Assembly: GCA_016716965.1 (NCBI GenBank)
Contig: JADJUP010000026.1
Span: forward strand, 56,604 to 120,603
Length of the DNA stretch: 64,000 nucleotides
Source: Sulfuritalea sp.
GTDB lineage: Bacteria > Pseudomonadota > Gammaproteobacteria > Burkholderiales > Rhodocyclaceae
Direction of reading: 5' to 3'
In this document: piece by piece, positions 1-64,000 of the stretch
Layout of the letters: each line of letters opens with the position of its first letter
Numbering within the stretch: position 1 is the stretch's first letter
Made by a program: the position numbers and the translations under genes
Notes under the pieces: model-generated
What the model saw: the letters and a program-made list of their open reading frames with translations, nothing else
Databases searched by the model: none
What the model was told of the DNA's origin: nothing

Positions 1-1498
1 TCACCGTGCCTCTCTCGGTGAACTTGACGGCGTTGGTCGCGAAGTTGAGCAAGGCCTGTTGCAGCCGTGTCGGGTCACCCACGAGCCTGGACGGCAAGGG
101 CCCGGCATCGATCAGCAGGTGGATGCCCTTGGCCTTGACCCGCTCCGACAGGATGGAACTGATATTGGCCAGCAGGCGGCCGACGTCGACCGTCGATTGC
201 TCCAGCGTGAACTTGCCGGCCTCGATCTTCGAGATGTCGAGGACATCGTTGATCACCGACAACAGGTGCTGGGCCGAGGCGTCGATGACATCGAGGCGCT
301 GAGCCTGCCTGCTGGTGACACCTTCCCGACGCAGGATGCTGGCCATGCCGACAATGCCGTTCATCGGCGTACGGATTTCATGGCTCATGTTGGCGAGGAA
401 GGCGCTCTTGGCGACGTTGGCGGCTTCGGCGATTTCCTTGGCCGCCGCGAGTTCGGCGGTACGTGACTCGACGAGTTCCTCAAGGTGGTGGCGGTGCCTG
501 TGCAGTTCAGCTTCGGCGGCCTTGCGCTCGCTGATGTCCTCCACCATTGCCACCACGTAATCGAGGCTGCCATCCGGCGTCCGCACATGGCTGACCGCCA
601 GACGCGTATCCACCAGATGGCCATCCTTGTGGATGAAGCGCTTGTCCATTGCATAACTCTCGATTTCGCCAGCCAGCATGCGGTTGAACTGCGCCAGGTC
701 AGGCGCCAGATCTTCCGGGTGGGTCAGCTCGGCCCAGGTCATGCGAGTCAGCTCATCCCGCGTGTAACCCAGCGTCGCGCAAAGTGCGTCGTTGACCTCG
801 ATCCAGCCCTTCTCAAGGCTGGTAATCGCAAGGCCGACGATGGAATGGTCGAAGTAGGCATGAAAGCGTTGCATGCTGGCGCGTTCTGCGGCGGCTACCG
901 CACCCTGAGTGGCATGCAAGGTTTCCTGGTCGATCAGTTGCTGCTCGTAGTTGCGAAAGATCAGGCACAGCAGCATGGTGGCAAACGGGTAGAACAGCAT
1001 GAGCACCCACCAGGCCTGCTCGATGAAGGCGTAAGCGGCCCGATTGGGAACTTGCGTGAATGCAGCCAATTGCGCCAGTTGCACCACTACGCCCAGCGCA
1101 AGAAAGTGCATCGGTTGCGACGGGCGTTCGCGACGCGCCAACCACTGCCGTGCCAGGACGCCGAGCAAGGCCGACTGCAGGATGACCAGGATACCCACCG
1201 TTGCGCCGATACCGCCCAACTGGTAGCGATACACGGCCGCAATGCCGGCGGCAATTGCCGCCGCGAAGCCACCACCGACTGCGCCGGCTACCGACAGCAC
1301 GATCGACCGGCCGTCAAATATCAGGCCTGGCGCGAACGTGACGGGATTCAACATGCCAAGAAAGGCAACGCTGCCAAACAACAGCCCGAGCATCACCTGG
1401 CGCCCCGGCGTGTCCTTGCGAAAACGCGAAAGAACGATCTGCCCTGTCGCAATCAGGGCGATCAGGAAAGCGATGTTGTTGACCAGATTGATTAGCAT
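1..1498 (-). CDS. Sensor histidine kinase (5TM-5TMR_LYT + PAS + HisKA/HATPase), 3' end runs off the window
   Basis: Manual translation from ATG at 1498: [15 protein letters not shown]...[16 protein letters not shown] (5TM-LYT), a PAS region, H-box [19 protein letters not shown] and N-box [16 protein letters not shown]; absent from the ORF track because there is no stop in the window. Confidence 0.9.
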
Positions 1499-1695
1499 GC
1501 GTCGGAATCGGGTTGGAGCGGAATGCCTGCCTTTATTACGTCAGAGTAGGAGCCCAAGCTTACCTTGATCCTGAATGGCTTTACGTCCGCAGGGCCGAAC
1601 TAGACTTCGCACGTCCCATGAATCCGCCTTTCGGACAGGATCCTGGCTTCAGGCGGCGTTCTTCCACTGTGCCGACGCCGTATCACCGGCGCCGA

Positions 1696-2157
1696 CTATC
1701 GAATGGCCTGAGTGCTGCCGCCCGCTTCCCACGCCTCGATCGCGTTGCGCAGCCTTTCCGGCAGGGCGCGCGAGGTCCGGCTTTCCGGGTCGGCGTTGAC
1801 GTAGATCATCTCGCCGCTGACCAGGCGTTCGTCGCCACGGAAGATGGCCATCTCGAATGCCATGCTGGAATTGCCCAGCCGTGCGGCGCGCACGCAGATG
1901 TCGAGCAGCTCGTCGAAGCGCGCCGAGGCGTGGTAGTTGATCACGCTCCTCACCGCGAACAGGTCGCCGCCGGTGCCGGCGATGCCTTCCGGGTAGGGCA
2001 GGCCGATGGCGCGCCAGTACTCGGTGATGCCGATGTCGAACCAGGTCAGGTAGTGACCGTTGAAGACGATGCCCTGCGCGTCGATTTCGGCCCAGCGTAC
2101 GCGCAGCGGGTGGCGCAGGCGAAAGGCGGCGAGCGGCGAGGGCGCGGGCGGCTTCAC
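1696..2157 (-). CDS. Acyl-CoA thioesterase (YbgC/4HBT hotdog family)
   Basis: C-terminal part of ORF 1696..2739: [23 protein letters not shown] motif; GTG start overlaps the upstream TGA (GTGA). Confidence 0.85.
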
Positions 2158-3689
2158 GTGGCTTCGGTAAGCAGCGAGACGCCGAGCAGGGCGCGGCGCT
2201 TGAGCCAGGGGCTGGGGCGGTAGCGCGGGTCGCCGTAGAACTTCTGCATGGCTTCCAGCAGGTCGAGCACCAGCTTCGGCTTCAGCGCGTCGCCGAAGGC
2301 CAGCGGGCCTTTCGGGTAGCCCAGGCCGAGGGTGACGGCGCGGTCGATGTCGTCCGGCGTGGCGACGCCCTGCTGGGCGATGTCGCAGCCGATGTTCACG
2401 ATGCAGGCGACGATGCGCTGGGCGACGAAGCCGGCGCTGTCGGCGACCACGCTGACCGGCGTGCCGTCGGCGGCGAACAGGGCGTGCGCGGCGTCGCGCA
2501 TGGCGGTGCTGGTGAGCGGCGTGGTCATCAGGTTGCGCCGCGCGCTCTTGCCGGCGGCAATGCCGAACAGGCAGTCGATGGCGACGCAGCGTTTCGGATC
2601 GAGGCCCTGCTCGACGCAGGCGCTGGTGGCGTCGCCGCCCAGCGGCGTGACGATGCACAGCGCATCGGGGCCGGGCAGGTAGTCGGTTTCGACCTCGACG
2701 CCGGCGGCGGCGGCGATTTCGCGCAGCACGTCGGCCCATTCCGGATGGGTCTGGCTGACCCAGACGCGGGCCGGCAGGGCGGTCGGCGCGGGCGGCTCGG
2801 CGACGACGGCAGCATCCTTGCCGTAGTCATAGAAGCCGCGCCCGGTCTTGCGCCCCAGCACGCCGCCGGCCAGGCGTTGCGCGGCGAGCGGCGAGGGCCG
2901 GTAGCGCGGCTCCTGGTAATACTGGTTGTAGATCGATTCCATTACCGGGTGCGAGACGTCGAGCCCGGTCAGGTCGAGCAGTTCGAAAGGCCCCATGCGA
3001 AAGCCCGCCAGCTCGCGCATGATGCGGTCGATGCTGCGGAAGTCGGCGACGCCTTCGCCCAGCGCGCGCAGGGCCTCGGTGACGAAGCCGCGACCGGCGT
3101 GGTTCACGATGAAGCCCGGCGTGTCCTTCGCGCGCACCGCCGTGTGGCCCATGCGCCGGCCGAGGCCGAGCAGCGCCTCGCAGGCCCAGGGCGCGGTGAG
3201 CAGGCCGTCGATCACCTCGACGATCTTCATCAGCGGCACCGGATTGAAGAAGTGGAAGCCGGCGACGCGCTCGGGCCGGTTGCAGGCGGCGGCGATCGAG
3301 GTCACCGACAGCGAGGAGGTATTGGTGGCGAGGATGCAGTCTGCGGCGACGATGTCTTCCAGTTGCTGGAACAAAGCTTTCTTGACGTCGAGGTTCTCGA
3401 CGATGGCCTCGACGATGACCTGTGCCGAGGCGAGGCCGTCGAGGCGCGCCACGACTTCCAGCTTGGCCGCTGCCGCGTCCAGTGCCGCCTGGGTGATCTT
3501 GCCCTTTTCCGCCAGCTTGCCCAGGGTGCCGACCACGGTTTCGCGTGCACTGGCGGCGGCGCCGTGCAGCGCGTCGTAGAGCAGTACGCGGATGCCGGCC
3601 TGCGCTGCGATCTGGGCGATGCCGCGGCCCATGGCGCCGGTGCCGACGATGCCGATGCAAAGATCGGGGGACTGGATATCTGGGGACAT
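2154..3689 (-). CDS. 3-hydroxyacyl-CoA dehydrogenase (PaaH-like, duplicated C-terminal domain)
   Basis: [14 protein letters not shown] Rossmann motif, NTSSLS, HFFNPVP, PGFIVN. Confidence 0.92.
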
Positions 3690-3788
3690 GGGATTCCTCG
3701 GGAAGGGCGGGGGAGGATGTCCCGCGTCGGTCGGCGCCGCGCGCCGCGGGCGGGACGGCCGGCGCTCAGGCGGCGCCGGCGGCGGGGA

Positions 3789-4613
3789 TCACCAGAGCTT
3801 CCACCACGGCACGGCCCGGTCGAGGCCGCGTTCATAGTAGACGCTCTTGGGGAAGTTCTTGCGCATCACGCGTTCGGCATCGTCGCGCAGGTCGTTCATG
3901 CCGAGCAGGTCGTAGGCCTTGACCATGACGAACAGGGCCTCTTCGTTGGCGGGCGCGTCGGGGTAGGTCTTGATCGCCGTCTGCGCGCGGTTGATCGCGG
4001 CGACGTAGGCCTCGCGCTTCATGTAGTAGCGGGCGACGTGGACCTCGTGCGAGGCCAGCGCATTGACCAGGTACTTCATGCGCGCGGTGGCGTCCGGCGT
4101 GTAGCGGCTTTCGGGGAACTTGGTAACCAGCGCCTTGAAGGCCTCGAAGGAGTCGCGCGCGGCCTTCGGGTCGCGTTCGGTCAGGTCCTGCATGCTGATG
4201 TGGCCGAGCAGGCCGAGGTCCTCGTTGAAGTTGGCGAGGCCTTTCAGGTAATAGGCGTAGTCGACGTTGGGGTGGTTCGGGTGCAGGCGGATGAAGCGGT
4301 CGCAGGCGGCGATGGCGGAGGCCGGTTCGGCCTGGCGGTAATAGGCGTAGGCGACTTCGAGCTGCGCCTGCTGCGCATAGCGGCCGTAGGGGAAGCGGGC
4401 CTCGAGCTTTTCGAAATACTTGATCGCCTTGTCGTAGGAGCCGTCGGCCATGGCGCTCTTGGCTTCGCTGTAGAGCCGGTTGGCGGACCAGCTCGCGGTT
4501 TCGTCGACCACGTCGGGCAGGAGGCCGCAACCACCGAGCAGGGTGGTACCGGCAGCCGCGCCCAGAAACACGATGGGGGCGAGCGCCCGCAGGATTGCCG
4601 CTACACTACGCAT
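3789..4613 (-). CDS. bamD: Outer membrane protein assembly lipoprotein BamD
   Basis: Lipobox LLGGC, RFPYGRYAQQAQLEVAYAYY, HPNVDYAYYLKGL; divergent from rluD as is typical. Confidence 0.95.
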   Translation of the reverse strand: MRSVAAILRALAPIVFLGAAAGTTLLGGCGLLPDVVDETASWSANRLYSEAKSAMADGSYDKAIKYFEKLEARFPYGRYAQQAQLEVAYAYYRQAEPASAIAACDRFIRLHPNHPNVDYAYYLKGLANFNEDLGLLGHISMQDLTERDPKAARDSFEAFKALVTKFPESRYTPDATARMKYLVNALASHEVHVARYYMKREAYVAAINRAQTAIKTYPDAPANEEALFVMVKAYDLLGMNDLRDDAERVMRKNFPKSVYYERGLDRAVPWWKLW

Positions 4614-5604
4614 GGTGAAAACCTCGCATGAATTTCCGGCCGATTATAGCCGAAGCCCCGTCCCGCCCTTGTCCCGCGCGGCCCTCGACGTACCCGCGGA
4701 ATGCGCCGGCTGGCGCCTCGACGCGACCCTGGCCAAGCTGTTTCCGGAACACTCGCGCAGCCGCCTGCAGGGCTGGCTCAAGGACGGCCTGATCCGCCTC
4801 GACGGCGGCAGCGCGGAAGGCAAGCGCAAGGTGTATGGCGGCGAGCGCATCGAGTTCGACATCGGCGACGCCGTACCGCCGGCGCCGACTCTTGCCGAGT
4901 CCGCCGAGGACATTCCGCTCAAGGTGGTGTTCGAGGACGAACAACTGATCGTCATCGACAAGCCCGCCGGGCTGGTGGTGCATCCGGGCAACGGCAACGC
5001 CTCGGGCACGCTGATGAACGCGCTGCTGCACCATGCGCCGCAACTGGCCGGAATCCCGCGCGCCGGCATCGTGCATCGCCTCGACAAGGACACCAGCGGC
5101 CTGCTGGTGGTGGCGAAGACACTGACCGCGCAGACCGACCTGGTGCGCCAGTTGCAGGCGCATGCGGTCAGCCGCCATTACCTGGCGCTGGCACTGGGCC
5201 GGGTCGAACGCGACGGCACGGTCGACGCGCCGCTCGGGCGGCATGCGATCCACCGCACCAAGATGGCCATCGTGCGCGCCGGCGGCAAGGAGGCGCGTAC
5301 CCATTACGCGGTGCTGGAACGCTTCGCCCGCGCCACCCTGCTCGAATGCCGCCTGGAAACCGGGCGCACGCACCAGATCCGCGTCCATCTCGCTTCGCTC
5401 AAGCATCCGCTGGCCGGCGACACCGTGTATCGCGGCAACAAATGCGGCGACGCGCGGCTCGACGCCTTTCCGCGCCAGGCCCTGCATGCCTGGCGACTCG
5501 CCTTGCGGCATCCGGACGGCGGCGCGGAGGTGGCCTGGGAATCGCCGTTGCCGGAAGATTTCGCGCAATTGCTCGATCAACTGCGACAGGATCCGGCGCA
5601 GTGA
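4612..5604 (+). CDS. rluD: 23S rRNA pseudouridine synthase RluD
   Basis: S4 domain RLDATLAKLFPEHSRSRLQ, GIVHRLDKDTSGL, ETGRTHQIRVH; exact start codon uncertain. Confidence 0.95.
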   Translation: MVKTSHEFPADYSRSPVPPLSRAALDVPAECAGWRLDATLAKLFPEHSRSRLQGWLKDGLIRLDGGSAEGKRKVYGGERIEFDIGDAVPPAPTLAESAEDIPLKVVFEDEQLIVIDKPAGLVVHPGNGNASGTLMNALLHHAPQLAGIPRAGIVHRLDKDTSGLLVVAKTLTAQTDLVRQLQAHAVSRHYLALALGRVERDGTVDAPLGRHAIHRTKMAIVRAGGKEARTHYAVLERFARATLLECRLETGRTHQIRVHLASLKHPLAGDTVYRGNKCGDARLDAFPRQALHAWRLALRHPDGGAEVAWESPLPEDFAQLLDQLRQDPAQ

Positions 5605-5613
5605 CCCGGCGCC

Positions 5614-6339
5614 GTGCCTGACTTCATTTTCCCCGACTGGCCGGCTCCGCGAGGCGTGCGCGCGCTGTCGACCACGCGCGCCGGCGGAGTCAGCGCGGCG
5701 CCGTGGCAGGGGTTCAACCTCGGCGACCACGTCGGCGACGACCCGCAAGCCGTGGCCCGCAACCGCGCCCTGCTGCGCCGCGAACTGCCCTCGGATCCGG
5801 TGTGGCTGAAGCAGGTGCATGGCGCGCGCTGCGTCGATGCGGCGCTGGCGGCGCCCGGCACCGAGGCCGATGCCAGCTTCACCCGCGAGCGCGGCGTTGT
5901 CTGCGCCGTGCTGGTCGCCGACTGCCTGCCGGTGCTGCTATGCGACGACGCGGCGACCGTGGTCGGCGTCGCCCATGCCGGCTGGCGCGGGCTGGCCGCG
6001 GGCGTGGTCGAGGCGACGGTCGGCGCCATGGCGCTGCCCGGCGAACGCCTGATGGCCTGGCTCGGTCCCGCCATCGGGCCGCAGGCCTTCGAGGTCGGCA
6101 ATGAAGTGCGCGAGTGCTTCCTGGCCGTCGATACCGCGGCAGCGGAGGCCTTCGTCGCCGCGCCGGGCGGCAAATGGCTGTGCGACATCGCGCTACTGGC
6201 GCGGCAGCGGCTCTCGGCGCTGGGAATTCGCCGTATCACCAGCGCCGACTCTTGTTCCGTGGCCGATGCAACACGCTACTTTTCCTATCGGCGCGACGGC
6301 GTTACCGGGCGCATGGCCAGCCTCGTCTGGCTGGAATAG
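5614..6339 (+). CDS. pgeF: Peptidoglycan editing factor PgeF (YfiH)
   Basis: NLGDHVGDD, LKQVHG, ADCLPVL, HAGWRG, YFSYRRDGVTGRMA; follows rluD. Confidence 0.93.
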   Translation: MPDFIFPDWPAPRGVRALSTTRAGGVSAAPWQGFNLGDHVGDDPQAVARNRALLRRELPSDPVWLKQVHGARCVDAALAAPGTEADASFTRERGVVCAVLVADCLPVLLCDDAATVVGVAHAGWRGLAAGVVEATVGAMALPGERLMAWLGPAIGPQAFEVGNEVRECFLAVDTAAAEAFVAAPGGKWLCDIALLARQRLSALGIRRITSADSCSVADATRYFSYRRDGVTGRMASLVWLE

Positions 6340-6344
6340 GGGAA

Positions 6345-6560
6345 CTACTCGTCGGCCGGCCTGACGGGAGCCTCGGGCGCCGCCTCGCTTTCCTTCCGCT
6401 GCAGGGTGCGCCGCCGCTGCGGCGTGCCGAACAGCCACAGCAGCAGCGCCAGCGGCGCCAGGCCATAAAAGCCGAAGGTGAGCACGCCGGCGGTCAGGCT
6501 CGGCTCGGTGGCGGCCATCAGCAGGGTGACATAGAGCCACGCGATCGCAACTACGTACAT
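6345..6560 (-). CDS. Small two-TM conserved hypothetical protein
   Basis: MYVVAIAWLYVTLLMAATEPSLTAGVLTFGFYGLAPLALLLW..., two hydrophobic helices and a basic tail; resembles a small membrane protein often found beside pgeF/phaC in betaproteobacteria. Confidence 0.7.
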   Translation of the reverse strand: MYVVAIAWLYVTLLMAATEPSLTAGVLTFGFYGLAPLALLLWLFGTPQRRRTLQRKESEAAPEAPVRPADE

Positions 6561-6674
6561 GGGCCGATAGTAATGTGAAACGCCGCGTTCGATGCTCCGG
6601 GCTACGGACCTGCGCAGTGTGCAGAGGGCTAACCCCTGAGGAGGGCAGGGGGGCGGGCAGGGTACGAATGCGGC

Positions 6675-6703
6675 TTGACAGCAATTATTGTGCAGTGCAA
6701 AAT
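6675..6703 (+). promoter_or_regulatory. Sigma70 promoter of phaC with an overlapping PhaR-like TGC-N3-GCA box
   Basis: TTGACA (6675-6680), 17 bp spacer, CAAAAT (6698-6703); TGCAGTGCA at 6691-6699. Confidence 0.55.
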
Positions 6704-6798
6704 AAACACCGATTTTTTTGGTTGCGGCTGCCATGCGTGGCGCCGGTTGGGCCGCTGTCGGCCCCTGCTGAAACCACCGCCGTTTTCAGGAGCCCCGA

Positions 6799-8536
6799 AT
6801 GTCGTTTCCCCCCGATCAGAATGCCGCGTTCCAGGCCATGTTCCAGGCCGGAAACTCCATGGCCCAAGGCTTCAGCCAGTTCCTCGCGGACCAGCAGCAA
6901 AAGCTCGCAGCTACGCAACAGGGGGTGAATCCCGCGGCCTGGGCGGCAGAATCGGAAGCGCTCAAGTCGCTGCAGCAGGAATGGATGGGGCGCCATGCCC
7001 AGCTTTGGCAGGCCATGCTGGGCAAGGCCCCGGGCCAGTCGGCGCCGCAGGTCGCGAGCGCCGCGGCCGGCGACAAGCGTTTCGACCATCCGGCATGGAG
7101 CGAAAGCCCGATCTACGACTACCTGCGCCAGGCTTACCTGATCAATGCCGAATACATGAAGCGCATGGCCGACGCGGCGCCCGTGGCCGACGGCCAGGCC
7201 AAGGACCGCATGCGCTTCATGACGCGGCAGATGGTCGACGCGATGGCGCCGTCCAACTACCTCGCCACCAATCCGGAATTCGTCAAGACCGCCCTCGAAA
7301 CCAAGGGCGAGAGCATCCAGCGCGGCATCCAGAACCTGCTGGAAGACATGCGCAAGGGCCGCATTTCGATGACCGACGACACCGCCTTCGAGGTCGGCCG
7401 CAACCTGGCGATCACGCCCGGCGCGGTGGTTTACGAAAACGAACTGATGCAGTTGCTGCAGTATTCGCCGACCACCGACAAGGTCGCGGCACGGCCCTTC
7501 CTGATGGTGCCGCCCTGCATCAACAAGTACTACATCCTCGACCTGCAGCCGGAAAACTCGGTGGTGCGCTACGCCGTGGAGCAGGGAAACACGGTGTTCC
7601 TGATCTCGTGGAAGAACGTGCAGGCCGACCTCGGCCACCTGACCTGGGACGATTACATCGAGCGCGGCGCGCTGGAAGCGATCAAGGTGGTGCAGGACAT
7701 CTGCCAGGTCGAGCAGATCAACGCGCTGGGCTTCTGCGTCGGCGGCACCATCCTCGGTTCGGCGCTGTCCGTCGCGGCCCTGCGTGGCGAGAACCCGGTG
7801 GCATCGCTGACCCTGCTCACCACGCTTCTGGATTTCGCCGATTCCGGCGAGATCGGCTGCCTGGTCGACGAGACCGCAGTGCAGGCGCGCGAAGCGACCA
7901 TCGGCAAGGGCGGCCTGCTGCGCGGGAGCGAACTGGCCTCGGTGTTCTCCTCGCTGCGCGCCAACGACCTGATCTGGCAGTACGTGGTGGGCAACTACCT
8001 GAAGGGCAACAAGCCGCCGGCCTTCGACCTGCTCTACTGGAACGCCGACGCGACCAACCTGCCGGGCCCCTTCCTGGCCTGGTACCTGCGCAACATGTAC
8101 CTGGAGAACAACCTGCGCGTGCCGGGCAAGCTGCAGATGTGCGGCGTCAAGGCCGACCTTGGGGCGCGTGGACATGCCGGCCTTCGTCTATGCCAGCCGC
8201 GAGGACCACATCGTGCCGTGGAAGTCGGCCTACCAGAGTCGCGGCCTGCTCGGCGGGGAGACGACCTTCGTGCTGGGCGCCTCGGGCCACATCGCCGGCG
8301 TGATCAACCCGGCGACCAAGAACAAGCGCAGCCATTGGCTGAACGATAGCACCACGGCGAACGCCGACGAGTGGTTCGATACCGCGACCGAGACCAAGGG
8401 CAGCTGGTGGCCGGTGTGGGCCGATTGGCTGGCGCAGCAGGCCGGCGGGCAGGTTCCGGCGCGCGTGCGCCTGGGCAGCAAGGCACATCCCCCCGGCGCG
8501 CCGGCGCCCGGAAGCTACGTCAAGGAAAAGGCATAA
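6799..8536 (+). pseudogene. phaC: Class I PHA synthase, frameshifted (+1 G at 8161-8164); real lesion or sequencing error
   Basis: ORF 6799..8349 has the lipase box GFCVGG; the C-terminus with EDHIVPW and SGHIAG is in another frame (8159..8536); removing one G from CTT-GGGG-CGC restores ADLGRVDMP. Confidence 0.9.
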
Positions 8537-8620
8537 TGACAAGACCGGCACCTGTGCGGGGCGCAGTTGTCGGTGACGCAATCGAAGCCCCGACCCAACA
8601 ATAATCGAGAGGAGTAGGAC

Positions 8621-9361
8621 ATGCTGCGAGTAGCTCTGGTAACGGGAGGAATGGGTGGTCTTGGTGAAGCAATCTGCATCAAGCTGGCGGCGCTGGGCTA
8701 CAAGGTGGTCACCACCTACAGCCCCAGCAACACCAAGGCCGGCGAATGGCTGCGCACCATGAATGACATGGGCTACGGCTTCAAGGCCTATCCCTGCGAC
8801 GTCGCCGATTTCGATTCCTGCAAGGCCTGCGTGGCCCAGGTGACTGCCGATGTCGGTCCCGTCGAAGTGCTGGTCAATAATGCCGGCATCACGCGCGACA
8901 TGACGTTCAAGAAGATGACCAAGGCCGACTGGGACGCGGTGATCCACACCAACCTCGACTCCGCCTTCAACATGACCAAGCAGGTCATGGACGGCATGAT
9001 GGATCGCGGCTGGGGTCGCGTCATCAACATCTCCTCGGTGAATGGCCAGAAGGGCGCATTCGGGCAGACCAACTATGCCGCCGCCAAGGCCGGCATGCAC
9101 GGTTTCACCAAGGCACTGGCGCTGGAAGTCGCCAAGAAGGGCGTCACCGTCAACACGATTTCCCCGGGCTACATCGGCACCAAGATGGTCATGGCGATCC
9201 CGCAGGAAGTGCTGGACAGCAAGATCCTGCCGCAGATTCCGCAATCGCGTTTGGGCAAGCCGGAAGAAGTCGCCGGCCTGGTTGCCTACCTGTCATCCGA
9301 AGAAGCGGCGTTTGTAACCGGCGCCAATATCTCCATCAACGGCGGCCAGCACATGTTCTGA
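8621..9361 (+). CDS. phaB: Acetoacetyl-CoA reductase (copy 1)
   Basis: TGGMGGLG, NNAGITRD, NGQKGAFGQTNYAAAKAG. Confidence 0.95.
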   Translation: MLRVALVTGGMGGLGEAICIKLAALGYKVVTTYSPSNTKAGEWLRTMNDMGYGFKAYPCDVADFDSCKACVAQVTADVGPVEVLVNNAGITRDMTFKKMTKADWDAVIHTNLDSAFNMTKQVMDGMMDRGWGRVINISSVNGQKGAFGQTNYAAAKAGMHGFTKALALEVAKKGVTVNTISPGYIGTKMVMAIPQEVLDSKILPQIPQSRLGKPEEVAGLVAYLSSEEAAFVTGANISINGGQHMF

Positions 9362-9367
9362 TCGCCA

Positions 9368-9403
9368 GGAACGGAGGCGCGACTTGCAGCGCGCCTTCGT
9401 TCC
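9368..9403 (+). terminator. Stem-loop between the phaB copies
   Basis: GGAACGGAGGCGCG/CGCGCCTTCGTTCC inverted repeat with a T-rich run shortly after. Confidence 0.45.
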
Positions 9404-9438
9404 GCAAAGGTTTTTCAGTCGTATAGGAAGTTTCAAAA

Positions 9439-10179
9439 ATGGCAAAACGTACAGCATTGGTAACAGGCGCGATGGGTGGACTCGGCACGGCAATCTGCAA
9501 GTCGCTGTCGCAAAGCGGGTTCAACGTCGTAGCGAACTGCCTGCCGAATTTTCCCCCGAAGGATGAGTGGCTGGCGAAGATGAAGGCCGATGGTTTCGAG
9601 GTCACGGTCGCCGAAGCGGACGTGACGGATTTCGACGCCTGCGCCGCGATGGTCAAGAAGGTCGAGAGCGAAATCGGCCCGATCGACGTCCTGGTCAACA
9701 ACGCCGGCATCACGCGTGACTCGGTGTTCAAGAAGATGGACAAGGGCCAGTGGGATGCGGTCCTGACCACCAACCTGGATTCCGTGTTCAACGTCACCCA
9801 CCAGGTGCTGCCTGGCATGGCCGACCGCGGTTGGGGCCGGATCATCAACATGTCGTCGGTAAATGGCGTCAAGGGCCAGTTCGGCCAGGCCAACTACTCG
9901 GCGGCCAAGGCCGGCATCCTCGGCTTCACCAAGGCCATCGCGTCCGAAGTGGCGAAGAAGGGTGTGACGGTCAATGCCATCGCTCCCGGCTACATCGGCA
10001 CCGACATGGTCATGGCGATCAAGCAGGAAGTCCGCGATTCGATCGTGGCCACGATTCCCGTAGGCCGCCTCGGCAAGCCCGAAGAAATCGGCGCGCTGTG
10101 TTCCTACCTGGTGTCGGATCTGGCCGGCTTCATGACGGGCGCCACGCTGAACATCAATGGCGGCCTGCATTACAGCTGA
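9439..10179 (+). CDS. phaB: Acetoacetyl-CoA reductase (copy 2)
   Basis: TGAMGGLG, NNAGITRD, NGVKGQFGQANYSAAKAG. Confidence 0.93.
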   Translation: MAKRTALVTGAMGGLGTAICKSLSQSGFNVVANCLPNFPPKDEWLAKMKADGFEVTVAEADVTDFDACAAMVKKVESEIGPIDVLVNNAGITRDSVFKKMDKGQWDAVLTTNLDSVFNVTHQVLPGMADRGWGRIINMSSVNGVKGQFGQANYSAAKAGILGFTKAIASEVAKKGVTVNAIAPGYIGTDMVMAIKQEVRDSIVATIPVGRLGKPEEIGALCSYLVSDLAGFMTGATLNINGGLHYS

Positions 10180-10276
10180 TTCTGCCGAAGCACGGCAGGC
10201 TTGGACTCCCTGCGTCGCGGGGAGTCCGGGCGCCTGGCAACAAAGTTGAAAGCTGCACTTACTGGAGGGGAGAGAA

Positions 10277-10828
10277 ATGGCCACACAGAGCCGACTTATA
10301 AAGAAGTACCCGAATCGCCGCCTGTACGACACCCGTACCAGCACCTACATCACGCTGGCCGATGTCAAGGAACTGGTGTTGGCGCATGAGCCATTCCAGG
10401 TGGTCGACGCCAAGTCCGGCGACGACCTGACGCGGGCCATCCTGTTGCAGATCATCCTCGAAGAGGAAGCCGGCGGCGCGCCGATGTTCTCCTCCGACCT
10501 GCTGTCGCAGATGATCCGCTTCTACGGCAATGCCATGCAGGGCATGATGGGCAACTACATCGAAAACAACATCAAGTCCTTCACCGAGGTCCAGGCCAAG
10601 TTGAAGGAGCAGGCCAAGTCGCTTTACGGCGAGACCGGTGGCGACAGCCAGGACCTCTGGGCGCAGTTCCTCAAGTTCCAGGGCCCGGCCATGCAGCACA
10701 TGATGGGCGCCTACGTCGAGCAGAGCCAGAAGATGTTCCAGCAGATGCAGGACACCATGCAGGAACAGACACGCAAGATCTTTCCCGGCATCTACGTCAA
10801 GCCGGACGAGAAGTCCGAAAAGAAGTAG
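10277..10828 (+). CDS. phaR: PHA synthesis repressor PhaR
   Basis: [37 protein letters not shown]. Confidence 0.95.
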
Positions 10829-12180
10829 TGGCAAAGCGCAAGGCCCGCGCGCCCACGGTCGGGTTCGTCTCGCTCGGCTGCCCCAAGGCGGCCTCGGACG
10901 CCGAGCAGATTCTTACCCGCCTGCGCGCCGAGGGCTATGCGATTTCCGGCAGCTATGACGGTGCCGACCTCGTGGTGGTCAACACCTGCGGCTTCATCGA
11001 CGCCGCGGTCGAGGAATCGCTCGACGCCATCGGCGAGGCGCTCGCGGAGAACGGCAAGGTCATCGTCACCGGCTGCCTCGGCGCCAAGAAGGACGCCGCC
11101 GGCAACGACATCGTCAGGAGCGTGCATCCGAAGGTGCTGGCCGTCACCGGCCCGCATGCCACGCAGGAGGTCATGGAGGCGGTGCATGCGCACCTGCCGC
11201 CCGCGCACGACCCCTTCATCGACCTGGTGCCGCCGCAGGGCATACGGCTCACGCCCGACCACTATGCCTACCTGAAGATTTCCGAGGGCTGCAACCACCG
11301 CTGCAGCTTCTGCATCATCCCCTCGCTGCGCGGCGACCTGGTGTCGCGGCCGATCGGCGAGGTGCTGCGCGAAGCCGAGGTGCTGGCCGAGGCTGGGGTC
11401 AAGGAATTGCTGGTGATCTCGCAGGACACCAGCGCCTATGGCGTCGACGTCAAATACCGCACCGGCTTCCACGGCGGCCGTCCGGTCAAGACGCGGCTCC
11501 TCGAACTGTGCCGCGAACTCGGCAAGCTCGGACTCTGGGTGCGCCTGCATTACGTCTATCCCTATCCCAGCGTCGACGACCTGATCCCGCTGATGGCCGA
11601 GGGGAAAATCCTGCCCTACCTCGACGTGCCCTTCCAGCACGCCAGCGCGCGCATCCTCAAGCTGATGAAGCGCCCGGCGTCCGCCGAGAAGGTGCTCGAC
11701 CGCATCGCCGCCTGGCGCCGCGAAGTGCCGGACCTGGCGATCCGCTCCACCTTCATCACCGGCTTTCCCGGCGAGACCGAAGCCGAGTTCAATGAACTGC
11801 TCGACTTCCTCGACGAGGCACAGCTCGATCGCGTCGGCGCCTTTTCCTATTCGCCGGTCGAGGGCGCCGGCGCCAATGCGCTGCCCGGCGCCTTGCCCGA
11901 CGAGATCCGCGAAGAGCGAAAGGCGCGCCTGTTGCGCCACCAGGAAGACATTTCCACCCAACGCCTGGAGCGCCTGATCGGGCGCCGCATCCAGGTGCTG
12001 GTCGACGAGATCGACGAGGACGGCGCCATCGCCCGCTCGCAGGGGGATGCGCCGGACGTCGACGGCCTGGTCCATATCGCCGACGGACATGACCTGGAGG
12101 TCGGCGAGTTCGCCGAGGTGACCGTGGTCGATTGCGACGTACACGATCTCTACGCCACCCGCGCCGAAGCGGAGGGCTGA
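10828..12180 (+). CDS. rimO: Ribosomal protein S12 methylthiotransferase RimO
   Basis: FVSLGCPKA, radical [12 protein letters not shown]-terminal TRAM domain (DAPDVDG). Confidence 0.95.
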
Positions 12181-12183
12181 GCG

Positions 12184-13089
12184 GTGACGGGCTCGAAGCC
12201 AAAGCTGGGCCTGGTTCTTGGCAGCGGCTCGGCGCGCGGCTGGGCCCATATCGGCGTCATCCGCGCGCTGACCGAGGCAGGCTATGCGCCGGACATGGTG
12301 GCCGGCTGCTCCGTCGGTGCCTTCGTCGGCGCCGCCCATGCCAATGGCGATCTCGACAATCTCCAGCACTGGGTCGAGTCGCTTACCTGGAAAAAGGTAC
12401 TCGGGCTGCTCGACGTCAGTTTCTCGGGAGGCTTGATCAAGGGCGAGAAGCTGATCGAATTCTTCCAGCGCAATTTTGTGGACCATGAGTTCGCCAAACT
12501 GGCGATGCCCTTTGCCTGCGTCGCCACGGATCTCGCGACGGGGCGCGAAATCTGGTTGCGCGAAGGCTCCGTGGCTGCGGCGGTGCGCGCCTCGATCGCC
12601 GTGCCCGGACTGTTTACCCCGGTGGTGCGCGAGGGACGGCTGCTGGTCGATGGCGGGCTGGTCAATCCGGTACCGGTGTCGCTGTGCCGGGCGATGGGCG
12701 CGGACATCGTGATCGCGGTGGATCTGGGCTCGGACCGGATGGGTGGAAGCCTGCGGCAGCCGGCCAATGACGTCGAGGCGGGGGAATCCGCCGGGGAGGA
12801 CGGCGAGCTCGGTTGGGCGGCTCGCCTGCGCAAGGCATTCAGCCGCCAGCGGCCGGGCAATGGCGAACTGTTGCCTTCGATGGCCGGTGTGCTGACGACC
12901 AGCATCCATGTGATGCAGATGCGCATCGCGCGAAGCCGGCTGGCCGGCGAACCTGCCGACGTGATGCTGGCGCCGCGCCTGGGCCACCTGGCCCTGATGG
13001 ATTACCATCGCGGCAGCGAAGCCATCGCCGAGGGGCGCGCCGCGGTGTTGCGCATGCTGCCCGCACTGGAACACGCACTGTCCGCATGA
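12184..13089 (+). CDS. Patatin-like phospholipase (RssA/NTE family)
   Basis: GSGSARG, GCSVG nucleophile elbow, DGG. Confidence 0.88.
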   Translation: MTGSKPKLGLVLGSGSARGWAHIGVIRALTEAGYAPDMVAGCSVGAFVGAAHANGDLDNLQHWVESLTWKKVLGLLDVSFSGGLIKGEKLIEFFQRNFVDHEFAKLAMPFACVATDLATGREIWLREGSVAAAVRASIAVPGLFTPVVREGRLLVDGGLVNPVPVSLCRAMGADIVIAVDLGSDRMGGSLRQPANDVEAGESAGEDGELGWAARLRKAFSRQRPGNGELLPSMAGVLTTSIHVMQMRIARSRLAGEPADVMLAPRLGHLALMDYHRGSEAIAEGRAAVLRMLPALEHALSA

Positions 13090-14480
13090 ATGCCTTGATC
13101 ACTGAATTGCGCCGCGTGCTGGGCGTGCGCCATGTACTCACCTCGGCCGACGACGTCGCGCCGTATTGCACCGACTGGCGCGGCCGCTACAGCGGCACCG
13201 CGTTGTGCGTCGCCGTCCCCGGCAGCACGGAGGAGGTTGCCGCGACGGTGAGCGCCTGCGTCGCGGCCGGCGCCGCCGTGGTGCCGCAGGGTGGGAATAC
13301 CGGGCTGTGCGGCGGGGCCACGCCGGTCGGTGGCGAGGTGGTGCTGAGCTTGCGCCGCCTGAATCGCATTCGCGGCGTCGATGCCGACAACAACTCGATC
13401 ACGGTCGAGGCCGGTTGCACCCTGCATGCGGTCCAGGAGGCCGCCGCCATGGCCAATCGGCTGTTTCCGCTGTCGCTTGCGGCCGAGGGCAGCGCGACGA
13501 TAGGCGGCAACCTATCGACCAATGCCGGCGGCGTACAGGTGCTGCGCTACGGCAACGCGCGCGAACTGACGCTCGGACTGGAGGTCGTGCTTGCCGACGG
13601 CCGTGTCTGGAACGGCCTGCGCGCACTGCGCAAAGACAATACCGGCTACGACCTCAAGCACCTGTTCATCGGTGCCGAGGGCACATTGGGCCTGATCACG
13701 GCGGCAACCCTGAAGCTCTTTCCGCGGCCGCGCGCGCAGGCCACGGCCTGGGCGGCCGTTCCCGATCCCGCGGCCGCTGTGGGTTTGCTCGGGCGCCTGC
13801 GCGAGGTGGCGGGCGACAACGTCACCGCCTTCGAAATCGTCGGTCGCCCGGCGCTGGATCTGGTGCTCAGGCACATTCCCAATGCCCGTGACCCCTTGCC
13901 GGGAAAACCCGAATGGCAGGTCCTTGTCGAGCTTTCCGGTACGCAGGCCGATCTCGCGGGAACCCTGGAAGCGGCGCTCCAGGATGCGGCCGAAGACGGG
14001 TTGGTGGCCGATGCCGCGATCGCCGCCAGCGAGGCGCAGGCGACGGCATTGTGGGCCCTGCGGGAAAATGTCTCGGAAGCTCAGAAGATCGAGGGCGTCT
14101 CGATCAAGCACGACATCGCCGTACCCGTTTCACGCATCGCCGAATTCATCTCGCGCGCCGATGCCGCGCTGCAGGCGACGTTTCCGCAAGTGCGCATCGT
14201 CTGTTTCGGCCACATCGGCGACGGCAACCTGCACTACAACCAGTCCCGCGCCGATGTCCAGTCGAATGCCGAATTCATCGCGCAGACTGAGTCGGTGAAC
14301 CGCGTCGTGCATGACCTGGTGCATCAACTGGGCGGCTCGATCTCCGCGGAACACGGCCTGGGACAGCTCAAGCGCGAGGAAGTCCTGCGCTACAAGAGCG
14401 GGACCGAAATGGACCTGATGCGGATGGTCAAGCAGGCGCTGGATCCGCGAGGCCTGATGAACCCCGGCAAGCTCATTTAG
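13086..14480 (+). CDS. FAD-linked oxidase (D-2-hydroxyglutarate/D-lactate dehydrogenase family)
   Basis: PQGGNTGLCGG, LRKDNTGYDLKHLFIGAEGTLG, FGHIGDGNLHYN, SAEHGLG; ATGA overlap with the patatin stop. Confidence 0.9.
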   Translation: MNALITELRRVLGVRHVLTSADDVAPYCTDWRGRYSGTALCVAVPGSTEEVAATVSACVAAGAAVVPQGGNTGLCGGATPVGGEVVLSLRRLNRIRGVDADNNSITVEAGCTLHAVQEAAAMANRLFPLSLAAEGSATIGGNLSTNAGGVQVLRYGNARELTLGLEVVLADGRVWNGLRALRKDNTGYDLKHLFIGAEGTLGLITAATLKLFPRPRAQATAWAAVPDPAAAVGLLGRLREVAGDNVTAFEIVGRPALDLVLRHIPNARDPLPGKPEWQVLVELSGTQADLAGTLEAALQDAAEDGLVADAAIAASEAQATALWALRENVSEAQKIEGVSIKHDIAVPVSRIAEFISRADAALQATFPQVRIVCFGHIGDGNLHYNQSRADVQSNAEFIAQTESVNRVVHDLVHQLGGSISAEHGLGQLKREEVLRYKSGTEMDLMRMVKQALDPRGLMNPGKLI

Positions 14481-14496
14481 AAGATCGCTATAGGGC

Positions 14497-14525
14497 TTTA
14501 CACGAGCCCCCCGCCTCCCTATAAT
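14497..14525 (+). promoter_or_regulatory. Sigma70 promoter of the tRNA pair
   Basis: TTTACA, 17 bp, TATAAT, followed by a GC-rich discriminator GCGCGC. Confidence 0.8.
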
Positions 14526-14539
14526 GCGCGCTCTCTTGT

Positions 14540-14615
<76 letters not shown>

Positions 14616-14623
14616 AACGATAA

Positions 14624-14699
14624 GTCCCTATCGTCTAGAGGCCTAGGACAATACCCTTTCACGGTATGAACCGGGGTTCGAATCCCCGTGGGGACGCCA
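14624..14699 (+). tRNA. tRNA-Glu(TTC)
   Basis: 76 nt GTCCCTATCGTCTAGAGGCCTAGGAC...ATACC-CT-TTC-AC-GGTAT...GGTTCGAATCC...GCCA. Confidence 0.97.
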
Positions 14700-14712
14700 G
14701 CAACAGGAAACG

Positions 14713-14748
14713 CGCCCGATTCCGCAAGGAGTCGGGCGTTTTTCTTTT
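14713..14748 (+). terminator. Rho-independent terminator after the tRNAs
   Basis: CGCCCGATTCC-GCAA-GGAGTCGGGCG followed by TTTTTCTTTT. Confidence 0.85.
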
Positions 14749-14825
14749 GGTGTCCTGCCCGGAGGGCCGGACCGCATCCGGAGGACGGCTAGAATCGCGA
14801 CACTATCCGTTTGTCCCCAATTGCC

Positions 14826-15260
14826 ATGGCCCGCATCAAGCTCCAGTTTCCCGACGACCAGTTCTGCTATTCCACCGAGCTCACGGTGCGCATTACCGAC
14901 ATCAACGGCGCCAACCATCTCGGCAACGACTCGATGATCTCGATGATCTCCGAGGCGCGGGCGCGTTTCCTGTTCGACTTCGGCGTCGAAGAAAGTGCCG
15001 ACGACCAGATCATCGTCACCGACCTGGCCACGACCTACCTCGCCGAGGCCTACGCGCGCGACGAACTGCGCTTCGAGATCGGCGTCGCGGATTTCAACAA
15101 GTACGGCGGCGACATCATTTTCCGCGTTACGCGGCCGGCCGACGCGACGCTGATCGCGATGGCGAAGTCCGGCTTCGTCTTCTTCGATTACGCGGCCAAA
15201 AAGGTCGTTTCGATGCCGGAGTCCTTTGCCGTCCGTTTTCCGAAGGTGAACCGGCTGTAG
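14826..15260 (+). CDS. Hotdog-fold thioesterase-like protein
   Basis: VRITDINGANHLGNDS, a 4HBT-like motif. Confidence 0.8.
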   Translation: MARIKLQFPDDQFCYSTELTVRITDINGANHLGNDSMISMISEARARFLFDFGVEESADDQIIVTDLATTYLAEAYARDELRFEIGVADFNKYGGDIIFRVTRPADATLIAMAKSGFVFFDYAAKKVVSMPESFAVRFPKVNRL

Positions 15261-15343
15261 GAAAATTGAAGAAATCCTTGGTCGTGGCGTTGGCCAAGGA
15301 AGCCGGCTTCGATTCGAACAAGTGAAGAAGGTGGAGAGTCCCC

Positions 15344-16195
15344 ATGATTGACCTCGATCACCTGCGCGGCTGGATCGGCCGCAGCGAAACCCTGGACGAC
15401 ACGGTGACCGCGTCGAAAGTGGCAGCGCTGGCGGCTACGCTGGACCGCGACGATGCCTTTCCGGTGGCGGGCGACCCGCTGCCGCCGCCCTGGCACTGGA
15501 CGCTGTGCGTGCCGGCGGCGCGCCAGTCGGTGATCGGGCCGGACGGCCATCCGGCGCGAGGCGGGTTCCTGCCGCCGGTGCCCCTTCCCAGGCGCATGTG
15601 GGCGGGCGGCCGCCTGACCTTCCCGCAGCCGTTGCGGGTAGGCGAAGCCGTGCAGCGGCGTTCGCAGGTGATGTCGGTCGAGCACAAGAGCGGTCGATCC
15701 GGGGAACTGGTTTTCGTCCTCGTGCGCCACGAGTTCCACGGTCCGCAGGGACTCGCCATCACCGAAGAGCACGACATCGTCTATCGCGACTTGCCCAGCG
15801 CCGTGTCGCCAGCGCCGACTTTTGCGCCAGCCCCTGCAACGCAGGCCTGGGAACGCCAAATCGTTCCCGACGACGTGCTGCTGTTCCGCTATTCCGCGCT
15901 GACCTTCAACGGCCATCGCATCCACTACGACCGCCGCTACGTCACCGAAGTCGAGGGCTATCCGGGCCTGATCGTGCATGGCCCGCTGATCGCGACAATG
16001 CTGGTCGACCTGCTGCGGCGCAACCTGCCCGATGCCGTGATCGCCGCCATCGAGTTCCGCGCCGTCAAGCCGGTATTCGACATTGCGCCCTTCCACGTCT
16101 GCGGCCAGCCGCAGGACGACGGCAAGACCGTCAGGTTGTGGGCGCGTGACGCCGAAGGACATCTGACGATGGACATGACAGTCACGCTCGCCTGA
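15344..16195 (+). CDS. Double-hotdog MaoC-type hydratase (itaconyl-CoA/mesaconyl-C4-CoA hydratase Ich/Meh-like)
   Basis: RRMWAGG, FRYSALTFNGHRIHYD, GLIVHGPL. Confidence 0.85.
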   Translation: MIDLDHLRGWIGRSETLDDTVTASKVAALAATLDRDDAFPVAGDPLPPPWHWTLCVPAARQSVIGPDGHPARGGFLPPVPLPRRMWAGGRLTFPQPLRVGEAVQRRSQVMSVEHKSGRSGELVFVLVRHEFHGPQGLAITEEHDIVYRDLPSAVSPAPTFAPAPATQAWERQIVPDDVLLFRYSALTFNGHRIHYDRRYVTEVEGYPGLIVHGPLIATMLVDLLRRNLPDAVIAAIEFRAVKPVFDIAPFHVCGQPQDDGKTVRLWARDAEGHLTMDMTVTLA

Positions 16196-16225
16196 ATCAC
16201 AACCCCCGACGCCAAGAGAACCTTC

Positions 16226-17386
16226 ATGCAAACGGCACACGACGCCTACCAGGACATCCGCGATGCGGTGCGCGATTTGTGCGCGCAGTATCCGGCCGAA
16301 TACTTCCGCAAGGTCGATGAAGAGCGCGGCTATCCCGAAGCCTTCGTCGATGCGCTGACGAAGGCCGGCTGGATGGCGGCGCTGATCCCGCAGGAATACG
16401 GCGGATCGGGCCTCGGCTTGACCGAGGCCTCGGTGATCATGGAAGAAATCAACCGCTGCGGCGGCAACTCGGGCGCCTGCCACGGCCAGATGTACAACAT
16501 GGGTACGCTGCTGCGCCACGGCTCGGAGGCGCAGAAGCAGCGCTACCTGCCGCAGATCGCCGCCGGCGAGTTGCGCCTGCAGTCGATGGGCGTGACCGAG
16601 CCGACCACCGGCACCGACACCACCAGGATCAAGACCACGGCGGTGAAGCGGGGCGACCGCTACGTGGTGAACGGGCAGAAGGTGTGGATCTCGCGCATCC
16701 AGCATTCCGACCTGATGATCCTGCTGGCGCGCACCACGCCGCTGGCCGAGGTGAAGAAGAAATCCGAGGGCATGTCGGTCTTCATCGTCGACCTGCGCGA
16801 CGCGATCGGCCACGGCATGACGGTGCGTCCGATCCCGAACATGGTCAACCACGAGACCAACGAGCTGTTCTTCGACAACCTCGAAATCCCCGCCGGGAAC
16901 CTGATCGGCGAGGAGGGCAGGGGCTTCAAGTACATCCTCGACGGGCTCAATGCCGAACGCACCCTGATTGCCGCCGAGTGCATCGGCGACGGCTATTGGT
17001 TTGTCGACAAGGTCAGTGCCTACGTCAAGGAGCGCATCGTCTTTGGCCGCCCGATCGGCCAGAACCAGGGCGTGCAGTTCCCCATCGCCGAGTCCTACAT
17101 CGAGGTCGAGGCCGCCAACCTGATGCGCTGGGAGGCCTGCCGCCTGTACGACGCGCACCAGCCCTGCGGCGCCCAGGCCAACATGGCCAAGTACCTCGCC
17201 GCCAAAGCCTCCTGGGAAGCGGCCAATGCCTGCATCCAGTTCCACGGCGGCTTCGGCTTCGCCTGCGAATACGACGTCGAGCGCAAATTCCGCGAGACGC
17301 GGCTTTACCAGGTGGCGCCGATCTCGACCAACTTGATCCTTTCGCACGTGGCCGAGCACGTCCTGGGCTTGCCCAGGTCGTTCTGA
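16226..17386 (+). CDS. Acyl-CoA dehydrogenase (methylsuccinyl-CoA dehydrogenase candidate)
   Basis: GVTEPTTGTD, NGQKVWIS, FGRPIGQNQGVQF, HGGFGFACEYDVERKFRE. Confidence 0.9.
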   Translation: MQTAHDAYQDIRDAVRDLCAQYPAEYFRKVDEERGYPEAFVDALTKAGWMAALIPQEYGGSGLGLTEASVIMEEINRCGGNSGACHGQMYNMGTLLRHGSEAQKQRYLPQIAAGELRLQSMGVTEPTTGTDTTRIKTTAVKRGDRYVVNGQKVWISRIQHSDLMILLARTTPLAEVKKKSEGMSVFIVDLRDAIGHGMTVRPIPNMVNHETNELFFDNLEIPAGNLIGEEGRGFKYILDGLNAERTLIAAECIGDGYWFVDKVSAYVKERIVFGRPIGQNQGVQFPIAESYIEVEAANLMRWEACRLYDAHQPCGAQANMAKYLAAKASWEAANACIQFHGGFGFACEYDVERKFRETRLYQVAPISTNLILSHVAEHVLGLPRSF

Positions 17387-17396
17387 AGAGGCGAAT

Positions 17397-18587
17397 ATGA
17401 CCATGGCACAACGTCCTCTCGACGGCATCACCGTCGTTTCGCTGGAACACGCGATCGCCGCGCCATTCTGTACCCGCCAACTGGCCGACCTCGGCGCGCG
17501 CGTGATCAAGGTCGAACGTCCCGGCGTCGGCGACTTCGCCCGCGGCTATGACGACCGCGTGCATGGCCTGGCCTCCCACTTCGTGTGGACCAACCGCTCC
17601 AAGGAAAGCCTGACGCTCGACGTCAAGCATGCCGAGGCCGACACCGTGTTCGCCCGCCTGCTGGAGCAGGCCGACGTCCTGGTGCAGAACCTCGCGCCCG
17701 GCGCCGCCGCGCGCCTCGGCCTGTCCTTCGAGGCGCTGCACGAGAAATACCCGCGCCTCATCGTCTGCGACATTTCCGGCTACGGCGATTCCGGCCCCTA
17801 TCGCGACAAGAAGGCCTACGACCTGCTGATCCAGAGCGAATCGGGCTTCCTCTCGATCACCGGCACGCCCGACGAGCCGGCCAAGGCCGGCTGCTCGATC
17901 GCCGACATCTCCGCCGGCATGTATGCCTACAGCAACATCCTGGCCGCCCTGATCCAGCGCAGCAAGACGGGAAAGGGCTCGCGCGTGGAGGTTTCGATGC
18001 TGGAAGCCATGGCCGAGTGGATGAGCTATCCGCTGTATTACTCGATCGACGGCGCGGCGCCGCCGCCGCGCTCGGGAGCGGCGCACGCCACGATTTATCC
18101 CTACGGCCCCTTCACCGCCGGCGATGGCAAGGTCGTGATGCTCGGACTGCAGAACGAGCGCGAGTGGGCGATCTTCTGCGACAAGGTGCTGCTCCGGCCG
18201 GAACTCGCAGGCGATGCACGCTATGCCTCGAACCTGAAGCGCACCGCCGCCCGGCACGAGGTCAAGGAACTGGTCGAGCTGGCCTTCGCCGGCCTCGACG
18301 CGGCGCAGGTCGAAGCGCGCCTCGAAGCGGCCGGCATCGCCAATGCGCGCGTCAATGACATGCACGACCTCTGGCAGCATGAGCAGTTGCAGGCGCGCGG
18401 CCGCTGGGTCGAAGTCGACAGTCCGGCCGGCAAGCTGCCGGCGCTGCTGCCGCCCGGGCTGCCGAGCGACGTAGCCCCGCGCATGGATGCCGTCCCCGCG
18501 CTGGGCCAGCATACCGCTTCCATCCTCGCCGGTCTGGGCTATGCCCCCGCCGATATTGAACGCCTGCGCACCGAGCGCGCCATCTAG
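17397..18587 (+). CDS. Class III CoA-transferase (CaiB/BaiF; itaconate CoA-transferase candidate)
   Basis: LEHAIAAPFCTRQLADLGARVIKVERP, YDLLIQSESG. Confidence 0.88.
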   Translation: MTMAQRPLDGITVVSLEHAIAAPFCTRQLADLGARVIKVERPGVGDFARGYDDRVHGLASHFVWTNRSKESLTLDVKHAEADTVFARLLEQADVLVQNLAPGAAARLGLSFEALHEKYPRLIVCDISGYGDSGPYRDKKAYDLLIQSESGFLSITGTPDEPAKAGCSIADISAGMYAYSNILAALIQRSKTGKGSRVEVSMLEAMAEWMSYPLYYSIDGAAPPPRSGAAHATIYPYGPFTAGDGKVVMLGLQNEREWAIFCDKVLLRPELAGDARYASNLKRTAARHEVKELVELAFAGLDAAQVEARLEAAGIANARVNDMHDLWQHEQLQARGRWVEVDSPAGKLPALLPPGLPSDVAPRMDAVPALGQHTASILAGLGYAPADIERLRTERAI

Positions 18588-18598
18588 GAAATCAGAAC

Positions 18599-19993
18599 AT
18601 GACCGACCACCCAAGCCGCACGCTCGCCACCTTTGCCGCCGGCCTTCAGGCCGCGTCCATTCCCGCCGCCGTCCTGCGCCGCACCGAAGACCTGTTCCTC
18701 GACTGGGCCGCATCGGCACTCGCCGGCAAGGGCGCGGAGCCGGTCGAGATCATCGAGCGCTTCGCCCGCGCCATGGGCCCGACTATGGACGCAAATGAGG
18801 GCATGGCCGAGGTGCTGATTTCCCGCCGGCACACTTCGCCGCTGTTCGCCGCCATGGTCAATGCCGCCGCCTCGCACGTGGTCGAGCAGGACGACGTGCA
18901 TAACGGTTCGGTATTCCATCCGGCTACCGTCGTATTCCCCCCGGCGCTGGCCGTCGCCCAGGCGCTGGGCAAATCGGGGCGCGACCTGCTGGTGGCCTGC
19001 GTCGCCGGTTACGAGGTCGGCATCCGCGTCGGCGAGTACCTCGGCCGCTCGCACTACCGCGTGTTCCACACCACCGGCACGGCAGGCACGCTGGCCGCCG
19101 CCGCTGCGGTCGGCAGGCTGCTGGAGCTGAACCCCGAGCAGATGCTGCACGCCTTCGGCTCGGCCGGCACCCAGTCGGCGGGACTCTGGGAGTTCCTGCG
19201 CGACGCGGCGAACTCCAAGCAGTTGCACACCGCGCATGCCGCCGCGGCCGGCCTGACCGCGGCCTATCTCGCCAGGGACGGCTTCACCGGCGCGCAGCAC
19301 ATCCTCGAAGGCCCGCAGGGGCTGGCGGCCGGCACCTCGAGCGACGCCGATCCGGCACGCCTGGTCGATGGACTCGGCACGCGCTGGACGGTGGCCGAGA
19401 CCTCGTTCAAGTTCCACGCGTCGTGCCGCCACAACCATCCGGCGGCGGATGCCCTGCTCAAGGCGATGCAGGATCACCGTATCGCCAGCGCCGACATTTC
19501 GGAGGTCACGGCGCACGTGCATCAGGCGGCGATCGACGTGCTCGGTCCGGTCACCGATCCGCAGACCGTGCATCAGGCCAAATTCTCGATGGGCACGGTG
19601 TTGGGCCTGATCGCCACGCAGGGCCGCGCGGGGCTCGCCGAGTTCGATGCCTGCCTCGAAGATGCCGCCGTGCGTGAGTTCGCCGCGCGCGTGCGCATGG
19701 AACTCGATGCCGAGGTCGACGGCGCCTACCCGGCGCGCTGGATCGGCAAGGTCACGGTGACGACGCGCGATGGCCGCAAGATCGCGGCCCGGGTCGACGA
19801 GCCCAAGGGCGACCCGGGCAATACGCTGTCGCGTGCCGAACTGGAAGACAAGGCGCTGCGCCTGGGCGCGTATCGTGGCGGCGCCAGTGATGCCGAGTTG
19901 CGGCGCATCATCGACACGGTCTGGGGCCTGGAGTCGGTGCCCGTCGTCGGCGATCTGCTGCCTGCGGCCGACGCCATGCGAGCAGCCGCATGA
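18599..19993 (+). CDS. MmgE/PrpD family protein
   Basis: EQDDVHNGSVFHPATVVFP, GYEVG, SFKFHASCRHNH. Confidence 0.9.
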   Translation: MTDHPSRTLATFAAGLQAASIPAAVLRRTEDLFLDWAASALAGKGAEPVEIIERFARAMGPTMDANEGMAEVLISRRHTSPLFAAMVNAAASHVVEQDDVHNGSVFHPATVVFPPALAVAQALGKSGRDLLVACVAGYEVGIRVGEYLGRSHYRVFHTTGTAGTLAAAAAVGRLLELNPEQMLHAFGSAGTQSAGLWEFLRDAANSKQLHTAHAAAAGLTAAYLARDGFTGAQHILEGPQGLAAGTSSDADPARLVDGLGTRWTVAETSFKFHASCRHNHPAADALLKAMQDHRIASADISEVTAHVHQAAIDVLGPVTDPQTVHQAKFSMGTVLGLIATQGRAGLAEFDACLEDAAVREFAARVRMELDAEVDGAYPARWIGKVTVTTRDGRKIAARVDEPKGDPGNTLSRAELEDKALRLGAYRGGASDAELRRIIDTVWGLESVPVVGDLLPAADAMRAAA

Positions 19994-20796
19994 AGCCGCT
20001 GAACTCCCTGCTTTTCGTGCCGGCGAGCCGGCCCGAGCGCATCGCCAAGGCACTCAATGCCGGCGCCGACGCGGTGATCGTCGACCTGGAAGATGCTGTC
20101 GCGCCGGGCGAAAAGGATGCCGCGCGCGCGGCGCTGGCGGCCGCGCTCGATGCCGCGCACCCGGTCATGGTCCGCATCAACGCCGCCGATACGCCGTGGT
20201 TTCCGGCCGACCTGGAGCTGTTGGCGCATTCGGGCATCGCCGCCGTGGTGCTGCCCAAGGCGGAACACGCAGAGGATGTCGCAGTAGTCCATCATGCGGC
20301 CGGCGGCAAGTCGGTATTGCCCCTGATCGAGTCCGCGCACGGCTTCGAACAGCGCCAGGCGCTGGCCCATGCCGAAGGGGTGCAGCGCTTGATCTTCGGC
20401 CATATCGATTTCCAGGCCGACATGGGCATGCGCGCCACCGAGGATGAACTGCTGCCATTCCGCGTCGCCCTCGTACTGGCCTCGCGGCTGGCCGACATCT
20501 TGCCTCCCATCGACGGAGTGACCACCGCGCTCGACGATGCCGATCTGTTGCGCAGCGATGCCTTGCGCGCGCGCCGCCTCGGCTTCGGCGGCAAGCTCTG
20601 CATCCATCCGCGCCAGGTTGCCGTGGTCAAGCAATGTTTCGCGCCCGATGCCGACGAAATCGCCTGGGCCAGGCGCGTGATCGCCGCCGATGCGGCGGCG
20701 GGAGGTGCCGCCTTGGCAGTCGACGGCAAGATGGTGGATAAGCCGGTGGTGTTGCGCGCTCAGGCCATTCTCGCCGAAGCCCTCGCGAGGGACTGA
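19990..20796 (+). CDS. CitE/HpcH-family CoA ester lyase ((S)-citramalyl-CoA lyase candidate)
   Basis: SLLFVPASRPER, DLEDAV, LPLIESA, GFGGKLCIHPRQV. Confidence 0.88.
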   Translation: MKPLNSLLFVPASRPERIAKALNAGADAVIVDLEDAVAPGEKDAARAALAAALDAAHPVMVRINAADTPWFPADLELLAHSGIAAVVLPKAEHAEDVAVVHHAAGGKSVLPLIESAHGFEQRQALAHAEGVQRLIFGHIDFQADMGMRATEDELLPFRVALVLASRLADILPPIDGVTTALDDADLLRSDALRARRLGFGGKLCIHPRQVAVVKQCFAPDADEIAWARRVIAADAAAGGAALAVDGKMVDKPVVLRAQAILAEALARD

Positions 20797-20962
20797 TGGG
20801 TGCCGGTCCGCCGGTGGCCTGCCCGCTGGCAGTGCCGGACGGGATCACCCGCGAAATCCCGGACTGTCGTATGCTGCACGCCTTTTGCAGACCACGCGAC
20901 GTCATTGATGGTCGTCAACACAACGGGACCGGCGAGGTGATTCAACTCGTCGCACATCAGAC

Positions 20963-21340
20963 ATGAAAATCGACAGCCTCGACCACCTGGTTCTTACAGT
21001 GCGCGACATCGATGCCAGTATCGATTTCTATGTCAATGTACTCGGCATGGAAGCGGTGAGCTTCGGCACCGGTCGCCGCGCGCTGGCCTTCGGCCGCCAG
21101 AAGATCAACCTGCATCCGGCCGCCACGCCATTCAAGCCACACGCGGTGGCGCCGATGCCCGGCTCGGCCGACCTCTGCCTGCTGACGTCGACGCCGATTC
21201 CGGATGTCGTGGCGCATCTCGGGCTCCGCGGAGTGGACATCGAGGAAGGCCCGGTGACCCGTACCGGCGCCACCGGCCCCATCCTCTCGGTGTACATTCG
21301 CGACCCGGACGGGAACCTGATCGAGGTTTCGAACAATTGA
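20963..21340 (+). CDS. VOC/glyoxalase family protein
   Basis: LDHLVLTVRDIDASIDFY, QKINLH, PGSADLC, SVYIRDPDGNLIE. Confidence 0.9.
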   Translation: MKIDSLDHLVLTVRDIDASIDFYVNVLGMEAVSFGTGRRALAFGRQKINLHPAATPFKPHAVAPMPGSADLCLLTSTPIPDVVAHLGLRGVDIEEGPVTRTGATGPILSVYIRDPDGNLIEVSNN

Positions 21341-21386
21341 CACTCGCGATGCCGTGTCGCCAGCGCCGACTCCTGGATGAACGACC

Positions 21387-22586
21387 ATGAACGAATCCGT
21401 ATCGCCGCAAGTCAGGCGCAACGTCACCCTGCTCGCCGGTTGCCAGGCGCTGCTGCTGTGCAATGCGGTGACCCTGATCGCCGTCAATGGCCTGGCCGGC
21501 GCGCGACTGGCGCCGACTCCCGCGCTGGCGACGCTGACCGTCACCGGCTACGTGATCGGCACGGCGCTGACCACGCTGCCGGCCTCCGCCTTCATGAAGC
21601 GTTACGGCCGTCGTGCCGGCTTCCTGCTCGGCGGCCTGCTCGGCATCCTCGGCGGCATCACCTGCGCCATGGCGGTGACCATCGGCAGCTTCTGGCTGCT
21701 CTGCTTCGGCACCCTGTGCGCCGGCACCTACAACGCATTCGGCCTGCAGTACCGTTTCGCCGCGGCCGACATGGCGCCGACCGACTGGAAGCCCAAGGCG
21801 ATATCCCTGACGCTGGCCGGTGGCATCGTCGGTGGCTTCATCGGCCCCTGGGCGGGGAAGATCACGCGCGACCTGTGGGCGGTCGAGTTCGCCGCCACCT
21901 ATGCCACGCTCTCGGTGTTTGCGGTGATCGCGATGCTGATTGCCAGCCGCCTGCGCGTGCCCGAGATGGCCGGCGGGCCGCAGGCCGGTGCGGGACGACC
22001 ATTGCCGGTGATCGCACGCCAACCGGCTTTCGTCGTCGCGGTGCTGGCAGCGGCGCTGGGCTACGGCACCATGAACCTGCTGATGGCGGCGACCCCGCTG
22101 GCGATGGACATTTGCGGCCTGCCCTTCGGCGACGCCGCCTTCGTCCTGCAATGGCACGTGCTGGGAATGTACGGGCCGTCCTTCTTCACCGGCGGCCTGA
22201 TCAAGCGCTTCGGCGTGCTCAACATCCTGATGGCGGGTGTGGTGCTGATGGTGGCCTGCATAATGTTCGCGATGTCCGGCGTCACGCTGATGCATTTCTG
22301 GTGGGCGCTGTTCCTGCTCGGCGTCGGCTGGAATTTCCTTTACATCGGCGGCACCACGCTGCTGACTGAAACCTACCGGCCCGAGGAGCGCGCCAAGGTG
22401 CAGGGCAGCAACGACTTCATGGTGTTCGGCGTGCAAGCCGTGTCCTCGGTCTCGGCCGGCGCGCTGGTCCTCGGCGGCGGCTGGACCCTGCTCAACCTCT
22501 ACGCGATCCCCGCCGTGTTCGTCATCGCGGTGGCCGTCTTTGCATTGATCCTGCACCGCCGCCGGCTTGCCGCGGGTGCCGCCTGA
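21387..22586 (+). CDS. MFS transporter
   Basis: About 12 hydrophobic segments; MKRYGRRAGF, YRFAAAD, FGVGWNF-like motif. Confidence 0.88.
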   Translation: MNESVSPQVRRNVTLLAGCQALLLCNAVTLIAVNGLAGARLAPTPALATLTVTGYVIGTALTTLPASAFMKRYGRRAGFLLGGLLGILGGITCAMAVTIGSFWLLCFGTLCAGTYNAFGLQYRFAAADMAPTDWKPKAISLTLAGGIVGGFIGPWAGKITRDLWAVEFAATYATLSVFAVIAMLIASRLRVPEMAGGPQAGAGRPLPVIARQPAFVVAVLAAALGYGTMNLLMAATPLAMDICGLPFGDAAFVLQWHVLGMYGPSFFTGGLIKRFGVLNILMAGVVLMVACIMFAMSGVTLMHFWWALFLLGVGWNFLYIGGTTLLTETYRPEERAKVQGSNDFMVFGVQAVSSVSAGALVLGGGWTLLNLYAIPAVFVIAVAVFALILHRRRLAAGAA

Positions 22587-22599
22587 TTCGGAGCATTCC

Positions 22600-23712
22600 A
22601 TGTCGCAACTATTTTCGCCCCATGCCATCGGCCGCCTGCAGCTGACCAATCGCATCGTCATCGCCCCGATGTGCCAGTACTCGGCCATAGACGGCAATGC
22701 CAACGACTGGCACCTCATGCACCTGGGCAAGCTGGCGCTGTCCGGTGCCGGCCTGCTGATCGTCGAGGCCACCGCCGTGGAGCCGGAGGGCCGCATCACT
22801 CCGGGTTGCCTCGGCTTGTGGAACGACGCCAACGAAGCGGCGCTGCGCCGGGTGCTGGCGTCGGTAAGGGAATACAGCCGCATGCCGATCGCCATCCAGC
22901 TTGCCCATGCCGGACGCAAGGCGTCCAGCCACAAGCCCTGGGACGGCGGCCAGCAGGTGGCGCTGGACCAGGGCGGCTGGATTGCCTCCGCACCCTCGGC
23001 CATCCCGCATGCCGCGCACGAACTGCCGCCGGCGGCGCTCGACGCGGCAGGGCTGGATCGCGTACTGCAGGCTTTCGTCGCCGCCGCCGAACGCGCGGCC
23101 CGCCTCGGCGTCGATGCCATCGAACTGCATGCCGCCCATGGCTACCTGTTGCACCAGTTCCTGTCGCCGTTGGCCAACCAGCGCACGGACGAGTTCGGCG
23201 GTTCGCTGGACAACCGCATGCGCTTTCCGCTGGCGGTGTTCGACGCCGTGCGCCGGACTGTCGGCGATCGCGTCGAAGTCGGGGTGCGCATTTCCGCCAC
23301 CGACTGGGTCGACGGCGGCTGGGATATCGAACAAAGCGTGGTTTTCGCGCAGGCCCTGCGCGCACGCGGCCTGGCCTTCATTCACGTATCGAGCGGCGGC
23401 GTTTCGCCGTTGCAGAAGATCGCACTCGGGCCGGGCTATCAGGTGCATCTGGCGGAACGCATCAGGCGCGAAACCGGCTTGCCGACCATGGCCGTAGGAC
23501 TGATTACGGACCCGAAGCAGGCCGAAGCCATCATCGCAGCCGGTCAGGCGGATTTCGTCGCCCTGGCGCGCGGCATCCTTTACGACCCGCACTGGCCCTG
23601 GCATGCGGCGGCCGAGCTGGGCGCCACGGTGGTCGCACCGCCGCAATACTGGCGCTGCCCGCCACGCGATCAGGCGCATCTGTTCGGCGAAATCCACACC
23701 GCCCAGCGCTGA
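22600..23712 (+). CDS. NADH:flavin oxidoreductase (old yellow enzyme, YqjM/XenA-like)
   Basis: NRIVIAPMCQYSA, QLAHAGRKAS, ELHAAHGYLLHQFLSP. Confidence 0.92.
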   Translation: MSQLFSPHAIGRLQLTNRIVIAPMCQYSAIDGNANDWHLMHLGKLALSGAGLLIVEATAVEPEGRITPGCLGLWNDANEAALRRVLASVREYSRMPIAIQLAHAGRKASSHKPWDGGQQVALDQGGWIASAPSAIPHAAHELPPAALDAAGLDRVLQAFVAAAERAARLGVDAIELHAAHGYLLHQFLSPLANQRTDEFGGSLDNRMRFPLAVFDAVRRTVGDRVEVGVRISATDWVDGGWDIEQSVVFAQALRARGLAFIHVSSGGVSPLQKIALGPGYQVHLAERIRRETGLPTMAVGLITDPKQAEAIIAAGQADFVALARGILYDPHWPWHAAAELGATVVAPPQYWRCPPRDQAHLFGEIHTAQR

Positions 23713-23881
23713 GGAAATGGGTGGCCAGGCTGCACAACTTCAGCAGTTGATGGAGTTCTTCACAATCGAGTATGGCAACTCAAGGGTCGGCGCCCCACAG
23801 GGACTTCCTTCGGTCGCCAGCGGCACGGCAAAGCGTGCCCGCCGTACGGCCGCGGTCGAAGGCGACTTCGAGCGCTATTGA
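23705..23881 (+). pseudogene. C-terminal remnant of a methyl-accepting chemotaxis protein
   Basis: SAEEMGGQAAQLQQLMEFF...EGDFERY-stop matches MCP C-terminal helix plus tail; no upstream signalling domain. Confidence 0.7.
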
Positions 23882-23922
23882 CTGGGCGGGTGCGCCACTG
23901 ATCTTTGTGGCCGGCACCCCGC

Positions 23923-24735
23923 TCAGTTAGACATCAGCACCGGCACCGTCATGTGCTGGAGAATGTAGCGCGTGCCGGCGCCGCGGCTGACGAAGGGGAA
24001 GCCGATCTGGCCATGGGCGCCCATCACCAGCAGGTCCGCGCTACGATCGCTGACGCGATTGAGCAGCAGGTCCATGATGCCGAAATCCTCGACGACCAGA
24101 ACCTCCGGTTTGGCCTTCACGCCGTGGTCGGCCAGGTGGCGAACCGCGCTGGCGCAGGAAGCATCGGCATCGTCGCGGCGAGTGGCGAATGAAAGCACCC
24201 AGGCATCCTCGCAGCCTTCCAGCAACGGAAATGCATCGTTGAGTGCATGCGCCGCTTCCCGCGCGTCGTTCCAGGCGATCATCGGCCGCTTGCCGACCGC
24301 GGTGAAATCGCCGGCATAGGGAATCACCAGTACCGGACGGCCACAGTCGAGTACCACGTCCATGACAAAGTCTTCCGGCAGCAGGTTGTTGCCGCCACGT
24401 TCGCGCTGGCCGAGGATGACCAGGTCAGCGTGGCGCGCCTGGGTGGTGACAAGGCGCAATACTTCGGTTTCGCTGCCGCGATTGATGTCGATCCATTCGG
24501 CGCGGTCGAGTCCGGCCGTGGCTTTTTCGAAGGCGGCACGGCTGGCATCGCGTGCCGCGACATACTCGGCACCGGGCCAGGCGATGACGATACCGACTTG
24601 CCGCGCCTGCGCGAGCTGGCCGAATACGCCGATCAGTCGCGCGCCGTGCTGGCGCGCCAGGCTTGCGGCAAGCGCGAGGCGTACGCCGGCGCGTTCGCCG
24701 GCATCGAGGTGGACCATCAGATTCTTTAGTGACAT
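23923..24735 (-). CDS. Tandem universal stress protein
   Basis: ARHADLVILGQ, GRPVLVIP, ADLLVMGAHG, MTVPVLMSN. Confidence 0.88.
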   Translation of the reverse strand: MSLKNLMVHLDAGERAGVRLALAASLARQHGARLIGVFGQLAQARQVGIVIAWPGAEYVAARDASRAAFEKATAGLDRAEWIDINRGSETEVLRLVTTQARHADLVILGQRERGGNNLLPEDFVMDVVLDCGRPVLVIPYAGDFTAVGKRPMIAWNDAREAAHALNDAFPLLEGCEDAWVLSFATRRDDADASCASAVRHLADHGVKAKPEVLVVEDFGIMDLLLNRVSDRSADLLVMGAHGQIGFPFVSRGAGTRYILQHMTVPVLMSN

Positions 24736-24811
24736 GGCAGGCAAACCCTTGCGATGATGAATGGAAAATCGTGCCCCGGCTGACGGGAAACTGGGCGAAG
24801 TATAGAACCAG

Positions 24812-25570
24812 TCACGCCGTCGACTGATCCGGGATGCGGCGCGGAGCTTCGCGTGCGGGCTTGTCGCCGCCGGGTCTCGCCAGCCACTCGCGCATCAGTG
24901 CCGTTTCACGCGCGGTGACGATGGCAAGGAATTCGTCGGCACCGTTCATTAAGCTGAAGGCGTCGAATCCGCGCTGCAGGAAGGAATGCAGTTCGCCGAG
25001 GCCGGCGAGGTGGGCCGGGCCGTGCATCAGTCGCAGCGAAACGCGAATGAGCGGCATGCGCGTCAGGCGGTCGAGGGTCTTGCCTATTTTGTCTACCAGC
25101 GCGATCTGCTCTTCGCGGTCCGTGCGCCTGCCGCAGGCTCGATAGGCGGCGACATAGGCGGGCAAATCGATGTCGCCTTCGCGGCGCGCCTTGCGCAGGG
25201 CCAACACCATGTCGGTATCGAGCGATTCCGACAGGGTGTCCATCTGCACCGCTTCCAGCAGCGTAAGCAGCGCCCGCGCCGGCAACACGCGCACCATGAC
25301 CGGTACCACCCGTGCCAACTCCTCATCGCGGCTGCGAAAGTCCTTGGGTCCGTAGAGGTCGCTGAGGAAGAACTCCGCTGCCGGACGATAGCGCTCACTG
25401 GCGAGCAGGTCGGCATAGGTGCGCGCCAATCGCGCCGACTGCCATTCCTTGAGCGCCGGATAGTCTGCTGCTTCGGGGTCGGCGGCGCGCACGGCGCGCA
25501 GTTCCCGCGCCGCGGCGATGCAGGCAGCCAGTTCGCGGCCGATCGCGTCCTTGTCCAGATCGTCGTCCAT
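24812..25570 (-). CDS. Conserved hypothetical protein (FFLEELY-motif-like)
   Basis: WQSARLARTYADLL...AAEFFLSDLYGPKDF..RD; GLGELHSFLQRGFDAF. Confidence 0.75.
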   Translation of the reverse strand: MDDDLDKDAIGRELAACIAAARELRAVRAADPEAADYPALKEWQSARLARTYADLLASERYRPAAEFFLSDLYGPKDFRSRDEELARVVPVMVRVLPARALLTLLEAVQMDTLSESLDTDMVLALRKARREGDIDLPAYVAAYRACGRRTDREEQIALVDKIGKTLDRLTRMPLIRVSLRLMHGPAHLAGLGELHSFLQRGFDAFSLMNGADEFLAIVTARETALMREWLARPGGDKPAREAPRRIPDQSTA

Positions 25571-25686
25571 TTACTCGAATTATCCTTCGCCGTGGCAGGG
25601 CTTCGTTAGAGTACCCTGCCTAATCCGGTGAAGCCGCGACGCATACACTGGAATACTACGTTGTCCAGTGCAGGAGGAGCCCCGCA

Positions 25687-27132
25687 ATGAACGCAATGGA
25701 ACCGCCAAATTTTGGCGCGAGCGCGCCGGTGGCCGCCACGGCCGCATTCAAACGCACCTTCGCCGAGATGCATGCCGCGACCCGGCGCAATCCCGAGGTC
25801 GATCGCAGTCGCCGCCAGGCGCGTCTCGATGCGCTGCTGGCGCTGGTTCATGACAACGGCGATCGGTTTGTCGATGCGATCGCGGCCGACTTCGGTCATC
25901 GCTCGGCGCACGAAACACGCCTGCTCGAACTGTTTCCCAGCCTCGAAGCAGTGCGCCACACGCGCTCGCATTTCGGCGCCTGGATGAAGCCGCAGAAGAA
26001 GGCACCATCGATCTGGTTTCGTCCGGGCCGGGCGCGCATCATCAACCAGCCGCTGGGCGTGGTCGGCATCATCGTGCCCTGGAACTACCCGCTGTTCCTC
26101 GCCATCTCGCCCATGGCAGCGGCGCTGGCGGCCGGCAATCGGGTCATGGTCAAGATGTCCGAATTCACGCCGCGCACCGGCGAACTGCTGGCCGAACTGG
26201 CGGGCAGGTACTTTGCCGCCGAGGATGTCGCCGTGGTGCTGGGTGATGCGGCGGTCGGCGCCGATTTCGCCCGCCTGCCCTTCGACCATTTGCTGTTCAC
26301 CGGATCGACCAAGGTCGGCCACGACATCATGCGCATGGCGGCAGACAACCTGACGCCGGTCACGCTGGAACTCGGCGGCAAGTCGCCGGCCATCGTCGGC
26401 GCCGACTACCCGCTGGCCAAGGCGGCCGAGCGCATCATGGTCGGCAAGCTGCTCAACGCCGGGCAGACCTGCATCGCGCCCGATTACGTGCTGGTGCCGG
26501 CCGGACGCGAGCAGGCCTTCATCGAGGCGGCGCGCGCCGTGGTGGCGAAGTTGTTTCCCGACATGGCGAACACTCCCGACTACACCGCGATCGTCAACGA
26601 GCGCCATTACCAGCGCCTGCAGGGCTATCTCGCTGATGCACGGGAACGCGGCGCGACCATCGAGCCGTTGTCGACAGCGCAGGCCGACGACGTGCACCGC
26701 CGCCTGCCACCGATGGCCTTGCTTCAGGTCGACGATGGCATGCGCGTGATGCAGGACGAGATCTTCGGCCCGCTCCTGCCGGTGTTGCCCTACCATGACC
26801 TCGATGGCGCGATCTTTCATGTGAACCAGCATCCGCGCCCGCTGGCGCTTTACTATTTCGGCAATGATGGGGCGCAGCGCGACCGCGTGCTCAACGAAAC
26901 CGTGGCCGGCGGCGTCACCATCAACGACACCATCCTGCACATCGCCCAGGAAGAGTTGCCTTTCGGTGGCGTCGGACCCAGCGGCATGGGCCACTACCAT
27001 GGCATCGAAGGCTTCAAGACCTTCACCAAGCAGAAGGCGGTGTTCTACCAGTCCGGGCTCAATGGGATGTCGCTGTTCAATCCGCCCTATGGCGTGCTGT
27101 TCGAGCGCCTGACGAAGTTCCTGATGCGCTGA
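25687..27132 (+). CDS. Aldehyde dehydrogenase (coniferyl/fatty aldehyde DH, CalB/AlkH-like)
   Basis: PWNYP, FTGST, LELGGKSP, catalytic NAGQTCIAPD, EIFGP, PFGGVGPSGMG. Confidence 0.92.
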   Translation: MNAMEPPNFGASAPVAATAAFKRTFAEMHAATRRNPEVDRSRRQARLDALLALVHDNGDRFVDAIAADFGHRSAHETRLLELFPSLEAVRHTRSHFGAWMKPQKKAPSIWFRPGRARIINQPLGVVGIIVPWNYPLFLAISPMAAALAAGNRVMVKMSEFTPRTGELLAELAGRYFAAEDVAVVLGDAAVGADFARLPFDHLLFTGSTKVGHDIMRMAADNLTPVTLELGGKSPAIVGADYPLAKAAERIMVGKLLNAGQTCIAPDYVLVPAGREQAFIEAARAVVAKLFPDMANTPDYTAIVNERHYQRLQGYLADARERGATIEPLSTAQADDVHRRLPPMALLQVDDGMRVMQDEIFGPLLPVLPYHDLDGAIFHVNQHPRPLALYYFGNDGAQRDRVLNETVAGGVTINDTILHIAQEELPFGGVGPSGMGHYHGIEGFKTFTKQKAVFYQSGLNGMSLFNPPYGVLFERLTKFLMR

Positions 27133-27141
27133 AAGTCGGCG

Positions 27142-28047
27142 ATGGCGGCACGGCAATTGCGCTGGCTACTGTTCGCCGAACTGGCGATCTACGGGGTGCT
27201 CGGCGTCTGGCTGGCAGCACGCGGATGGACACCGCTTGAGGCGGCAGGTTTCGGTTTGGCATGTTTTCTTGTAGTGCGACTGTGCCTGGTCCTGCTGACC
27301 TTCGGCTTCATGTTGAGGGGGGCCGGTGCGGTTCCCGAGCAGATGCGCATCGGTCCGCTACAGGCACTGCGCATGGTGCTCGAGGAGTATGCCGCACTGA
27401 TCGTCCTGTTCACCGTGATCCAGCCCTTCGAAGGATTCTGGCTGGGCCCCGACCGCCTCGGCCATTGCGCGACGCGTCCGCTGCCCCTGTTGTTGATCCA
27501 TGGCTACCAGTGCAATCGCGGATTCTGGGTCTGGATGCGCTGGCGCCTGGAAGCAGCAGGCTGGACCGTTGCGACCCACAGCCTGGAGCCGGTCTATGCC
27601 GATATCGACAGCTACTCTGAGGGCATTGCGCGGCGTATCGAAGAGGTGCTGGCGAGCACCGGTGCGCCACAAGTGATCCTGGTCGGACACAGCATGGGTG
27701 GCCTGGCATCCCGCGCCTACCTGCGGTGCCATGGAACCGGGAAGGTGGCGCGCTTGATCACGCTGGGTTCGCCGCATCATGGAACGCTGCTGGCGTGTCT
27801 GGGCCTTGGCCCGAATGCGCGCCAGATGCGCATCGACAGTCCCTGGCTCCGCGCGCTGCCGGCGACGTTGCCGCCGACGTCGGTGTCGATCTACAGTTTG
27901 CACGACAACTACGTGTTTCCGCAGGAGACCAGCTCCCGGCTGGAAGGCGCAAGCAATACGGCCATCAGCGGCGTCAGCCATCTGGGCATGGCCTTTTCGC
28001 CCCGGATGCTGCGCAGTTTGCTGGAAGCGCTCGAAACATCGGATTGA
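27142..28047 (+). CDS. Membrane-anchored alpha/beta hydrolase (lipase/esterase)
   Basis: N-terminal TM helices; LIHGY oxyanion motif, GHSMGG, GSPHHG, SHLGM. Confidence 0.85.
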   Translation: MAARQLRWLLFAELAIYGVLGVWLAARGWTPLEAAGFGLACFLVVRLCLVLLTFGFMLRGAGAVPEQMRIGPLQALRMVLEEYAALIVLFTVIQPFEGFWLGPDRLGHCATRPLPLLLIHGYQCNRGFWVWMRWRLEAAGWTVATHSLEPVYADIDSYSEGIARRIEEVLASTGAPQVILVGHSMGGLASRAYLRCHGTGKVARLITLGSPHHGTLLACLGLGPNARQMRIDSPWLRALPATLPPTSVSIYSLHDNYVFPQETSSRLEGASNTAISGVSHLGMAFSPRMLRSLLEALETSD

Positions 28048-28068
28048 ATCTGAACGATCGGGAACGTC

Positions 28069-29673
28069 ATGAAAGAGTTCGATTACATCGTAGTGGGTGG
28101 TGGTGCCGGAGGCTGTGCCGTGGCGGGTCGCCTTTCGGAAGATCCGGCGGTGAGCGTATGCCTGCTGGAAGCGGGCAAGGGCGACGACCAGTTGCTGATC
28201 AAGGTGCCCTTTTGTACCGCGCTGATGCTGCCGACCTCGATCAACAACTGGGCGTTCGAAACGGTGCCGCAGCCAGGTCTCAACGGCCGGCGCGGTTACA
28301 TGCCGCGCGGCAAGGCCATGGGCGGTTCGACCTCGATCAACGCGATGGTCTATACGCGCGGCCATCCATGGGATTACGACCAATGGGCGGCGTTGGGCAA
28401 TGACGGTTGGTCCTGGCAGGATGTGCTGCCCTATTTCAGGAAATCGGAGCACAACGAGAACTTCGGCGGCGAGTACCACGGGCGGGACGGACCGCTCAAT
28501 GTCGCGAACCTGCGTTCGAAGAATCCCTTTCAGGAAATCTATCTGGAAGCCGCACGCCAGACCGGCTTCAAGCTGATCGACGACTTCAACGGCGCCGACC
28601 AGGAAGGCATCGGCATCTACCAGGTCATGCAGATGAACGGCGAACGCTGGAACGCCGCCCGCGCCTATCTGGCACCGCACATGGCAAGCCGACCCAACCT
28701 GACGGTGATCACCCAGGCGCGGGCGCGACGCGTTGTGTTCACTGGCAAGCGCGCCAGCGCCGTGGAATTCCTGCAGGGCGGCGAAGTCCAGACCGTCCAG
28801 GCGAAACGTGAAGTGCTCCTGGCCGCCGGCGCGATCCAGTCGCCCCAGTTGTTGATGCTCTCCGGCATCGGCGCCGGCGCCGAACTGCAGCAGTTCGGCA
28901 TCCCCGTCATCCACGACCTTCCCGGCGTCGGCAAGAACCTGCAGGACCATCCGGACTATGTCTTCAACTACCGCGCCAGGTCGCTTGACCTGCTCGGCAT
29001 CTCCCTTGGTGGCGCAGTGCAGATGATGAAAGAGGTCGGCCGCTATCGGAGGGAACGCACCGGCATGATGACCTCGAACGGCGCCGAGGGCGGCGGCTTC
29101 CTGCGCCGCTTCCCGGATTCGCCGGCGCCGGAGTTCCAGTTGCACTTCGTAGTCGGCATGATCGACAGCCATGCGCGCAAATTGCATATGGGGCACGGCT
29201 ATTCCTGCCATGTCTGCCTGCTGCGGCCGAAGAGCGTTGGAACGCTGGCGCTGGCCAGTGCCGATCCATTGGCGGCACCTCGCATCGATCCGAATTTTTT
29301 CGGCCATCCCGACGATCTCGAGGCCATGGTCGATGGCTTCAAGCTGACACGCAAGCTGATGGATGCGCCGATCCTCGCGGGTATTCGCACCGGCGAGGTC
29401 TATACGGAAGGGATACATTCCGACGATGCGATACGCGAGGAACTCAGGAAGCGCTCCGACACCATCTATCACCCGATCGGAACCTGCAAGATGGGCAACG
29501 ATGCGATGGCGGTGGTTGATTCGCGATTGCGCGTGCGAGGCCTCGAAGGCCTGCGCGTGGTGGATGCCTCGATCATGCCGACGCTGATCGGCGGCAATAC
29601 CACTGCGCCGACCCTGATGATCGGCGAAAAGGCCGCAGAGATGATACGTAGCGACGCCGGGGTCGCAGCCTGA
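28069..29673 (+). CDS. GMC oxidoreductase (AlkJ/choline dehydrogenase-like)
   Basis: VGGGAGG, PRGKAMGGSTSINAM, NLQDH, YHPIGTCKMG, GNTTAP. Confidence 0.92.
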   Translation: MKEFDYIVVGGGAGGCAVAGRLSEDPAVSVCLLEAGKGDDQLLIKVPFCTALMLPTSINNWAFETVPQPGLNGRRGYMPRGKAMGGSTSINAMVYTRGHPWDYDQWAALGNDGWSWQDVLPYFRKSEHNENFGGEYHGRDGPLNVANLRSKNPFQEIYLEAARQTGFKLIDDFNGADQEGIGIYQVMQMNGERWNAARAYLAPHMASRPNLTVITQARARRVVFTGKRASAVEFLQGGEVQTVQAKREVLLAAGAIQSPQLLMLSGIGAGAELQQFGIPVIHDLPGVGKNLQDHPDYVFNYRARSLDLLGISLGGAVQMMKEVGRYRRERTGMMTSNGAEGGGFLRRFPDSPAPEFQLHFVVGMIDSHARKLHMGHGYSCHVCLLRPKSVGTLALASADPLAAPRIDPNFFGHPDDLEAMVDGFKLTRKLMDAPILAGIRTGEVYTEGIHSDDAIREELRKRSDTIYHPIGTCKMGNDAMAVVDSRLRVRGLEGLRVVDASIMPTLIGGNTTAPTLMIGEKAAEMIRSDAGVAA

Positions 29674-29845
29674 TTCGACGTCCGGCCGGAAATGCCTGCG
29701 CGCATTGCGGCATGCCCTGTTCCGGCGGGGTTCCAGGTCGAGCGCAGGCCGATGTTGGGTGATAGAGTTCAGCGCTCGGGAAGGTTGTTGCCCGATCCAA
29801 AAACGGGAAAGAACCCGGTGGGCAGTGTTTTTGAGGAGAGTTCCC

Positions 29846-31123
29846 TTGATTTCGGATTTCATCAGCGATTCACTACGCACCACGGCACTGGGTGCCGCAA
29901 TGAAGGGTGCCGGTTTGGCCGTGCGCTTCCTGCCCATACCGCAGCCGACGATCCTGGTCGGGCCGGGTGCCAGCGGACGGCTTGGGCAAACCATCGCCGG
30001 CTTCGGCCACCGCAAGATCCTCATCGTCACCGACAGCATCATTTCCAAGCTGGGCCTGCTCGATGACCTGACCTCGGCCCTGACGGCGGGCGGCGCGGAG
30101 TACGTGGTCTTCGATTCGATCACGCCCGATGCGCCGATTCCGCTGATCGAGGAGGGCATCGACTTCTATGAGGCGAACGACTGCGATGCCATCGTGGCCT
30201 TCGGCGGCGGGTCTTCGATGGATGCCTCCAAGGCCATCGCCGCGGCGGTTTCCAATCCCGGCAAGTCGCTGCGCGAGCTGGCCGGCTATTTCAAGGGCCT
30301 GCATACGCCGGTCAAGATCTACGCCGTTCCCACCACCGCGGGCACCGGCTCGGAGGTGACCGTTGCCGCGGTGATCTCGGACCCGGAACGCCATGCCAAG
30401 CTGGTGATCGTCGATACGCGACTGGTGCCGAAGATGGCGGCGCTCGACCCCTGCCTGATGACCGGGCTGCCGCCGCACATCACCGCGGCGACGGGCATCG
30501 ACGCCCTGACCCACGCCATCGAATCCTTCATCGGCAAGTGGGCCAATTCCTACACGGATGACATGGCCCTGTCGGCCGTCGGGCTGATATTCGACAATCT
30601 GCGGGTGGCCTATAGCGACGGCAAGAACCTCGCCGCACGGGAAAAGATGGCCCTGGCCGCCACCTATGCGGGGCTTGCCTTCACGCGGGCCAACGTCGGC
30701 TATGTGCATGCGATCGCGCACCAGTTCGGCGGCAGGTACCACACCCCGCACGGACTGGCCAACGCCATCATGCTGCCGCTGGTCCTCAAGTACTCGCTGC
30801 CGGCCGTCACCGACCGCCTGGCCCTGCTGGCGGTGCGCGCCAGGCTCGGCAAGGAAAGCGAAGGGGAAGATGCGCTGGCGCAGAAGTTCCTCGACGCGGT
30901 CGTGCAACTCAATAGCGACCTCGGCATCCCGACCTGCCTCGCCGCGCTGAAGGAATCCGACATTCCGCAATTGGCCGAGGCCGCCTGTCGCGAGGCTCAC
31001 ACCGGCTATCCGGTGCCGCGCTACATGACGCAGGCGCAGTGCGAGGATCTGATTCGCCAGGTGCTGCCGCCGGCGCCGGCGGCGCCGAAGAAGCCGGTCC
31101 GGCGTCGCAAGAAGCCGGAGTAG
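29846..31123 (+). CDS. Iron-containing alcohol dehydrogenase
   Basis: GGGSSMD, PTTAGTGSE, DALTHAIE, HAIAHQ, HGLANA; TTG start after a GAGGAG RBS (alternative ATG at 29900). Confidence 0.9.
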   Translation: MISDFISDSLRTTALGAAMKGAGLAVRFLPIPQPTILVGPGASGRLGQTIAGFGHRKILIVTDSIISKLGLLDDLTSALTAGGAEYVVFDSITPDAPIPLIEEGIDFYEANDCDAIVAFGGGSSMDASKAIAAAVSNPGKSLRELAGYFKGLHTPVKIYAVPTTAGTGSEVTVAAVISDPERHAKLVIVDTRLVPKMAALDPCLMTGLPPHITAATGIDALTHAIESFIGKWANSYTDDMALSAVGLIFDNLRVAYSDGKNLAAREKMALAATYAGLAFTRANVGYVHAIAHQFGGRYHTPHGLANAIMLPLVLKYSLPAVTDRLALLAVRARLGKESEGEDALAQKFLDAVVQLNSDLGIPTCLAALKESDIPQLAEAACREAHTGYPVPRYMTQAQCEDLIRQVLPPAPAAPKKPVRRRKKPE

Positions 31124-31182
31124 GTCTGTCATCCTGCAGCAAACACGAACATTGGTCGAACAATAAGACGAGGAATGATGTG

Positions 31183-33501
31183 ATGAAAAAAGTCGTTACC
31201 GTGACCCTGGGGTCGTCGAAAAAGGATTTCGAATTCAAGACGAAGTTCCTCGGCCAGGAATTCCAGGTGCGGCGCTTCGGCGCTGACAAGGACAGCAGCA
31301 AGGCCTGGGAGCTGATGCGACGCCAGCAGGCCAATGCCGATGCCATCGCCCTGAGCGACATGCCCGACCACTACCACGTCGGCTTGCGCACGGTGATCAA
31401 CAAGAAGTCGCAGCATCTGATGCAGGTCGTCACGCGGGTACCTGTCACCACGGGCGCCAGCCTGCGGCGGCTGCTGCAAGTGCGTGCCGTGCGCTACGTG
31501 CAGAAGGAGCTGGGTCGTTACTTCGACAATAACCTGGTCCTGTTCCTCTCCGGAATGCGCAATTACGACATGGCGGTGGCCCTGTCCGACTACACCAGGA
31601 ACCTCAGCTTTGCCGATCCTGTCTTCCATGCCGCTTCTCCCGTGCTGCTGAGTTCGCTCGATCAGCTCGAACTTTTCGCCAAGGGCAAGGAACTCCTTCC
31701 GGACGGCGTGCCGGGAGACTTCCTGAAGTCCGTTCTGGGTACGCTGAAGAACAAGATCGTGGCCAACGCCGTGGCCAAGTCCCATGTCATCGTCGGCACC
31801 TTCCGCGAAATCCAGGCCGTTGCCGCCGGCGGCAACCTGGAAGGCAAGACGCTGATCACCTCGGCTGTCGATGACGAGGCGTTTGCCTTTTTCGCCAAGC
31901 ACAAGGTCAACCTTGCGGTGGATGTCTCGCCCAAGCTCTTCGATCAGGTGGTCGGCATCAGCACCATCACTGCCATGATTCTCGCGGCCACCGGAAAGTC
32001 GGAAGCGGAACTCACCGACCATGATTTCGAGGAGATACTCCACGAGCTCGACATCAAGCCGCGCCTGCTCCATCCCACCGGACATTTCCGCAACATTCGC
32101 CGCTTCGCCTTCGTGGTCCATCCGCTGAGCCAGGAGTACATCAAGAAGGGCTTCCCGCTGCCCAAGGGCACGCCCAAGTTCATCATGGACAAGGTGGAAA
32201 CGCTCGCCGCCTACATGCCGCCGATGGTGTATTGCAAGATGAGCAACATCGTCTCGCCCACCGGCGCCGAGGCTGAAGGCTGGCTGATTTCCGTGGGTGG
32301 CACACCCAAGGAAATGCTCTCGCACAGCCCCGAGTTCACCTACCGGCGCCTGCTTCACGCGGCGAAGATCGCCGAAGGCCTGGGCGCCCAGATCATGGGC
32401 CTTGGGGCCTTCACCAAGGTCGTCGGCGATGCAGGCATCACCGTGGCGCGACGCGCGAGCATTCCGATCACCACCGGCAACAGCTACTCCGCATCCGGCG
32501 CGCTCTGGGCGGCGGCCGACGCCATGCGCCGCATGGGCCTGATCAAGCCGACCAAGGATTCGAAACGGGTGCCGGCGAAGACCATGGTGATCGGCGCCAC
32601 TGGCTCCATCGGTTCGGTCAGCGCCCGCCTGCTGGCCATGGCCTTCGACGAAGTGGTGATCGCCGGGCGCGACATCAAGAAGCTCAATGAGCTGCGCGAT
32701 TCGATCCTGCAGGACACGCCCGATGCCAAGGTCATCTCATCCACGGATTATGACAGCCTGCTTGGCGACATGGACATGATCGTCACTTCGACCTCGGGTG
32801 CCGGCAAGAAGATCCTGGATATCACCAAGGTCAAGCCTGGCTGCGTGATCACCGACGTGGCACGCCCCCTCGATCTGCCGCCCTCGGAGGTGGCCAAGCG
32901 CCCGGATGTGCTGGTGATCGAATCGGGTGAGATCGAATTGCCGACGCCGGTCAAGGGCATGAAGTCGATCGGCTTGCCGAAGAATGTCATCTACGCCTGC
33001 CTGGCGGAGACAATCGTCCTGGCGCTGGAGGGACGCTTCGAGGTATTTACCATCGGTCGCGATACCGAATGGGAGAAGGTCAAGGAGATCTACAAGCTCG
33101 GCATCAAGCACGGCATGAAGCTGGCGGCGATATCGGGTGTCAAGGGTGTCTACACGGACGAAGATATTGCCAAGGTAGTGGCCCTCGCAAGAAAGGCGCG
33201 ATCAACCTGGAAGGGTTCCAGCGCCGTTTCTGCTGCCAAGGCGCCGGCGAAGAAATCCGCGGCGAGCAAGGCCGTGGCCAAGGAGAAGAAGGTCACGGAA
33301 GCCAAGGCTCCCGCGAAGAAGGCCACGACAAAAAAGGCCGTAGCCAAGAAGTCCACGGAAGCGAAGGCTCCGGCGAAGAAGGCCGTGCCAACCAAGGCTT
33401 CCGCCAAGATCGTGGTTGCGGCGAAGAAACGGGCTTCTGGTCCGGCACCGGCAAAGAACGCTGCCGGCGCCGCAAGCGGGAAGAAAAAGGCGTCGACATA
33501 A
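31183..33501 (+). CDS. Three-part dehydrogenase: unknown N-terminal domain + acyl-ACP reductase-like domain + Lys/Ala-rich tail
   Basis: GLGAFTKVV, TTGNSYS, GATGSIG, YACLAETIVLALEG align by eye with cyanobacterial AAR (LGGFTSII, TTGNTHT, GATGDIG, FACFAEAMLLEFEG). Confidence 0.75.
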   Translation: MKKVVTVTLGSSKKDFEFKTKFLGQEFQVRRFGADKDSSKAWELMRRQQANADAIALSDMPDHYHVGLRTVINKKSQHLMQVVTRVPVTTGASLRRLLQVRAVRYVQKELGRYFDNNLVLFLSGMRNYDMAVALSDYTRNLSFADPVFHAASPVLLSSLDQLELFAKGKELLPDGVPGDFLKSVLGTLKNKIVANAVAKSHVIVGTFREIQAVAAGGNLEGKTLITSAVDDEAFAFFAKHKVNLAVDVSPKLFDQVVGISTITAMILAATGKSEAELTDHDFEEILHELDIKPRLLHPTGHFRNIRRFAFVVHPLSQEYIKKGFPLPKGTPKFIMDKVETLAAYMPPMVYCKMSNIVSPTGAEAEGWLISVGGTPKEMLSHSPEFTYRRLLHAAKIAEGLGAQIMGLGAFTKVVGDAGITVARRASIPITTGNSYSASGALWAAADAMRRMGLIKPTKDSKRVPAKTMVIGATGSIGSVSARLLAMAFDEVVIAGRDIKKLNELRDSILQDTPDAKVISSTDYDSLLGDMDMIVTSTSGAGKKILDITKVKPGCVITDVARPLDLPPSEVAKRPDVLVIESGEIELPTPVKGMKSIGLPKNVIYACLAETIVLALEGRFEVFTIGRDTEWEKVKEIYKLGIKHGMKLAAISGVKGVYTDEDIAKVVALARKARSTWKGSSAVSAAKAPAKKSAASKAVAKEKKVTEAKAPAKKATTKKAVAKKSTEAKAPAKKAVPTKASAKIVVAAKKRASGPAPAKNAAGAASGKKKAST
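33235..33405 (+). repeat. Degenerate in-frame tandem repeats encoding KAPAKK...(K)AVAK...TEA units
   Basis: Three AAGGC(G/T)CC(G/C)GCGAAGAA copies spaced about 60-66 bp apart. Confidence 0.8.
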
Positions 33502-33596
33502 GCGTCGCTCCCCCGCGGTTCGACACGTGCCGCGGGCTCCCGCCGGCGGCATCACGTGCCGGGAATGGTGGCGGGCGCGTTCTGGAGGATGCCCCC

Positions 33597-33684
33597 GAGG
33601 TCATTAGTGTGACCTCTCTAATGCGAGTCGATAGACTTGATCGGATGGTGGGCAAAGCGTCCGCCCGGGCCTTGACTTCAAGGC
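33597..33684. promoter_or_regulatory. Inverted repeats upstream of the phasin gene (candidate operators)
   Basis: GAGGTCA-N6-TGACCTC (33597-33616) and GCCTTGA-CT-TCAAGGC (33669-33684). Confidence 0.4.
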
Positions 33685-33714
33685 TGCCAGGATCAATTCA
33701 ATCAGGAGATTGTT

Positions 33715-34200
33715 ATGGTGAAGAAACTCGTGGTAAAGAAGCTGAAGGCCATCAGCGAAGACAGTCAGCTTTCCGCAACCATTCGTGAATCGGCCCAGCA
33801 GATCTGGCTGGCCGGACTTGGCGCTTTTGCCAAGGCACAGCAGGAAGGCAACAAGGTTTTTGACGCGCTGATTCGCGAAGGCGAGGCGATCCAGAAAAAG
33901 ACCCGCAAGGTTACCGAGGACAGGGTCACCGAAATGGCGGCCAAGGCGACCGGGACCTGGGACAAGCTGGAGCAGGTTTTCGAGAATCGCGTCGCTCGTT
34001 CGCTGAACAGCCTGGGCGTACCGACCAAAGCCGATGTCGAACAACTGGCGAAGCGCGTGGCCGAGCTCAAGGCCGAGGTCGAAAAGCTCAATGGCGGCGC
34101 CCCGAAAGCTGCGAAGGCCAAGCCCGTTGCAGCGAAGCCGGTACGCCGCGCAGCGCCAAAAGCAGCGCCGAAGGCGGCCCCCAAGAGCGCTGCAACCTGA
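33715..34200 (+). CDS. phaF: Granule-associated phasin, PhaF/PhaI family, with AKP/AAPK tail
   Basis: SAQQIWLAGLGAFAKAQQEGNKVFDALIREGE, WDKLEQVFENRVARSLNSLGVP. Confidence 0.85.
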   Translation: MVKKLVVKKLKAISEDSQLSATIRESAQQIWLAGLGAFAKAQQEGNKVFDALIREGEAIQKKTRKVTEDRVTEMAAKATGTWDKLEQVFENRVARSLNSLGVPTKADVEQLAKRVAELKAEVEKLNGGAPKAAKAKPVAAKPVRRAAPKAAPKAAPKSAAT

Positions 34201-34291
34201 CGCCGGTGCGGGCAGCAAATGCCCGTCCACCTAGGCGGTGGCGGCCAATGAGGCATGGTTGCGGAGCGATGGCGGAACGGGGACGAAAGCC

Positions 34292-35521
34292 GTGAAGAGA
34301 CCGTCGGGCAAGGCTCTGGCCCTCGCCGGTGGTGGCCCGCTCGGTGCCATCTACGAGATCGGTGCGTTGATGGCATTGTCCGAGGCGCTCGACGGGTTCG
34401 ATTTCACCGACCTCGATGCCTATGTGGGCGTGAGTGCAGGCAGTTTCATTGCCGCCGGCCTGGCCAACGGACTTGGTCCTGCCTACCTGTACCGGATGTT
34501 CATAGACAGCGATTCAGCCGAGGTTCCCTTCGAACCCGAGATGCTGTTGCGACCGGCCCTCGACGAATACGCGCGGCGGGTGTCGACGATACCGGCGCTG
34601 CTTGCTGAGTCGCTCGTGGAGTACCTGCGCAGTCCGTTGCGCCGGGATTTCCTGGCTTCCTTCCAGCGCTTGTCGCAGGCGATTCCGACCGGCCTGTTCA
34701 ACAATGCCGGCGTCGATGATTTCCTGACCCGGCTGTTCTCGCTGCCCGGCATGACCAACGATTTCCGCCGCTTGCGTCACCGCCTGTACCTGGTGGCGAC
34801 CGACCTTGATTCGGGTACCGCGATTGCTTTCGGTGCCGAGGGTCACGACCATGTCCCCATCGCGACGGCGATACGCGCCAGCGCGGCGCTGCCCGGCCTC
34901 TTCCCGCCGGTGGAGATCGACGGTCGCTGGTATGTCGACGGTGCGCTGAAGAAGACCCTGCACGCGTCCGTGGCACTCAAGGAAGGTGCGCGTCTGGTGT
35001 TGTGCATCAATCCGCTGGTGCCCTTCGACGCCACCCATGCCGCGCACGAAAAGCACATCCGCCAGCGCAGGCTGGTCGACGGCGGTCTGCCGGTGGTACT
35101 CGCGCAAACCTTCCGCGCCATCATCCATTCGCGCATGAAGACCGGGCTGGCGAAGTACGACATCGAGTACAAGGACGCCGACGTCATCCTGTTCGAGCCG
35201 GATCGCGACGACGCCGACATGTTCTTCACCAACATGTTCAGTTACGCCGACCGCAAGCAGCTTTCCGAAAAGGCTTACCGCAAGACGCGGGAGGAACTGC
35301 TGCGGCGGGCTGACGAACTGGCGCCGAAGCTGGCGCGCCACGGCGTGTCGATCAATCACGCGGTACTGACCGATCCGCACCGATCTCTGGCGCGCCGAAT
35401 GGGGCAGCTCAAGCGGCGTCGCGCGCGGAACATGGGCCTTACGGCCCTGCGCCTGTCCGACACGCTGGACGACCTGGCGGGCGCCCTCAGGCGTTTGCGG
35501 CGCAGTCGCGTCGCTGCCTGA
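34292..35521 (+). CDS. Patatin-like phospholipase
   Basis: AGGGPLG, GVSAG, YVDGAL; start uncertain (34238 or 34292). Confidence 0.88.
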   Translation: MKRPSGKALALAGGGPLGAIYEIGALMALSEALDGFDFTDLDAYVGVSAGSFIAAGLANGLGPAYLYRMFIDSDSAEVPFEPEMLLRPALDEYARRVSTIPALLAESLVEYLRSPLRRDFLASFQRLSQAIPTGLFNNAGVDDFLTRLFSLPGMTNDFRRLRHRLYLVATDLDSGTAIAFGAEGHDHVPIATAIRASAALPGLFPPVEIDGRWYVDGALKKTLHASVALKEGARLVLCINPLVPFDATHAAHEKHIRQRRLVDGGLPVVLAQTFRAIIHSRMKTGLAKYDIEYKDADVILFEPDRDDADMFFTNMFSYADRKQLSEKAYRKTREELLRRADELAPKLARHGVSINHAVLTDPHRSLARRMGQLKRRRARNMGLTALRLSDTLDDLAGALRRLRRSRVAA

Positions 35522-35588
35522 GATGCCGGCGATGACGGGAGGATGGGGGTGGTTCTGCTATCCTCGCGACCATGGTCGAGACGGGTGA

Positions 35589-36239
35589 GTGATGGAAAAG
35601 AAACCTAAGCGCCGCACGCGAGAGCGCATCCTGGAGACGTCACTGGCGTTGTTCAACGATTTCGGCGAGCCGAACGTCACCACGCAACTCATATCCGACG
35701 AAATGGGCATAAGCCCCGGAAACCTCTATTACCACTTTCACAACAAAGACGAGATCATCGAGTCCCTGTTCGGCGATTTCGAGCGCGGCATAGAGGAAAC
35801 CCTCGGCGCGCCGTCGCGACGCCCGCCCAATGTCGAGGACATCTGGCTGTTCCTGCACCTGATCTTCGAGGGCATCTGGAGGTACCGATTCCTCTATCGC
35901 GACATCAACGAACTGCTTTCGCGCAACCGGCTGCTGGAAACGCACTTCAAGCGCATCGTGGCGCACAAGGTGAATACCGCGCGGCTGATCTGCAAGGGCC
36001 TGGTGGCGACCGGCGACATGAAGGCGACCCCGGCAGAGATCCAGGCGCTGGCGGTGAATATGACGGTGGTCGCAACCTACTGGCTGTCGTATGAGTTCGT
36101 CAGCGATCCGCGGAAGAAGATCGACGGAGAAAGCCTGTCGCGCGGCGCGTTTCAGGTCATGGCGCTCGCTGCGCCCTACCTCGTGGGGCGCTCGCGCGAA
36201 CTGTTCGAGGAAGTGTCGAAGAATTACCTGCCCGACTGA
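35589..36239 (+). CDS. TetR family regulator, PhaD-like
   Basis: TRERILETSLALFNDFGEPNVTT...GISPGNLYYHF and EDIWLFLHL..YRFLYRD resemble Pseudomonas PhaD. Confidence 0.85.
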   Translation: MMEKKPKRRTRERILETSLALFNDFGEPNVTTQLISDEMGISPGNLYYHFHNKDEIIESLFGDFERGIEETLGAPSRRPPNVEDIWLFLHLIFEGIWRYRFLYRDINELLSRNRLLETHFKRIVAHKVNTARLICKGLVATGDMKATPAEIQALAVNMTVVATYWLSYEFVSDPRKKIDGESLSRGAFQVMALAAPYLVGRSRELFEEVSKNYLPD

Positions 36240-36246
36240 GAGCCCG

Positions 36247-37044
36247 ATGAGACCTGCCACTGCAAAGCCTGCCTGGGCCAAGTTCCCGCATGCGGACAAG
36301 GCATTCATTTACGCCGGTGCCTCGCTGAAGAAGAATTGGGAACGCCTGCATCGGGGAGACCAGGAACCCTTTCCTGCCGATCCGGCCGTTCAGGAGGCAT
36401 GGCGGCTCTATCATCAGGGCGAGTTCCAGGCCGCTTGCGAGGCCGGACTTGCTGCCGGGATCGATGGCTACAACGCCGCCAACAAGGCCGCCATGATCTA
36501 CGCCACCTACCTCGAAGGCGACGAGCGGCGCAAGCTGGAAACATTCCAGGGCATTGCCGCGCGCTGTGGGGAATTGCAGCGGGCGCAGCCGAAGAACGTC
36601 AACGGGCATTACTTCCAGGCCTATGCGCTGGGCCGTTACAGCCAGGGCATCTCGGTGCTCAAGGCCCTGACCGACGGCCTCGGCGGCAGGATCAAGTCCG
36701 CACTGGAAGCGACCCTGCGCCTGGAGCCGAGACATGCCGAGGCGCATAGTGCGCTGGGCGCCTACCATGCCGAGGTCGTGGACAAGATGGGGGCCATGGT
36801 CGCCAGGCTCACTTACGGTGCGAGCAAGGAACTTGCCGTCAAGCACTTCGAGACGGCACTGAAGCTGACTCCGGATTCGGCGATCGCCTGCATCGAATAC
36901 GCCAATGCGCTAGTCATGTTGTTCGGCGACAAGCGCATGGACGACGCGATCGATCTCTACGAAAAGGCCGCAGCGGCAACCCCGGTCGAGGCCATGGAAA
37001 AGCTCGACGTCGAACTGGCGAAGTCGGAACTCGAAGACGAGTAG
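36247..37044 (+). CDS. Conserved hypothetical helical-repeat (TPR-like) protein
   Basis: Native codon usage; helical repeats (AYALGRYSQ, AHSALGAYHAE, IEYANALVML). Confidence 0.75.
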   Translation: MRPATAKPAWAKFPHADKAFIYAGASLKKNWERLHRGDQEPFPADPAVQEAWRLYHQGEFQAACEAGLAAGIDGYNAANKAAMIYATYLEGDERRKLETFQGIAARCGELQRAQPKNVNGHYFQAYALGRYSQGISVLKALTDGLGGRIKSALEATLRLEPRHAEAHSALGAYHAEVVDKMGAMVARLTYGASKELAVKHFETALKLTPDSAIACIEYANALVMLFGDKRMDDAIDLYEKAAAATPVEAMEKLDVELAKSELEDE

Positions 37045-37047
37045 AGC

Positions 37048-38643
37048 TTACGTCCGGAACCGCTTCGGTATCCGTCGCGCTGCCTTCGGCTCGAGAGTCG
37101 GCGCTGGCGACACGGCGGCTGCGGCTGACGACTTCGGCGCGACCTTGCGCCTTCCGGGTTTATGCGGTGTGACTGCCGGCACCCCGGTGACGCGACGGCC
37201 GAACAGGCTTTCTTCGGCCATTGCCGGATCGATCGGCCGATCCCATTCCAGCATGAGAAGTGCCAGCAGCATCTTTTCGAACTCGGCAGCGAACAGCGGC
37301 GTGACGGTCTCCGGGTCGGGGATGAAATGGCGGTCACTGATCAGGCTGAACTGCACCGCATCGTTGTAGCTGAGGATCGAGACTCCGACCCCGATGTCGC
37401 CCGACTGCGGCACCCAGAACATGCACTGATCGAGCCGGTTGCCGGCCAGGTAGAGCGGCTGCTTGGGGCCGGGCACGTTGGTCATCACCGCGCTGGCCTT
37501 GGCCGCCAGCATGTCGAGGAACTGCTGCTGCACCAGCTTCGGCGCAAGGCCGACGACGGCGAGGACGCCCAGCGTCAGCGGCGGCTGGAAGGAGTGCTTC
37601 AGTTCGTTCATGCGTTCGCGCACCAGGAACAGCCGCGCGAAGGGATTGGCCTCCCAGATCGGCAGCGACAGCGTGACCAGGCCGAAGCGGTTGCCCAGCG
37701 TGCCTTCGTCCCGCGCCGAGCGCAGGTTGACCGGCACCATCGCGCGCACCTCGACGCCGTCGACGGTTTCGCCCTTCTGCTGCAGATAGGCACGGAAGGC
37801 TCCGGCCACGGCCGAGAGCAGGACGTCATTGACCGAGCAGCCGAGCGCCTTGCCCAGCGCCTTGACTTCGCCCAGGGGTATCGGATCGGCCCAGGCCACG
37901 CGCTTCACGGTGCCGGTGTGGCCCTTCAGGCTGGTTGGTGAATCGGGTGGCATCGCCAGCAGCTTGGCAAGTTCGGCCAGCAGGCCGATGCCGTACTGGC
38001 CATAGGTTTGCAGACGGTCGGGGTCCTGCGCCAGGGACATGGCCTTGCTGCCCAGGTCGCTGCCGGCATGGACGGCCGAGCCCAGGGTTTCGGCCAGGGT
38101 TTCGAGCAGGCCGCGCGAAGGTTCATCGAACTCCCCGTCCTCGTCGCCGACGGGCGGTGGTGCCTTCTGCGGCGGAGCGTCGGCCGACTCGTCGGTGAGC
38201 GACAGCACCACGCCGACCAGCGCGATGCCGTCGGCGATGCTGTGGTGGATGCGGACCACCATGGCCGAGCCGCCTTCGTAGTCCTCGATCAGGTCGAAAC
38301 GCCACAGCGGCTTGCCCGGGTTCAGCGGCTGCACCGCAAGTTCGCCGGCCAGCGCCTGCAAGGCGACCTTGCCCGAGCCCCGGGGCAGGGCACGGCGGCG
38401 CAGGTGCGCGTCGATGTCGAAGTCGGGATCGTCTTCCCAGAACGCGCCGCCGACTTCCTGCACCGCGCACTGGCGGAAGCGCCGGTAGCGTCCGACAAGG
38501 CGGGCCGCGATGGTGTTGCGCAGGCGGGCGAAGTCCATGCGCCGGGCAAAGACCATGACGCCGAGGATCATCATCAGGTTGGTCGGCCGGTCCATGCGCA
38601 GCCAGGCCGTATCAACAGCAGACATTCTTTCGCGTCGGTGCAT
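37048..38643 (-). CDS. Wax ester synthase/diacylglycerol acyltransferase (WS/DGAT)
   Basis: MSAVDTAWLRMD, catalytic HHSIADG, SVNDVLL, VPVNLR, TNVPGP, SILSYND. Confidence 0.93.
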   Translation of the reverse strand: MHRRERMSAVDTAWLRMDRPTNLMMILGVMVFARRMDFARLRNTIAARLVGRYRRFRQCAVQEVGGAFWEDDPDFDIDAHLRRRALPRGSGKVALQALAGELAVQPLNPGKPLWRFDLIEDYEGGSAMVVRIHHSIADGIALVGVVLSLTDESADAPPQKAPPPVGDEDGEFDEPSRGLLETLAETLGSAVHAGSDLGSKAMSLAQDPDRLQTYGQYGIGLLAELAKLLAMPPDSPTSLKGHTGTVKRVAWADPIPLGEVKALGKALGCSVNDVLLSAVAGAFRAYLQQKGETVDGVEVRAMVPVNLRSARDEGTLGNRFGLVTLSLPIWEANPFARLFLVRERMNELKHSFQPPLTLGVLAVVGLAPKLVQQQFLDMLAAKASAVMTNVPGPKQPLYLAGNRLDQCMFWVPQSGDIGVGVSILSYNDAVQFSLISDRHFIPDPETVTPLFAAEFEKMLLALLMLEWDRPIDPAMAEESLFGRRVTGVPAVTPHKPGRRKVAPKSSAAAAVSPAPTLEPKAARRIPKRFRT

Positions 38644-38765
38644 CGTGGTCATCCTCAAATAGGCGGACATATCCCGCAAAGGGATACGGCATCCGGTGCT
38701 ATGCCCGGAGACATATAATATTCGAAGCCCAATCCGGGCAACCATTCCTTGACGGTGACGATGAC

Positions 38766-39023
38766 ATGAGCAATCTCAAGAAGAAGTTCGAAGCGGCAGC
38801 AGCCGATTCCAAGAAGCTTCCCGAGCGGCCCTCCAATGACGTGCTGTTGCAGCTTTACGCGCTTTACAAGCAGGGCAGCGAGGGCGACGTGGAGGGCAAA
38901 CGCCCGGGCTTCACCGACATGGTCGGACGCGCCAAGTATGACGCCTGGGCGGCGGTCAAGGGCACCTCGGCCGAGGACGCAATGCAGCAATACATCGATC
39001 TGGTGAAATCGCTCAAGGATTGA
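38766..39023 (+). CDS. Acyl-CoA-binding protein (ACBP)
   Basis: LLQLYALYKQGSEGD, GRAKYDAW, AMQQYIDLV. Confidence 0.92.
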   Translation: MSNLKKKFEAAAADSKKLPERPSNDVLLQLYALYKQGSEGDVEGKRPGFTDMVGRAKYDAWAAVKGTSAEDAMQQYIDLVKSLKD

Positions 39024-39072
39024 CGCGCTGTGGCGCCGTGTCGCCGGCGCCGACTTTTGTGCGCCAGGGACG

Positions 39073-39354
39073 TCAAGCCGGCCCGAAGTTCTCGTCGCAG
39101 AAGCGGTTGATTTCGTGCTCGATGCGCGGGCCAAGGGCCATCAGCAGGAAGCCGAGCTTGACGTAGATCTCGACTTCCTTCTTGCCGACTTCGATGTGTC
39201 CGGAAACGCCCATGCGCTGGAAGCGCAGGATGTCGCCCTCCCATTCGTGGTCGAGGCCGAATTCCTCGCCGAGTTCCTCGGCGATGTGCTCGGCGCCCTT
39301 GCGCGCCTTCTTGAGCGTGGTGTGGTGCGGACGGCAAACCCGGATTTCACTCAT
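39073..39354 (-). CDS. 'Polyhydroxyalkanoic acid system' family small protein
   Basis: C-terminal part of ORF 39073..39816: MSEIRVCRPHH..ARKGAEHIAEELGEEFGLDHEWEGDILRFQRMGVSG..VKLGFLL. Confidence 0.8.
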   Translation of the reverse strand: MSEIRVCRPHHTTLKKARKGAEHIAEELGEEFGLDHEWEGDILRFQRMGVSGHIEVGKKEVEIYVKLGFLLMALGPRIEHEINRFCDENFGPA

Positions 39355-39368
39355 GCGGCGGCTGCCTC

Positions 39369-41033
39369 CTAGGCTTTCTCGTCGCGCAGTTCGCGACGCA
39401 GTATCTTGCCGACGTTGGTCTTCGGCAGCTCGTTGCGGAAGGCGATGTGGCGCGGTACCTTGTAGGCGGTCAGGTTGGCGCGACAGTGTTCGAGCAGCGC
39501 GGCCTCGGTCAGCGTCGGGTCCTTCTTTACCACGTAGATCTTCACCGCTTCCCCGGTCTTCGTGTCCGGCACGCCAACCGCCGCCGATTCCAGCACGCCC
39601 GGATGCATGGCCAGCACGTCCTCGATCTCGTTCGGATAGACGTTGAAGCCGGAGACCAGGATCATGTCCTTCTTGCGGTCGACGATCTTGACGAAGCCGC
39701 TTGCCTCGATCACCGCCACGTCGCCGGTGCGCAGGAAGCCGTCGGGCATGATGACCTTGGCGGTTTCCTCGGGACGGTTCCAGTAGCCCTTCATAACCTG
39801 CGGGCCGCGCACGCAAAGCTCGCCGGCCTCGCCGAGGGGCAGGTCCCTGCCTTCGTCGTCGCGGATCACCACTTCGGTCGACGAGATCGGCATGCCGATG
39901 CTGCCGTTGTACTGTTCGAGGTCGACCGGGTTGATGGTTGCGGCGGGGGAGGTTTCGGTCAGGCCGTAGGCTTCGAGCAGGGTGGTCCCGGTGAGCTCCT
40001 TCCAGCGCTCGGCCACCGCGCGCTGCACCGCCATGCCGCCGCCCAGTGTCAGGCGCAGCTGGGACAGGTCGATCCTGGCGAAGTCCGGATTGTTCACCAT
40101 GGCATTGAACAGCGTATTGACGCCGGTGATGGTGGTGAACGGGTACTTGCCGATCTCCTTGATGAACCCGGGAATGTCGCGCGGATTGGTGATCAGCACG
40201 TTGGTGGCGCCTATCTTGAAGAAGGTCAGGCAGTTCGCCGTCAGCGCGAAGATGTGGTAAAGCGGCAGCGCGGTAATGATGATTTCATGGTCACGCAGGA
40301 AGGGCTTGATCCAGGCATGGGCCTGCTGCAGGTTGGCGATGATGTTGCGATGGGTCAGCATCGCGCCCTTGGATACGCCCGTGGTGCCGCCCGTGTACTG
40401 CAGGAAGGCGAGGTCCTCGTGCCCCACTTCGACCGGCTTGAGCGGATAGCGGCCGCCCTCGATCAGCGCGTCGCGCAGTTCGATGGCATTGGCGATGCTC
40501 CATGCCGGTACCATCTTCTTGACGTGCTTCACCACCAGGTTGACGATCATGCGTTTGGGGAAGTCGAGCATGTCGCCCAGCTGGGTGACGATCACGTGCT
40601 TCACCGGCGTGCGCGTGACCACGTTTTCCAGCACCCTGGCGAAGTTCTCGACGATGACGATGGCCTCGGCGCCGGAATCCTTGAGCTGGTGCTCCAGTTC
40701 GCGCTCGGTGTACAGCGGGTTGCAGTTCACCACCGTGTAGCCGGCGCGCAGCGCGCCGTAGAGGCAGATCGGGTACTGCAGCAGGTTGGGCATCATCAGC
40801 GCGATGCGCGCGCCCCTGGGCAGTTTCAGCACGGACTGGCAGTAGGAGCCGAAGGCGGCCGAGAGCTTTTCCAGCTCGGCGTAGGTGATCGCCTTGTCCA
40901 TGTTGATGTAGGCCTTGCGCGGCCCGTAGAGCTTGACGCTCTTCTCGAACAGGTCGCCGATCGAGCGAAATTCGTTGAGGTCGATTTCTGCCGGCACGCC
41001 GGCCGGATAATGCTTGAGCCAGATCTTTTCCAT
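39369..41033 (-). CDS. fadD: Long-chain fatty-acid-CoA ligase
   Basis: [49 protein letters not shown]. Confidence 0.93.
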
Positions 41034-41110
41034 GGTGGATGCCTCCTTGAGTTTTTCTCATTCTAATCACATTGGGGTGGGCCGAATCGTCCGCCGCGAG
41101 CGTTCCCGGC

Positions 41111-42358
41111 TCAGCAAAGCCAGTGTTGCAAACGCTCCGCCACTTGAGCATCGTCGAGCAGGTCCATGTGGTTCATGCCGTAGCCGATCCAGCGCCGCGA
41201 TTCCGGGAAATCGAGTCGGCCGCGCTTCGCGCTGCCCTCGCCGAGAGCGCTCTTCACGGGCACCAGGCCATCACCCAGCAGCGGCTCAGCGAAATGGGCC
41301 GGAGCCTTGGCCAGGGTCACGCCTATCGCATGGCATTGCACGCCGGCAGGCAGGGGGATCAGGCGCGGCGCGCGACCGCGGGCGAAGCGGTCGCCGTGTT
41401 CCCAGTCTTCGTCGAGGATGCTGCCGTGACGCAGGTCGGTGATCCCGGCGCTGCGTATCTTTCCCAGGCGGGCCAGGGCGGCCGTGTAGGGGCTGATGCC
41501 CAGGATCACGTCGATCCAGTTGCCGCCGCGCTCCAGCGGTGCGCCGAGGTGTGGCGTGCCGAGAAACACCATCTGGCGCAGGTGGGCCAGCCAGGCCTGA
41601 CCTGATTTCTCGGCATGGCGGCAGGCGCTGCGGGCGACCAGTCCGCCCATGCTGTGGCCGACGATGACGAGTTTCTCGATCGGAACCGGCCACGACTTGA
41701 TCAGGTCCTCAAGCAATTCCGAGAGCGCCCGGCCGTTGGTCGAAACATGCTGGCCGCTGTTGTAGTGCAGGTAGAGCGGGGTGTAACCGCCGGCCGCCGC
41801 CAGCGCGGCGCCGTGGTCGTAGCCGCCGCGCCGCCACTGGAGGTCGTTCATGCACAGGCCATGCGCCAGCAACAGGATCCTTCCGGTCGCGCCGGGGAGG
41901 GCGGCCACCAGGTCGTTGCGTTCGAGCGGCAACGGCCGGCCGTTTCGCCGCAGGCGCATTTCGATGGCCAGTGGATTGCCGCTGGCGGCCAGGTGGTCGC
42001 CCAGCACGCCGTTGAGCGCGGCGAGCACCGCCTCGCGCGTGGCGGACGATTCCGTGGGTTCGGCGTCGACCAGCGGCAGCAACTGGCCGATCAGGGCGTC
42101 GATACCGTGGCCGACCAGGCGCGTGCAGCCCTGGATGCTGCGATAAACCAGGCCGGTGATGCCGCGTGGCAGCTCCTGCGAGAACTGTCCGAGCGGCCCG
42201 GGCATGCGCGCAATGTTGTGGTGCATGCTCGCCACCAGCCGCGTCAGGCCGAGTGTGGCGTCCACCGCGAGGCGACTGGCGCCGCGAATGTCGCCAGGGC
42301 GTACATGTGCCTTGCGTGCCGGCGCCGCGTGCGACGCACTGGCTTTGGGTCTGGCCAT
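41111..42358 (-). CDS. Alpha/beta hydrolase (PGAP1/lipase-like)
   Basis: AHGLCMND, YNSGQH, GHSMGG, GTPHLGAP, GDGLVP, NHMDLL. Confidence 0.85.
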   Translation of the reverse strand: MARPKASASHAAPARKAHVRPGDIRGASRLAVDATLGLTRLVASMHHNIARMPGPLGQFSQELPRGITGLVYRSIQGCTRLVGHGIDALIGQLLPLVDAEPTESSATREAVLAALNGVLGDHLAASGNPLAIEMRLRRNGRPLPLERNDLVAALPGATGRILLLAHGLCMNDLQWRRGGYDHGAALAAAGGYTPLYLHYNSGQHVSTNGRALSELLEDLIKSWPVPIEKLVIVGHSMGGLVARSACRHAEKSGQAWLAHLRQMVFLGTPHLGAPLERGGNWIDVILGISPYTAALARLGKIRSAGITDLRHGSILDEDWEHGDRFARGRAPRLIPLPAGVQCHAIGVTLAKAPAHFAEPLLGDGLVPVKSALGEGSAKRGRLDFPESRRWIGYGMNHMDLLDDAQVAERLQHWLC

Positions 42359-42472
42359 CGCTAGAATGCGAAGTCTTTCATCGATCGATTATCCCATGGC
42401 CACTGCCGCGCTCCGGACTTGCCGCCAAGCCGCGTTCGCCCCGACGCCGGCGCGACAGCGGGAACGCGGCCG

Positions 42473-43378
42473 ATGACGCGCCTCTGCCTGTTGCTGCTCG
42501 CGCTGTGCTGCCTGCCGGCACGCGGCGAGATCGTGCTCACCGATGTTGGCGGCGCCCGCATCCGGCTCGCCGCCCCGGCGCAGCGCATCGTCAGCCTCTC
42601 GCCCCACATCACGGAACTGCTGTTCGCCGCCGGCGCAGGCAGCCGTGTGGTTGGCAACGTCGAGTACGGCGACCATCCGCCGGAGGCAAAGTCCATACCC
42701 AGGGTGGGTGCCTACTCGCGGCTCGACCTCGAAGCCATCGTCGCATTGCGGCCGGATCTGGTGCTCGGCTGGCAAAGCGGTACCTCGCAGGCGGCGGTGA
42801 CACGACTGCGCGCCATGGGACTGGTGGTCTACATGATCGAGACCCATCGCATCGCCGACATCGCCGGCGAACTGGAACGACTCGGCCGGCTGGCCGGCAC
42901 CGAGGCTGCGGCCGGTGCGGCGGCAACAGCGTTTCGCCAGCGCCATGGCCGGCTGGCGGAGCGCTACAGCCAGCGGCCACCGGTCACGGTGTTCTACCAG
43001 ATATGGAAACAGCCGCTGATGACGGTCAATCGCGAGCAGATGATCAGCGATGCGATACGCCTTTGCGGTGGCCGCAATGTATTTGCGCAACTGGCGACGC
43101 TGGCGCCGACCGTGAGTGTCGAAGCCGTGATTGCCGCCAACCCGGAAGCCATCGTCGCCAGCGGCATGGACGCGGCCCGGCCGGAATGGCTGGATGACTG
43201 GCGTCGCTGGCACACCCTGCAGGCCGTGACGAAGGACAACCTGTATTTCGTGCCGCCGGAGCTGATACAGCGCCATACGCCACGCATCCTCGATGGCGCC
43301 GAGCGCCTCTGCGAACAGCTTGAAACGGCGCGCGGCAAGCGCGCCATGCGGCCGCCGCCGTCGGCAGGCGGCAGGTAA
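42473..43378 (+). CDS. btuF: Periplasmic cobalamin-binding protein
   Basis: Signal peptide; QRIVSLSPHITELLFAAG, VSVEAVIAANPEAI, QRHTPRILDG. Confidence 0.85.
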   Translation: MTRLCLLLLALCCLPARGEIVLTDVGGARIRLAAPAQRIVSLSPHITELLFAAGAGSRVVGNVEYGDHPPEAKSIPRVGAYSRLDLEAIVALRPDLVLGWQSGTSQAAVTRLRAMGLVVYMIETHRIADIAGELERLGRLAGTEAAAGAAATAFRQRHGRLAERYSQRPPVTVFYQIWKQPLMTVNREQMISDAIRLCGGRNVFAQLATLAPTVSVEAVIAANPEAIVASGMDAARPEWLDDWRRWHTLQAVTKDNLYFVPPELIQRHTPRILDGAERLCEQLETARGKRAMRPPPSAGGR

Positions 43379-43421
43379 TATACGCAGCAAATTGCCAACG
43401 GACTTGCCAGGGGAGCCAACG

Positions 43422-43835
43422 ATGTCCGCTTTTCACTATGCGTTTGCGATTGCCGACATTGCGCGGGCGCGGGAATTCTATGTCGGTCGGCTGGGTTGTA
43501 CCGAGGGCCGCAGCACCGCGCACTGGATCGACTTCGAGCTGTTCGGACACCAGCTTTCGGCACACCTCGGGCTGCCGGCCTGCGCCGGCGGCGAGGGCAT
43601 GGTTGACGGGCACGCGGTGCCGATTCCGCATTTCGGCGTGATCCTGCCGCTGGACGAGTTCTGGGCCTTCGCCGAGCGACTGCGTGCCCAGGGCATCCGC
43701 TTCGTGATGGAACCTTCGATGCGCTTCGTCGGCAAACCCGGCGAGCAGGCCACCATGTTCTTCCTCGATCCCGACGGCAATGCGCTGGAGTTCAAGGCCT
43801 TCGTCCGGCCTGACGAGGTGTTCGCCCAGCATTGA
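43422..43835 (+). CDS. VOC family protein (extradiol-dioxygenase-like)
   Basis: FHYAF, GCTEGRS..WIDFELFGHQ, PHFG, GEQATMFFLDPDGNALEFK. Confidence 0.85.
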   Translation: MSAFHYAFAIADIARAREFYVGRLGCTEGRSTAHWIDFELFGHQLSAHLGLPACAGGEGMVDGHAVPIPHFGVILPLDEFWAFAERLRAQGIRFVMEPSMRFVGKPGEQATMFFLDPDGNALEFKAFVRPDEVFAQH

Positions 43836-43909
43836 AAGTTATGTCCCCGGCGAAGCCGGGGACGGTATCCCTTGGGGTCGGCGCTGGCGATACGGTCGCC
43901 GGCGCCGCA

Positions 43910-44692
43910 CTATTCCTGCGCCGTGCGCCTGCGCCTCGGTTGTTGCTGCGCCTCGCGTCCGCGGAATGCCATGGCCATTTCGAAGGCGGCGCGGGTGAAG
44001 GTCAGGACCTCGGCGAATTCGGCATCGCTCAGCTTGCGCGCCTCGTCGTCGCCCCGGTAGATGTTGGCGAACTCGCGTTCGCGCGCGGACTGGATCAGCA
44101 ACTTGCCGACGCCGAGGTTCTCCAGGCTGCGCCACAGGTCGGGATTGGAGGCGCGGGTGAACTTCATGACGAAGTCGATCGGATCGTTGCGCCCGAGCAC
44201 CGCGGCCAGGCGCAGGACCAGCTCGAAGGGCACGGCGATGCGGCCGTTCTCCCAGGCTTCGATCAGCGACGGGTCCTTCAGGTTGATTGCGGCGCCGACT
44301 TCGGTGATGGTCAGTCCGGCGGCCTTGCGCATGCGCTTGAGCGCCGCGCCGGTGCGGGTCCACACGCCGGGTTCGGACAGGCCGGGCAGCATGGCCTTGA
44401 GCACGTCGGCGGCCGCCTCCATCGGTTTGCCGCGGCCCAGCGCGCGCGCCACGTCGGCCGCGGTCTTCAGCGTCGAGGCCGCACCCACCGTCGCGGCGCC
44501 GGCATCGAGCACCTTGCCGGCCATGCTGCGCATCTGCTCGACCAGGCCGGACTCGTTCGGCAGGGTGGTCATGGCACCCTGTGTCGGCGCCTTTTTCGCC
44601 GGCGCCTTGCGGCGTGGCGTGGCGGCGCTGCCGGCCTTTTCCTTCACGGCCGCGCCCGGCTTACTTGCCCTGGATGCGCTGCCGCGATTCAT
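43910..44692 (-). CDS. XRE-family HTH protein with basic N-terminal arm
   Basis: LKRMRKAAGLTITEVGAAINLKDPSLIEAWENG HTH. Confidence 0.75.
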   Translation of the reverse strand: MNRGSASRASKPGAAVKEKAGSAATPRRKAPAKKAPTQGAMTTLPNESGLVEQMRSMAGKVLDAGAATVGAASTLKTAADVARALGRGKPMEAAADVLKAMLPGLSEPGVWTRTGAALKRMRKAAGLTITEVGAAINLKDPSLIEAWENGRIAVPFELVLRLAAVLGRNDPIDFVMKFTRASNPDLWRSLENLGVGKLLIQSAREREFANIYRGDDEARKLSDAEFAEVLTFTRAAFEMAMAFRGREAQQQPRRRRTAQE

Positions 44693-45083
44693 GGCGCTCC
44701 TGCGCCTCGATCGAATACACGGTGGTCGGCCGCGCCAGCAGGCGGCGCAGCCCGATGGGATCGCCGGTTTCCTCGCAGAAGCCATAGGAGCCGTCGTCGA
44801 TGCGGCGCAGGGCGGCTTCTACGCGCGGCAACATCTTGCGCTCGCGGTCGCGAATGCGCAGTTCGATGGAGTTTTCCTCTTCGATCGTGGCGCGATCGTT
44901 CGGGTCGGCCTCGGCTTCGCCGTCGCGCAGGTGGTCGATGGTCATCGAGGCGTTGTCGATAAGGTCCTGGCGCTGCCTGCGCAGCAGGTCGCGAAAGAAG
45001 TCGAGTTGCTCCGCGTTCATGTAGGCCTTGGCCGGCATCGCCAGCAGGGCCTTTTCGGTGAGTGGTTTCAGTGTGGTTGGCAT
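44661..45083 (-). CDS. dksA: DksA-family transcription factor, one-Cys (Zn-independent) type
   Basis: DPNDRA coiled-coil tip; GSYGFCEETGDPIGLRRLLARPTTVYSIEAQE. Confidence 0.9.
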   Translation of the reverse strand: MPTTLKPLTEKALLAMPAKAYMNAEQLDFFRDLLRRQRQDLIDNASMTIDHLRDGEAEADPNDRATIEEENSIELRIRDRERKMLPRVEAALRRIDDGSYGFCEETGDPIGLRRLLARPTTVYSIEAQERHESRQRIQGK

Positions 45084-45233
45084 GACAAGTATCCCTGTTT
45101 CTCCGTACGGTCCAGAGTGGCCGATGCCGCTACTCTATCGAAAGACTGGCAAGCCGTCAGGGGAATCTTGGTTGGCCCGGTTTCATGCCGGAAAGGTGGG
45201 CGTCGGCGAATTTCCCGGCGGCTGTCGGCGACT

Positions 45234-46016
45234 TCAGGCAGGGACGAACCAGCGATCGCCGTCGACACCGATTTCACGCAGCGGATGCCCGTAAAGCCGG
45301 GTCAGGTTGGTCGTGGTGATCACCGTGTCGGCGGGGCCGGCCAGCCACTCGCCATCGCCGAACAGCAGCAGCACCTTGCTGCAGTAGCGCACCGCGAAGC
45401 CCGGATCGTGCAGCACCGCAACGACGGCGGCGCCGGCCCGTGCGCGCCGCGCGAACAACTCCATGACTGCAACCTGGTGCGACAGGTCGAGGTGGGTCAG
45501 GGGCTCGTCGAGCAGGAACAACGCGGGTTGCTGGGCCAGCAGTTGCGCCACGGCGAGCCGCTGGCGTTCGCCGCCGGACAGGGTCTGCACGTCGCGCTCG
45601 GCGCAGTCGGCGAGGTCGACCTCGACCAGCGCCGCGGCGGCGATGTCGCGATCGGCAAGGGATTCCCAGTCCCAGCGCCCGAGGTGCGGGTGGCGGCCGA
45701 CCAGAGCCGTCTCCATTGCGGTGGAGGCAAAAGGATCGAGCTGATGCTGCGCCAGGTAGCCGCGTACCCGCGCCAGGGCCCGCGCGCGGCGCCCGGTGGC
45801 GGCCTCGGGCAGGGCATGGCCGCCGACATGCAGGGTGCCGCGATCCTGCCGATGCAGGCCGGCAACCGTGTTGAGCAGTGTCGACTTTCCGGCGCCGTTG
45901 CGGCCGAGGATCGCCCACGTCTCGCCGGCATCGACAGTCCACTCCAGATCGCGGCAGATGACGTGGCCGCCGATGCTGACCGACAGGGCATCCGCATGCA
46001 GCAATGGCGAGCTCAT
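45234..46016 (-). CDS. ABC transporter ATP-binding protein (BtuD/FecE-like)
   Basis: GRNGAGKST, LSGGERQR, LLDEP. Confidence 0.9.
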   Translation of the reverse strand: MSSPLLHADALSVSIGGHVICRDLEWTVDAGETWAILGRNGAGKSTLLNTVAGLHRQDRGTLHVGGHALPEAATGRRARALARVRGYLAQHQLDPFASTAMETALVGRHPHLGRWDWESLADRDIAAAALVEVDLADCAERDVQTLSGGERQRLAVAQLLAQQPALFLLDEPLTHLDLSHQVAVMELFARRARAGAAVVAVLHDPGFAVRYCSKVLLLFGDGEWLAGPADTVITTTNLTRLYGHPLREIGVDGDRWFVPA

Positions 46017-47014
46017 TGACCGCTCCCGCGCTGGCGTCCGAGCAGGAACAGGAACAGGGGCACGCCGAGGATCGCGGTCAGCGCCCCGACCGGCAGTTGC
46101 AGGGGCGCGACGATCGTTCGCGCCAGGGTATCGGCCAGTACCAGCAGGCTGCCCCCGCTCAGGGCCGACGCAGGCAGCAACAGGCGCTGGTCGTTGCCCC
46201 AGCCGAGCTTGAGCATGCCCAGCCGCACCAGGTGTGGCACCACCAGGCCAATGAAGCCGATGCTGCCCGCGGTGGTTACCGCCACCGCGGTAAACGTCGC
46301 GGCGAGGAAATACACGCCGAGCCGCACGCGTTGCACCGAAACGCCCAGCGTCTGGGCCAGGGTGTCGCCGCGCGAAAGCAGGTTGAGTTCGCGCGCGAAC
46401 GGCATGCTCGCTGCCACGCCGGCGACCAGCACGGCGAGCGCCGGCCAGGGATTGCTGGCATGGCTGGCGTCGCCCATCAGCCAGAACAGCATGCCGCGCA
46501 GGTGGGTTTCCGGTGCGATGGACATGATCAAGGCGACCACCGCGCCGCAGCCGGAGGCGACGATGACGCCGGTCAGCAGCAGGCGGGTACGGGTCCAGCT
46601 GCTGTCGCCGTGGGCCAGGCCGAATACCAGCAGCATGGCGGCAAAGGCGCCGGCGAAGGCGAAAAGGTTGACCAGCGCCAGCGCCAGGCCGGCCAGCATC
46701 GCCGACAACGCGCCGACCGCGGCGCCGCCGGAAATGCCGAGCACGTAAGGATCGGCCAGCGGGTTGCGCAGCAGCACCTGCATCAGCGCGCCGGCCAGCG
46801 CCAGCAGGCCGCCGCAGGCAAAGGCGGCGATCGCGCGCGGCAGGCGCAGGCCCTGGATCACTTCGGCGGCGAGGCCTTCGCCGCCTGCCAGGGCCAGCAG
46901 CACGTCGCCGGGCGTAACCGGCATGCTGCCCGCCGCCAGCGCCACCAGCAGGCTGGCCAGCGCCAGCCCGCAGAGGGCGACGATGACCAGCAGGGCACGG
47001 CGGCGGCTGGGCAT
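46013..47014 (-). CDS. FecCD/BtuC family ABC permease
   Basis: LRLPR, RNPLADPYVLGISGGA, GSIGFIGLVVPH, LPVGALTA. Confidence 0.9.
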   Translation of the reverse strand: MPSRRRALLVIVALCGLALASLLVALAAGSMPVTPGDVLLALAGGEGLAAEVIQGLRLPRAIAAFACGGLLALAGALMQVLLRNPLADPYVLGISGGAAVGALSAMLAGLALALVNLFAFAGAFAAMLLVFGLAHGDSSWTRTRLLLTGVIVASGCGAVVALIMSIAPETHLRGMLFWLMGDASHASNPWPALAVLVAGVAASMPFARELNLLSRGDTLAQTLGVSVQRVRLGVYFLAATFTAVAVTTAGSIGFIGLVVPHLVRLGMLKLGWGNDQRLLLPASALSGGSLLVLADTLARTIVAPLQLPVGALTAILGVPLFLFLLGRQRGSGQ

Positions 47015-47069
47015 GGATCAGCCAGCGTAGCGCAACACGGCCAGATTGGGCAGGTGGAGCATGGAGGAG

Positions 47070-49034
47070 TCAGATCTTTAGTTCTGCGGAAAGTATGACG
47101 CGGCGACCAAGCTCTGGATATGCGTTGAAGCTCGTTCCAGCGCCGTTTCGAATCCCGTAACTGTAATAGCGTTTGTTAAGCAGGTTGTCGGCCGCAACGC
47201 CAAAAATCCAGTTTCCCGTCGCATAGGAATACTTCAAGTCCGCCAGGCTATAGGACGGCATCAGGGAAAAGCTATTGATCTGGTCGTTGTCATAGCGCTG
47301 GCTGCCGACGAAGCGCAAATTGGCGGCCAGGTTGTGCCCGTTGCCGATACGCCAGGCGGCATTCAGAGTCAGCAACTGACTCGGTACGAGTGGAACTTCC
47401 TTGCCTGCCAGATCAATGCCGTCGTAGGTTCCCGAGCGGAAGGTGGCCCGGGTGTGCTGATAGATAGCGCTTAGTGACAGTTCAGCTAACGGATGCCAGC
47501 TGCCTTCCAGTTCGAAGCCAGTGCGCTGGGTTGGTGCCAGGTTGGAGTTGGCACCGAATCCGAAGGTGGGCGTGCCGTTGAGAACCAGCAAATGTATTTC
47601 GTTGGTCAGGTAGGAAGCGAATGCAGCCGCGCGTACTCGCGTCGAGCGATTGCGAAACTCCACGCCGACTTCGCCGTCATGGGACTTTTGCGGCAGCAGC
47701 AAAGTCACTGTGCCAGTGAACACGTTGTAATTTTCGTTGGCGGTGGCGACTCGGAAACTCTGCCCCCAACTGCCGTAGGCATCAAAGCCGCCCACAAGTC
47801 GCTGGCGCAAGGAAAGCTCAAATGCATTGAGTGTGTCGCGCCGTGATGCGACTGCAGGTCGGGAGAAGCTGTCCTTGTAGAAACTGGTTCGTATCCCTGC
47901 TGATATATCTGTTCCCGGCAGGGGTGTCCAAGTTTCCTGCGCATACAGGGCGTCGATGGTCTGGTTGGCGTTGGCGAGGCCAAAAAGATCTATGTTGCTG
48001 TAGGTCCAGCGCGTGCTGTCGATGCCTACCAACAAGCTGCCATTTTGGTGCGGAATTCGCAGGCGGGGGCTGACGGTAACGGTATCTGAATCGGTTGCGT
48101 TTGCAGCGAACAGGGCCGGAAACTTGTTGTCGGCCTTCTTGTTGCGATAGTCAATGTCAATCGCGAATTCGCCGATTCCAGCCGAACGGGTGACGCTGAC
48201 GCCAACGTTCCAGGCATCGGTCAGGCCGTGGTCATTCTGTGTAGCTGACCCAGCGGGATCTGATGCGATCTGAACTGTGCTACGAGCTCCGGGAAAGCGC
48301 ATCTTTTGCCGGCTGCTTCCGAAGCGAAGTGTTGCACTAGCGTCTGCGTCATGCCAGCGAACCACACCCTCGAGCTTGTCCTCGCGGTCGTGATTGTTGA
48401 CTCGGTAGTTGGATGATACATAGCGATTGGCGTGGAGCAGCATGCCGACCGCTCCGCTGGCGAGTTCGACCGTTGCGCGAACGTCGCTGGTGCCGTAGTC
48501 GCCGTAGGCGGCACGGATCGATGTGAGCCGACCTTCGCTGGCCGGGTTACGGGTGATGATATTGATGGTCCCGGCGGTCGCGCCACCTCCATACAGGACT
48601 GCCCCGGAGCCGCGCAGGATCTCGATGCGATCGATCGCATTGAGTGGTACCGAAGAGAGTAGCGCTGGCGTCAGTTCATTTTCACTAAGTCGCCGGCCGT
48701 CAAGGAGAATCAGGGTGTTCTGGTCTCCGGACATGCCGAAGCCACGGAGGTCGATTTGCCAATTCGTGCTGCCGGAACTGTTGCGAACATGGACGCCACC
48801 GAGTTTGGCAAGGATCTCCGGTACGCTGGTGGCGGAGGACTGGGCGATCGCGGCGGCCGTGATGACCGACGTTCCGGTGACCGTGTGGGAGGGCTTGCCG
48901 GCAAAGCGACTTCCGGTTACCAACACCGTTGCTTCATCAGCCGCGAGTGACGGGTTGGCAGCAGCCAGAGCGGCGGCCATCAGAGAAATGCGGAAAAGGC
49001 TTCGGCGCGCAGCGCGGCCGTGGATGGTGTTCAT
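47070..49034 (-). CDS. TonB-dependent receptor, cobalamin-regulated (BtuB-like)
   Basis: TonB box VLVTGSR; plug IDRIEILRGSGAVLYGGGATAGTINIIT; directly downstream of a B12 riboswitch. Confidence 0.88.
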   Translation of the reverse strand: MNTIHGRAARRSLFRISLMAAALAAANPSLAADEATVLVTGSRFAGKPSHTVTGTSVITAAAIAQSSATSVPEILAKLGGVHVRNSSGSTNWQIDLRGFGMSGDQNTLILLDGRRLSENELTPALLSSVPLNAIDRIEILRGSGAVLYGGGATAGTINIITRNPASEGRLTSIRAAYGDYGTSDVRATVELASGAVGMLLHANRYVSSNYRVNNHDREDKLEGVVRWHDADASATLRFGSSRQKMRFPGARSTVQIASDPAGSATQNDHGLTDAWNVGVSVTRSAGIGEFAIDIDYRNKKADNKFPALFAANATDSDTVTVSPRLRIPHQNGSLLVGIDSTRWTYSNIDLFGLANANQTIDALYAQETWTPLPGTDISAGIRTSFYKDSFSRPAVASRRDTLNAFELSLRQRLVGGFDAYGSWGQSFRVATANENYNVFTGTVTLLLPQKSHDGEVGVEFRNRSTRVRAAAFASYLTNEIHLLVLNGTPTFGFGANSNLAPTQRTGFELEGSWHPLAELSLSAIYQHTRATFRSGTYDGIDLAGKEVPLVPSQLLTLNAAWRIGNGHNLAANLRFVGSQRYDNDQINSFSLMPSYSLADLKYSYATGNWIFGVAADNLLNKRYYSYGIRNGAGTSFNAYPELGRRVILSAELKI

Positions 49035-49176
49035 CAAGACTCCCTTCGTGGCCAGCGTCCCCGCAGGCCAAAACATTGCATGGCAAGAGCGAAAACGCGA
49101 AGGGAGAGGTGGACGGAGCGGCCGAAAGGGGACGGCGGCTGACGCACACTGCTTCCCCGCAGCGCTTTCAACGAAT

Positions 49177-49375
49177 GTCCCTGGCCGGTCTCCGGGCTTG
49201 GAAGTCTTGGTTCATCGCCTTCCCGGGGTGACCCAGTGGCGTAGTGATGAACCCGCACTTCCTTACCGTTGCGGGGGCAGCGCCGGAATCGAGCCTGTCA
49301 AGGCTCCCACCGGCTTCCCGTTTCACCCGGCATGCAAAGCCATGCGCGGGCACCACGAACGGGCCGGATTATAGC
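49177..49375 (-). ncRNA. Cobalamin (AdoCbl) riboswitch
   Basis: Minus strand: GGTG...GAAACGGGAAGCCGGTG...ATTCCGGCGCTGCCCCCGCAACGGTAAG...GCCACTGG...CCGGGAAGGC...AAGCCCGGAGACCGGCC (B12 box). Confidence 0.92.
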
Positions 49376-49451
49376 AATGCGAAGGTGTTTGGCGAAATTG
49401 CCACGCCATCACACACGGTTGCCGGACCCGGCCGAGGTATCGGGAAAGGAC

Positions 49452-49465
49452 TTGATTCGGGTCAA
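49452..49465 (+). promoter_or_regulatory. FNR/DNR box upstream of nirS
   Basis: TTGAT-TCGG-GTCAA. Confidence 0.8.
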
Positions 49466-49568
49466 GGTTGCGGCAAAACGATGCGCGCATCCTTATAACC
49501 ATAGGGTTCAAAGGGTTGCCAATGCAGCCATGTCGTGTTTTTGGGGGTTCACTCACAAGGAGAGAAGT

Positions 49569-51245
49569 ATGAAAGGGAAGATATTCGGATTTTTTGCTCT
49601 GTCGGTCATGGCCGGCGCAATGGGGACCGCGTTTGCCCAGGAGGCTGCGCCGACGCTGACCGCGGCCGAAAAGGAGACCGCCAAGAAGATTTACTTCGAG
49701 CGTTGTGCCGGTTGCCACGGGGTGCTGCGCAAGGGCGCCACCGGCAAGAACCTCGAGCCGCACTGGACCAAAACGGCGAAGGACGGCAGCAAGACCGAGG
49801 GCGGAACGCTCAAGCTCGGCCAGGGCCGCCTGGAAAAGATCATCGGCTACGGTACCGATGGCGGAATGGTCAACTTCGATGACATCCTGACCAAGGAAGA
49901 AATCGCATTGATGGCGAAATACATCCAGATGACGCCGGATGTGCCGCCCGAGTACAGCTTCAAGGACACCATGGACTCGTGGAAGGTCATCGTCCCGGTC
50001 AAGGATCGTCCGACCAAGCAGATGAACAAGTTCAACCTGAAGAACATGTTCTCGGTGACGCTGCGCGACACCGGCGAGGTGGCCCTGATCGATGGCGACA
50101 CCAAAGACATCCGCAGCATCGTCAAGACCGGCTACGCCGTGCATATCTCGCGCCTTTCGAAGTCCGGCCGCTATGTGTACGTGATCGGCCGCGACGGCCG
50201 CCTGTCGCTGATCGACCTCTGGATGGAGAAGCCCTCCGTGGTTGCCGAACTGAAGATCGGTTTCGACGCCCGCTCGGTAGATACCTCGAAGTTCAAGGGC
50301 TATGACGACAAGTACGCGATCGCCGGTTCCTACTGGCCGCCCCAGTACGTGATCATGGACGGCGACACGCTGAAGCCGCTCAAGGTCGTCAGCACCCGCG
50401 GCATGACCGTGGATGGCGAGTACCACCCCGAGCCGCGCGTGGCCTCGATCGTCTCCTCCGAGATCAAGCCGGAATGGGTGGTGAACATCAAGGAAACCGG
50501 CCAGATCCTGCTGGTGGATTATTCCGACATCAAGAACCTCAAGACCACCACCATCGAGTCCGCCAAGTTCCTGCACGACGGCGGCTGGGATGCCTCGAAG
50601 CGCTACTTCCTGGTTGCGGCCAATGCCTCGAACAAGATCGCCGCGGTCGACACCAAGCTCGGCAAGCTGGCTGCCTTGATCGACACCGCCAAGATCCCGC
50701 ACCCGGGCCGCGGCGCCAACTTCATGCATCCGAAGTTCGGTCCGGTCTGGGCCACGGGCCACCTCGGCGCCGATGTCGTGACGCTGATCAGCACGCCTTC
50801 GGACAAGAAGGAGCATGCCAAGTACAAGGAGTTCAACTGGAAGGTGGTCCAGGAAATGAAGCACGTTCCCGGCAACCTGTTCGTCAAGACCCATCCGAAG
50901 TCCAAGCATTTCTGGGCCGATGCGCCGCAGAACCCGGACAAGGACCTGGCCGAATCCGTCGCCGTGTGGAGCATGTCGGATCTGTCCAAGCCCAAGGCTG
51001 TGCTGAACGTGGCGAAGGATTCCGGCCTGCCGCCGACCAAGGCGACCAAGCGTGCCGTGCATCCGGAATACAGCGCCGACGGCAAGGAAGTCTGGATCTC
51101 CTTGTGGGGTGGCAAGACCGACCAGTCGGCGATCGTGGTGTATGACGATGCGACGTTGAAGGTAAAGAAGGTGATCACCGATCCGAAGATGATCACGCCG
51201 ACCGGCAAGTTCAACGTCTACAACACGCAGCACGATATCTACTGA
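49569..51245 (+). CDS. nirS: Cytochrome cd1 nitrite reductase
   Basis: Signal peptide, CAGCHGVLRKGATG, GYAVHISR, FLHDGGWD, PTGKFNV. Confidence 0.97.
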   Translation: MKGKIFGFFALSVMAGAMGTAFAQEAAPTLTAAEKETAKKIYFERCAGCHGVLRKGATGKNLEPHWTKTAKDGSKTEGGTLKLGQGRLEKIIGYGTDGGMVNFDDILTKEEIALMAKYIQMTPDVPPEYSFKDTMDSWKVIVPVKDRPTKQMNKFNLKNMFSVTLRDTGEVALIDGDTKDIRSIVKTGYAVHISRLSKSGRYVYVIGRDGRLSLIDLWMEKPSVVAELKIGFDARSVDTSKFKGYDDKYAIAGSYWPPQYVIMDGDTLKPLKVVSTRGMTVDGEYHPEPRVASIVSSEIKPEWVVNIKETGQILLVDYSDIKNLKTTTIESAKFLHDGGWDASKRYFLVAANASNKIAAVDTKLGKLAALIDTAKIPHPGRGANFMHPKFGPVWATGHLGADVVTLISTPSDKKEHAKYKEFNWKVVQEMKHVPGNLFVKTHPKSKHFWADAPQNPDKDLAESVAVWSMSDLSKPKAVLNVAKDSGLPPTKATKRAVHPEYSADGKEVWISLWGGKTDQSAIVVYDDATLKVKKVITDPKMITPTGKFNVYNTQHDIY

Positions 51246-51279
51246 GAAAACGATCGAAACTTGATCGGCGGCAAGGAGA

Positions 51280-51295
51280 GGGGGCGAAAGCCCCC
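51280..51295 (+). terminator. Hairpin after nirS (terminator or mRNA stabiliser)
   Basis: GGGGGC-GAAA-GCCCCC, short T run. Confidence 0.5.
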
Positions 51296-51340
51296 TTATC
51301 CTGTGTGGCATCAGGGTAATTCAGGGAAAAGGGTGGTTTC

Positions 51341-51928
51341 ATGGATACGCAAAAGAACGGATTTCTCGCCATGCTGCGGCGGCCGAGTGCCAAGTATTCG
51401 TTGTTGAGTCTTCTGGTCGTCGGCTTCTTCTCCGGCATCTTTTTCTGGGGTGGCTTCAATACCGGCATGGAAGCCACCAACACGATGGAGTTCTGCATCG
51501 GTTGCCACGAGATGCGCGACAACGTGTATGTCGAATACAAGAAGACCATTCACTACACCAACCGCACCGGCGTGCGTGCCACCTGTTCCGACTGCCATGT
51601 GCCGAAGGACTGGACGCACAAGATGGTCCGCAAGATCCAGGCGAGCAAGGAAGTCTGGGGCAAGATCACCGGCGTCATCGATACGCCGGAGAAGTTCGCG
51701 GCGCATCGATTGCAGATGGCCGAAAGCGAATGGGCGCGGATGAAGGCCAACGACTCGCGCGAATGTCGCAACTGCCACAGCTTCGATGCCATGGATATCG
51801 AGAAGCAGAAGCTGCGCGGATCGAAGATGCACAAGATCGGCATCGAAGAGAAGAAAACCTGCATCGACTGCCACAAGGGCATCGCCCACACCAAGCCCAA
51901 GGGCATGAAGGAAGACGACGACGAGTGA
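51341..51928 (+). CDS. nirT: NapC/NirT tetraheme quinol dehydrogenase
   Basis: TM helix; CIGCH, CSDCH, CRNCH, CIDCH. Confidence 0.93.
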   Translation: MDTQKNGFLAMLRRPSAKYSLLSLLVVGFFSGIFFWGGFNTGMEATNTMEFCIGCHEMRDNVYVEYKKTIHYTNRTGVRATCSDCHVPKDWTHKMVRKIQASKEVWGKITGVIDTPEKFAAHRLQMAESEWARMKANDSRECRNCHSFDAMDIEKQKLRGSKMHKIGIEEKKTCIDCHKGIAHTKPKGMKEDDDE

Positions 51929-51975
51929 GTCGTCGAGCACGTCACGTTCAATTCCGCATTCGAAAGGAGCAGCAC

Positions 51976-52800
51976 ATGAGCAAGTCCATCGTATCCACCG
52001 CCGTCGCCGGCGTCCTGCTGGCCCTGGGTTCCCATGCGGCGATCGCCGCTCCTGACTGGGGCAAGGTGCCCAAACGCGACGTGCATGTGTTCCACCCCGG
52101 CGTGACGCCCATCGAATGGGCGACAAAGAAGTCTGACCATAGCGGCACCGCCGGCATGAAGAAGGGCGAGACCTGCGTCGGCTGCCACGAGGAAAAGGGC
52201 GCGCTGAACTTCAACTTCAAGCGTCTGGCCGACAAGGAACTGGAGCCCAAGGGTGCGCCCAAGACCATGACTTTCCCGGTCGGTGTGCAGGCCGCCTACG
52301 ACGCCGCCAACCTTTACATCCGCCTCACCTTCAAGGCGCCGTCCGGTGGCGCCGACAAGGGCGACAAGGACAACGAGGTCAAGGCCACGCTGCTGTTCGC
52401 CGACGCCAAGGTGCCGCAGGCCGACCAGTATGGCTGCTGGCAGAGCTGCCACGCCGATGCCCGCACCATGCCCGGCGCCGACGACAAGAAATCGAAGTAC
52501 GTGACGGCCGGTGCCTATGAACTGGTGCAGTGGGCCAGCAAGGGCAACAAGGTTTCCGACGGCAGTGTTGGCGCCGAGCGCAAGATGAGCGGCGGCGCTA
52601 CCGGCGCCAAGGCGGAAGCCAGCAAGAGCGGCGATACCTACACGGTCACCTTCACCCGCAAGAATCCGGGCGAAGGCAAGAGCGTGCCTTTCGGCATCGC
52701 AATCCATGCCGACAACTCGCATGGCCGCTTCCATCATGTATCGCTGGGCTACAAGCTGGGGATCGGTGCCGACGGCGACGTGAAGGCGACCAAGCAGTAA
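51976..52800 (+). CDS. nirB: Diheme cytochrome c552 (NirB)
   Basis: Signal peptide; CVGCH and CWQSCH; position after nirT. Confidence 0.82.
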   Translation: MSKSIVSTAVAGVLLALGSHAAIAAPDWGKVPKRDVHVFHPGVTPIEWATKKSDHSGTAGMKKGETCVGCHEEKGALNFNFKRLADKELEPKGAPKTMTFPVGVQAAYDAANLYIRLTFKAPSGGADKGDKDNEVKATLLFADAKVPQADQYGCWQSCHADARTMPGADDKKSKYVTAGAYELVQWASKGNKVSDGSVGAERKMSGGATGAKAEASKSGDTYTVTFTRKNPGEGKSVPFGIAIHADNSHGRFHHVSLGYKLGIGADGDVKATKQ

Positions 52801-52816
52801 GGCGCCAGGTTCGCAA

Positions 52817-53149
52817 ATGTCGTTCGCCGGCCGCCTCGCGAAACCAGTGCCGGGCCTCCTGGCACTGGTGTTTGCATGCACTGTTCTCGCCCAGCAGACG
52901 GTCGAGGTGAAGATCCAGGACTACAAGTTCCTGCCGGCCGAAGTTCGCATCAAGGCTGGCGACACGGTGAAGTGGATCAACATGGAAAAGCGCACCAGCC
53001 ACTCGGTGCTGTTCCCTGCCGAAAACGGACTCGAATCCGAGCGCATGTTTCCCGGCGAGCACTGGTCGCGGACCTTCACCGCACGCGGCAGCCATGCCTA
53101 TCGCTGCGGCCCGCACGAGGAAATGAAGGGGATGGTCCATGTCGACTAG
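52817..53149 (+). CDS. Type-1 copper cupredoxin
   Basis: Signal peptide; SHSV and CGPHEEM give the H-C-H-M ligand set. Confidence 0.88.
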   Translation: MSFAGRLAKPVPGLLALVFACTVLAQQTVEVKIQDYKFLPAEVRIKAGDTVKWINMEKRTSHSVLFPAENGLESERMFPGEHWSRTFTARGSHAYRCGPHEEMKGMVHVD

Positions 53150-53471
53150 GCGTCGCCCCATCGTCGTCGTGCTGACGCTGCTGCTGGCGGGTAGCGCTGT
53201 CGTGGCCTTGGCCGAGCCGACGCCGGCGCGGCAGAAGGAACTGATCCACCTGGTGCGCCAGGATTGCGGCTCCTGCCACGGCATGACCCTGCAGGGGGGG
53301 CTTGGCCCGGCCCTGCTGCCGGCGACGCTGGCCGAGAAGCCGGCCGAAAGCCTGGTGGCGACCATCATCGGCGGCCGTCCGGGCACGGCGATGCCGCCCT
53401 GGCATCGCTTTCTCGGCGAGGACGACGCGCAATGGATCGTCGCCCGCCTGATGGAAGGCTTCCCGAAATGA
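53139..53471 (+). CDS. nirC: Cytochrome c55X NirC
   Basis: RQDCGSCHGMTLQGGLGP, GRPGTAMPPW. Confidence 0.92.
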   Translation: MSTRRRPIVVVLTLLLAGSAVVALAEPTPARQKELIHLVRQDCGSCHGMTLQGGLGPALLPATLAEKPAESLVATIIGGRPGTAMPPWHRFLGEDDAQWIVARLMEGFPK

Positions 53472-54670
53472 AGCATCCGCTGCAATCGCTGTTGCTCGGT
53501 TGTGCGCTGGTCGTACTTGCCGCATGCGGCACGGTGCCCCTGCGCGAAAGCGGGAGTGCCGTGCAGTTGCGCGGCACGGGCGACCTCGGCCTGGTCATCG
53601 AGCGCGCCAGCGGCCATGTCACGCTGGTGAATACCTCCAGCCGCGAGGCCTACGCGCGCATCGGCGGCCTCGGCGACCTGTCGCATGCCTCGGTGGTGTA
53701 TTCGCGCGATGCGCGTTATGCCTACGTCTTCGGCCGCGACGGCGGCCTGACCAAGCTCGACCTGCTCGAGGCGCGCATCGTCAAGCGCGTGATGCAGTCG
53801 GGCAACGCGATAGGCGGTTCAATCTCGCAGGACGGGCGCATCGTCGTGGCGCAGAATTACACGCCGGGCGGCATCAAGGCCTTCGATGCGGACACGCTGG
53901 AGCTGCTCTCCGAAGTGCCGGCCGAGTATGCGCCGGGCAAGTTCTCCAAGGTGGTGGGGCTGGCCGACGTGCCGGGCAACAAATTCGCCTACGCGCTGTT
54001 CGATGGCGGCGAGATCTGGGTCAGCGATTTCTCGGATCCGAAGAAGCCCGTCACGCAGCGCTTCCAGGCAGGCCAGCAGCCCTATGACGGCCTGGTGACG
54101 CCCAACGGTCGCCACTACCTTGCCGGGCTGTTCGGCGAGGACGGCATCGCGCTGCTCGACTTGTGGCAACCGGGAAAGGGCTCGCGCAAGATCCTCGAAA
54201 AATACGGCCGTGGCGAGGAGAAGCTGCCGGTGTTCAAGATGCCGCACCTGCGCGGCTGGTCTGTCGCTGCAGGCCGCGCCTGGCTGCCGGCGATCGGTCG
54301 CCACGAAGTGCTGGTTGCCGATGCCACGACCTGGAAGGAAACCGGCCGTGTCGCGGTCAGGGGCCAGCCGGTGTTCGTCATGGCCAGCCCCGACGGGCGC
54401 CAGATCTGGGTGAACTTCGCCTTCCCCGACAACGGCTGGGTGCAGGTGATCGACACCCTCACCGGACAGGTGGTGCAGACGCTGCAGCCGGGCAAGGCGG
54501 TGCTGCACATGGAGTTCACGCCGCGCGGCGAGGCGGTCTGGATTTCCGCCCGCGATGACAACCGCGTTCTGATCTACGACACGCGGACCTTCCGCCAGCT
54601 CGGCAGCCTCCCTGCCGAAGCGCCTTCCGGCATTTTCTTCACCAGCCGTGCCGCACGCATAGGATTCTGA
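53468..54670 (+). CDS. nirF: Heme d1 biosynthesis lipoprotein NirF
   Basis: Lipobox LAAC; RGTGDLG, DLSHAS, FGRDGG, KMPHL, PSGIFF. Confidence 0.93.
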   Translation: MKHPLQSLLLGCALVVLAACGTVPLRESGSAVQLRGTGDLGLVIERASGHVTLVNTSSREAYARIGGLGDLSHASVVYSRDARYAYVFGRDGGLTKLDLLEARIVKRVMQSGNAIGGSISQDGRIVVAQNYTPGGIKAFDADTLELLSEVPAEYAPGKFSKVVGLADVPGNKFAYALFDGGEIWVSDFSDPKKPVTQRFQAGQQPYDGLVTPNGRHYLAGLFGEDGIALLDLWQPGKGSRKILEKYGRGEEKLPVFKMPHLRGWSVAAGRAWLPAIGRHEVLVADATTWKETGRVAVRGQPVFVMASPDGRQIWVNFAFPDNGWVQVIDTLTGQVVQTLQPGKAVLHMEFTPRGEAVWISARDDNRVLIYDTRTFRQLGSLPAEAPSGIFFTSRAARIGF

Positions 54671-54672
54671 CC

Positions 54673-55680
54673 ATGGACTCACCCTACTCGCCGCTCGAAT
54701 ATGCGCTGCTCAACGCCTGGCAGCGCGACTTTCCGATCGTCGCGCATCCGTTTGCCGAAGTCGGACTGAAAGTCGGCGCTGACGAAACGGCGGTTCTGGC
54801 GACGCTGCGGCGCCTGCAGGCACGCGGTGCGATCAGCCGTGTCGGCGCCGTGTTTGCGCCGCGCCGCGTCGGCGCCTCGACGCTGGCCGCACTTGCGGCG
54901 CCCGAAGACCGTATCGAGGCAATCGCCGCGCTGGTCAGTGCGCGGCCTGAAGTGAACCACAACTACCAGCGCGAGCACCGCTACAACCTCTGGTTCGTCG
55001 CCACCGCGGCCGACCAGGCGACGCTGAAGGCCGTGCTGGCAGGGATCGAACATGACACCGGCTGTCCGGTTATCGCATTGCCGCTGGAAAACGAATTCCA
55101 CATCGACCTCGGCTTCGACCTCGCCTCCGGCCACAAGTCCGTCGCACCGGTCGCCAGCGTTTCGGCACGCCAGCCGGACGACGAGGAAAAGCGCCTGATC
55201 GCCGCGTTGCAGCCAGGACTGGAGATCATGCCGCGACCCTTCCGCCAGCTGGGCGAAACCCTGTTCATGGAAGAGGACGAGGTGCTGGCGCGCATCACCG
55301 GCATGGTCCAGGACGGCATGATCAAGCGCTTTGGCGTGGTCGTGCGACACCACGAGCTGGGCTATCGGTCAAATGCCATGGTGGTGTTCGACCTGCCCGA
55401 CGGCGTGGTCGACGGCATCGGTGCAAGGCTTGCGGCCGAGCCCGGCGTCACCTTGTGCTACCGGCGCCGGCGCAGCCTGCCCGACTGGCCCTACAACCTT
55501 TACTGCATGGTGCATGGCCGTTCGCGTGCAGAGGCGCAGCCCGTGATCGATCGCCTCGCCAGCATCGCCGGAGCACCGGCGATGGCACTGTTCTCGACGC
55601 GGCGTTTCAAGCAGTGCGGTGCGCGCTATTTTTCCGACCAGGTGGCGGATCGTCGCCTGGTCGAGCCCGGCCATGCCTGA
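54673..55680 (+). CDS. nirD: Fused NirD-NirL siroheme decarboxylase subunits
   Basis: Two Lrp/AsnC-like modules (NHNYQREHRYNLWF; YRRRRSLPDWPYNLYCMVHG). Confidence 0.88.
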   Translation: MDSPYSPLEYALLNAWQRDFPIVAHPFAEVGLKVGADETAVLATLRRLQARGAISRVGAVFAPRRVGASTLAALAAPEDRIEAIAALVSARPEVNHNYQREHRYNLWFVATAADQATLKAVLAGIEHDTGCPVIALPLENEFHIDLGFDLASGHKSVAPVASVSARQPDDEEKRLIAALQPGLEIMPRPFRQLGETLFMEEDEVLARITGMVQDGMIKRFGVVVRHHELGYRSNAMVVFDLPDGVVDGIGARLAAEPGVTLCYRRRRSLPDWPYNLYCMVHGRSRAEAQPVIDRLASIAGAPAMALFSTRRFKQCGARYFSDQVADRRLVEPGHA

Positions 55681-56146
55681 TCGTTCCGGCGCGGCGGCGG
55701 CGCCCGACGCGACCGACCGCCGCATCATCAACGCCCTGCAAGGGGATTTTCCGCTGGTGACCGAGCCCTATCGTCAGGTTGCCGACGGACTGGGTCTGAG
55801 CGAAGCGGAATTATTGCAACGGATCGACGCCATGCTCGAACGCAAGGTGCTGACGCGCTTCGGGCCGATGTTCCAGATCGAGCGTGCCGGCGGCGCGTTT
55901 GTCCTGGCGGCGATGAAGGTGCCGGAGGCGGACTTCGATCGTGTCGCGGCGCAGGTCAATGCCTTCCCCGAAGTGGCGCACAACTACCGCCGTGACCATG
56001 CGCTCAACATGTGGTTCGTGCTTGCCACGGCCACACCCGAGGGCATCGCCGCGGCCGTGGCCGCCATCGAGGCCGCCACCGGGCTGCCGGTGTTTCCCTT
56101 TCCCAAGGAACGCGAATACTTCGTGGAGATGAAACTCCATGCCTGA
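55673..56146 (+). CDS. nirG: Siroheme decarboxylase subunit NirG
   Basis: RFGPMFQIERAGG, VAHNYRRDHALNMWFV. Confidence 0.9.
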   Translation: MPDRSGAAAAPDATDRRIINALQGDFPLVTEPYRQVADGLGLSEAELLQRIDAMLERKVLTRFGPMFQIERAGGAFVLAAMKVPEADFDRVAAQVNAFPEVAHNYRRDHALNMWFVLATATPEGIAAAVAAIEAATGLPVFPFPKEREYFVEMKLHA

Positions 56147-56636
56147 TGCGGTCAAGACCGGACTCGATGCCCTCGACCGGCGCCTGATCGTCGCCACGCA
56201 GGGCGGCCTGCCGCGCGTGTCGCGGCCCTTCGATGCCATCGGCAAAGAACTCGGCATCGGTGGCGATGAAGTCATTGTCCGCCTGCAGCACATGCTGGAC
56301 ACCGGCGTGATCCGCCGCATCGGTGCCGTGCCCAACCACTACGCGATCGGCTATACCGCCAATGGAATGTCGGTGTGGGATGTCGACGATGCCCGCATCG
56401 ACGAGCTGGGCGCGCTGGTCGGCGCGTTGGGTTTCGTCACCCATTGTTACCGCCGCCCGCGTCGTTTGCCGGACTGGCCCTACAACCTGTTCGCCATGGT
56501 GCACAGCCAGACCCGCGACGAGGTTGCCGCCCGCGTCGCCGAGATCGCGTTTCTTTTGGGCGATGCCTGCCGGGCGCATGACATCCTCTACAGCACGGCG
56601 ATCCTGAAGAAGACCGGCCTGCGGATTTCCGGCTGA
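56139..56636 (+). CDS. nirH: Siroheme decarboxylase subunit NirH
   Basis: VPNHYAIGYTANGM, THCYRRPRRLPDWPYNLFAM, ILKKTGLR. Confidence 0.92.
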   Translation: MPDAVKTGLDALDRRLIVATQGGLPRVSRPFDAIGKELGIGGDEVIVRLQHMLDTGVIRRIGAVPNHYAIGYTANGMSVWDVDDARIDELGALVGALGFVTHCYRRPRRLPDWPYNLFAMVHSQTRDEVAARVAEIAFLLGDACRAHDILYSTAILKKTGLRISG

Positions 56637-56749
56637 GGTTGTTGTGGAACGCCAGGATGGGTCGCTGGCGATATCGAGCGCAGAGAGCCGGATAGCAGGC
56701 TCCCCGCGAGGAGAGGATGACAGGGGCCCTATATGCTGCGCTTCGATTC

Positions 56750-57400
56750 CTACTGTTGTTCCTGCAGCGTGGTGACGTAGGCCAGGATGTCCTGCAGGTC
56801 GTCTTCCTTCAGCTTGTCCAGGAGTCCGCCAACGGCTTCCTCGTCGTGGGGCCGTTCGCCCTTGATGTATTTCTCCATCTGCCGCTTGAGGTAGCTGGTG
56901 TACTGCCCCGTCAGCATCGGGAACATGCCCCGGCCCATGCCGGTCTTGCCGTGACAGGTAACGCATTGCTTCTGGTAGAGCGCTTCGCCGTTGGCGAGAT
57001 TGCCGGGCACGCGCGGAATGATCATGACGCGTTCGGTCATGGTCAGGCGGGTCAGGGCGTCGTCGCTTTCCTTGAACACAGGCCATTTCGTCGGCAAGTC
57101 GATCGACGCCAGGTAGGCCGCGACGTCCTTGATGTCCTCGTCGGGCAGTTCGCGTTCCTGGGTGTAGGGATACATCGGGATGTTCACGCGCGTGCGGGCG
57201 CGGAACGCCTTGAGTTGTGATTCGAGATACTTGGCGCTTTGCCCCGCCAGGCGCGGGTACTCCCCACGAGATCCACCCTGGCCCAGTTCGCCGTGGCAGC
57301 CGGCGCAGGTGCTGTTGATCTCCTTGCCTTTCTCCAGGTTCTGCGCGTGGGCATACCCGCCCAGGGCGAGCAGCAACAGCAACAGCAGGCATCGCTTCAT
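56750..57400 (-). CDS. Diheme cytochrome c4-like protein
   Basis: Signal peptide; CAGCH and CVTCH; YPRLAGQ. Confidence 0.88.
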   Translation of the reverse strand: MKRCLLLLLLLALGGYAHAQNLEKGKEINSTCAGCHGELGQGGSRGEYPRLAGQSAKYLESQLKAFRARTRVNIPMYPYTQERELPDEDIKDVAAYLASIDLPTKWPVFKESDDALTRLTMTERVMIIPRVPGNLANGEALYQKQCVTCHGKTGMGRGMFPMLTGQYTSYLKRQMEKYIKGERPHDEEAVGGLLDKLKEDDLQDILAYVTTLQEQQ

Positions 57401-57425
57401 CGTGTTCCATCCATTGCAGGGTGAT

Positions 57426-57440
57426 GCGACCGATTGTCGC
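57426..57440. promoter_or_regulatory. RegA/RegR-type box between the c4 gene and regB
   Basis: GCGAC-CGATT-GTCGC. Confidence 0.55.
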
Positions 57441-57486
57441 AGACCGATGGCGCACTTTTCCTTGATCTGTGTCGGATAATCCGCGC

Positions 57487-58761
57487 ATGCCCGCATTCCC
57501 AGTCGCCGACGCCGGTGCCAACCTCTACCTCGACCAGCGCCGCAGCATCCTGTTGCGCTGGTGGTTGTTGCTGGCGGCGGCGATCGCCGTGTCGTCAGCG
57601 CCGACTATGCTCGGGCTGGGGCTGCCGCTTCTGCCCATGCTGGCCGTGCTGGTGGCGCTGGCGGGATTCAATGCCTGGCTGCAGTGGCGCTCGCCGCCGG
57701 CGTCGGTGTCGGCCGCCGAACTGTTTGGCCAGCTCTGCGTCGACCTGACGGCTCTGACGGTCCTGCTCTACCTTTCCGGCGGCGCCGCCAATCCGCTGAT
57801 CTCCCTGCTGCTGATTCCGGTCGCGGTGGCCGCGCTGTCGCTGCCGGGGCGGCTGACGGCCGCGGTGACGCTCCTGGCGGTGCTGGCCTACTCGATGCTG
57901 ACCGGGGTCTACCTGCCGCTCGCCATCGACGACGTCGAACGTGCCGCGCGACTCCATCTGGCCGGCATGTGGCTGACCTTCGTGGTGTCGGCGGCGATGA
58001 TCGCCTGGTTCGTCGCACGCATGACGGCATCGATCCGCGAACGCGACAGCCGGCTTGCCGCCGCGCGCGAGCAGGCCCTGCGCGACGAGCGCGTGGTGGC
58101 ACTGGGGGCGCTGGCGGCGGGCGCCGCGCACGAACTGGGCACGCCGCTGGCGACCATCGCGGTACTGGTCGGCGAACTGGAGCGCGATGCTTCGATCGAT
58201 GCCGATGCGCGCACCGACCTCGCACTGGTGCGCGAGCAGGTCGCGCTATGCAAGGGCATCATCAGCGGCATGGCGCAACGCAGCGGCGCGGCGCGCGCGG
58301 AATCGCTTCGGGCGCTGGATGCTGCTGCCTGGCTGCGCGGTGTCCTGGCGCGCTGGCAGGCGATGCGGCCACGGGCCAGTGCGGCCATTCAGATCGCGGG
58401 TCGCGGCGAGGTGCCGCGCCAGGCTTTCGATCCGGCCCTGGAGCAGGCCGTCGGCAACCTGCTCAACAACGCGGCCGACGCCGCTGCCGGGACTATTCGC
58501 GTCGAACTGGACTGGGACGACGTTTGGCTCCGGCTGACGATCAGCGATGACGGGCAGGGGTTCGCCGCGGAGGTGCTGCGTCGCGGCGGCCGGGAGGCGC
58601 TGCCGGCCAGCCATGGCGGCGCCGGAATCGGCCTGCTGCTGGCCTTCTCGGCGGTGGAACGTGGTGGTGGCCGCATTTTGCTGGACAACCCGCCCGGCGG
58701 CGGCGCGCGGGCACGCATCGAGCTGCCGAGGGCGGACAACACGGAGACGGCAAGCACATGA
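57487..58761 (+). CDS. regB: Redox sensor kinase RegB/PrrB family
   Basis: GGAANPL (GGxxNPF variant), AAHELGTPL, Cys in REQVALCKGII. Confidence 0.85.
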   Translation: MPAFPVADAGANLYLDQRRSILLRWWLLLAAAIAVSSAPTMLGLGLPLLPMLAVLVALAGFNAWLQWRSPPASVSAAELFGQLCVDLTALTVLLYLSGGAANPLISLLLIPVAVAALSLPGRLTAAVTLLAVLAYSMLTGVYLPLAIDDVERAARLHLAGMWLTFVVSAAMIAWFVARMTASIRERDSRLAAAREQALRDERVVALGALAAGAAHELGTPLATIAVLVGELERDASIDADARTDLALVREQVALCKGIISGMAQRSGAARAESLRALDAAAWLRGVLARWQAMRPRASAAIQIAGRGEVPRQAFDPALEQAVGNLLNNAADAAAGTIRVELDWDDVWLRLTISDDGQGFAAEVLRRGGREALPASHGGAGIGLLLAFSAVERGGGRILLDNPPGGGARARIELPRADNTETAST

Positions 58762-59300
58762 ATGAAGCGATACTGCTGATCGAGGATGACGCGACTTTCA
58801 GCGCCGCACTGGCACGAGCCCTCAAGCGGCGCGGCCACGAAGTCTTTGTCGCAGCGACTCCCGAGGCGGCTCTGGAGCGGGCGCAGGCAGACGTGCCGGA
58901 CTGGGTCGTGCTCGACCTAAACCTTGATGGCGCATCGGGAATGGCGCTGCTCCCACGGCTGCGGAAGGCCATGCCCGAATGCCGCATCGTGGTGCTCACG
59001 GGCTACGCCAGCATCAGCACCGCCGTTGACGCAATCAAGCTGGGTGCCGTTCAGTACCTCGCCAAGCCGGTCGACGTCGATACGCTGTTGCGTGCCTTCG
59101 GCCATGCCCCGGGCACCGAGCCGGCGGTTGCGGACGCCGCACCGCCGGCGGCGCCGATGTCGGTGGATCGTATGGAGTGGGAACACATCCAGCGCGTGCT
59201 GCGCGAACACCAGGGCAACATATCGGCCACGGCAAGGGCGCTCAACATGCATCGCCGCACCCTGCAACGCAAGCTGCTCAAGCGTCCGGCGAAGCAGTAA
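58758..59300 (+). CDS. regA: Response regulator RegA/PrrA family
   Basis: MSVDRMEWEHIQRVL...NISATARALNMHRRTLQRKL. Confidence 0.92.
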   Translation: MNEAILLIEDDATFSAALARALKRRGHEVFVAATPEAALERAQADVPDWVVLDLNLDGASGMALLPRLRKAMPECRIVVLTGYASISTAVDAIKLGAVQYLAKPVDVDTLLRAFGHAPGTEPAVADAAPPAAPMSVDRMEWEHIQRVLREHQGNISATARALNMHRRTLQRKLLKRPAKQ

Positions 59301-59303
59301 AGG

Positions 59304-59789
59304 TCAAAATCCGACGGCGACGCGGTAGGGCACGGCGATCCGCTGCCTGCCGGATTCCACCTGCACCGTCACTATCCAGTTCATTCCGCCGGAGACACAG
59401 ACCGGCAGCGAGGCTTCGCCCGCATGGCGACCGTTGCCGGTCGCTGCGAGTTCGATCCGGTTGTAGCCCATGTTCATCGTCTCGCCGGCGAAATCGACTT
59501 CCACTTTGCTCGCCTGAATACCGGTGAGCAGTACTTCGACGCGCAGCGGCGTCAGGATTGGAATCGGCCGCGGCGCGATCGACAGCTCGATGCGCGTGCC
59601 ATCCGGCAGGACGGCGGCGCAGGCCTGGCGCTGCAGGTCACACCCGTCTTGCGGCTTCGCCGTGACATCGGCCTTCGGCAGCAGCAGGGGTGACCAGTAA
59701 TAGCCGGCGCCGGCGATGCCGACGAGGATGGCGAGCATCGCCAGCGTGACCAGGCTGGAACCGGACTTTTGGGCAGGTTCTTCGGCCAT
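59304..59789 (-). CDS. Membrane-anchored hypothetical protein (YtkA/FixH-like)
   Basis: One N-terminal TM helix; C-x6-C, GETMNMG and LPVC motifs. Confidence 0.7.
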   Translation of the reverse strand: MAEEPAQKSGSSLVTLAMLAILVGIAGAGYYWSPLLLPKADVTAKPQDGCDLQRQACAAVLPDGTRIELSIAPRPIPILTPLRVEVLLTGIQASKVEVDFAGETMNMGYNRIELAATGNGRHAGEASLPVCVSGGMNWIVTVQVESGRQRIAVPYRVAVGF

Positions 59790-59834
59790 TACTTATCCAT
59801 GCATAGGTCGATTCGATCGATTGCGTTCGGCGGA

Positions 59835-59848
59835 TTGATTCTGGTCAA
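59835..59848. promoter_or_regulatory. FNR/DNR box upstream of nosZ
   Basis: TTGAT-TCTG-GTCAA; 15 of 16 nt identical to the nirS box including the trailing GG. Confidence 0.78.
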
Positions 59849-59877
59849 GGCCGACAAGGGGTGTTCCGGTTCAAAGT

Positions 59878-59892
59878 GCGACAAATTGCCGC
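59878..59892. promoter_or_regulatory. RegA/RegR box upstream of nosZ
   Basis: GCGAC-AAATT-GCCGC, the reverse complement of GCGGC-N5-GTCGC. Confidence 0.65.
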
Positions 59893-59971
59893 AGGACGAA
59901 TGGCGGCGTGCCGAAGTTGGACGCATACAGGGCAGCAATTGGAAGTATCAACCGGAATGGGAGCAAAAAAC

Positions 59972-62260
59972 ATGAAACAGTTTAGCAAGCAAGCCACCAC
60001 GCTGCTGTTGGCGGCCGGGATGGGCATGGCGGCGACCGCATTGGCGGCCGAAAGCCTGCAGGACGTGCTCAAGGCGCGCGGCCTGAGCCAGCAGGATCTG
60101 CTGGCGGCGGCCAAGACCTACGTGCCGACCGGCAAGCGCGACGAGTTCGTCGCCTTCAGTTCGGGCGGCCAGTCGGGCCAGGTCATCGTCTATGCCATTC
60201 CGTCGATGCGCATCCTCAAGTACATCGGCGTGTTCACGCCGGAACCCTGGCAGGGCTACGGCTTTGACGAAAGCTCGAAGAAGGTGCTGGCCGGCGGCCG
60301 CATCGACGGCAAGGACATCACCTGGGGCGACACGCACCATCCGGCGATCTCCGAGACCAATGGCGAGTACGACGGCCAGTTCCTCTTCATCAACGACAAG
60401 GCCAATCCGCGCCTGGCGGTGATCGACCTGCGCGACTTCGAAACCAAGCAGATCGTGGTCAACCCGATCTTCAAGTCGGAGCACGGCGGCGCTTTCGTCA
60501 GCTCCAACACCGAGTACGTGATCGAGGCCGCGCAGTATGCCGCGCCGCTGGAGAACAAGAAGTTCTTCCCGCTCGAAGAGTTCAATGAAAAGTATCGTGG
60601 CGGCGTGACCTACTGGAAGTTCGATCGCAAGGAAGGGCGCATCGATACCAAGAAGTCGTTCTCGCTCGAACTGCCTCCCTACTCGCAAGACCTCTCGGAC
60701 TTCGGCAAGGGGCCGTCCGACGGCTGGTCGTTCACCAACTCGTTCTGTTCCGAGCGCTACGTCGGCGGCATCGAAAAGGGCCGTCCGCCGTATGAAGCCG
60801 GCTGTTCGGCCAAGGACACCGACTACCTGCACGTGATCAACTGGAAGAAGGCCGCCGAACTGGTGGCCCAGGGCAAGGCCAAGAAAATCAACGGCCATGA
60901 CGTAATCATGATGGAAACGGCAATCAAGGAAGGCATCCTCTTCCTGGTACCCGAGCCCAAGTCGCCGCACGGCGTCGACGTGACCCCGGACGGCAAGTTC
61001 CTCACCGTCGCCGGCAAGCTCGACACGCACGTGTCCGTCTATTCCTTCGAGAAGATCATGGCCGCCATCAAGGCCGGCAAGTTCGAATCCAAGGACGCCT
61101 ACGGGATTCCGGTGATCGGCATGAAGGATGCGCTGCATACGCAGGTTGCGCTCGGCCTCGGCCCGCTGCATACCCAGTACGACAGCAAACCCTGCGTGGC
61201 CTACACGTCGCTGTACGTCGACTCGCAGGTGGCCAAGTGGAACTTCTGCGAAGGCAAGGTGCTCGACAAGATCAGCGTGCACTACAACATCGGCCATCTG
61301 ATGACCATGGAAGGCGATTCGACCAAGCCGGCCGGCAAGTACCTCGTCGCGCTGAACAAGCTCGCCATCGACCGCTTCGTGCCGACCGGACCGCTGCATC
61401 CGCAGAACCACCAGCTGATCGACATCAGCAACGACAAGATGCAGTTGCTGTATGACATGCCGCTGCCGCTGGGCGAGCCGCACTATGTCGTCGCCATCGA
61501 TGCCAAGAAGCTGAAGCCCGCCGTGCGCTACAAGGTCGGCACCGACAGCCGCACCGACAAGGCACACCCGGGTGCGGTGCGCGCCGGCGAGGAGAAAGTG
61601 GTCAAGAAGGGCAACAAGGTCGAAGTCTTCGCCACCCTGATCCGCTCGCACATCACGCCGGAAACCATCGAAGTCGATGTCGGCGACGAAGTGACGATCA
61701 ACCTGACCAACCTCGAGCGCGCGCAGGACGAAACCCACGGCTTCACCGTATCGACCTACAACGTGCATGCGTCGGTCGAGCCGGGCAAGACTGTTGCGGT
61801 GAAGTTCAAGGCCGACAAGGAAGGTGTCTATCCCTACTACTGCACGGAGTTCTGTTCCGCGCTGCACCTGGAGATGCAGGGCTACCTGCTGGTCAAGCCG
61901 AAGGGCTGGAAGCCGACCAAGACGACGCTGGCCAAGGGTAGCTACACCGAAGCCGACTACAAGGCGACAGTGAAGAAGGTGGCCGACACCCAGGCGATCA
62001 TCGACTCCGTCGTGGCCTACATCACCAGCGTGAACTACAAGGACTTCCCGGATGTCGTGGCCATGGTCGAGGATGCGTTCGACCAGTTGGGCAAGACCAA
62101 GGGCCTGAAGGAGAAGCATGAAGGCTTCGCCGCCAAGAAGGATTGGGAAAACGCCAACCTGTGGGCAGAGCAGATCTGGCAATACCAGGTCAAGACCGCC
62201 GACCTCGGTTTGCGCGCCAAGACTTACCTCGAGCAGAACGGGGCCAAGAAGGTCAAGTAA
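59972..62260 (+). CDS. nosZ: Nitrous-oxide reductase, clade II (Sec-dependent)
   Basis: Sec signal without RR; DTHHP, EHGG, PHGVD, PLHTQ, HYNIGH; CuA THG...CTEFCSALHLEM; about 115 aa C-terminal extension. Confidence 0.96.
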   Translation: MKQFSKQATTLLLAAGMGMAATALAAESLQDVLKARGLSQQDLLAAAKTYVPTGKRDEFVAFSSGGQSGQVIVYAIPSMRILKYIGVFTPEPWQGYGFDESSKKVLAGGRIDGKDITWGDTHHPAISETNGEYDGQFLFINDKANPRLAVIDLRDFETKQIVVNPIFKSEHGGAFVSSNTEYVIEAAQYAAPLENKKFFPLEEFNEKYRGGVTYWKFDRKEGRIDTKKSFSLELPPYSQDLSDFGKGPSDGWSFTNSFCSERYVGGIEKGRPPYEAGCSAKDTDYLHVINWKKAAELVAQGKAKKINGHDVIMMETAIKEGILFLVPEPKSPHGVDVTPDGKFLTVAGKLDTHVSVYSFEKIMAAIKAGKFESKDAYGIPVIGMKDALHTQVALGLGPLHTQYDSKPCVAYTSLYVDSQVAKWNFCEGKVLDKISVHYNIGHLMTMEGDSTKPAGKYLVALNKLAIDRFVPTGPLHPQNHQLIDISNDKMQLLYDMPLPLGEPHYVVAIDAKKLKPAVRYKVGTDSRTDKAHPGAVRAGEEKVVKKGNKVEVFATLIRSHITPETIEVDVGDEVTINLTNLERAQDETHGFTVSTYNVHASVEPGKTVAVKFKADKEGVYPYYCTEFCSALHLEMQGYLLVKPKGWKPTKTTLAKGSYTEADYKATVKKVADTQAIIDSVVAYITSVNYKDFPDVVAMVEDAFDQLGKTKGLKEKHEGFAAKKDWENANLWAEQIWQYQVKTADLGLRAKTYLEQNGAKKVK

Positions 62261-62283
62261 TTAACGCAGGTCAATGCAGGTCA

Positions 62284-62310
62284 CAGGGGGCAGATCTACT
62301 CTGCCCCCTG
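62284..62310 (+). terminator. Hairpin after nosZ
   Basis: CAGGGGGCAG-ATCTACT-CTGCCCCCTG followed by TTCATTTT. Confidence 0.55.
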
Positions 62311-62334
62311 TTCATTTTGATGAAAGGGATACCC

Positions 62335-62643
62335 ATGAAACTGAAATTGATTCTGGCGGCCACCGCCGCGCTGGCTTTCGCCGCTCCCGCCATGGCCGAC
62401 GGCAAGGCGCTGTACCTTGAAAAGACCTGCGTCGCCTGCCATGGCAAGGATGCCAAGAAGCCGCTGACGCCCGAGTATCCGAAGCTCGCCGGACAGAATG
62501 CCAAATACGCCGAACGCCAGATGCTCGACATCAAGAGCGGCGCGCGCGCCAACGGCAATTCGGCGGCGATGAAGGGAGTGATGCATCTGGTCTCCGAGGC
62601 GGAAATCAAGGAACTCGCCAAATATTTGTCCGAGATCAAGTAA
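62335..62643 (+). CDS. Monoheme cytochrome c (NosC1-like)
   Basis: Signal peptide; CVACH, YPKLAGQ. Confidence 0.88.
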   Translation: MKLKLILAATAALAFAAPAMADGKALYLEKTCVACHGKDAKKPLTPEYPKLAGQNAKYAERQMLDIKSGARANGNSAAMKGVMHLVSEAEIKELAKYLSEIK

Positions 62644-62666
62644 GCGGGAGCCTCGCGGTCCGGCGC

Positions 62667-62680
62667 TTGATGTCCATCAA
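62667..62680 (+). promoter_or_regulatory. Consensus FNR/DNR box
   Basis: TTGAT-GTCC-ATCAA, 60 bp before the next ATG. Confidence 0.85.
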
Positions 62681-62740
62681 TGAGCGCTGATATACCCGAT
62701 GGGATCATCGCTTCAGGCCAACCAACATAGAGGAATAGAC

Positions 62741-63478
62741 ATGCACAAGATACTCACCGTGGCATTTTCGCTGGCTCTGCTACCTGCCTTTGCCCTGGCA
62801 GGCCCGCCGGCACCCAAGGCCGCCGGCATCGAGTCCAAGGATTACCAGTGGGCCAAGATGGAAGGTGAGCTGAAGGAAGCGCTGGACAAGAAGGGCGACA
62901 TCAAGCGCGGCAAGGAAACCTACGAAATCTGCGGCGCCTGCCACCTGCCTTCCGGCGCCGGCCGTCCCGACGGCACCTTTCCGCAGCTCGCCGGCCAGCA
63001 CACGACGGTGCTGATCAAGCAGATGGCCGACATCCGCGTCGGCCTGCGCGACAACCCGACGATGTACCCCTTCGCCAAGGAAATGACCGATCCGCAGGAT
63101 CTGGCCGACACCGCGGCCTACATCCAGTCGCTATGCATTCCCATCGACCACGGCAAGTATGACGGCCCGGACGCGGCCAAGCAGGTCGCGGCCGGCAAGG
63201 AACTTTATGAAAAGCAGTGCGTCGAGTGCCACAAGGCGAACGGCGAGGGCGTCAAGGAAAAGTTCTATCCCGTGCTCGCCGGCCAGCATTACAAGTACCT
63301 GCTGCGTCAGATGACGGAGATCCGCGACGGGCATCGGCGCAACGCCAATCCGGACATGGTCAAGGTGATCAAGCCCTATACCAATGAGCAGCTGGTGGCG
63401 ATATCGGCCTACCAGTCGAGCCTTTCGATGCCGGGCGCGATGTGCAAGGCGGCGGCCAAGGGCGGCAAGAAGAAATAA
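62741..63478 (+). CDS. Diheme cytochrome c4-type (NosC2-like)
   Basis: Signal peptide; CGACH and CVECH. Confidence 0.88.
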   Translation: MHKILTVAFSLALLPAFALAGPPAPKAAGIESKDYQWAKMEGELKEALDKKGDIKRGKETYEICGACHLPSGAGRPDGTFPQLAGQHTTVLIKQMADIRVGLRDNPTMYPFAKEMTDPQDLADTAAYIQSLCIPIDHGKYDGPDAAKQVAAGKELYEKQCVECHKANGEGVKEKFYPVLAGQHYKYLLRQMTEIRDGHRRNANPDMVKVIKPYTNEQLVAISAYQSSLSMPGAMCKAAAKGGKKK

Positions 63479-63492
63479 TATCGATCCGACGC

Positions 63493-63517
63493 TTCCGCGC
63501 TCCACCGGAGCGCGGAA
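63493..63517 (+). terminator. Stem-loop after the cytochrome gene
   Basis: TTCCGCGCTCC-ACC-GGAGCGCGGAA. Confidence 0.45.
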
Positions 63518-63556
63518 CGCAGGCGGACAAAAGCCTCCCCTGACATCGAGCACATC

Positions 63557-64000
63557 ATGCAAGACCAAAAAAAGCAGAATCGACTGATCACGGTACTGAC
63601 CCTGATCGCCCTGGCGGCACTGATCGCCTCGTATTTCTCACCGATCTGGTGGGTGTCGCTGACCGCGCCCAATTACCCGAAGGATGCTTTCCCGGACGGC
63701 ATTCGCATCCATTTCCATTTCGATGGCGTTTATAACGGCTGCCGCGCTGCAGGCAAGGGCACGCGCATGGCCGACGAGGTACTGCAGAAGGACCTCGATC
63801 ATTCGGTGGAACGCTACAACCCCATCCTCGACAAGAAGCAGAACGTCAACACGGGTGCCGAGGGCCTGGACTGCGTGCACGAGATGAACACCATCAACCA
63901 CTACGTCGGCATGTTTCCGATTTCGACCGGGGCGCCGGTCGAAAAGCCGATGGCCAAGTTCTTCTTCGGCTTCTTCGCCGTGATGCTGCTGGGCTTCATC
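63557..64000 (+). CDS. nosB: NosB-like membrane protein of clade II nos clusters (partial, runs off the window)
   Basis: Manual translation MQDQKKQNRLITVL...PIWWVSLTAPNYP...HEMNTINHYVGM. Confidence 0.8.
   Translation, partial: MQDQKKQNRLITVLTLIALAALIASYFSPIWWVSLTAPNYPKDAFPDGIRIHFHFDGVYNGCRAAGKGTRMADEVLQKDLDHSVERYNPILDKKQNVNTGAEGLDCVHEMNTINHYVGMFPISTGAPVEKPMAKFFFGFFAVMLLGFI

What the first reader, a model, noticed from the sequence alone, without database searches (positions are those of the whole stretch)
25687..42358. Candidate undescribed wax-ester storage/turnover system with phasin-type granule proteins
Seen: a contiguous ~17 kb with ALDH, lipase, GMC oxidoreductase, Fe-ADH, AAR-like reductase, PhaF phasin, patatin, PhaD-like TetR, TPR-like protein, WS/DGAT (intact HHxxxDG), ACBP, PHA-system protein, FadD and a second lipase. 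Known: wax esters need acyl-CoA, its reduction to fatty alcohol, and WS/DGAT; characterised producers (Acinetobacter, Marinobacter) use Acr1/FAR-type reductases. Inference: route FadD/ACBP to AAR-like (aldehyde) to Fe-ADH (alcohol) to WS/DGAT, stored in phasin-coated inclusions and remobilised by the lipases and oxidases. In a denitrifier this could serve as an electron and carbon sink. I know of no characterised system with this composition, but have not searched.
Basis: partly seen in the sequence, partly recalled or inferred. Interest (0 to 1): 0.85.

Follow-up and report, generated by a model that had tools for sequence, protein, structure and literature searches.

The report
Wax-ester lipid-body cluster with new reductase
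A Sulfuritalea-like denitrifier has one gene cluster that most likely makes, coats, regulates and breaks down wax-ester fat droplets; its coat and regulator proteins are known so far only from bioplastic (PHA) granules, and an unstudied reductase plus alcohol dehydrogenase stands where relatives have the usual fatty-alcohol enzyme.

Summary
The cluster also includes an upstream FFLEELY-motif gene (24812-25570).

Comparative genomics supports the reading:
- The cluster's gene content recurs in shuffled order around WS/DGAT in 20 genomes from 8 GTDB families.
- In a 301-genome sample of the order, the PhaF-type phasin tracks WS/DGAT (45 of 47 genomes). It does not track PhaC (216 genomes).
- Fe-ADH and the AAR-like fusion are neighbours in all 71 related loci that hold the Fe-ADH start. 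In at least 12 Burkholderiales loci they form an ADH-AAR-WS/DGAT same-strand triplet.
- In relatives, the place next to the phasin gene holds a 661-667 aa fatty acyl-CoA reductase. Here the Fe-ADH/AAR pair stands there, and this genome shows no such reductase.
- A conserved operator (TTAGTGTG-N4-CTCTAA) lies upstream of the phasin gene.
- Basic A/K/P tails are conserved on Fe-ADH, the AAR fusion, WS/DGAT and the phasin.

A 2023 paper noted part of this neighbourhood, and this scan had already found the cluster and the fusion on other DNA. Verdict: a new variant of a known kind, and uncharacterised in the literature I could search.

The parts
24812..25570 (-). FFLEELY-motif protein. A conserved companion gene that extends the cluster to the left.
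   Evidence: NF047641, E 5e-72. Orthologs at 38-49% identity lie in 15 of the 20 WS/DGAT-phasin loci, usually next to the PHA_gran_rgn gene.
25606..25623 (-). Weak operator-like site in the divergent region between FFLEELY and ALDH.
   Evidence: Three mismatches to TTAGTGTG-N4-CTCTAA. Comparable weak sites lie upstream of FFLEELY in L096, L097 and L101. Marginal on its own.
25687..27132 (+). Aldehyde dehydrogenase. Inferred role: oxidation of fatty aldehyde to fatty acid.
   Evidence: PF00171, E 3.5e-86. Orthologs at 51-58% identity recur in the cluster in the f280, f239 and f283 loci.
27142..28047 (+). Alpha/beta hydrolase ('lip1') with a hydrophobic N-terminus.
   Evidence: Several alpha/beta-hydrolase and lipase Pfam families match. 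GHSMG at residue 182. The N-terminus is hydrophobic. Orthologs recur in 7 of 20 loci.
28069..29673 (+). GMC flavoprotein oxidoreductase. Inferred role: oxidation of fatty alcohol.
   Evidence: GMC_oxred_N and GMC_oxred_C. Choline-dehydrogenase subfamily, 584.8 bits, just under the 605 cut-off. Recurs in L102, L105, L108 and L110. The substrate is an inference.
29846..31123 (+). Iron-containing alcohol dehydrogenase with a basic C-terminal tail. Proposed role: fatty aldehyde reductase.
   Evidence: PF00465 and PF25137. The TTG start at 29846 follows from coding sequence conserved upstream of the first ATG. It lies next to the AAR fusion in all 71 related loci that hold its start. In more distant lineages the two genes are still adjacent but divergently transcribed. 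The tail's net charge has a median of +7 over 65 orthologs.
31183..32097 (+). N-terminal domain of the fusion protein (residues 1-305). Probably a degenerate, non-catalytic copy of the AAR fold.
   Evidence: No Pfam hit. AF2 pLDDT 87. By Foldseek, AAR gives the highest query TM-score, 0.50; periplasmic sugar-binding proteins rank higher by E-value. hhalign of N-domain against C-domain is colinear over 197 columns, P 0.011. The domain has no glycine-rich motif and no Cys.
32098..33270 (+). AAR/PigE-type thioester reductase domain. Proposed role: acyl-CoA or acyl-ACP to fatty aldehyde.
   Evidence: PigE N-terminal domain, E 4.5e-52; TIGR04058, E 2e-17. PDB 4ppm, E 1.5e-28, and 6jzq, E 2e-13, with YACLAE aligned to the AAR catalytic-Cys motif FACFAE. 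GATGSIG and C606 are invariant across 56 homologs. Foldseek target TM-score of up to 0.78 to AAR.
33271..33501 (+). Histone-H1/PhaF-like A/K/P-rich basic tail of the fusion protein.
   Evidence: Read from the sequence. Median net charge +10 on the last 35 aa in 79 orthologs. Bdellovibrionota homologs are about 685 aa long, about 90 aa shorter, which implies that they lack this tail; their C-termini were not inspected.
33604..33621 (+). Conserved 18-bp operator TTAGTGTGACCTCTCTAA, 111 bp upstream of the phasin gene. Presumed binding site of the cluster's TetR.
   Evidence: Perfect match to the consensus. The same motif lies upstream of a phasin gene in at least 12 other loci, and every match scanned is intergenic, none inside a gene; a TAnAnT box follows about 12 nt downstream.
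33715..34200 (+). PhaF-type phasin with an A/K/P tail. Proposed coat protein of neutral-lipid bodies.
   Evidence: TIGR01837, 101.3 bits, above the cut-off. It co-occurs with WS/DGAT in 45 of 47 genomes and lies within 10 kb of it in 25 of 45. The genome has four separate PhaP-type phasins elsewhere.
34238..35521 (+). Patatin-like lipase.
   Evidence: PF01734, E 7e-29. Catalytic motifs intact. Orthologs at 48-58% identity follow a phasin gene in most loci.
35589..36239 (+).
   Evidence: PF13972, E 2.9e-44, and TetR_N. Orthologs at 40-64% identity in 14 of 20 loci.
36247..37044 (+). 265-aa protein with weak TPR matches. Function unknown; it travels with the TetR gene.
   Evidence: Only sub-threshold TPR hits. 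Start chosen at the Met that follows the TetR stop. Orthologs at 42-60% identity beside TetR in 13 of 20 loci.
37048..38625 (-). WS/DGAT acyltransferase with a basic C-terminal tail.
   Evidence: TIGR02946, 388.9 bits against 309.95. HHSIADG. Tail net charge median +8. One of four WS/DGAT paralogs in this genome.
38766..39023 (+). Acyl-CoA-binding protein, followed by a terminator-like hairpin at 39031-39052.
   Evidence: PF00887, E 3.9e-31. Divergent from WS/DGAT here and in 11 of 20 loci. Hairpin.
39073..39366 (-). PHA_gran_rgn ('PHA system') protein.
   Evidence: PF09650 and TIGR02610, above the cut-off. Orthologs recur in the cluster, usually beside FFLEELY.
39369..41033 (-). Long-chain fatty-acid--CoA ligase (FadD).
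   Evidence: NF005463, 903 bits against 869. Orthologs at 56-64% identity in 10 of 20 loci, and beside WS/DGAT and the AAR fusion in L091.
41111..42358 (-). PGAP1/DUF676-type alpha/beta hydrolase ('lip2').
   Evidence: PF07819, E 1.3e-13. GHSMG. Kept in Sulfuritalea loci and at 57% identity in L102.

Best explanation
The stretch 24812-42358 is a self-contained gene set for neutral-lipid (most likely wax-ester) bodies.

Synthesis (inferred). FadD activates fatty acids and ACBP buffers the acyl-CoA pool. The AAR/PigE-type domain of the 772-aa fusion protein reduces an acyl thioester to a fatty aldehyde through an acyl-Cys606 intermediate and NAD(P)H. The adjacent Fe-ADH reduces the aldehyde to a fatty alcohol. 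WS/DGAT then esterifies the alcohol with acyl-CoA.

Packaging (inferred). The PhaF-type phasin coats the lipid body, perhaps together with the PHA_gran_rgn, FFLEELY and TPR-like proteins. The basic A/K/P tails shared by the phasin, Fe-ADH, the fusion protein and WS/DGAT bring the enzymes to the same surface, either the nucleoid or an anionic monolayer.

Control (inferred). The PF13972-type TetR represses the phasin-patatin-TetR-TPR operon at the operator at 33604-33621 until a lipid-derived ligand releases it.

Turnover (inferred). Patatin, lip1 and lip2 hydrolyse the esters. The GMC oxidoreductase and the ALDH return the alcohol to fatty acid, which FadD re-activates.

Shown here: gene identities, catalytic motifs, folds, conservation of the neighbourhood and of the operator, and genome-level co-occurrence. 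Everything biochemical is inferred.
For: 1. Identities and intact motifs.
2. Fe-ADH lies next to the fusion gene in all 71 related loci that hold the Fe-ADH start. At 53-56% identity the two genes are still adjacent although divergently transcribed.
3. An ADH-AAR-WS/DGAT same-strand triplet with differing flanks occurs in at least 12 Burkholderiales loci, and Pfam confirms it in L080 and L041. In L091 the order is WS/DGAT-FadD-AAR, then a divergent Fe-ADH.
4. Slot replacement. In L096 and L107 (L107 is from the same GTDB family as this genome) a 661-667 aa NAD_binding_4 + SDR reductase is divergent from the phasin gene. Here the gene directly upstream of the phasin is the ADH/AAR pair. This genome's best NAD_binding_4 hit is 57 bits, against about 165 bits for those reductases.
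5. No aldehyde-deformylating oxygenase in the genome, so this is not an alkane pathway.
6. The cluster's content recurs around WS/DGAT in 20 genomes of 8 families, in shuffled order.
7. In a 301-genome sample the phasin occurs in 49 genomes, WS/DGAT in 47, both in 45 and neither in 250. PhaC occurs in 216.
8. The genome has four canonical PhaP-type phasins and a phaC-phaB-phaB-phaR locus elsewhere.
9. The operator is conserved and always intergenic.
10. The basic tails are conserved on four of the proteins.
Against: - There are no lipid, transcript or localisation data.
- WS/DGAT enzymes can make TAG instead of wax esters.
- The ADH/AAR pair could run in the oxidative direction.
- The AAR-like domain scores far below the AAR equivalog cut-off (63.5 bits against 449.7), and its acyl carrier and chain length are unknown.
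- Distant homologs in Bdellovibrionota sit with a lipid kinase and an SDR, not with Fe-ADH or WS/DGAT, so the family is not tied to wax esters everywhere.
- The co-occurrence statistic is not corrected for phylogeny.
- The genome also makes PHB, so a role of the phasin on PHA granules is not excluded.
- No operator was found upstream of Fe-ADH in this window.
Confidence: 0.62

Rival explanations
1. The Fe-ADH/AAR pair works in the catabolic direction. Fe-ADH oxidises fatty alcohols to aldehydes, and the AAR-like domain acts as an acylating aldehyde dehydrogenase that yields acyl thioesters without spending ATP. The cluster would then mainly degrade wax esters or alkanols, whether taken up or stored.
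For: The cluster holds three hydrolases, a GMC oxidoreductase, an ALDH and FadD. Thioester/aldehyde interconversion is reversible in principle (general knowledge). An MFS transporter follows the pair in about 14 Rhodoferax-type loci.
Against: The cluster already has a separate oxidative route (GMC plus ALDH). The pair forms operons with WS/DGAT, a biosynthetic enzyme. It stands in the slot of an alcohol-forming acyl-CoA reductase. The characterised relatives AAR and the PigE reductase domain work reductively (PDB 6jzq and related entries; PMC8341465).
Confidence: 0.15
2. The bodies are mainly triacylglycerol. WS/DGAT acts as a DGAT, and the phasin kit coats TAG droplets. The alcohol made by ADH/AAR would serve another purpose, or would be only a minor wax-ester fraction.
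For: WS/DGAT enzymes are bifunctional (general knowledge). Most of the 20 conserved clusters lack the ADH/AAR pair. The genome has four WS/DGAT paralogs.
Against: No Kennedy-pathway genes (GPAT, AGPAT, PAP) were seen in the cluster. The two relatives' clusters I checked carry a fatty acyl-CoA reductase beside the phasin. ALDH and GMC genes recur in the cluster, and TAG turnover would not need them.
Confidence: 0.15
3. The phasin, TetR and PHA_gran_rgn genes are an ordinary PHA-granule kit that merely lies next to lipid genes. They would serve the genome's PHB or mcl-PHA granules.
For: The genome has three PhaC-like genes, one of them 17 kb upstream in this window.
Against: In the order-wide sample the phasin is present in about 22% of PhaC-bearing genomes at most (no more than 49 of 216) but in 96% of WS/DGAT-bearing ones. 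It lies within 10 kb of WS/DGAT in 25 of 45 genomes. None of the listed PhaC matches lies in the 20 cluster regions (274 further matches were not listed). The genome has four PhaP-type phasins for PHB.
Confidence: 0.05

Closest known systems
Marinobacter aquaeolei VT8 / Acinetobacter baylyi ADP1 wax-ester pathway (fatty acyl-CoA reductase or Acr1, plus WS/DGAT)
   Same: A WS/DGAT with the HHxxxDG motif; a supply of acyl-CoA through FadD; and the logic of reducing an acyl thioester to a fatty alcohol before esterification.
   Different: No NAD_binding_4-type or Acr1-type reductase was recognised in this genome. An AAR/PigE-type reductase fusion plus a separate Fe-ADH stand in its place. The cluster also carries PHA-type coat and regulator genes, ACBP and hydrolases.
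Cyanobacterial acyl-ACP reductase AAR (TIGR04058; PDB 6jzq, 6jzu, 6jzy)
   Same: The same fold (target TM-score of up to 0.78), the same catalytic-Cys motif (ACLAE against ACFAE) and the same glycine-rich NAD(P)H site.
   Different: The score is only 63.5 bits against a cut-off of 449.7. There is no deformylating oxygenase partner. The protein has an extra degenerate AAR-like N-terminal domain and a basic tail. It pairs with Fe-ADH and WS/DGAT, not with an alkane pathway.
PigE N-terminal thioester-reductase domain (prodigiosin MAP pathway; NF053554; PDB 4ppm; PMC8341465)
   Same: It is the closest sequence relative of the catalytic domain (E 4.5e-52; E 1.5e-28 to 4ppm). It reduces a thioester to an aldehyde.
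   Different: PigE fuses the reductase to a transaminase and works in pigment synthesis. Here there is no transaminase, the partner is an alcohol dehydrogenase, and the context is storage lipid.
Pseudomonas putida mcl-PHA granule kit (PhaF/PhaI phasins, PhaD TetR regulator, TIGR02610 protein)
   Same: The same protein families. The phasin has a histone-like A/K/P tail. A TetR-family regulator is encoded beside the phasin gene.
   Different: No PHA synthase or depolymerase lies in the cluster. WS/DGAT, patatin and ACBP take those places, and the phasin's distribution follows WS/DGAT.
Betaproteobacterial WS/DGAT scaffolds described in PLoS One 2023 (PMC10351704)
   Same: WS/DGAT next to ACBP, a 'PHA system' protein, a phasin and, on some scaffolds, a Maqu_2507-like reductase.
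   Different: That paper describes a few metagenome scaffolds. It does not mention the AAR-like/Fe-ADH pair, the TetR operator, the basic tails or the genome-wide co-occurrence, and it reports no functional work.

Membership tests
WS/DGAT (TIGR02946; PF03007 + PF06974) | Both Pfam domains present, and a score above the NCBIfam cut-off | tested here: met
   PF03007, E 1.6e-34, and PF06974, E 6.9e-38. TIGR02946, 388.9 bits against 309.95.
WS/DGAT (TIGR02946; PF03007 + PF06974) | Catalytic HHxxxDG motif | tested here: met
   HHSIADG at residue 167 of the long ORF.
WS/DGAT (TIGR02946; PF03007 + PF06974) | Wax-ester synthase and/or DGAT activity | not testable with these tools
   Needs an enzyme assay or lipid analysis.
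Cyanobacterial AAR (TIGR04058 equivalog) | Score above the equivalog cut-off | tested here: not met
   63.5 bits against 449.7. The protein is a relative, not a member.
Cyanobacterial AAR (TIGR04058 equivalog) | Catalytic Cys and NAD(P)H-binding glycine motif in the AAR fold | tested here: met
   YACLAE aligns with FACFAE, and GATGSIG is present. C606 is invariant in 56 homologs. Foldseek E 8e-19, target TM-score 0.75-0.78.
Cyanobacterial AAR (TIGR04058 equivalog) | Works with an aldehyde-deformylating oxygenase to make alkanes | tested here: not met
   PF11266 is not found in the own genome (92% complete), while the Synechococcus control is detected.
PhaF/PhaI-type phasin (TIGR01837) | Score above the family cut-off, and a basic A/K/P tail of the PhaF type | tested here: met
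   101.3 bits against 94.7. The tail is seen and is conserved.
PhaF/PhaI-type phasin (TIGR01837) | Encoded with, and acting on, a PHA synthase system | tested here: not met
   The phasin gene is clustered with WS/DGAT. Co-occurrence is 45 of 47 with WS/DGAT, whereas PhaC is in 216 of 301 genomes. Granule binding itself cannot be tested here.
Marinobacter/Acinetobacter-type wax-ester pathway | A fatty acyl-CoA reductase of the NAD_binding_4 (FAR) or Acr1 type | tested here: not met
   The best NAD_binding_4 match in the own genome is 57 bits in a 352-aa frame, against 162-167 bits for the reductases in relatives' clusters. An Acr1-like plain SDR cannot be excluded.
PhaD-type TetR regulator (PF13972 C-terminal domain) | TetR_N helix-turn-helix plus the PF13972 ligand domain, encoded beside a phasin gene, with an operator in the phasin promoter | tested here: met
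   PF13972, E 2.9e-44, and PF00440. The conserved palindromic 18-mer lies upstream of the phasin gene in the window and in at least 12 other loci. Binding itself was not tested.

The most novel reading that the evidence does not exclude
In Burkholderiales and Rhodocyclales the PhaF-type phasin family is a coat of wax-ester/TAG bodies, not of PHA granules. The low-complexity basic A/K/P tails shared by the phasin, Fe-ADH, the double-AAR-fold reductase and WS/DGAT would act as a common address. That address would assemble a fatty-alcohol/wax-ester metabolon on nucleoid-tethered lipid bodies, with the AAR-like/Fe-ADH pair as a previously unrecognised, non-orthologous bacterial route to fatty alcohols.
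Probability: 0.3. Interest if true: 0.8.

Novelty: new variant of a known kind. Interest (0 to 1): 0.62.

Why it matters
Bacterial wax-ester and TAG bodies are well studied only in a few Gammaproteobacteria and Actinobacteria. To my knowledge, no dedicated coat proteins are known for Gram-negative lipid bodies.

This cluster offers concrete candidates for four things:
- a coat protein (the PhaF-type phasin, and perhaps the PHA_gran_rgn, FFLEELY and TPR-like proteins);
- a regulator together with its operator;
- a first physiological role for a bacterial ACBP;
- a third, non-orthologous route to fatty alcohols (an AAR/PigE-type reductase plus Fe-ADH), which is of interest for oleochemical engineering.

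It would also change how 'PHA' annotations (TIGR01837, TIGR02610, PhaD-like TetR) are read in about one sixth of the sampled Burkholderiales-order genomes. And it points to neutral-lipid storage in abundant freshwater, groundwater and sludge denitrifiers (Sulfuritalea, Rhodoferax, Rubrivivax, Accumulibacter relatives).

Tried and rejected
- **Class-wide sample.** An even sample of the GTDB class (300 genomes) held the fusion protein only in the own genome. That was too coarse, so I moved to the order.
- **Literature.** Searches for an AAR-type reductase with wax esters, for COG5322, for FFLEELY/TIGR02610/TIGR01837, and for phasin with WS/DGAT found only PMC10351704 as relevant. The 'phasin' hit in the TAD preprint was the word 'phasing'.
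- **Shared words between promoters.** An exact 9-mer search among the cluster's intergenic regions found nothing. The operator appeared only when phasin upstream regions were compared across genomes.
- **Motifs upstream of Fe-ADH.** The common 8-mers (GGCATACT, ATCAGGGTTT) do not occur in this window's upstream region or in the two Sulfuritalea-type regions shown, so I did not use them.
- **GMC substrate.** A tblastn of the GMC protein against plasmids returned only generic 'GMC family' annotations. It gave no support either way for an AlkJ-like role.
- **N-terminal domain as a sugar-binding domain.** Periplasmic-binding-protein folds rank first by Foldseek E-value (TM 0.3-0.45). I rejected that reading in favour of a degenerate AAR duplicate, because AAR gives the highest query TM-score (0.50) and the hhalign match is colinear. 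Support for this is modest.
- **Promoter and terminator scan.** Nothing exceeded chance except the hairpin after ACBP.
- **Distant homologs.** Proteins from the representative search (P0121 and following) carried no names.

Full report
**Origin and gene calls.** The window is G000:C26:56604-120603 of a 4.4-Mb, 92%-complete genome. The closest homologs of its proteins are named Sulfuritalea or Rhodocyclales. G+C is about 65%, so I picked reading frames by GC3.

**Catalytic motifs are intact.**
- WS/DGAT has HHSIADG.
- Both alpha/beta hydrolases have GHSMG.
- Patatin has GGGxxG, GVSAG and DGA.

**Corrections to the gene models.**
- Fe-ADH starts at a TTG at 29846. This follows from coding sequence that is conserved upstream of the first ATG in related loci.
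- WS/DGAT probably starts near 38625.
- The TPR-like gene starts at 36247.
- The PHA_gran_rgn gene is 39073-39366.

**The 'AAR-like reductase' is a three-part protein of 772 aa (31183-33501).** Residues about 306-690 match the N-terminal thioester-reductase domain of PigE (NF053554, E 4.5e-52) and, more weakly, cyanobacterial AAR (TIGR04058, 63.5 bits, far below the cut-off of 449.7). Against solved structures, PigE (4ppm) gives E 1.5e-28 and AAR (6jzq) gives 2e-13. In those alignments YACLAE lines up with the AAR catalytic-Cys motif FACFAE, and a GATGSIG nucleotide site is present. Both features are invariant in 56 homologs. An AlphaFold model (pLDDT 84.6) matches AAR and the carmabin TAD domain, with E about 1e-18 and a target TM-score of up to 0.78. 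PigE's domain was shown to reduce a thioester to an aldehyde (PMC8341465).

The first 305 residues have no family match. Modelled alone (pLDDT 87), this part is a two-lobed alpha/beta fold. AAR gives the highest query TM-score (0.50), although periplasmic sugar-binding proteins rank higher by E-value. An hhalign of the N-domain profile against the C-domain profile is colinear over 197 columns with P 0.011. I read the N-domain as a degenerate copy of the AAR fold without the glycine motif or the Cys. Support for that is modest. The last 70-80 residues are an A/K/P-rich tail of the PhaF/histone-H1 kind. No aldehyde-deformylating oxygenase is found in the genome.

**Linkage of the reductase to Fe-ADH and WS/DGAT.** I fetched 80 related loci from genome contigs: Sulfuritalea, Rhodoferax, Rubrivivax, Inhella, Variovorax, Hydrogenophaga, Ideonella, Accumulibacter and Azonexus.
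- Fe-ADH lies directly upstream of the fusion gene in all 71 of these loci that hold the Fe-ADH start.
- In three genomes whose fusion protein is only 53-56% identical, the two genes are still adjacent but divergently transcribed.
- In at least 12 Burkholderiales loci with unrelated flanks, a divergent WS/DGAT (about 25% identical to the cluster's enzyme) follows on the same strand. Pfam confirms this for L080 and L041.
- In L091 the order is WS/DGAT, FadD, the fusion gene, then a divergent Fe-ADH.
- Inhella and Variovorax have TetR/TPR or phasin/patatin/TetR, plus WS/DGAT-ACBP-PHA_gran_rgn, near the pair in other orders.

**The wider cluster is conserved across the order.** In an even sample of 301 genomes of the GTDB order:
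- the TIGR01837 phasin occurs in 49;
- WS/DGAT occurs in 47;
- both occur in 45, and neither in 250;
- in 25 of the 45 the two genes lie within 10 kb of each other;
- PhaC occurs in 216.

The Fisher P of 2e-46 is not corrected for phylogeny, but the carriers span at least 13 families.

I then cut out 20 regions from 8 families. Orthologs of the window's genes recur around WS/DGAT (43-54% identity) in shuffled order and orientation:
- phasin, patatin, TetR, TPR-like protein, ACBP, PHA_gran_rgn, FFLEELY and FadD;
- and, in several loci, ALDH, GMC, lip1 and lip2.

Content that stays together while gene order changes is the strongest sequence-level evidence for a shared function. It also brings the FFLEELY gene at 24812-25570 into the system.

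**Slot replacement.** In L096, and in L107 (same GTDB family as this genome, different genus), the gene divergent from the phasin is a 661-667 aa reductase with NAD_binding_4 and SDR domains. From memory, that is the architecture of Marinobacter's Maqu_2507-type reductase. In the window the Fe-ADH/fusion pair stands directly upstream of the phasin. This genome's best NAD_binding_4 match is only 57 bits. This looks like a non-orthologous replacement of the alcohol-forming step, and it is the main argument for the reductive direction of the pair.

**Regulation.** Comparing phasin upstream regions across families revealed the motif TTAGTGTG-N4-CTCTAA, followed about 12 nt later by a TAnAnT box. 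In the window it is perfect at 33604-33621, and a three-mismatch copy lies at 25606-25623 between FFLEELY and ALDH. Across the 26 sequences scanned (the window and 25 loci), every match is intergenic and none lies inside a gene. Most lie 70-290 bp upstream of a phasin gene, and some weaker ones lie upstream of FFLEELY. Its position over the presumed -35 region fits a repressor site, and the TetR encoded in the same operon is the obvious candidate. That assignment is an inference.

**Shared basic tails.** The net charge of the last 35 residues has these medians over orthologs:
- Fe-ADH: +7 (n=65)
- the fusion protein: +10 (n=79)
- WS/DGAT of both types: +8 (n=28)
- the phasin: +9
- GMC: -1

I infer a shared address, to the nucleoid or to an anionic lipid surface.

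**PHA is a separate kit.** The window also holds phaC-phaB-phaB-phaR at 6799-10828. The genome has three PhaC-like genes and four PhaP-type (PF09361) phasins elsewhere.

**Limits.** The product could be TAG. The pair could run oxidatively. Distant homologs in Bdellovibrionota (31-37% identity) sit with a DAGK-type lipid kinase and an NAD_binding_4 SDR instead, so the family's substrate is not fixed.

**What is already known.** PMC10351704 (2023) noted WS/DGAT next to ACBP, a PHA-system protein, a phasin and, on some scaffolds, a Maqu_2507-like reductase on Betaproteobacteria scaffolds. No functional study turned up in five searches. This scan had already reported the fusion protein and the phasin/WS-DGAT cluster on other genomes, with the same reading. 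My tests were run independently of those notes and agree with them. The notes did supply three leads, which I then tested here: the shared control motif, the basic tails and the PhaC contrast.

**Verdict.** This is a real cluster, conserved across the order, and most likely a wax-ester body system. The new element in this genome is that the Fe-ADH/AAR-like pair replaces the usual fatty acyl-CoA reductase.

Noticed in passing
window 6799-10828: A canonical PHB locus (phaC, two phaB-like SDRs, phaR). This phaC frame is short (516 aa; open frame 525 aa against 611 and 634 for the genome's other two copies), and a 125-aa ORF overlaps its end at 8159-8536.
   Followed up: partly
window 21387-22586: An MFS transporter that is 46-51% identical to the MFS gene directly downstream of the AAR fusion in about 14 Rhodoferax/Burkholderiales loci. 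It may belong to the Fe-ADH/AAR module (fatty alcohol or acid transport?), although here it lies 7 kb upstream of Fe-ADH.
   Followed up: no
L089:5876-10106 and L090:6000-10055: In Oligoflexus and Bacteriovorax the two-domain AAR-like protein (31-37% identity, no Fe-ADH, no WS/DGAT) follows a DAGK_cat lipid kinase and an NAD_binding_4/epimerase SDR. Phospholipid-synthesis genes are nearby (CdsA, CDP-OH transferase, DUF3419). This is a different lipid pathway built on the same reductase.
   Followed up: partly
G000:C26:20943-24102 and G000:C56:47371-48177: Three further WS/DGAT paralogs in the same genome. Two are in tandem about 33-36 kb upstream of the window start.
   Followed up: no
L096:14825, L097:14700, L100:15009, L098:16298: In families f276 and f280, a second copy of the operator lies about 600-870 bp upstream of the patatin gene. 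In L097 and L098 a second, divergent phasin (26-38% identity) lies between the two. That suggests two phasin genes under the same control.
   Followed up: partly
window 12184-13089: A second patatin-like phospholipase gene downstream of the PHB locus. It is unrelated in position to the cluster's patatin.
   Followed up: no
window 15344-21340: Hydratase, acyl-CoA dehydrogenase, family III CoA-transferase, MmgE/PrpD, HpcH/CitE-like lyase and a glyoxalase-fold protein in a row.
   Followed up: no
window 23923-24744: A tandem universal-stress-protein gene next to FFLEELY. It is kept in the closest Sulfuritalea loci (L001, L004, L016) but not in the order-wide clusters.
   Followed up: partly

Follow-up and report, generated by a model that had tools for sequence, protein, structure and literature searches.

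What does a phasin do where a wax-ester synthase stands in place of a PHA synthase? The PF05597 phasin family serves PHA granules in Pseudomonas. We analyzed 64,000 nt of Sulfuritalea sp. DNA (contig JADJUP010000026.1, assembly GCA_016716965.1, positions 56,604-120,603 of the forward strand), hereafter called the window. The block at 33715-39354 encodes a PF05597 phasin, a patatin, a TetR-family regulator, a TPR protein, a WS/DGAT acyltransferase, an acyl-CoA-binding protein (ACBP), and a PF09650 protein, and neither a PHA synthase (PhaC) nor a depolymerase (PhaZ) is present in it. The absence of both enzymes had been pointed out in the initial annotation, and the phasin, patatin, TetR, WS/DGAT, and small PHA-system protein named there were each recovered by family profile matches. 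The TPR protein and the ACBP had been left unnamed. Judging from sequence and comparison with related loci, the locus is probably the central part of a regulon under TetR control that serves to store and turn over wax esters, with a phasin as the coat, and triacylglycerol (TAG) may be an additional product.

The unit and its phasin

The block is only the middle part of a unit of about 17 kb (~25.6-42.4 kb). Beyond the block, the unit contains an aldehyde dehydrogenase (ALDH), an esterase, a GMC alcohol dehydrogenase, an Fe-containing alcohol dehydrogenase (Fe-ADH), and an AAR-like reductase, which form a first co-directional string, as well as FadD and a second lipase-like hydrolase. The phasin, patatin lipase, TetR, and TPR genes form a second co-directional string, and the genes for WS/DGAT, ACBP, the PF09650 protein, FadD, and the second hydrolase follow both. 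The features are as follows.

25606..25623, no strand: operator-like palindrome TTAG-N10-CTAA, 64 nt ahead of the ALDH start codon
25687..27132, +: ALDH (PF00171, 290 bits); proposed to convert fatty aldehyde to fatty acid
27142..28047, +: alpha/beta hydrolase, PGAP1/LCAT-like (PF00561, PF07819, PF02450); proposed wax-ester esterase
28069..29673, +: GMC oxidoreductase (PF00732, PF05199); proposed, from its analogy to AlkJ, to be a long-chain alcohol dehydrogenase
29705..31123, +: Fe-ADH with a basic C-terminal tail (PF00465, PF25137)
31183..33501, +: acyl-ACP/CoA reductase-like protein, AAR/PigE-N type (partial matches to NF053554 and TIGR04058)
33604..33621, no strand: operator-like palindrome TTAGTGTGACCTCTCTAA, beginning 111 nt ahead of the phasin start codon
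33715..34200, +: PhaF/PhaI-family phasin, 161 aa (PF05597 and TIGR01837, above cut-offs)
34238..35521, +: patatin-like lipase (PF01734, 101.8 bits); proposed mobilizing enzyme
35589..36239, +: TetR-family regulator (PF00440, PF13972); putative binder of the palindromes
36247..37044, +: TPR-repeat protein, 265 aa (weak TPR matches), starting 8 nt past the TetR stop
37048..38643, -: WS/DGAT acyltransferase; start likely at 38643 or 38625, longest ORF to 38745
38766..39023, +: ACBP (PF00887, 107.5 bits), divergent from WS/DGAT
39031..39052, no strand: GC-rich, terminator-like hairpin where the ACBP and PF09650 genes converge; a consensus match only, such sites being no commoner than in shuffled sequence
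39073..39354, -: PHA_gran_rgn protein (PF09650/TIGR02610), 93 aa (PF09650, 90 bits, cut-off 26.6)
39369..41033, -: long-chain fatty acid-CoA ligase, FadD (NF005463, 903 bits, above cut-off)
41111..42358, -: PGAP1-like alpha/beta hydrolase with a basic N-terminus (PF07819, PF05057); second candidate lipase/esterase

WS/DGAT matches TIGR02946 with 388.9 bits (cut-off 309.95) as well as PF03007 and PF06974, contains the HHSIADG active-site motif, and ends in a basic C-terminal tail. The patatin has the glycine-rich oxyanion loop (GGGPLG), the GVSAG serine, and the DGA aspartate. The AAR-like reductase ends in a Lys/Ala-rich tail of ~100 aa, with a weak histone-H1-like match there (E 0.008, 16.5 bits). 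The Pfam match of the Fe-ADH starts only at residue 82, and its true start is probably downstream of 29705. The GMC oxidoreductase scores under the NCBIfam choline dehydrogenase cut-offs. The PF09650 match spans model positions 1-85 of 87; the gene is single-copy in the genome, and no solved structural relative of its product was found.

The PF05597 phasin is likewise single-copy. It scores 135 bits against PF05597 (cut-off 28.8), covering model positions 3-125 of 126, and 101.3 bits against TIGR01837 (cut-off 94.7). A long amphipathic helix, with a hydrophobic moment of 0.53-0.59 in 18-residue windows starting at residues 37-52, is followed by a heptad-leucine (leucine-zipper) helix, in which L111, L118, and L125 are invariant across 16 orthologues, and then by a basic A/K/P tail of 36 aa, with 9 Lys/Arg, no acidic residue, and a charge of +9. 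In the structure model, helices span residues 3-99 and 105-125, and the tail is disordered. A basic tail is present in all of the orthologues, with a length of ~15 to 160 aa. As predicted from the sequence and the model, this anatomy matches the published PhaF plan (PMC7590123).

Neighborhoods, co-occurrence, and the PHB question

How widely is this arrangement kept? Most of the 100 loci compared, which come from Alpha-, Beta-, and Gammaproteobacteria, show the same gene order with the same orientation, and the arrangement is therefore not due to chance. For the synteny counts, we used 80 phasin homologue loci, including those of Sulfuritalea, Accumulibacter, Dechloromonas, Propionivibrio, Ramlibacter, Polaromonas, Pseudoduganella, and Microvirga. 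The phasin neighbors are a patatin (72 loci, with the patatin gene after the phasin gene), a Maqu_2507-type fatty acyl-CoA reductase (FAR; 67), TPR (66), TetR (65), an esterase (39), WS/DGAT (37), ACBP (20), ALDH (20), PF09650 (14), and PhaC (1), the WS/DGAT and PhaC counts referring to genes within 10 kb of the phasin. In the relatives, the gene upstream of and divergent from the phasin encodes the FAR, a protein of 661-686 aa with NAD_binding_4 and SDR domains. The AAR-like protein occupies this slot in the Sulfuritalea clade, and the candidate fatty-alcohol route of the present genome, by family match, thus consists of the AAR-like protein and the Fe-ADH, with no Maqu_2507-type reductase at that slot. 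We know of no role for a fatty-alcohol-forming reductase in PHA synthesis.

Co-occurrence profiling had been suggested as a check in the initial annotation. Among 151 sampled genomes of the order, the phasin and WS/DGAT are each found in 22 and together in 21, while PhaC is found in 105. The joint presence or absence of phasin and WS/DGAT also differs within three families (f5, f7, f23) and one genus (g10). In the class-level sample, WS/DGAT is present in 8 of 11 PF05597 genomes, as compared to 15 of 300 overall with a score above the cut-off.

Might the phasin and the PF09650 protein nevertheless be ordinary PHB granule proteins, placed in a wax-ester cluster through co-regulation or the joint inheritance of carbon-storage genes? 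Both families are annotated from PHA systems, and the genome is also one that makes PHB: a class I cluster (phaC, two phaB-like genes, and phaR) lies in the same window at 6.8-10.8 kb, and the whole genome contains three PhaC_N matches, as well as four PhaP-type (PF09361) phasins outside the block. Furthermore, PhaC accompanies the phasin in each of its 22 genomes in the order sample, and the PF05597 and PF09650 genes adjoin in genomes with class III PhaC and without WS/DGAT. Against this, PhaC lies near the phasin in a single locus, 83 of the 105 PhaC genomes lack the phasin, whereas the phasin matches WS/DGAT in 21 of 22, and the four PF09361 phasins could already serve PHB. Moreover, two near-complete genomes of other orders, G334 (100% complete) and G340 (99%), carry the phasin, TetR, patatin, and WS/DGAT, and neither PhaC_N nor class III PhaC was found in them. 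In G334, the four genes lie inside ~7 kb; in G340, two phasin-like genes, TetR, PF09650, and patatin share one contig, and two WS/DGAT genes lie on others. Together with the palindrome common to the phasin promoter and the fatty-alcohol/aldehyde operon (see below), these observations make the PHB explanation rather unlikely.

The initial annotation had likened the block to the mcl-PHA granule kit of Pseudomonas. All three PhaC copies score as class I, with no class II (mcl) synthase in the genome, and the phasin gene does not sit in a pha cluster with a class II synthase and PhaZ. The proposal made there of a non-PHA neutral-lipid body is partly supported: synteny, the 21-of-22 match, the PhaC-less carriers, and the shared palindrome all favor wax esters. 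The genome makes PHB, however, and all 22 carriers have PhaC, which leaves a PHA role some probability.

The second proposal of the initial annotation, an ancestral generic lipid-inclusion kit, is an alternative with which the pairing of PF05597 and PF09650 in the class III PhaC genomes lacking WS/DGAT agrees. Several observations also count against the wax-ester reading: PF09650 is present in the Caulobacter control genome, where PhaC_N matches and WS_DGAT_cat does not; one genome (G120) has a phasin-TetR pair and no WS/DGAT; WS/DGAT is near the phasin in no more than 37 of 80 loci; and the palindrome is missing between WS/DGAT and ACBP (see below). We give roughly even chances to the broader statement that the PF05597 phasin, the PF13972-type TetR, and the PF09650 protein form a generic inclusion-body kit untied to polyester, which would coat and regulate wax-ester bodies in many Beta-, Gamma-, and Alphaproteobacteria, and would do so alone where PHA synthase is absent.

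The TetR regulator and the shared palindrome

What might control the unit? The TetR-family regulator matches PF00440 with 40 bits at its N-terminal HTH and PF13972 with 150.8 bits, and its nearest solved structures, 3nnr and 3rh2, have no assigned function. No PhaD-named NCBIfam family matched it, and no PhaD-named entry is among the 120 homologues listed. The palindrome TTAG-N10-CTAA occurs in only two copies in the 4.38-Mb genome, one at each cluster promoter (the ALDH string and the phasin string), and it was not found in the WS/DGAT-ACBP intergenic region. At the phasin promoter, a -10-like TAGACT sits 10 nt downstream of the palindrome, and this box and its spacing are kept across loci. 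Of 79 loci, 54 have TTAG-N10-CTAR in the 250 nt preceding the phasin gene, and in 10 of 17 related loci a similar palindrome lies no more than 260 nt ahead of the ALDH gene. The extended form of the candidate operator, (T/A)TTAGt-N8-yCTAR, is conserved at both promoters. As a predicted operator, the common palindrome links the phasin operon with that of the fatty-alcohol/aldehyde genes. Since the putative TetR site overlaps the likely -35 region at the phasin promoter, TetR is most likely a repressor, and the location of its own gene in the second string suggests that it is autoregulated.

PhaD is a transcriptional activator, with a CoA intermediate of beta-oxidation as its proposed ligand; in contrast, the operator position here suggests repression. 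The likeness between the two regulators is limited to the TetR fold, the pairing with PF05597, and the operator geometry: PhaD operators consist of 6-bp inverted half-sites 8 bp apart (PMC7590123), and the candidate palindrome, as read from the DNA alone, has the same half-site geometry.

The close linkage of phasin and TetR raises the question of whether the phasin is chiefly a nucleoid-bound co-regulator, comparable to PhaF with PhaD, that tunes transcription of the lipid regulon instead of coating droplets. The two genes belong to one operon and occur as a pair in the majority of loci, among them three without a nearby patatin or WS/DGAT (L054, L056, L183). In its basic A/K/P composition, the tail is similar to the one with which PhaF binds DNA; PhaF also binds PhaD and alters PhaD-DNA complexes (PMC7590123). 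Nevertheless, the long, strongly amphipathic helix is the element that provides surface binding in the PhaF plan, the tail is short here and varies greatly in length among the orthologues, and the coat and regulatory roles are not exclusive in PhaF itself. We therefore consider a chiefly regulatory phasin improbable.

Proposed mechanism and relation to known systems

For the wax-ester regulon with a phasin coat, we propose the following sequence of events.

Regulation: TetR would bind both palindromes, most likely repressing at the phasin promoter, and a fatty acyl-CoA or related lipid would free it from the DNA. The position of the TetR gene in the second string would provide self-regulation.

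Synthesis and coating: The AAR-like reductase and the Fe-ADH—in most relatives, the Maqu_2507-type reductase—would produce the fatty alcohol, which WS/DGAT would join to acyl-CoA supplied via FadD and ACBP. With its long amphipathic helix, the PF05597 phasin would cover the wax-ester body as it forms, and it would oligomerize via its heptad-leucine helix, while the basic A/K/P tail may touch DNA or anionic lipid, like PhaF on PHA granules. The PF09650 protein may be a second surface or regulatory component.

Mobilization: The patatin and the two alpha/beta hydrolases would mobilize the store, and the GMC dehydrogenase, ALDH, and FadD would turn the alcohol moiety back into acyl-CoA. A purely catabolic cluster that lets the cell take up and oxidize long-chain alcohols, waxes, or alkane products from its surroundings, with a phasin that emulsifies or buffers hydrophobic substrates, could account for the degradative esterase, GMC alcohol dehydrogenase, ALDH, FadD, and lipases, but it is highly improbable, as the conserved neighbors are biosynthetic (WS/DGAT, and the fatty-alcohol-forming reductase in 67 of 80 loci) and neither a transporter nor an alkane hydroxylase was found within the unit.

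How does this locus compare with described systems? It shares with the pha cluster of P. putida (phaC1-phaZ-phaC2-phaD, phaI-phaF) a PF05597 phasin of the same three-part build (amphipathic helix, leucine zipper, basic A/K/P tail), a TetR-family gene beside the phasin gene, and a mobilizing hydrolase. Here, in contrast, WS/DGAT, the fatty-alcohol route, patatin, ACBP, and TPR replace the PHA synthase and PhaZ, the phasin tail is much shorter than that of PhaF, and the genome has class I synthases only. As in the wax-ester pathway of Marinobacter aquaeolei VT8 and Acinetobacter baylyi ADP1, WS/DGAT is the last enzyme and FadD supplies acyl-CoA; the relatives of the locus carry the two-domain Maqu_2507-type reductase, whereas here the AAR-like protein and Fe-ADH replace it. 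For the wax-ester bodies of these two organisms, neither a coat protein nor a dedicated regulator has, to our knowledge, been reported.

Small structural proteins, TadA and MLDS, are present on bacterial neutral-lipid bodies in Rhodococcus, and the C-terminal region of TadA is basic and rich in Lys/Ala/Pro. The working principle is the same as that proposed here, a likeness by description and not by sequence; the families are unrelated, the hosts are Gram-positive, and the bodies are made of TAG rather than wax esters. Parts of the present locus have been noted on betaproteobacterial ws/dgat scaffolds (PLoS One 2023, PMC10351704): ACBP adjoins ws/dgat, a Maqu_2507-like reductase and a "polyhydroxyalkanoic acid system family protein" are reported, and one scaffold also encodes a phasin. 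In that paper, the genes for these last two proteins are taken to be PHA genes, and no coat, regulon, operator, or co-occurrence is claimed.

The Sulfuritalea clade is peculiar in carrying an AAR-like putative reductase and Fe-ADH in place of the classical fatty acyl-CoA reductase. More broadly, no wax-ester or TAG body of a Gram-negative bacterium has, as far as we know, been assigned a structural protein or a regulator of its own. Because PHA-type coat and regulator genes sit in a conserved wax-ester cluster, they are testable candidates for a Gram-negative fat-droplet coat; the phasin, the PF09650 protein, the TPR protein, and TetR with its operator can be tested in culturable carriers. As a ready-made set, the coat, carrier (ACBP), and regulator could aid microbial wax-ester production. 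Metabolic reconstructions may be misled by automatic labels of the kind "PHA granule-associated protein," for instance in Accumulibacter, Dechloromonas, and Propionivibrio of wastewater sludge, where storage polymers are central. If the generic kit is real, Gram-negative lipid droplets would gain their first coat proteins and their first dedicated regulator, and the annotation "phasin" would no longer imply PHA.

Gene content of the cluster

Genes in the window, whose G+C content is ~65%, were recognised by reading frames with high third-position G+C. Five closely packed plus-strand genes precede the block at 33715–39354, and FadD and a PGAP1-like hydrolase lie beyond it on the minus strand.

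Genes of the cluster (window positions, strand, product)
25687–27132, +, aldehyde dehydrogenase
27142–28047, +, PGAP1/LCAT-like alpha/beta hydrolase
28069–29673, +, GMC oxidoreductase
29705–31123, +, iron alcohol dehydrogenase (Fe-ADH)
ends at 33501, +, acyl-ACP/CoA-reductase-like (AAR-like) protein with a long Lys/Ala tail
33715–34200, +, phasin, 161 aa (PF05597, 135 bits; TIGR01837, 101.3 bits, cut-off 94.7)
34238–35521, +, patatin-like lipase
35589–36239, +, TetR regulator (PF00440 and PF13972)
36247–37044, +, TPR protein, starting 8 nt past the TetR stop
37048–38643/38745, −, wax-ester/TAG-forming acyltransferase WS/DGAT (TIGR02946, 388.9 bits; HHSIADG motif)
38766–39023, +, acyl-CoA-binding protein (ACBP)
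39073–39354, −, PF09650 "PHA system" protein, 93 aa
39369–41033, −, long-chain fatty acid-CoA ligase FadD (NF005463, 903 bits)
41111–42358, −, second PGAP1-like hydrolase

The profile matches agree with the initial annotation, which had placed a phasin, a TetR regulator, a PHA-system protein, a WS/DGAT and a patatin here and had seen no PHA synthase or depolymerase; neither was found within the block. The ACBP and TPR genes are additional to those it named. By its predicted enzymes, the unit supplies a fatty-alcohol-forming route, an ester-forming enzyme, and an acyl-CoA carrier and activator, together with three candidate lipases/esterases and two enzymes that would take the freed fatty alcohol back to fatty acid.

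Several of the proteins encoded at 29705–42358 share basic Ala/Lys/Pro/Arg-rich termini, located at the C-terminus in Fe-ADH, the AAR-like reductase (~100 aa), the phasin, the patatin and WS/DGAT, and at the N-terminus in the PGAP1-like hydrolase. These recurring tails may serve as a common signal that directs the proteins to the droplet surface or to the nucleoid.

Conservation and co-occurrence

For 20 genomes of the same order we compared the 20 kb surrounding the phasin homologues, and added the best 80 loci obtained by scanning 185,579 species genomes. The closest of these best loci belong to Sulfuritalea MAGs, with 83–89% amino-acid identity, which marks the source as a Sulfuritalea-like betaproteobacterium. 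Among the 80, the phasin is accompanied by an orthologous patatin in 72, a TPR protein in 66, a TetR in 65, an esterase in 39, WS/DGAT in 37, ACBP and aldehyde dehydrogenase in 20 each, the PF09650 protein in 14, and the PHA synthase PhaC in one. In 67 loci, a divergent reductase of 661–686 aa lies directly upstream of the phasin; its NAD_binding_4 and SDR domains constitute the architecture of the fatty acyl-CoA reductase Maqu_2507 (NF005539, 1012 bits). The usual order is reductase (−), phasin-patatin-TetR-TPR (+), WS/DGAT (−), ACBP (+) and PF09650 (−), and the carriers include Accumulibacter, Dechloromonas, Propionivibrio, Ramlibacter, Polaromonas, Pseudoduganella, Rugamonas, Microvirga and Beijerinckiaceae. 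Among the best 80 loci, Fe-ADH and the AAR-like protein stand in for the classical reductase solely in the Sulfuritalea clade. A fatty-alcohol-forming reductase is the hallmark of wax-ester synthesis, and we know of no place for it in PHA metabolism. The gene arrangement is real and far from chance, and the locus is very likely a wax-ester metabolic cluster.

The co-occurrence profiling proposed in the initial annotation also links the phasin with WS/DGAT. In 151 genomes evenly drawn from 61 families of the order, the phasin and WS_DGAT_cat are each present in 22, and coincide in 21. Chance co-occurrence was rejected on these profiles, with a naive Fisher value of 2e-23 that overstates the significance, as relatives are not independent. 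The joint presence or absence varies inside families f5, f7 and f23 and genus g10, so the pattern was not inherited as a single block. The single WS/DGAT genome without the phasin (G070) is 86% complete and in 580 contigs. The one clear exception is the complete 6.0-Mb genome G120, also from this order, with a weak phasin match (E 1.8e-9) adjoining a TetR gene. In this genome, WS/DGAT was found nowhere, and neither patatin nor reductase within 10 kb of the phasin. The G120 TetR (locus L183), which adjoins the divergent phasin, is 56% identical to that of the window. Among 300 genomes sampled across the class, PF05597 exceeded the cut-off in 11, eight of which carry WS/DGAT, as compared to 15 of all 300 with WS/DGAT above its cut-off.

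A candidate operator

Aligned sequences from upstream of the phasin genes revealed a conserved palindrome, TTAG-N10-CTAA, which occurs exactly twice in the 4.38-Mb source genome, where base composition alone predicts ~15 copies. One copy (33604–33621) starts 111 nt before the phasin start codon, and the other (25606–25623) lies 64 nt before that of the aldehyde dehydrogenase. Of 79 loci, 54 have the form TTAG-N10-CTAR no more than 250 nt ahead of the phasin gene, and such sites account for most of the 80 found in 1.26 Mb of locus sequence. In 10 of 17 loci, a similar site is found ahead of the aldehyde dehydrogenase-esterase genes. The alignment of 55 sites yielded the consensus (T/A)TTAGtgTGc..ccTCTAR, followed 10 nt downstream by a -10-like TAnAcT; the resulting overlap of the site with the probable -35 position points to repression. 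The -10-like box is known from this alignment, and a sigma-70 consensus scan of 33450–39450 detected no promoter. In several relatives (L071, L072, L081, L086, L087, L097 and L134), two TTAG-N10-CTAR sites precede the phasin gene at a distance of exactly 22 nt, close to two turns of the helix, suggesting cooperative binding of two regulator dimers. The upstream partner site is degenerate in the window.

The TetR encoded in the phasin operon would be the obvious candidate to bind these palindromes. Its candidate site has the same geometry as the PhaD operators of P. putida, namely 6-bp inverted half-sites 8 bp apart (PMC7590123). The same paper gives a CoA intermediate of beta-oxidation as the presumed ligand of PhaD, and reports that PhaF interacts with PhaD. 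The 120 homologues listed for the TetR were all close relatives named "TetR/AcrR", and no recognisable Pseudomonas pha locus was found in the sampled genomes. No function is assigned to the nearest solved structures, 3nnr and 3rh2, and neither is identical to the TetR encoded by G334, a PhaC-less genome. The palindrome was not found in the WS/DGAT-ACBP and TetR-proximal intergenic regions, even with three mismatches allowed, and there is hence no support for direct control of WS/DGAT.

The phasin and its possible storage lipids

Does the phasin coat PHA granules? Such a role, alone or in addition to another, is possible, since all 22 phasin genomes of the order sample also carry PhaC. PhaC_N is found in 105 of these 151 genomes. 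The source genome, a 92% complete draft, has three PhaC_N matches. One of them (6799–8349) belongs to a class I PHB cluster at 6799–10828, with two phaB-like SDR genes and phaR. With this PhaR and four PhaP-type PF09361 phasins in the genome, the PHB granules are already provided with the regulator and phasins usual for them. The PF05597 phasin and the PF09650 protein are present in one copy each, both within the cluster. No hidden class II (mcl) synthase was found among the three PhaC copies: each has its best score with class I, and their class II scores stay well short of the cut-off. In the source genome, no Pseudomonas-type synthase accompanies the "Pseudomonas-type" phasin.

The phaC of the window contains a frame shift near 8159, at a short G run, past which the next frame still matches an intact paralogue; the gene has either been misassembled or recently become a pseudogene. 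Two genes downstream of phaR, and preceded by a radical-SAM methylthiotransferase-like gene, is another patatin-like lipase, shorter than that of the cluster (301 aa, 12184–13089). The source genome has four WS/DGAT genes, and the cluster copy is the most divergent from the Pfam model. Two others are adjacent on the same contig (C26:20943–24102), ~33 kb upstream of the window start, and the fourth is on contig C56.

Two genomes of other orders, G334 (100% complete) and G340 (99%), have neither a PhaC_N nor a class III PhaC match. In G334, ~7 kb of sequence contains a PF05597 phasin and a PF13972 TetR together with a DUF3336-patatin lipase and WS/DGAT. On a single contig, G340 combines a TetR, a PF09650 gene and a DUF3336-patatin with two phasin-like genes, and its WS/DGAT genes lie elsewhere. 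One G340 phasin-like protein (L174:3174–3644) weakly matches apolipoprotein A1/A4/E (E 4.6e-5, far under the family cut-off), which would fit an amphipathic lipid-surface helix. In G446, whose only class-III-like match is sub-threshold, two phasins and a TetR lie together with a Maqu_2507-type reductase and a PF09650 gene. Conversely, two genomes of family f77 (G166, locus L176; G383, locus L177) have class III PhaC, no WS/DGAT, and directly adjacent PF05597 and PF09650 genes, indicating that the pair also travels with polyester storage. Since both kinds of genomes carry PF05597, the family is exclusive to neither store, and the f77 genomes keep alive the generic inclusion kit that the initial annotation had offered as an alternative.

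The window phasin has the published PhaF plan in miniature. Its AlphaFold model (mean pLDDT 78.9) consists of helices at 3–99 and 105–125 and a disordered tail of 36 residues, nine basic and none acidic. The hydrophobic moment is 0.53–0.59 (18-residue windows starting at residues 37–52). Across 16 orthologues, W31, the LAGLGA core, and L111, L118 and L125 in heptad spacing are invariant, and the basic A/K/P tail ranges from ~15 to 160 residues. The PF09650 protein has no relative among solved structures.

A 2023 study described ACBP, a Maqu_2507-like reductase and a "PHA system family protein" beside betaproteobacterial ws/dgat genes, with a phasin on one scaffold, and read the phasin and PHA-system protein as PHA genes (PMC10351704). 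PF05597 and PF09650 are among the four phasin families of a review, whose sole mention of lipid inclusions is a Rhodococcus ruber phasin also recovered from them (PMC5658603). In the full-text literature on phasins and wax esters outside subscription journals, we found no proposal of these proteins as wax-ester body components. On the present comparisons, the phasin is probably located on wax-ester bodies. The best-supported reading from sequence is that the locus would be a TetR-controlled regulon for wax-ester storage and turnover, with a PhaF-type phasin as the coat.

Follow-up and report, generated by a model that had tools for sequence, protein, structure and literature searches.

The window, a stretch of 64,000 nucleotides from a Sulfuritalea genome, carries genes for a RegB-like sensor histidine kinase and a RegA-like response regulator between a nirH-like gene and a clade II nosZ (table 1). 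The pair (57487-59300) is the sole RegB/RegA-family pair in the genome. On one side of it lies the gene for a dihaem cytochrome c, in divergent orientation, and on the other ORF161, which encodes a small membrane protein and is itself divergent from nosZ. An earlier reading of the window, made from the sequence only, had set regB-regA between nirH and nosZ. The position holds, but the cytochrome gene and ORF161 intervene, the latter unmentioned in that reading, and the coordinate taken as the start of the RegBA feature (56750) is the 3' end of the cytochrome gene and not regB. NosZ is of the clade II, Sec-dependent type: it scores 921.7 bits with TIGR04246, above the cut-off of 625, and better than with the TAT-type model TIGR04244 (393.8 bits).

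Table 1. Genes and putative regulatory elements from nirH to nosZ, in window coordinates
Feature	Position	Strand	Remarks
nirH-like gene	56139-56636	+	sirohaem decarboxylase subunit
Dihaem c-type cytochrome gene	56750-57400	-	Pfam Cytochrom_C (2 stretches) and Cytochrome_CBB3
Operator 1, TGCGACCGATTGTCGCA	57425-57441		core GCGACCGATTGTCGC at 57426-57440; between cytochrome c gene and regB
Degenerate FNR-like box, TTGATCTGTGTCGG	57462-57475		between operator 1 and the regB -10-like element
-10-like GATAAT	57475-57480	+	6 nt 5' of the regB ATG
regB	57487-58761	+	RegB-like sensor histidine kinase, 424 aa
regA	58758-59300	+	RegA-like response regulator, 180 aa; start overlaps regB stop
ORF161	59304-59789	-	small membrane protein
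FNR/DNR-type box, TTGATTCTGGTCAA	59835-59848		ORF161-nosZ divergent region
-10-like element, TTCAAAGT	59870-59877	+	weak; 22 nt past FNR-type box, abuts operator 2
Operator 2, TGCGACAAATTGCCGCA	59877-59893		core GCGACAAATTGCCGC at 59878-59892; 5' of nosZ
nosZ	59972-62260	+	Sec-type clade II, TIGR04246; predicted target

The order cyt c-regB-regA-(SCO1)-ORF161-nosZ is common to Sulfuritalea, Azonexus, and Dechloromonas, and synteny comparison finds the dihaem cytochrome c gene adjoining regB in all three genera. Within the genus Sulfuritalea, the co-occurrence of RegB and clade II NosZ is 37/5/2/8, counts that are descriptive only, the genomes being related.

RegB and RegA

Both proteins have full-length best matches to the families proposed for them in the sequence-only reading, ActS/PrrB/RegB and ActR/PrrA/RegA, and that assignment stands. 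RegB scores 247.2 bits with NF033792 (ActS/PrrB/RegB; profile positions 11-420 of 423; cut-off 350), by far its best family, and 159.7 bits with NF045988 (cut-off 570). RegA scores 181.9 bits with NF033791 (positions 2-171 of 173; cut-off 250), clearly its best family. Unlike RegB/RegA of R. capsulatus and PrrB/PrrA of R. sphaeroides, both thus fall below the NCBIfam equivalog cut-offs.

The kinase core of RegB is intact, with HisKA and HATPase_c matches and an H-box, AAHELGTPL, that includes H215; the phospho-histidine of R. capsulatus RegB is His225. C255 is 40 residues past H215, a spacing shared with the RegBA/PrrBA systems. Both residues fall in the H-box and redox-box columns of the alignment, and C255 aligns with the Cys of Phyllobacterium and Robbsia homologues. 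The redox-box cysteine of R. capsulatus RegB is Cys265 (PMC3000548, PMC8191878).

The quinone pocket differs. Wu and Bauer described four residues as fully conserved and required for ubiquinone binding in RegB; GGXXNPF, with N110 and F112, is the "universally conserved" ubiquinone-binding heptapeptide, and substitution F112A made R. capsulatus RegB constitutive (PMC3000548). In the Sulfuritalea RegB, R24 aligns with R31 of R. capsulatus, but the Q38 column holds Ala (A31) and the heptapeptide at residues 98-104 is GGAANPL, with the Asn kept and Phe replaced by Leu, just as the sequence-only reading had noticed. Other aligned homologues from Rhodocyclaceae and Zoogloea have NPL or NPV, and the Q38 column is Met in Azonexus and Zoogloea; Robbsia (a Burkholderiaceae homologue) and Phyllobacterium have NPF and Gln. 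Of the four residues that bind ubiquinone, two are thus replaced here and in these aligned Rhodocyclaceae and Zoogloea homologues (Q38 by Ala or Met, F112 by Leu or Val), which makes quinone-pool sensing, proposed for this pair on the strength of known systems, doubtful. The Cys255 redox box is kept while the quinone pocket is altered. A natural RegB lineage of this kind would be a useful test of the model of RegB signal perception.

In RegA, Pfam finds Response_reg (5-113) and a Fis-type HTH_8 (137-175) in 180 aa, with no AAA+ domain, the architecture of the ~180-aa regulators of the RegBA/PrrBA systems. Its recognition helix, LNMHRRTLQR, is identical to those of PrrA (PDB 1umq) and of PDB 3rqi. 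The latter, presumably a Burkholderia protein, is the closest solved relative (E 4e-48), with a nearly identical C-terminal HTH stretch.

Operators and promoters

Two inverted repeats in the window conform to a 15-17 bp consensus, TGCGRC-N5-GYCGCA, with an A/T-rich centre. In the window alone the boxes are not beyond chance and prove nothing: the exact palindrome is found twice where 0.40 copies would be expected, a count that 5 of 100 shuffles also attain, and there are 25 copies of the generic GCGNC-N5-GNCGC where 14.4 would be expected. Genome-wide, the strict 17-mer is also not enriched over a reversed-pattern control. What speaks for an operator is where the boxes lie, their A/T-rich spacer, and their conservation. 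Across ~40 related loci in three genera the boxes hold their positions while the flanking intergenic sequence diverges, which answers in the affirmative the check on motif conservation that the sequence-only reading had suggested; the two boxes appear to be real RegA/PrrA-type cis-elements. The operator travels with whichever gene adjoins regBA-ORF161 (nosZ, a TonB receptor gene, or a permease operon) and is also kept at nosZ in three genomes where regBA sits elsewhere. Sites whose spacer is A/T-rich also cluster in four more Sulfuritalea genomes, either on the contig that carries nosZ or close to regB and nosZ.

Operator 1, reported earlier as GCGAC-N5-GTCGC at 57426, was found there. It had been read as the nir-side member of RegA boxes at both flanks, nir and nos; the box is real but belongs to the divergent cytochrome c/regB promoter region, not to the nir genes. 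It is centred ~54 bp 5' of the regB ATG and lies 26-40 bp 5' of the cytochrome c ATG. It is kept 5' of regB as TGCGRC-NNATT-GTCGCA in Sulfuritalea and as TGCGGCGAATTGTCGCA in Azonexus and Dechloromonas, where RegB is ~50% identical, and it is retained in two loci that lack the upstream cytochrome gene. The GATAAT element 6 nt from the ATG, together with the lack of a Shine-Dalgarno sequence 5' of regB, suggests that the regB mRNA is leaderless. The arrangement (G/C)ATAAT-N6-7-ATG is kept at regB in Sulfuritalea, Azonexus, Dechloromonas, and Zoogloea, and TAGAAT-N6-ATG is present at a locus from another family of the order. The degenerate FNR-like box in this region is also kept in relatives (TTGACGCACATCAC in Azonexus) and could serve the divergent cytochrome c promoter.

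Operator 2 is the best position weight matrix (PWM) match genome-wide (24.1 bits). The sequence-only reading had placed a box at 59878, 29 bp past a DNR box, and exactly 29 bases indeed separate the FNR/DNR-type box from the core. The description of it as a perfect RegR-type box fails, as it has at least one mismatch to the RegR box GNGRCRTTNNGNCGC. Read on the minus strand (TGCGGCAATTTGTCGCA), it is a perfect match to the PrrA motif YSCGGC(5)GWCRMA and also fits the R. capsulatus RegA motif (both as quoted in PMC5506826). From the match of conserved sites to these motifs, RegA is predicted to bind GCG-type inverted repeats.

The nosZ promoter has a predicted class II FNR/DNR-type geometry. 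In an anchored comparison of related promoters from Sulfuritalea, Azonexus, and Dechloromonas, 27 of 28 have an FNR-type box, 22 nt, a -10-like hexamer (TTAAAT, TATAAT, TAGAAT, or TACAGT in relatives), and then the operator, 28-30 bp past the FNR-type box. Taking the start predicted from the hexamer in these 27, the FNR-type box is centred ~41.5 bp 5' of it, and operator 2 spans ~-5 to +10. Many relatives have a second operator copy 16 bp downstream; this window has none. A promoter scan finds no full sigma-70 consensus at nosZ, as expected for an activator-dependent promoter. FNR-type boxes occur five times in the window against 0.12 expected. The box 5' of nosZ had been called a DNR box and taken to imply NO control. 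It is a generic FNR/CRP-type site that, by sequence, does not distinguish FNR-, DNR-, and NNR-type paralogues and gives no ground for an NO signal. At least six full CRP/FNR-type genes are present in the genome, and the island contains a further, divergent one. The suggestion that a box near the predicted start could mean repression has fared better. With the operator lying across the predicted start of a promoter of the class II FNR type, gating or repression of nosZ is the natural reading.

Predicted regulon and mode of control

Of the 57 TTGA-N6-TCAA boxes in the genome, only three have a RegA-type box at a distance of 38-50 bp, where box densities lead one to expect ~0.2-0.6 such pairs; all three belong to this one island. 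Besides nosZ, these are the SCO1/SenC promoter and a divergent NosL/TonB-receptor promoter. An operator without an FNR box lies between a Crp-like and a DsbD-like gene. Among the pairs found, the nir-side FNR box at 49452 is absent, and ccoN has an FNR box without an operator. The top intergenic PWM matches are all in this island, and the other matches examined fall within or next to coding sequence. The remaining island promoters vary in the spacing from FNR box to operator (38-50 bp) and have no obvious -10. The predicted targets (SCO1, two NosL genes, the TonB receptor gene, and the DsbD_2 gene) point to a compact set for N2O reductase and copper delivery rather than a global regulon, which the sequence-only reading had missed.

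We suggest, with a probability of about 60%, that the single RegB/RegA pair serves specifically to regulate the island for clade II N2O reductase and copper supply, acting as one key of a two-key gate. RegA, through its PrrA recognition helix, would bind the 17-bp operator at four kinds of place: ~54 bp 5' of the probably leaderless regB, suggesting autoregulation, where the site also overlaps what is probably the -10 of the cytochrome c gene in the opposite direction; across the predicted nosZ start, with the -10-like hexamer immediately 5'; beside FNR-type boxes at the SCO1/SenC-permease promoter and at the divergent promoter of the TonB receptor and NosL-NosL-cd1-like genes; and, without an FNR box, between the Crp-like and DsbD-like genes. 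When oxygen is low (or NO is present), an FNR-family activator would switch these promoters on; RegA, sitting at the start site, would restrain them until the signal sensed by RegB changes. We infer all three of RegA as the binder, its negative effect at nosZ, and the RegB signal.

Known systems offer precedents in both directions. R. capsulatus RegA represses nosZ and nosR (PMC5359404), and the RegBA/PrrBA systems share with this locus the GCG-type inverted-repeat sites and a link to a SenC/Sco copper chaperone, whose gene is adjacent in Azonexus and Dechloromonas. The alphaproteobacterial system is global with degenerate sites, whereas the predicted regulon here is small and local, the operator is sharp and well conserved, and the pair is embedded in, and gained and lost with, a clade II nos island. 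RegR of B. japonicum/diazoefficiens binds at the promoters of nosR and norC, and nos genes and the copper genes copCAB are under its control (PMC4064962). The boxes here are one mismatch from its site, but its effect, on a clade I nosRZDFYLX operon, is positive and exerted from upstream, whereas the site here lies over the predicted start of a clade II nosZ promoter and no NosR takes part. B. pseudomallei RegAB is likewise a betaproteobacterial RegBA, and nosZ is among the genes positively dependent on RegA and on FNR there (PMC8191878). It is a global master regulator with a clade I nosZ and no defined operator, and in Burkholderia RegB the GGXXNPF heptapeptide is intact, as are the other conserved features.

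RegA could instead co-activate nosZ and the copper genes with the FNR-type factor, by DNA bending or contact with RNA polymerase. This account is unlikely but has real weight: RegA/RegR is positive on nos in B. pseudomallei (by RNA-seq) and in B. japonicum (by EMSA at nosR), and the regB site near -54 is a classical activator position. Canonical RegB kinase is most active under reducing conditions. It would then be physiologically odd for RegA~P to repress an anaerobic reductase, and activation under a reduced electron-transport chain would be physiologically sensible. Against it, the nosZ site at ~-5 to +10, with second copies at ~+12 to +26, is where a bound protein usually blocks transcription, and this placement recurs in 27 of 28 promoters. 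One MAG has a clean regBA deletion, yet its nosZ is intact with the operator, which fits a nonessential, negative regulator.

That the repeat is bound by another regulator, for example one encoded in the island or responsive to copper, is improbable. Although the predicted regulon is copper-centred, alphaproteobacterial RegA-type motifs are notoriously degenerate (PMC4263372, PMC5506826), and the island has a divergent Crp-like gene, a merely coincidental resemblance to RegA/PrrA sites is hard to reconcile with an exact PrrA motif match beside a regulator with the PrrA helix, and with a site that precedes regB in three genera even where neighbours differ and follows the gene beside regBA-ORF161. 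Operators of the copper regulators CsoR, CueR, and CopY also look different from the repeat. Far less probable still is a hairpin that stabilises or attenuates mRNA as a 5'-UTR stem-loop. Short G+C-rich repeats at or just past a predicted start invite the idea, but the stem would reach only 5-6 bp, the regB site is upstream of a probably leaderless gene, and pairing is not selected, since the variable half-site positions are non-complementary in most of the 28 nosZ promoters (A/C in 12, G/T in 9) and form Watson-Crick pairs in just 7. Functionless chance palindromes in G+C-rich DNA, for which the commonness of the core pattern would speak, are effectively refuted by position-specific conservation at the Azonexus/Dechloromonas regB and across the 28 nosZ promoters, and by the confinement of FNR-box co-occurrence to one island.

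The greenhouse gas N2O has, as far as is known, a single biological sink, N2O reductase. Organisms with clade II NosZ count as key N2O consumers, among them Rhodocyclaceae that abound in wastewater plants and aquifers. To our knowledge, little is known of how clade II nosZ is switched. For the related Accumulibacter, RegAB binding sites were stated not to be identified (PMC6446978). The gate proposed here supplies a predicted operator sequence, a candidate regulator, and a promoter architecture (FNR-type box at ~-41.5, operator at +1), and its compact predicted regulon ties nosZ to copper-delivery genes. It would be a concrete switch for an N2O-consuming enzyme, testable in culturable relatives.

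As to the signal, the loss of two of four "universal" quinone residues and the encoding alongside of a Sco/SenC chaperone and the Cys/Met-rich ORF161 lead to a speculative and rather unlikely extension. RegB may no longer read the quinone pool. By way of SCO1/ORF161 and its own redox cysteine, it may instead sense how far N2O reductase is loaded with copper or how much electron flux passes through it. RegA would then be a checkpoint that makes transcription of nosZ depend on the supply of copper, with RegA and the FNR-type activator antagonising each other. ORF161 has no Pfam or NCBIfam match. It encodes a membrane-anchored periplasmic protein with an Ig-like beta-sandwich, whose AlphaFold model (pLDDT 80) matches only the generic Ig/FN3 fold, with a FixH/YtkA-like lead (score 0.86), and C50, C57, M105-N-M107, and C131 are invariant in the alignment. 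ORF161 is always beside regA, and in Azonexus and Dechloromonas it is adjacent to and co-oriented with SCO1/SenC.

Gene order and predicted RegA sites

In the genome under study, a 4.38-Mb assembly from a Sulfuritalea-like member of the Rhodocyclaceae (Betaproteobacteria) whose contig C26 includes the window, regB and regA are located between sirohaem decarboxylase genes and a clade II nosZ. This order agrees with the sequence-only reading, which left unmentioned the dihaem cytochrome c gene and the small gene ORF161 and gave as its start coordinate 56750, where the minus-strand cytochrome c gene ends. Two RegA-type boxes, predicted RegA sites of the form TGCGRC-N5-GYCGCA with an A/T-rich centre, precede regB (operator 1) and nosZ (operator 2).

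Features of the regBA–nosZ locus, in window positions
Feature	Position	Strand	Sequence or family
nirDL/G/H-type sirohaem decarboxylase genes	end 56636		
Dihaem cytochrome c gene	56750-57400	minus	
Operator 1 core	57426-57440		GCGACCGATTGTCGC
RegB-like kinase	57487-58761		
RegA-like regulator	58758-59300		
ORF161, small gene	59304-59789	minus	no family assignment
FNR-type box	59835-59848		TTGATTCTGGTCAA
Operator 2 core	59878-59892		GCGACAAATTGCCGC
nosZ, Sec-type clade II	59972-62260		TIGR04246, 922 bits

Both boxes begin where they had been reported (57426 and 59878), and 29 bases do separate the FNR-type box from the second. The latter had been called a perfect RegR box, but even at its best fit it differs from GNGRCRTTNNGNCGC at one position. 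Read on the minus strand as TGCGGCAATTTGTCGCA, it matches the PrrA motif YSCGGC(5)GWCRMA perfectly, and it fits the Rhodobacter capsulatus ChIP-seq motif (RegR, PrrA, and ChIP-seq motifs as quoted in PMC5506826). By window statistics alone, chance could account for the boxes. The generic pattern GCGNC-N5-GNCGC is seen 25 times versus 14.4 expected within the window, which is not significant, and the exact palindrome twice versus 0.4 expected, a marginal excess (5 of 100 shuffles reach two). Genome-wide, the strict 17-mer shows no enrichment relative to a reversed-pattern control; the signal is confined to the A/T-rich spacer, intergenic position, and clustering. Whether the boxes are real is decided by their conservation and not by counts in the window.

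Downstream of nosZ, a perfect FNR palindrome (TTGATGTCCATCAA, 62667-62680) is separated by only 18 nt from the listed start (62699) of another dihaem cytochrome c gene, whose real start codon is probably further downstream. Still downstream of nosZ, the nos island continues outside the window (G000:C26:121197-129468, L048) with two NosD-family genes and genes for a 4Fe-4S protein and a UbiA-family prenyltransferase.

Conservation of the boxes and promoter geometry

Motif conservation in relatives, which the sequence-only reading had proposed as a check, bears the boxes out across linked, unlinked, and other-genus loci. Genomes of the same genus (RegB 64–88% identical) usually have the order nirH, cytochrome c (minus), regB, regA, ORF161 (minus), nosZ. 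In nearly all of these linked loci, TGCGRC-NNATT-GTCGCA is located 60–75 bp before regB, and GCGRCAWATTGYCGC is located upstream of nosZ, 43–45 bp (start to start) after an FNR-type box, often with a second copy exactly 16 bp after the first. In three genomes (G017, G021, and G010), regBA-ORF161 adjoins a TonB-dependent receptor or permease operon instead of nosZ. Their unlinked nosZ genes are preceded by an FNR-type box and then GCGACAAATTGCCGC at an unchanged distance, and the gene adjoining regBA-ORF161 also has an FNR box followed by a RegA-type box. Azonexus and Dechloromonas (RegB ∼50% identical) have the order cytochrome c (minus), regB, regA, SCO1/SenC (minus), ORF161 (minus), nosZ, with TGCGGCGAATTGTCGCA before regB and G(C/T)GRCAAATTGYC(G/A)C before nosZ; the remaining intergenic DNA has diverged while the boxes have been kept.

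One relative has a disrupted arrangement. In G018 (contig C42, L045/L035), ∼3.3 kb is inserted between ORF161 and nosZ. Of the nosZ promoter elements, the FNR-type box has been lost and two RegA-type boxes remain, at −95 and −79 from the ATG, and an FNR box with two RegA-type boxes is also present beside ORF161.

When 28 nosZ promoters are anchored on the RegA-type box, 27 are alike: an FNR-type box, 22 nt, a −10-like hexamer, 2 nt, the box, one A, and often a second box. The hexamer is TTAAAT, TATAAT, TAGAAT, or TACAGT, and a weak TTCAAA in this window. As judged from sequence, this layout is class II FNR-type promoter geometry, with the FNR-type box centred ∼41.5 bp before the predicted start, so that the first RegA-type box would span about −5 to +10 and the second about +12 to +26. 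A consensus scanner found no complete sigma-70 promoter at nosZ, as expected of an activator-dependent promoter. The sequence of the FNR-type box fits the FNR/CRP family in general, of which at least six members are encoded in the genome, plus a divergent one in the island; this leaves the DNR/NO half of the sequence-only model a conjecture. We reject a hairpin reading of the repeats: the two variable half-site positions are non-complementary in 21 of the 28 promoters, which points to a protein-binding site that is asymmetric in the manner of the PrrA motif.

The regB promoter differs in layout. The hexamer (G/C)ATAAT is located 6–7 nt before the ATG (window 57475-57489; loci L010-L031 and L081-L110) and there is no Shine-Dalgarno sequence, suggesting that regB is probably leaderless and that the box centre is near −54. 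The hexamer pattern is kept from Sulfuritalea to Zoogloea, and one locus from another family of the order has TAGAAT in its place. Operator 1 and the −10-like element are separated by a degenerate FNR-like box whose placement could allow it to drive transcription of the divergent cytochrome c gene, in which case operator 1 would cover the −10 region of that gene.

Predicted targets and ORF161

The genome was searched with a position weight matrix (PWM) built on the conserved sites. The best intergenic matches are all in the C26 island: nosZ (24.1 bits), C26:156831 (21.7 bits), C26:139236 (21.6 bits), regB (17.1 bits), and C26:148279 (16.0 bits). No additional target outside the island was accepted; the high-scoring matches examined there are in or beside coding sequences (e.g., those of a transposase-like HTH protein and a probable EPSP synthase) and were treated as chance. 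Across the genome, only 3 of 57 TTGA-N6-TCAA boxes have a RegA-type box 38–50 bp away, and all three are in the island, at nosZ, at C26:139196/139236, and at C26:156782, where a RegA-type box is present on each side. Genes downstream of the predicted sites encode a SCO1/SenC homologue with an FtsX-type permease; two NosL-like proteins with a cytochrome cd1-like protein, divergent from a TonB-dependent receptor; and a DsbD_2-family membrane protein, whose gene is divergent from that of a weakly Crp-like regulator and next to a lone operator lacking any nearby FNR box.

Of five further Sulfuritalea genomes searched, four have at least three sites with A/T-rich spacers grouped on the nosZ contig or close to regB and nosZ; two sites of the genome under study recur in G044, identical or with one change. 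No RegA-type box precedes the classical RegA target ccoN (best score −7.2), which does have an FNR box. Because the predicted targets include nosZ, SCO1/SenC, and NosL-like genes and ccoN lacks a site, the predicted regulon would comprise N2O reductase and its copper supply rather than global respiration.

The Crp-like gene (G000:C26:147594-148311; L138 2095-2812, outside the window) encodes a very divergent Crp/FNR-family protein of ∼205 aa with weak Crp HTH and cNMP matches. The 98-bp spacer between it and the DsbD_2-family gene, whose product starts MDHSHHAH, holds the RegA-type operator, and a P-type ATPase with a heavy-metal-associated (HMA) domain adjoins the pair just upstream.

ORF161 has no match in Pfam, NCBIfam, or other families even at E = 1; Foldseek returned generic Ig/FN3 sandwiches only, and Atlas a sub-threshold FixH/YtkA lead. 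An alignment of homologues (A1) shows a conserved, TM-anchored, Ig-like sandwich with invariant C50, C57, MNM (105–107), and C131. The gene always adjoins regA, and in Azonexus and Dechloromonas is directly beside and co-oriented with SCO1/SenC. Given the conserved Cys and Met residues and the SCO1 adjacency, our guess is that ORF161 may act in the periplasm as a copper-handling partner of Sco for NosZ.

RegB and RegA, predicted sense of control, and loss

RegB and RegA are clearly the closest families for the pair, which would work like a RegBA, at scores below the NCBIfam equivalog cut-offs (RegB, 247 versus 350 bits; RegA, 182 versus 250 bits). RegA has a receiver domain and a Fis-type HTH with a recognition helix identical to that of PrrA. 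The copper-binding Cys of R. capsulatus RegA, reportedly Cys156, seems not to be conserved, as its column in the PrrA alignment is His here. RegB has H-box H215 and redox-box C255 at the canonical 40-residue spacing. It is single copy; the genome has no second RegB-family kinase, ruling out a dedicated extra copy. The GGxxNPL variant noted in the sequence-only reading is present as GGAANPL. Wu and Bauer reported that R31, Q38, N110, and F112 are fully conserved in ∼100 homologues and required for ubiquinone binding, and that the F112A kinase is constitutively active (PMC3000548). This RegB retains only two of these residues, R31 as R24 and N110 as the Asn of GGAANPL; Q38 is replaced by A31 and F112 by L104. 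The Q38 and F112 positions are also substituted in the other Rhodocyclaceae and Zoogloea homologues aligned, and Q and F are kept in those of Robbsia (Burkholderiaceae) and Phyllobacterium (an alphaproteobacterium). With the pocket so altered, quinone-pool sensing, the core of the earlier interpretation, cannot be assumed.

The case for RegBA acting on nosZ is a comparative-genomic one. We assign a probability of about 0.6 to a model in which RegA would bind its predicted operators, autoregulate regBA and, by occupying the start site, gate the FNR-type promoters of nosZ and copper-delivery genes. A negative effect is favoured by the geometry at nosZ, where the operator coincides with the predicted start, and by a MAG that retains nosZ after loss of regBA (G007, 85% complete; L139, G007:C184:7218-12506, about 4441-4600). 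There, regBA is cleanly deleted with the break just before the regB −10-like element, and the 3′ end of ORF161 immediately follows the cytochrome c promoter region with its operator and FNR-like box. Neither nosZ nor its operator is damaged, and the FNR box upstream of nosZ is present as a tandem duplicate. A negative effect is disfavoured by the behaviour of canonical RegB, whose activity is highest in reducing conditions, when repressing an anaerobic reductase would be odd. Precedents point both ways: R. capsulatus RegA represses nosZ, nosR, and accessory genes (PMC5359404), but nos genes are positively controlled by RegR in Bradyrhizobium (PMC4064962) and by RegA in Burkholderia (PMC8191878).

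Control of nos genes by RegBA is established in alphaproteobacteria and has been suggested by RNA-seq in Burkholderia (PMC8191878). Our literature searches turned up no description of clade II nos islands that contain a RegBA pair, of an operator defined for such a pair, of a promoter that combines an FNR-type box with an operator at the start site, of a compact copper/N2O reductase regulon of RegBA, or of an altered RegB quinone pocket. A study of Accumulibacter states explicitly that no RegAB sites are known (PMC6446978).

We scored 52 genomes of the genus for RegB and clade II NosZ. NosZ is present in 37 and absent from 5 genomes with RegB, and present in 2 and absent from 8 without it, a co-occurrence that is only descriptive because the sample consists of related genomes, many of them incomplete. 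Nearly complete genomes without RegB (G005, G019, and G023) have no clade II nosZ; G005 (C9) and G019 (C288) carry a nosZ only ∼42% identical to the clade II gene (L140-L143), and that of G005 has an internal TGA. In G011, which is 98% complete, regB has an internal TAG stop (G011:C9:50752-51999, L021/L036) and no nosZ was found in the genome; with its target lost, the regulator may be decaying.
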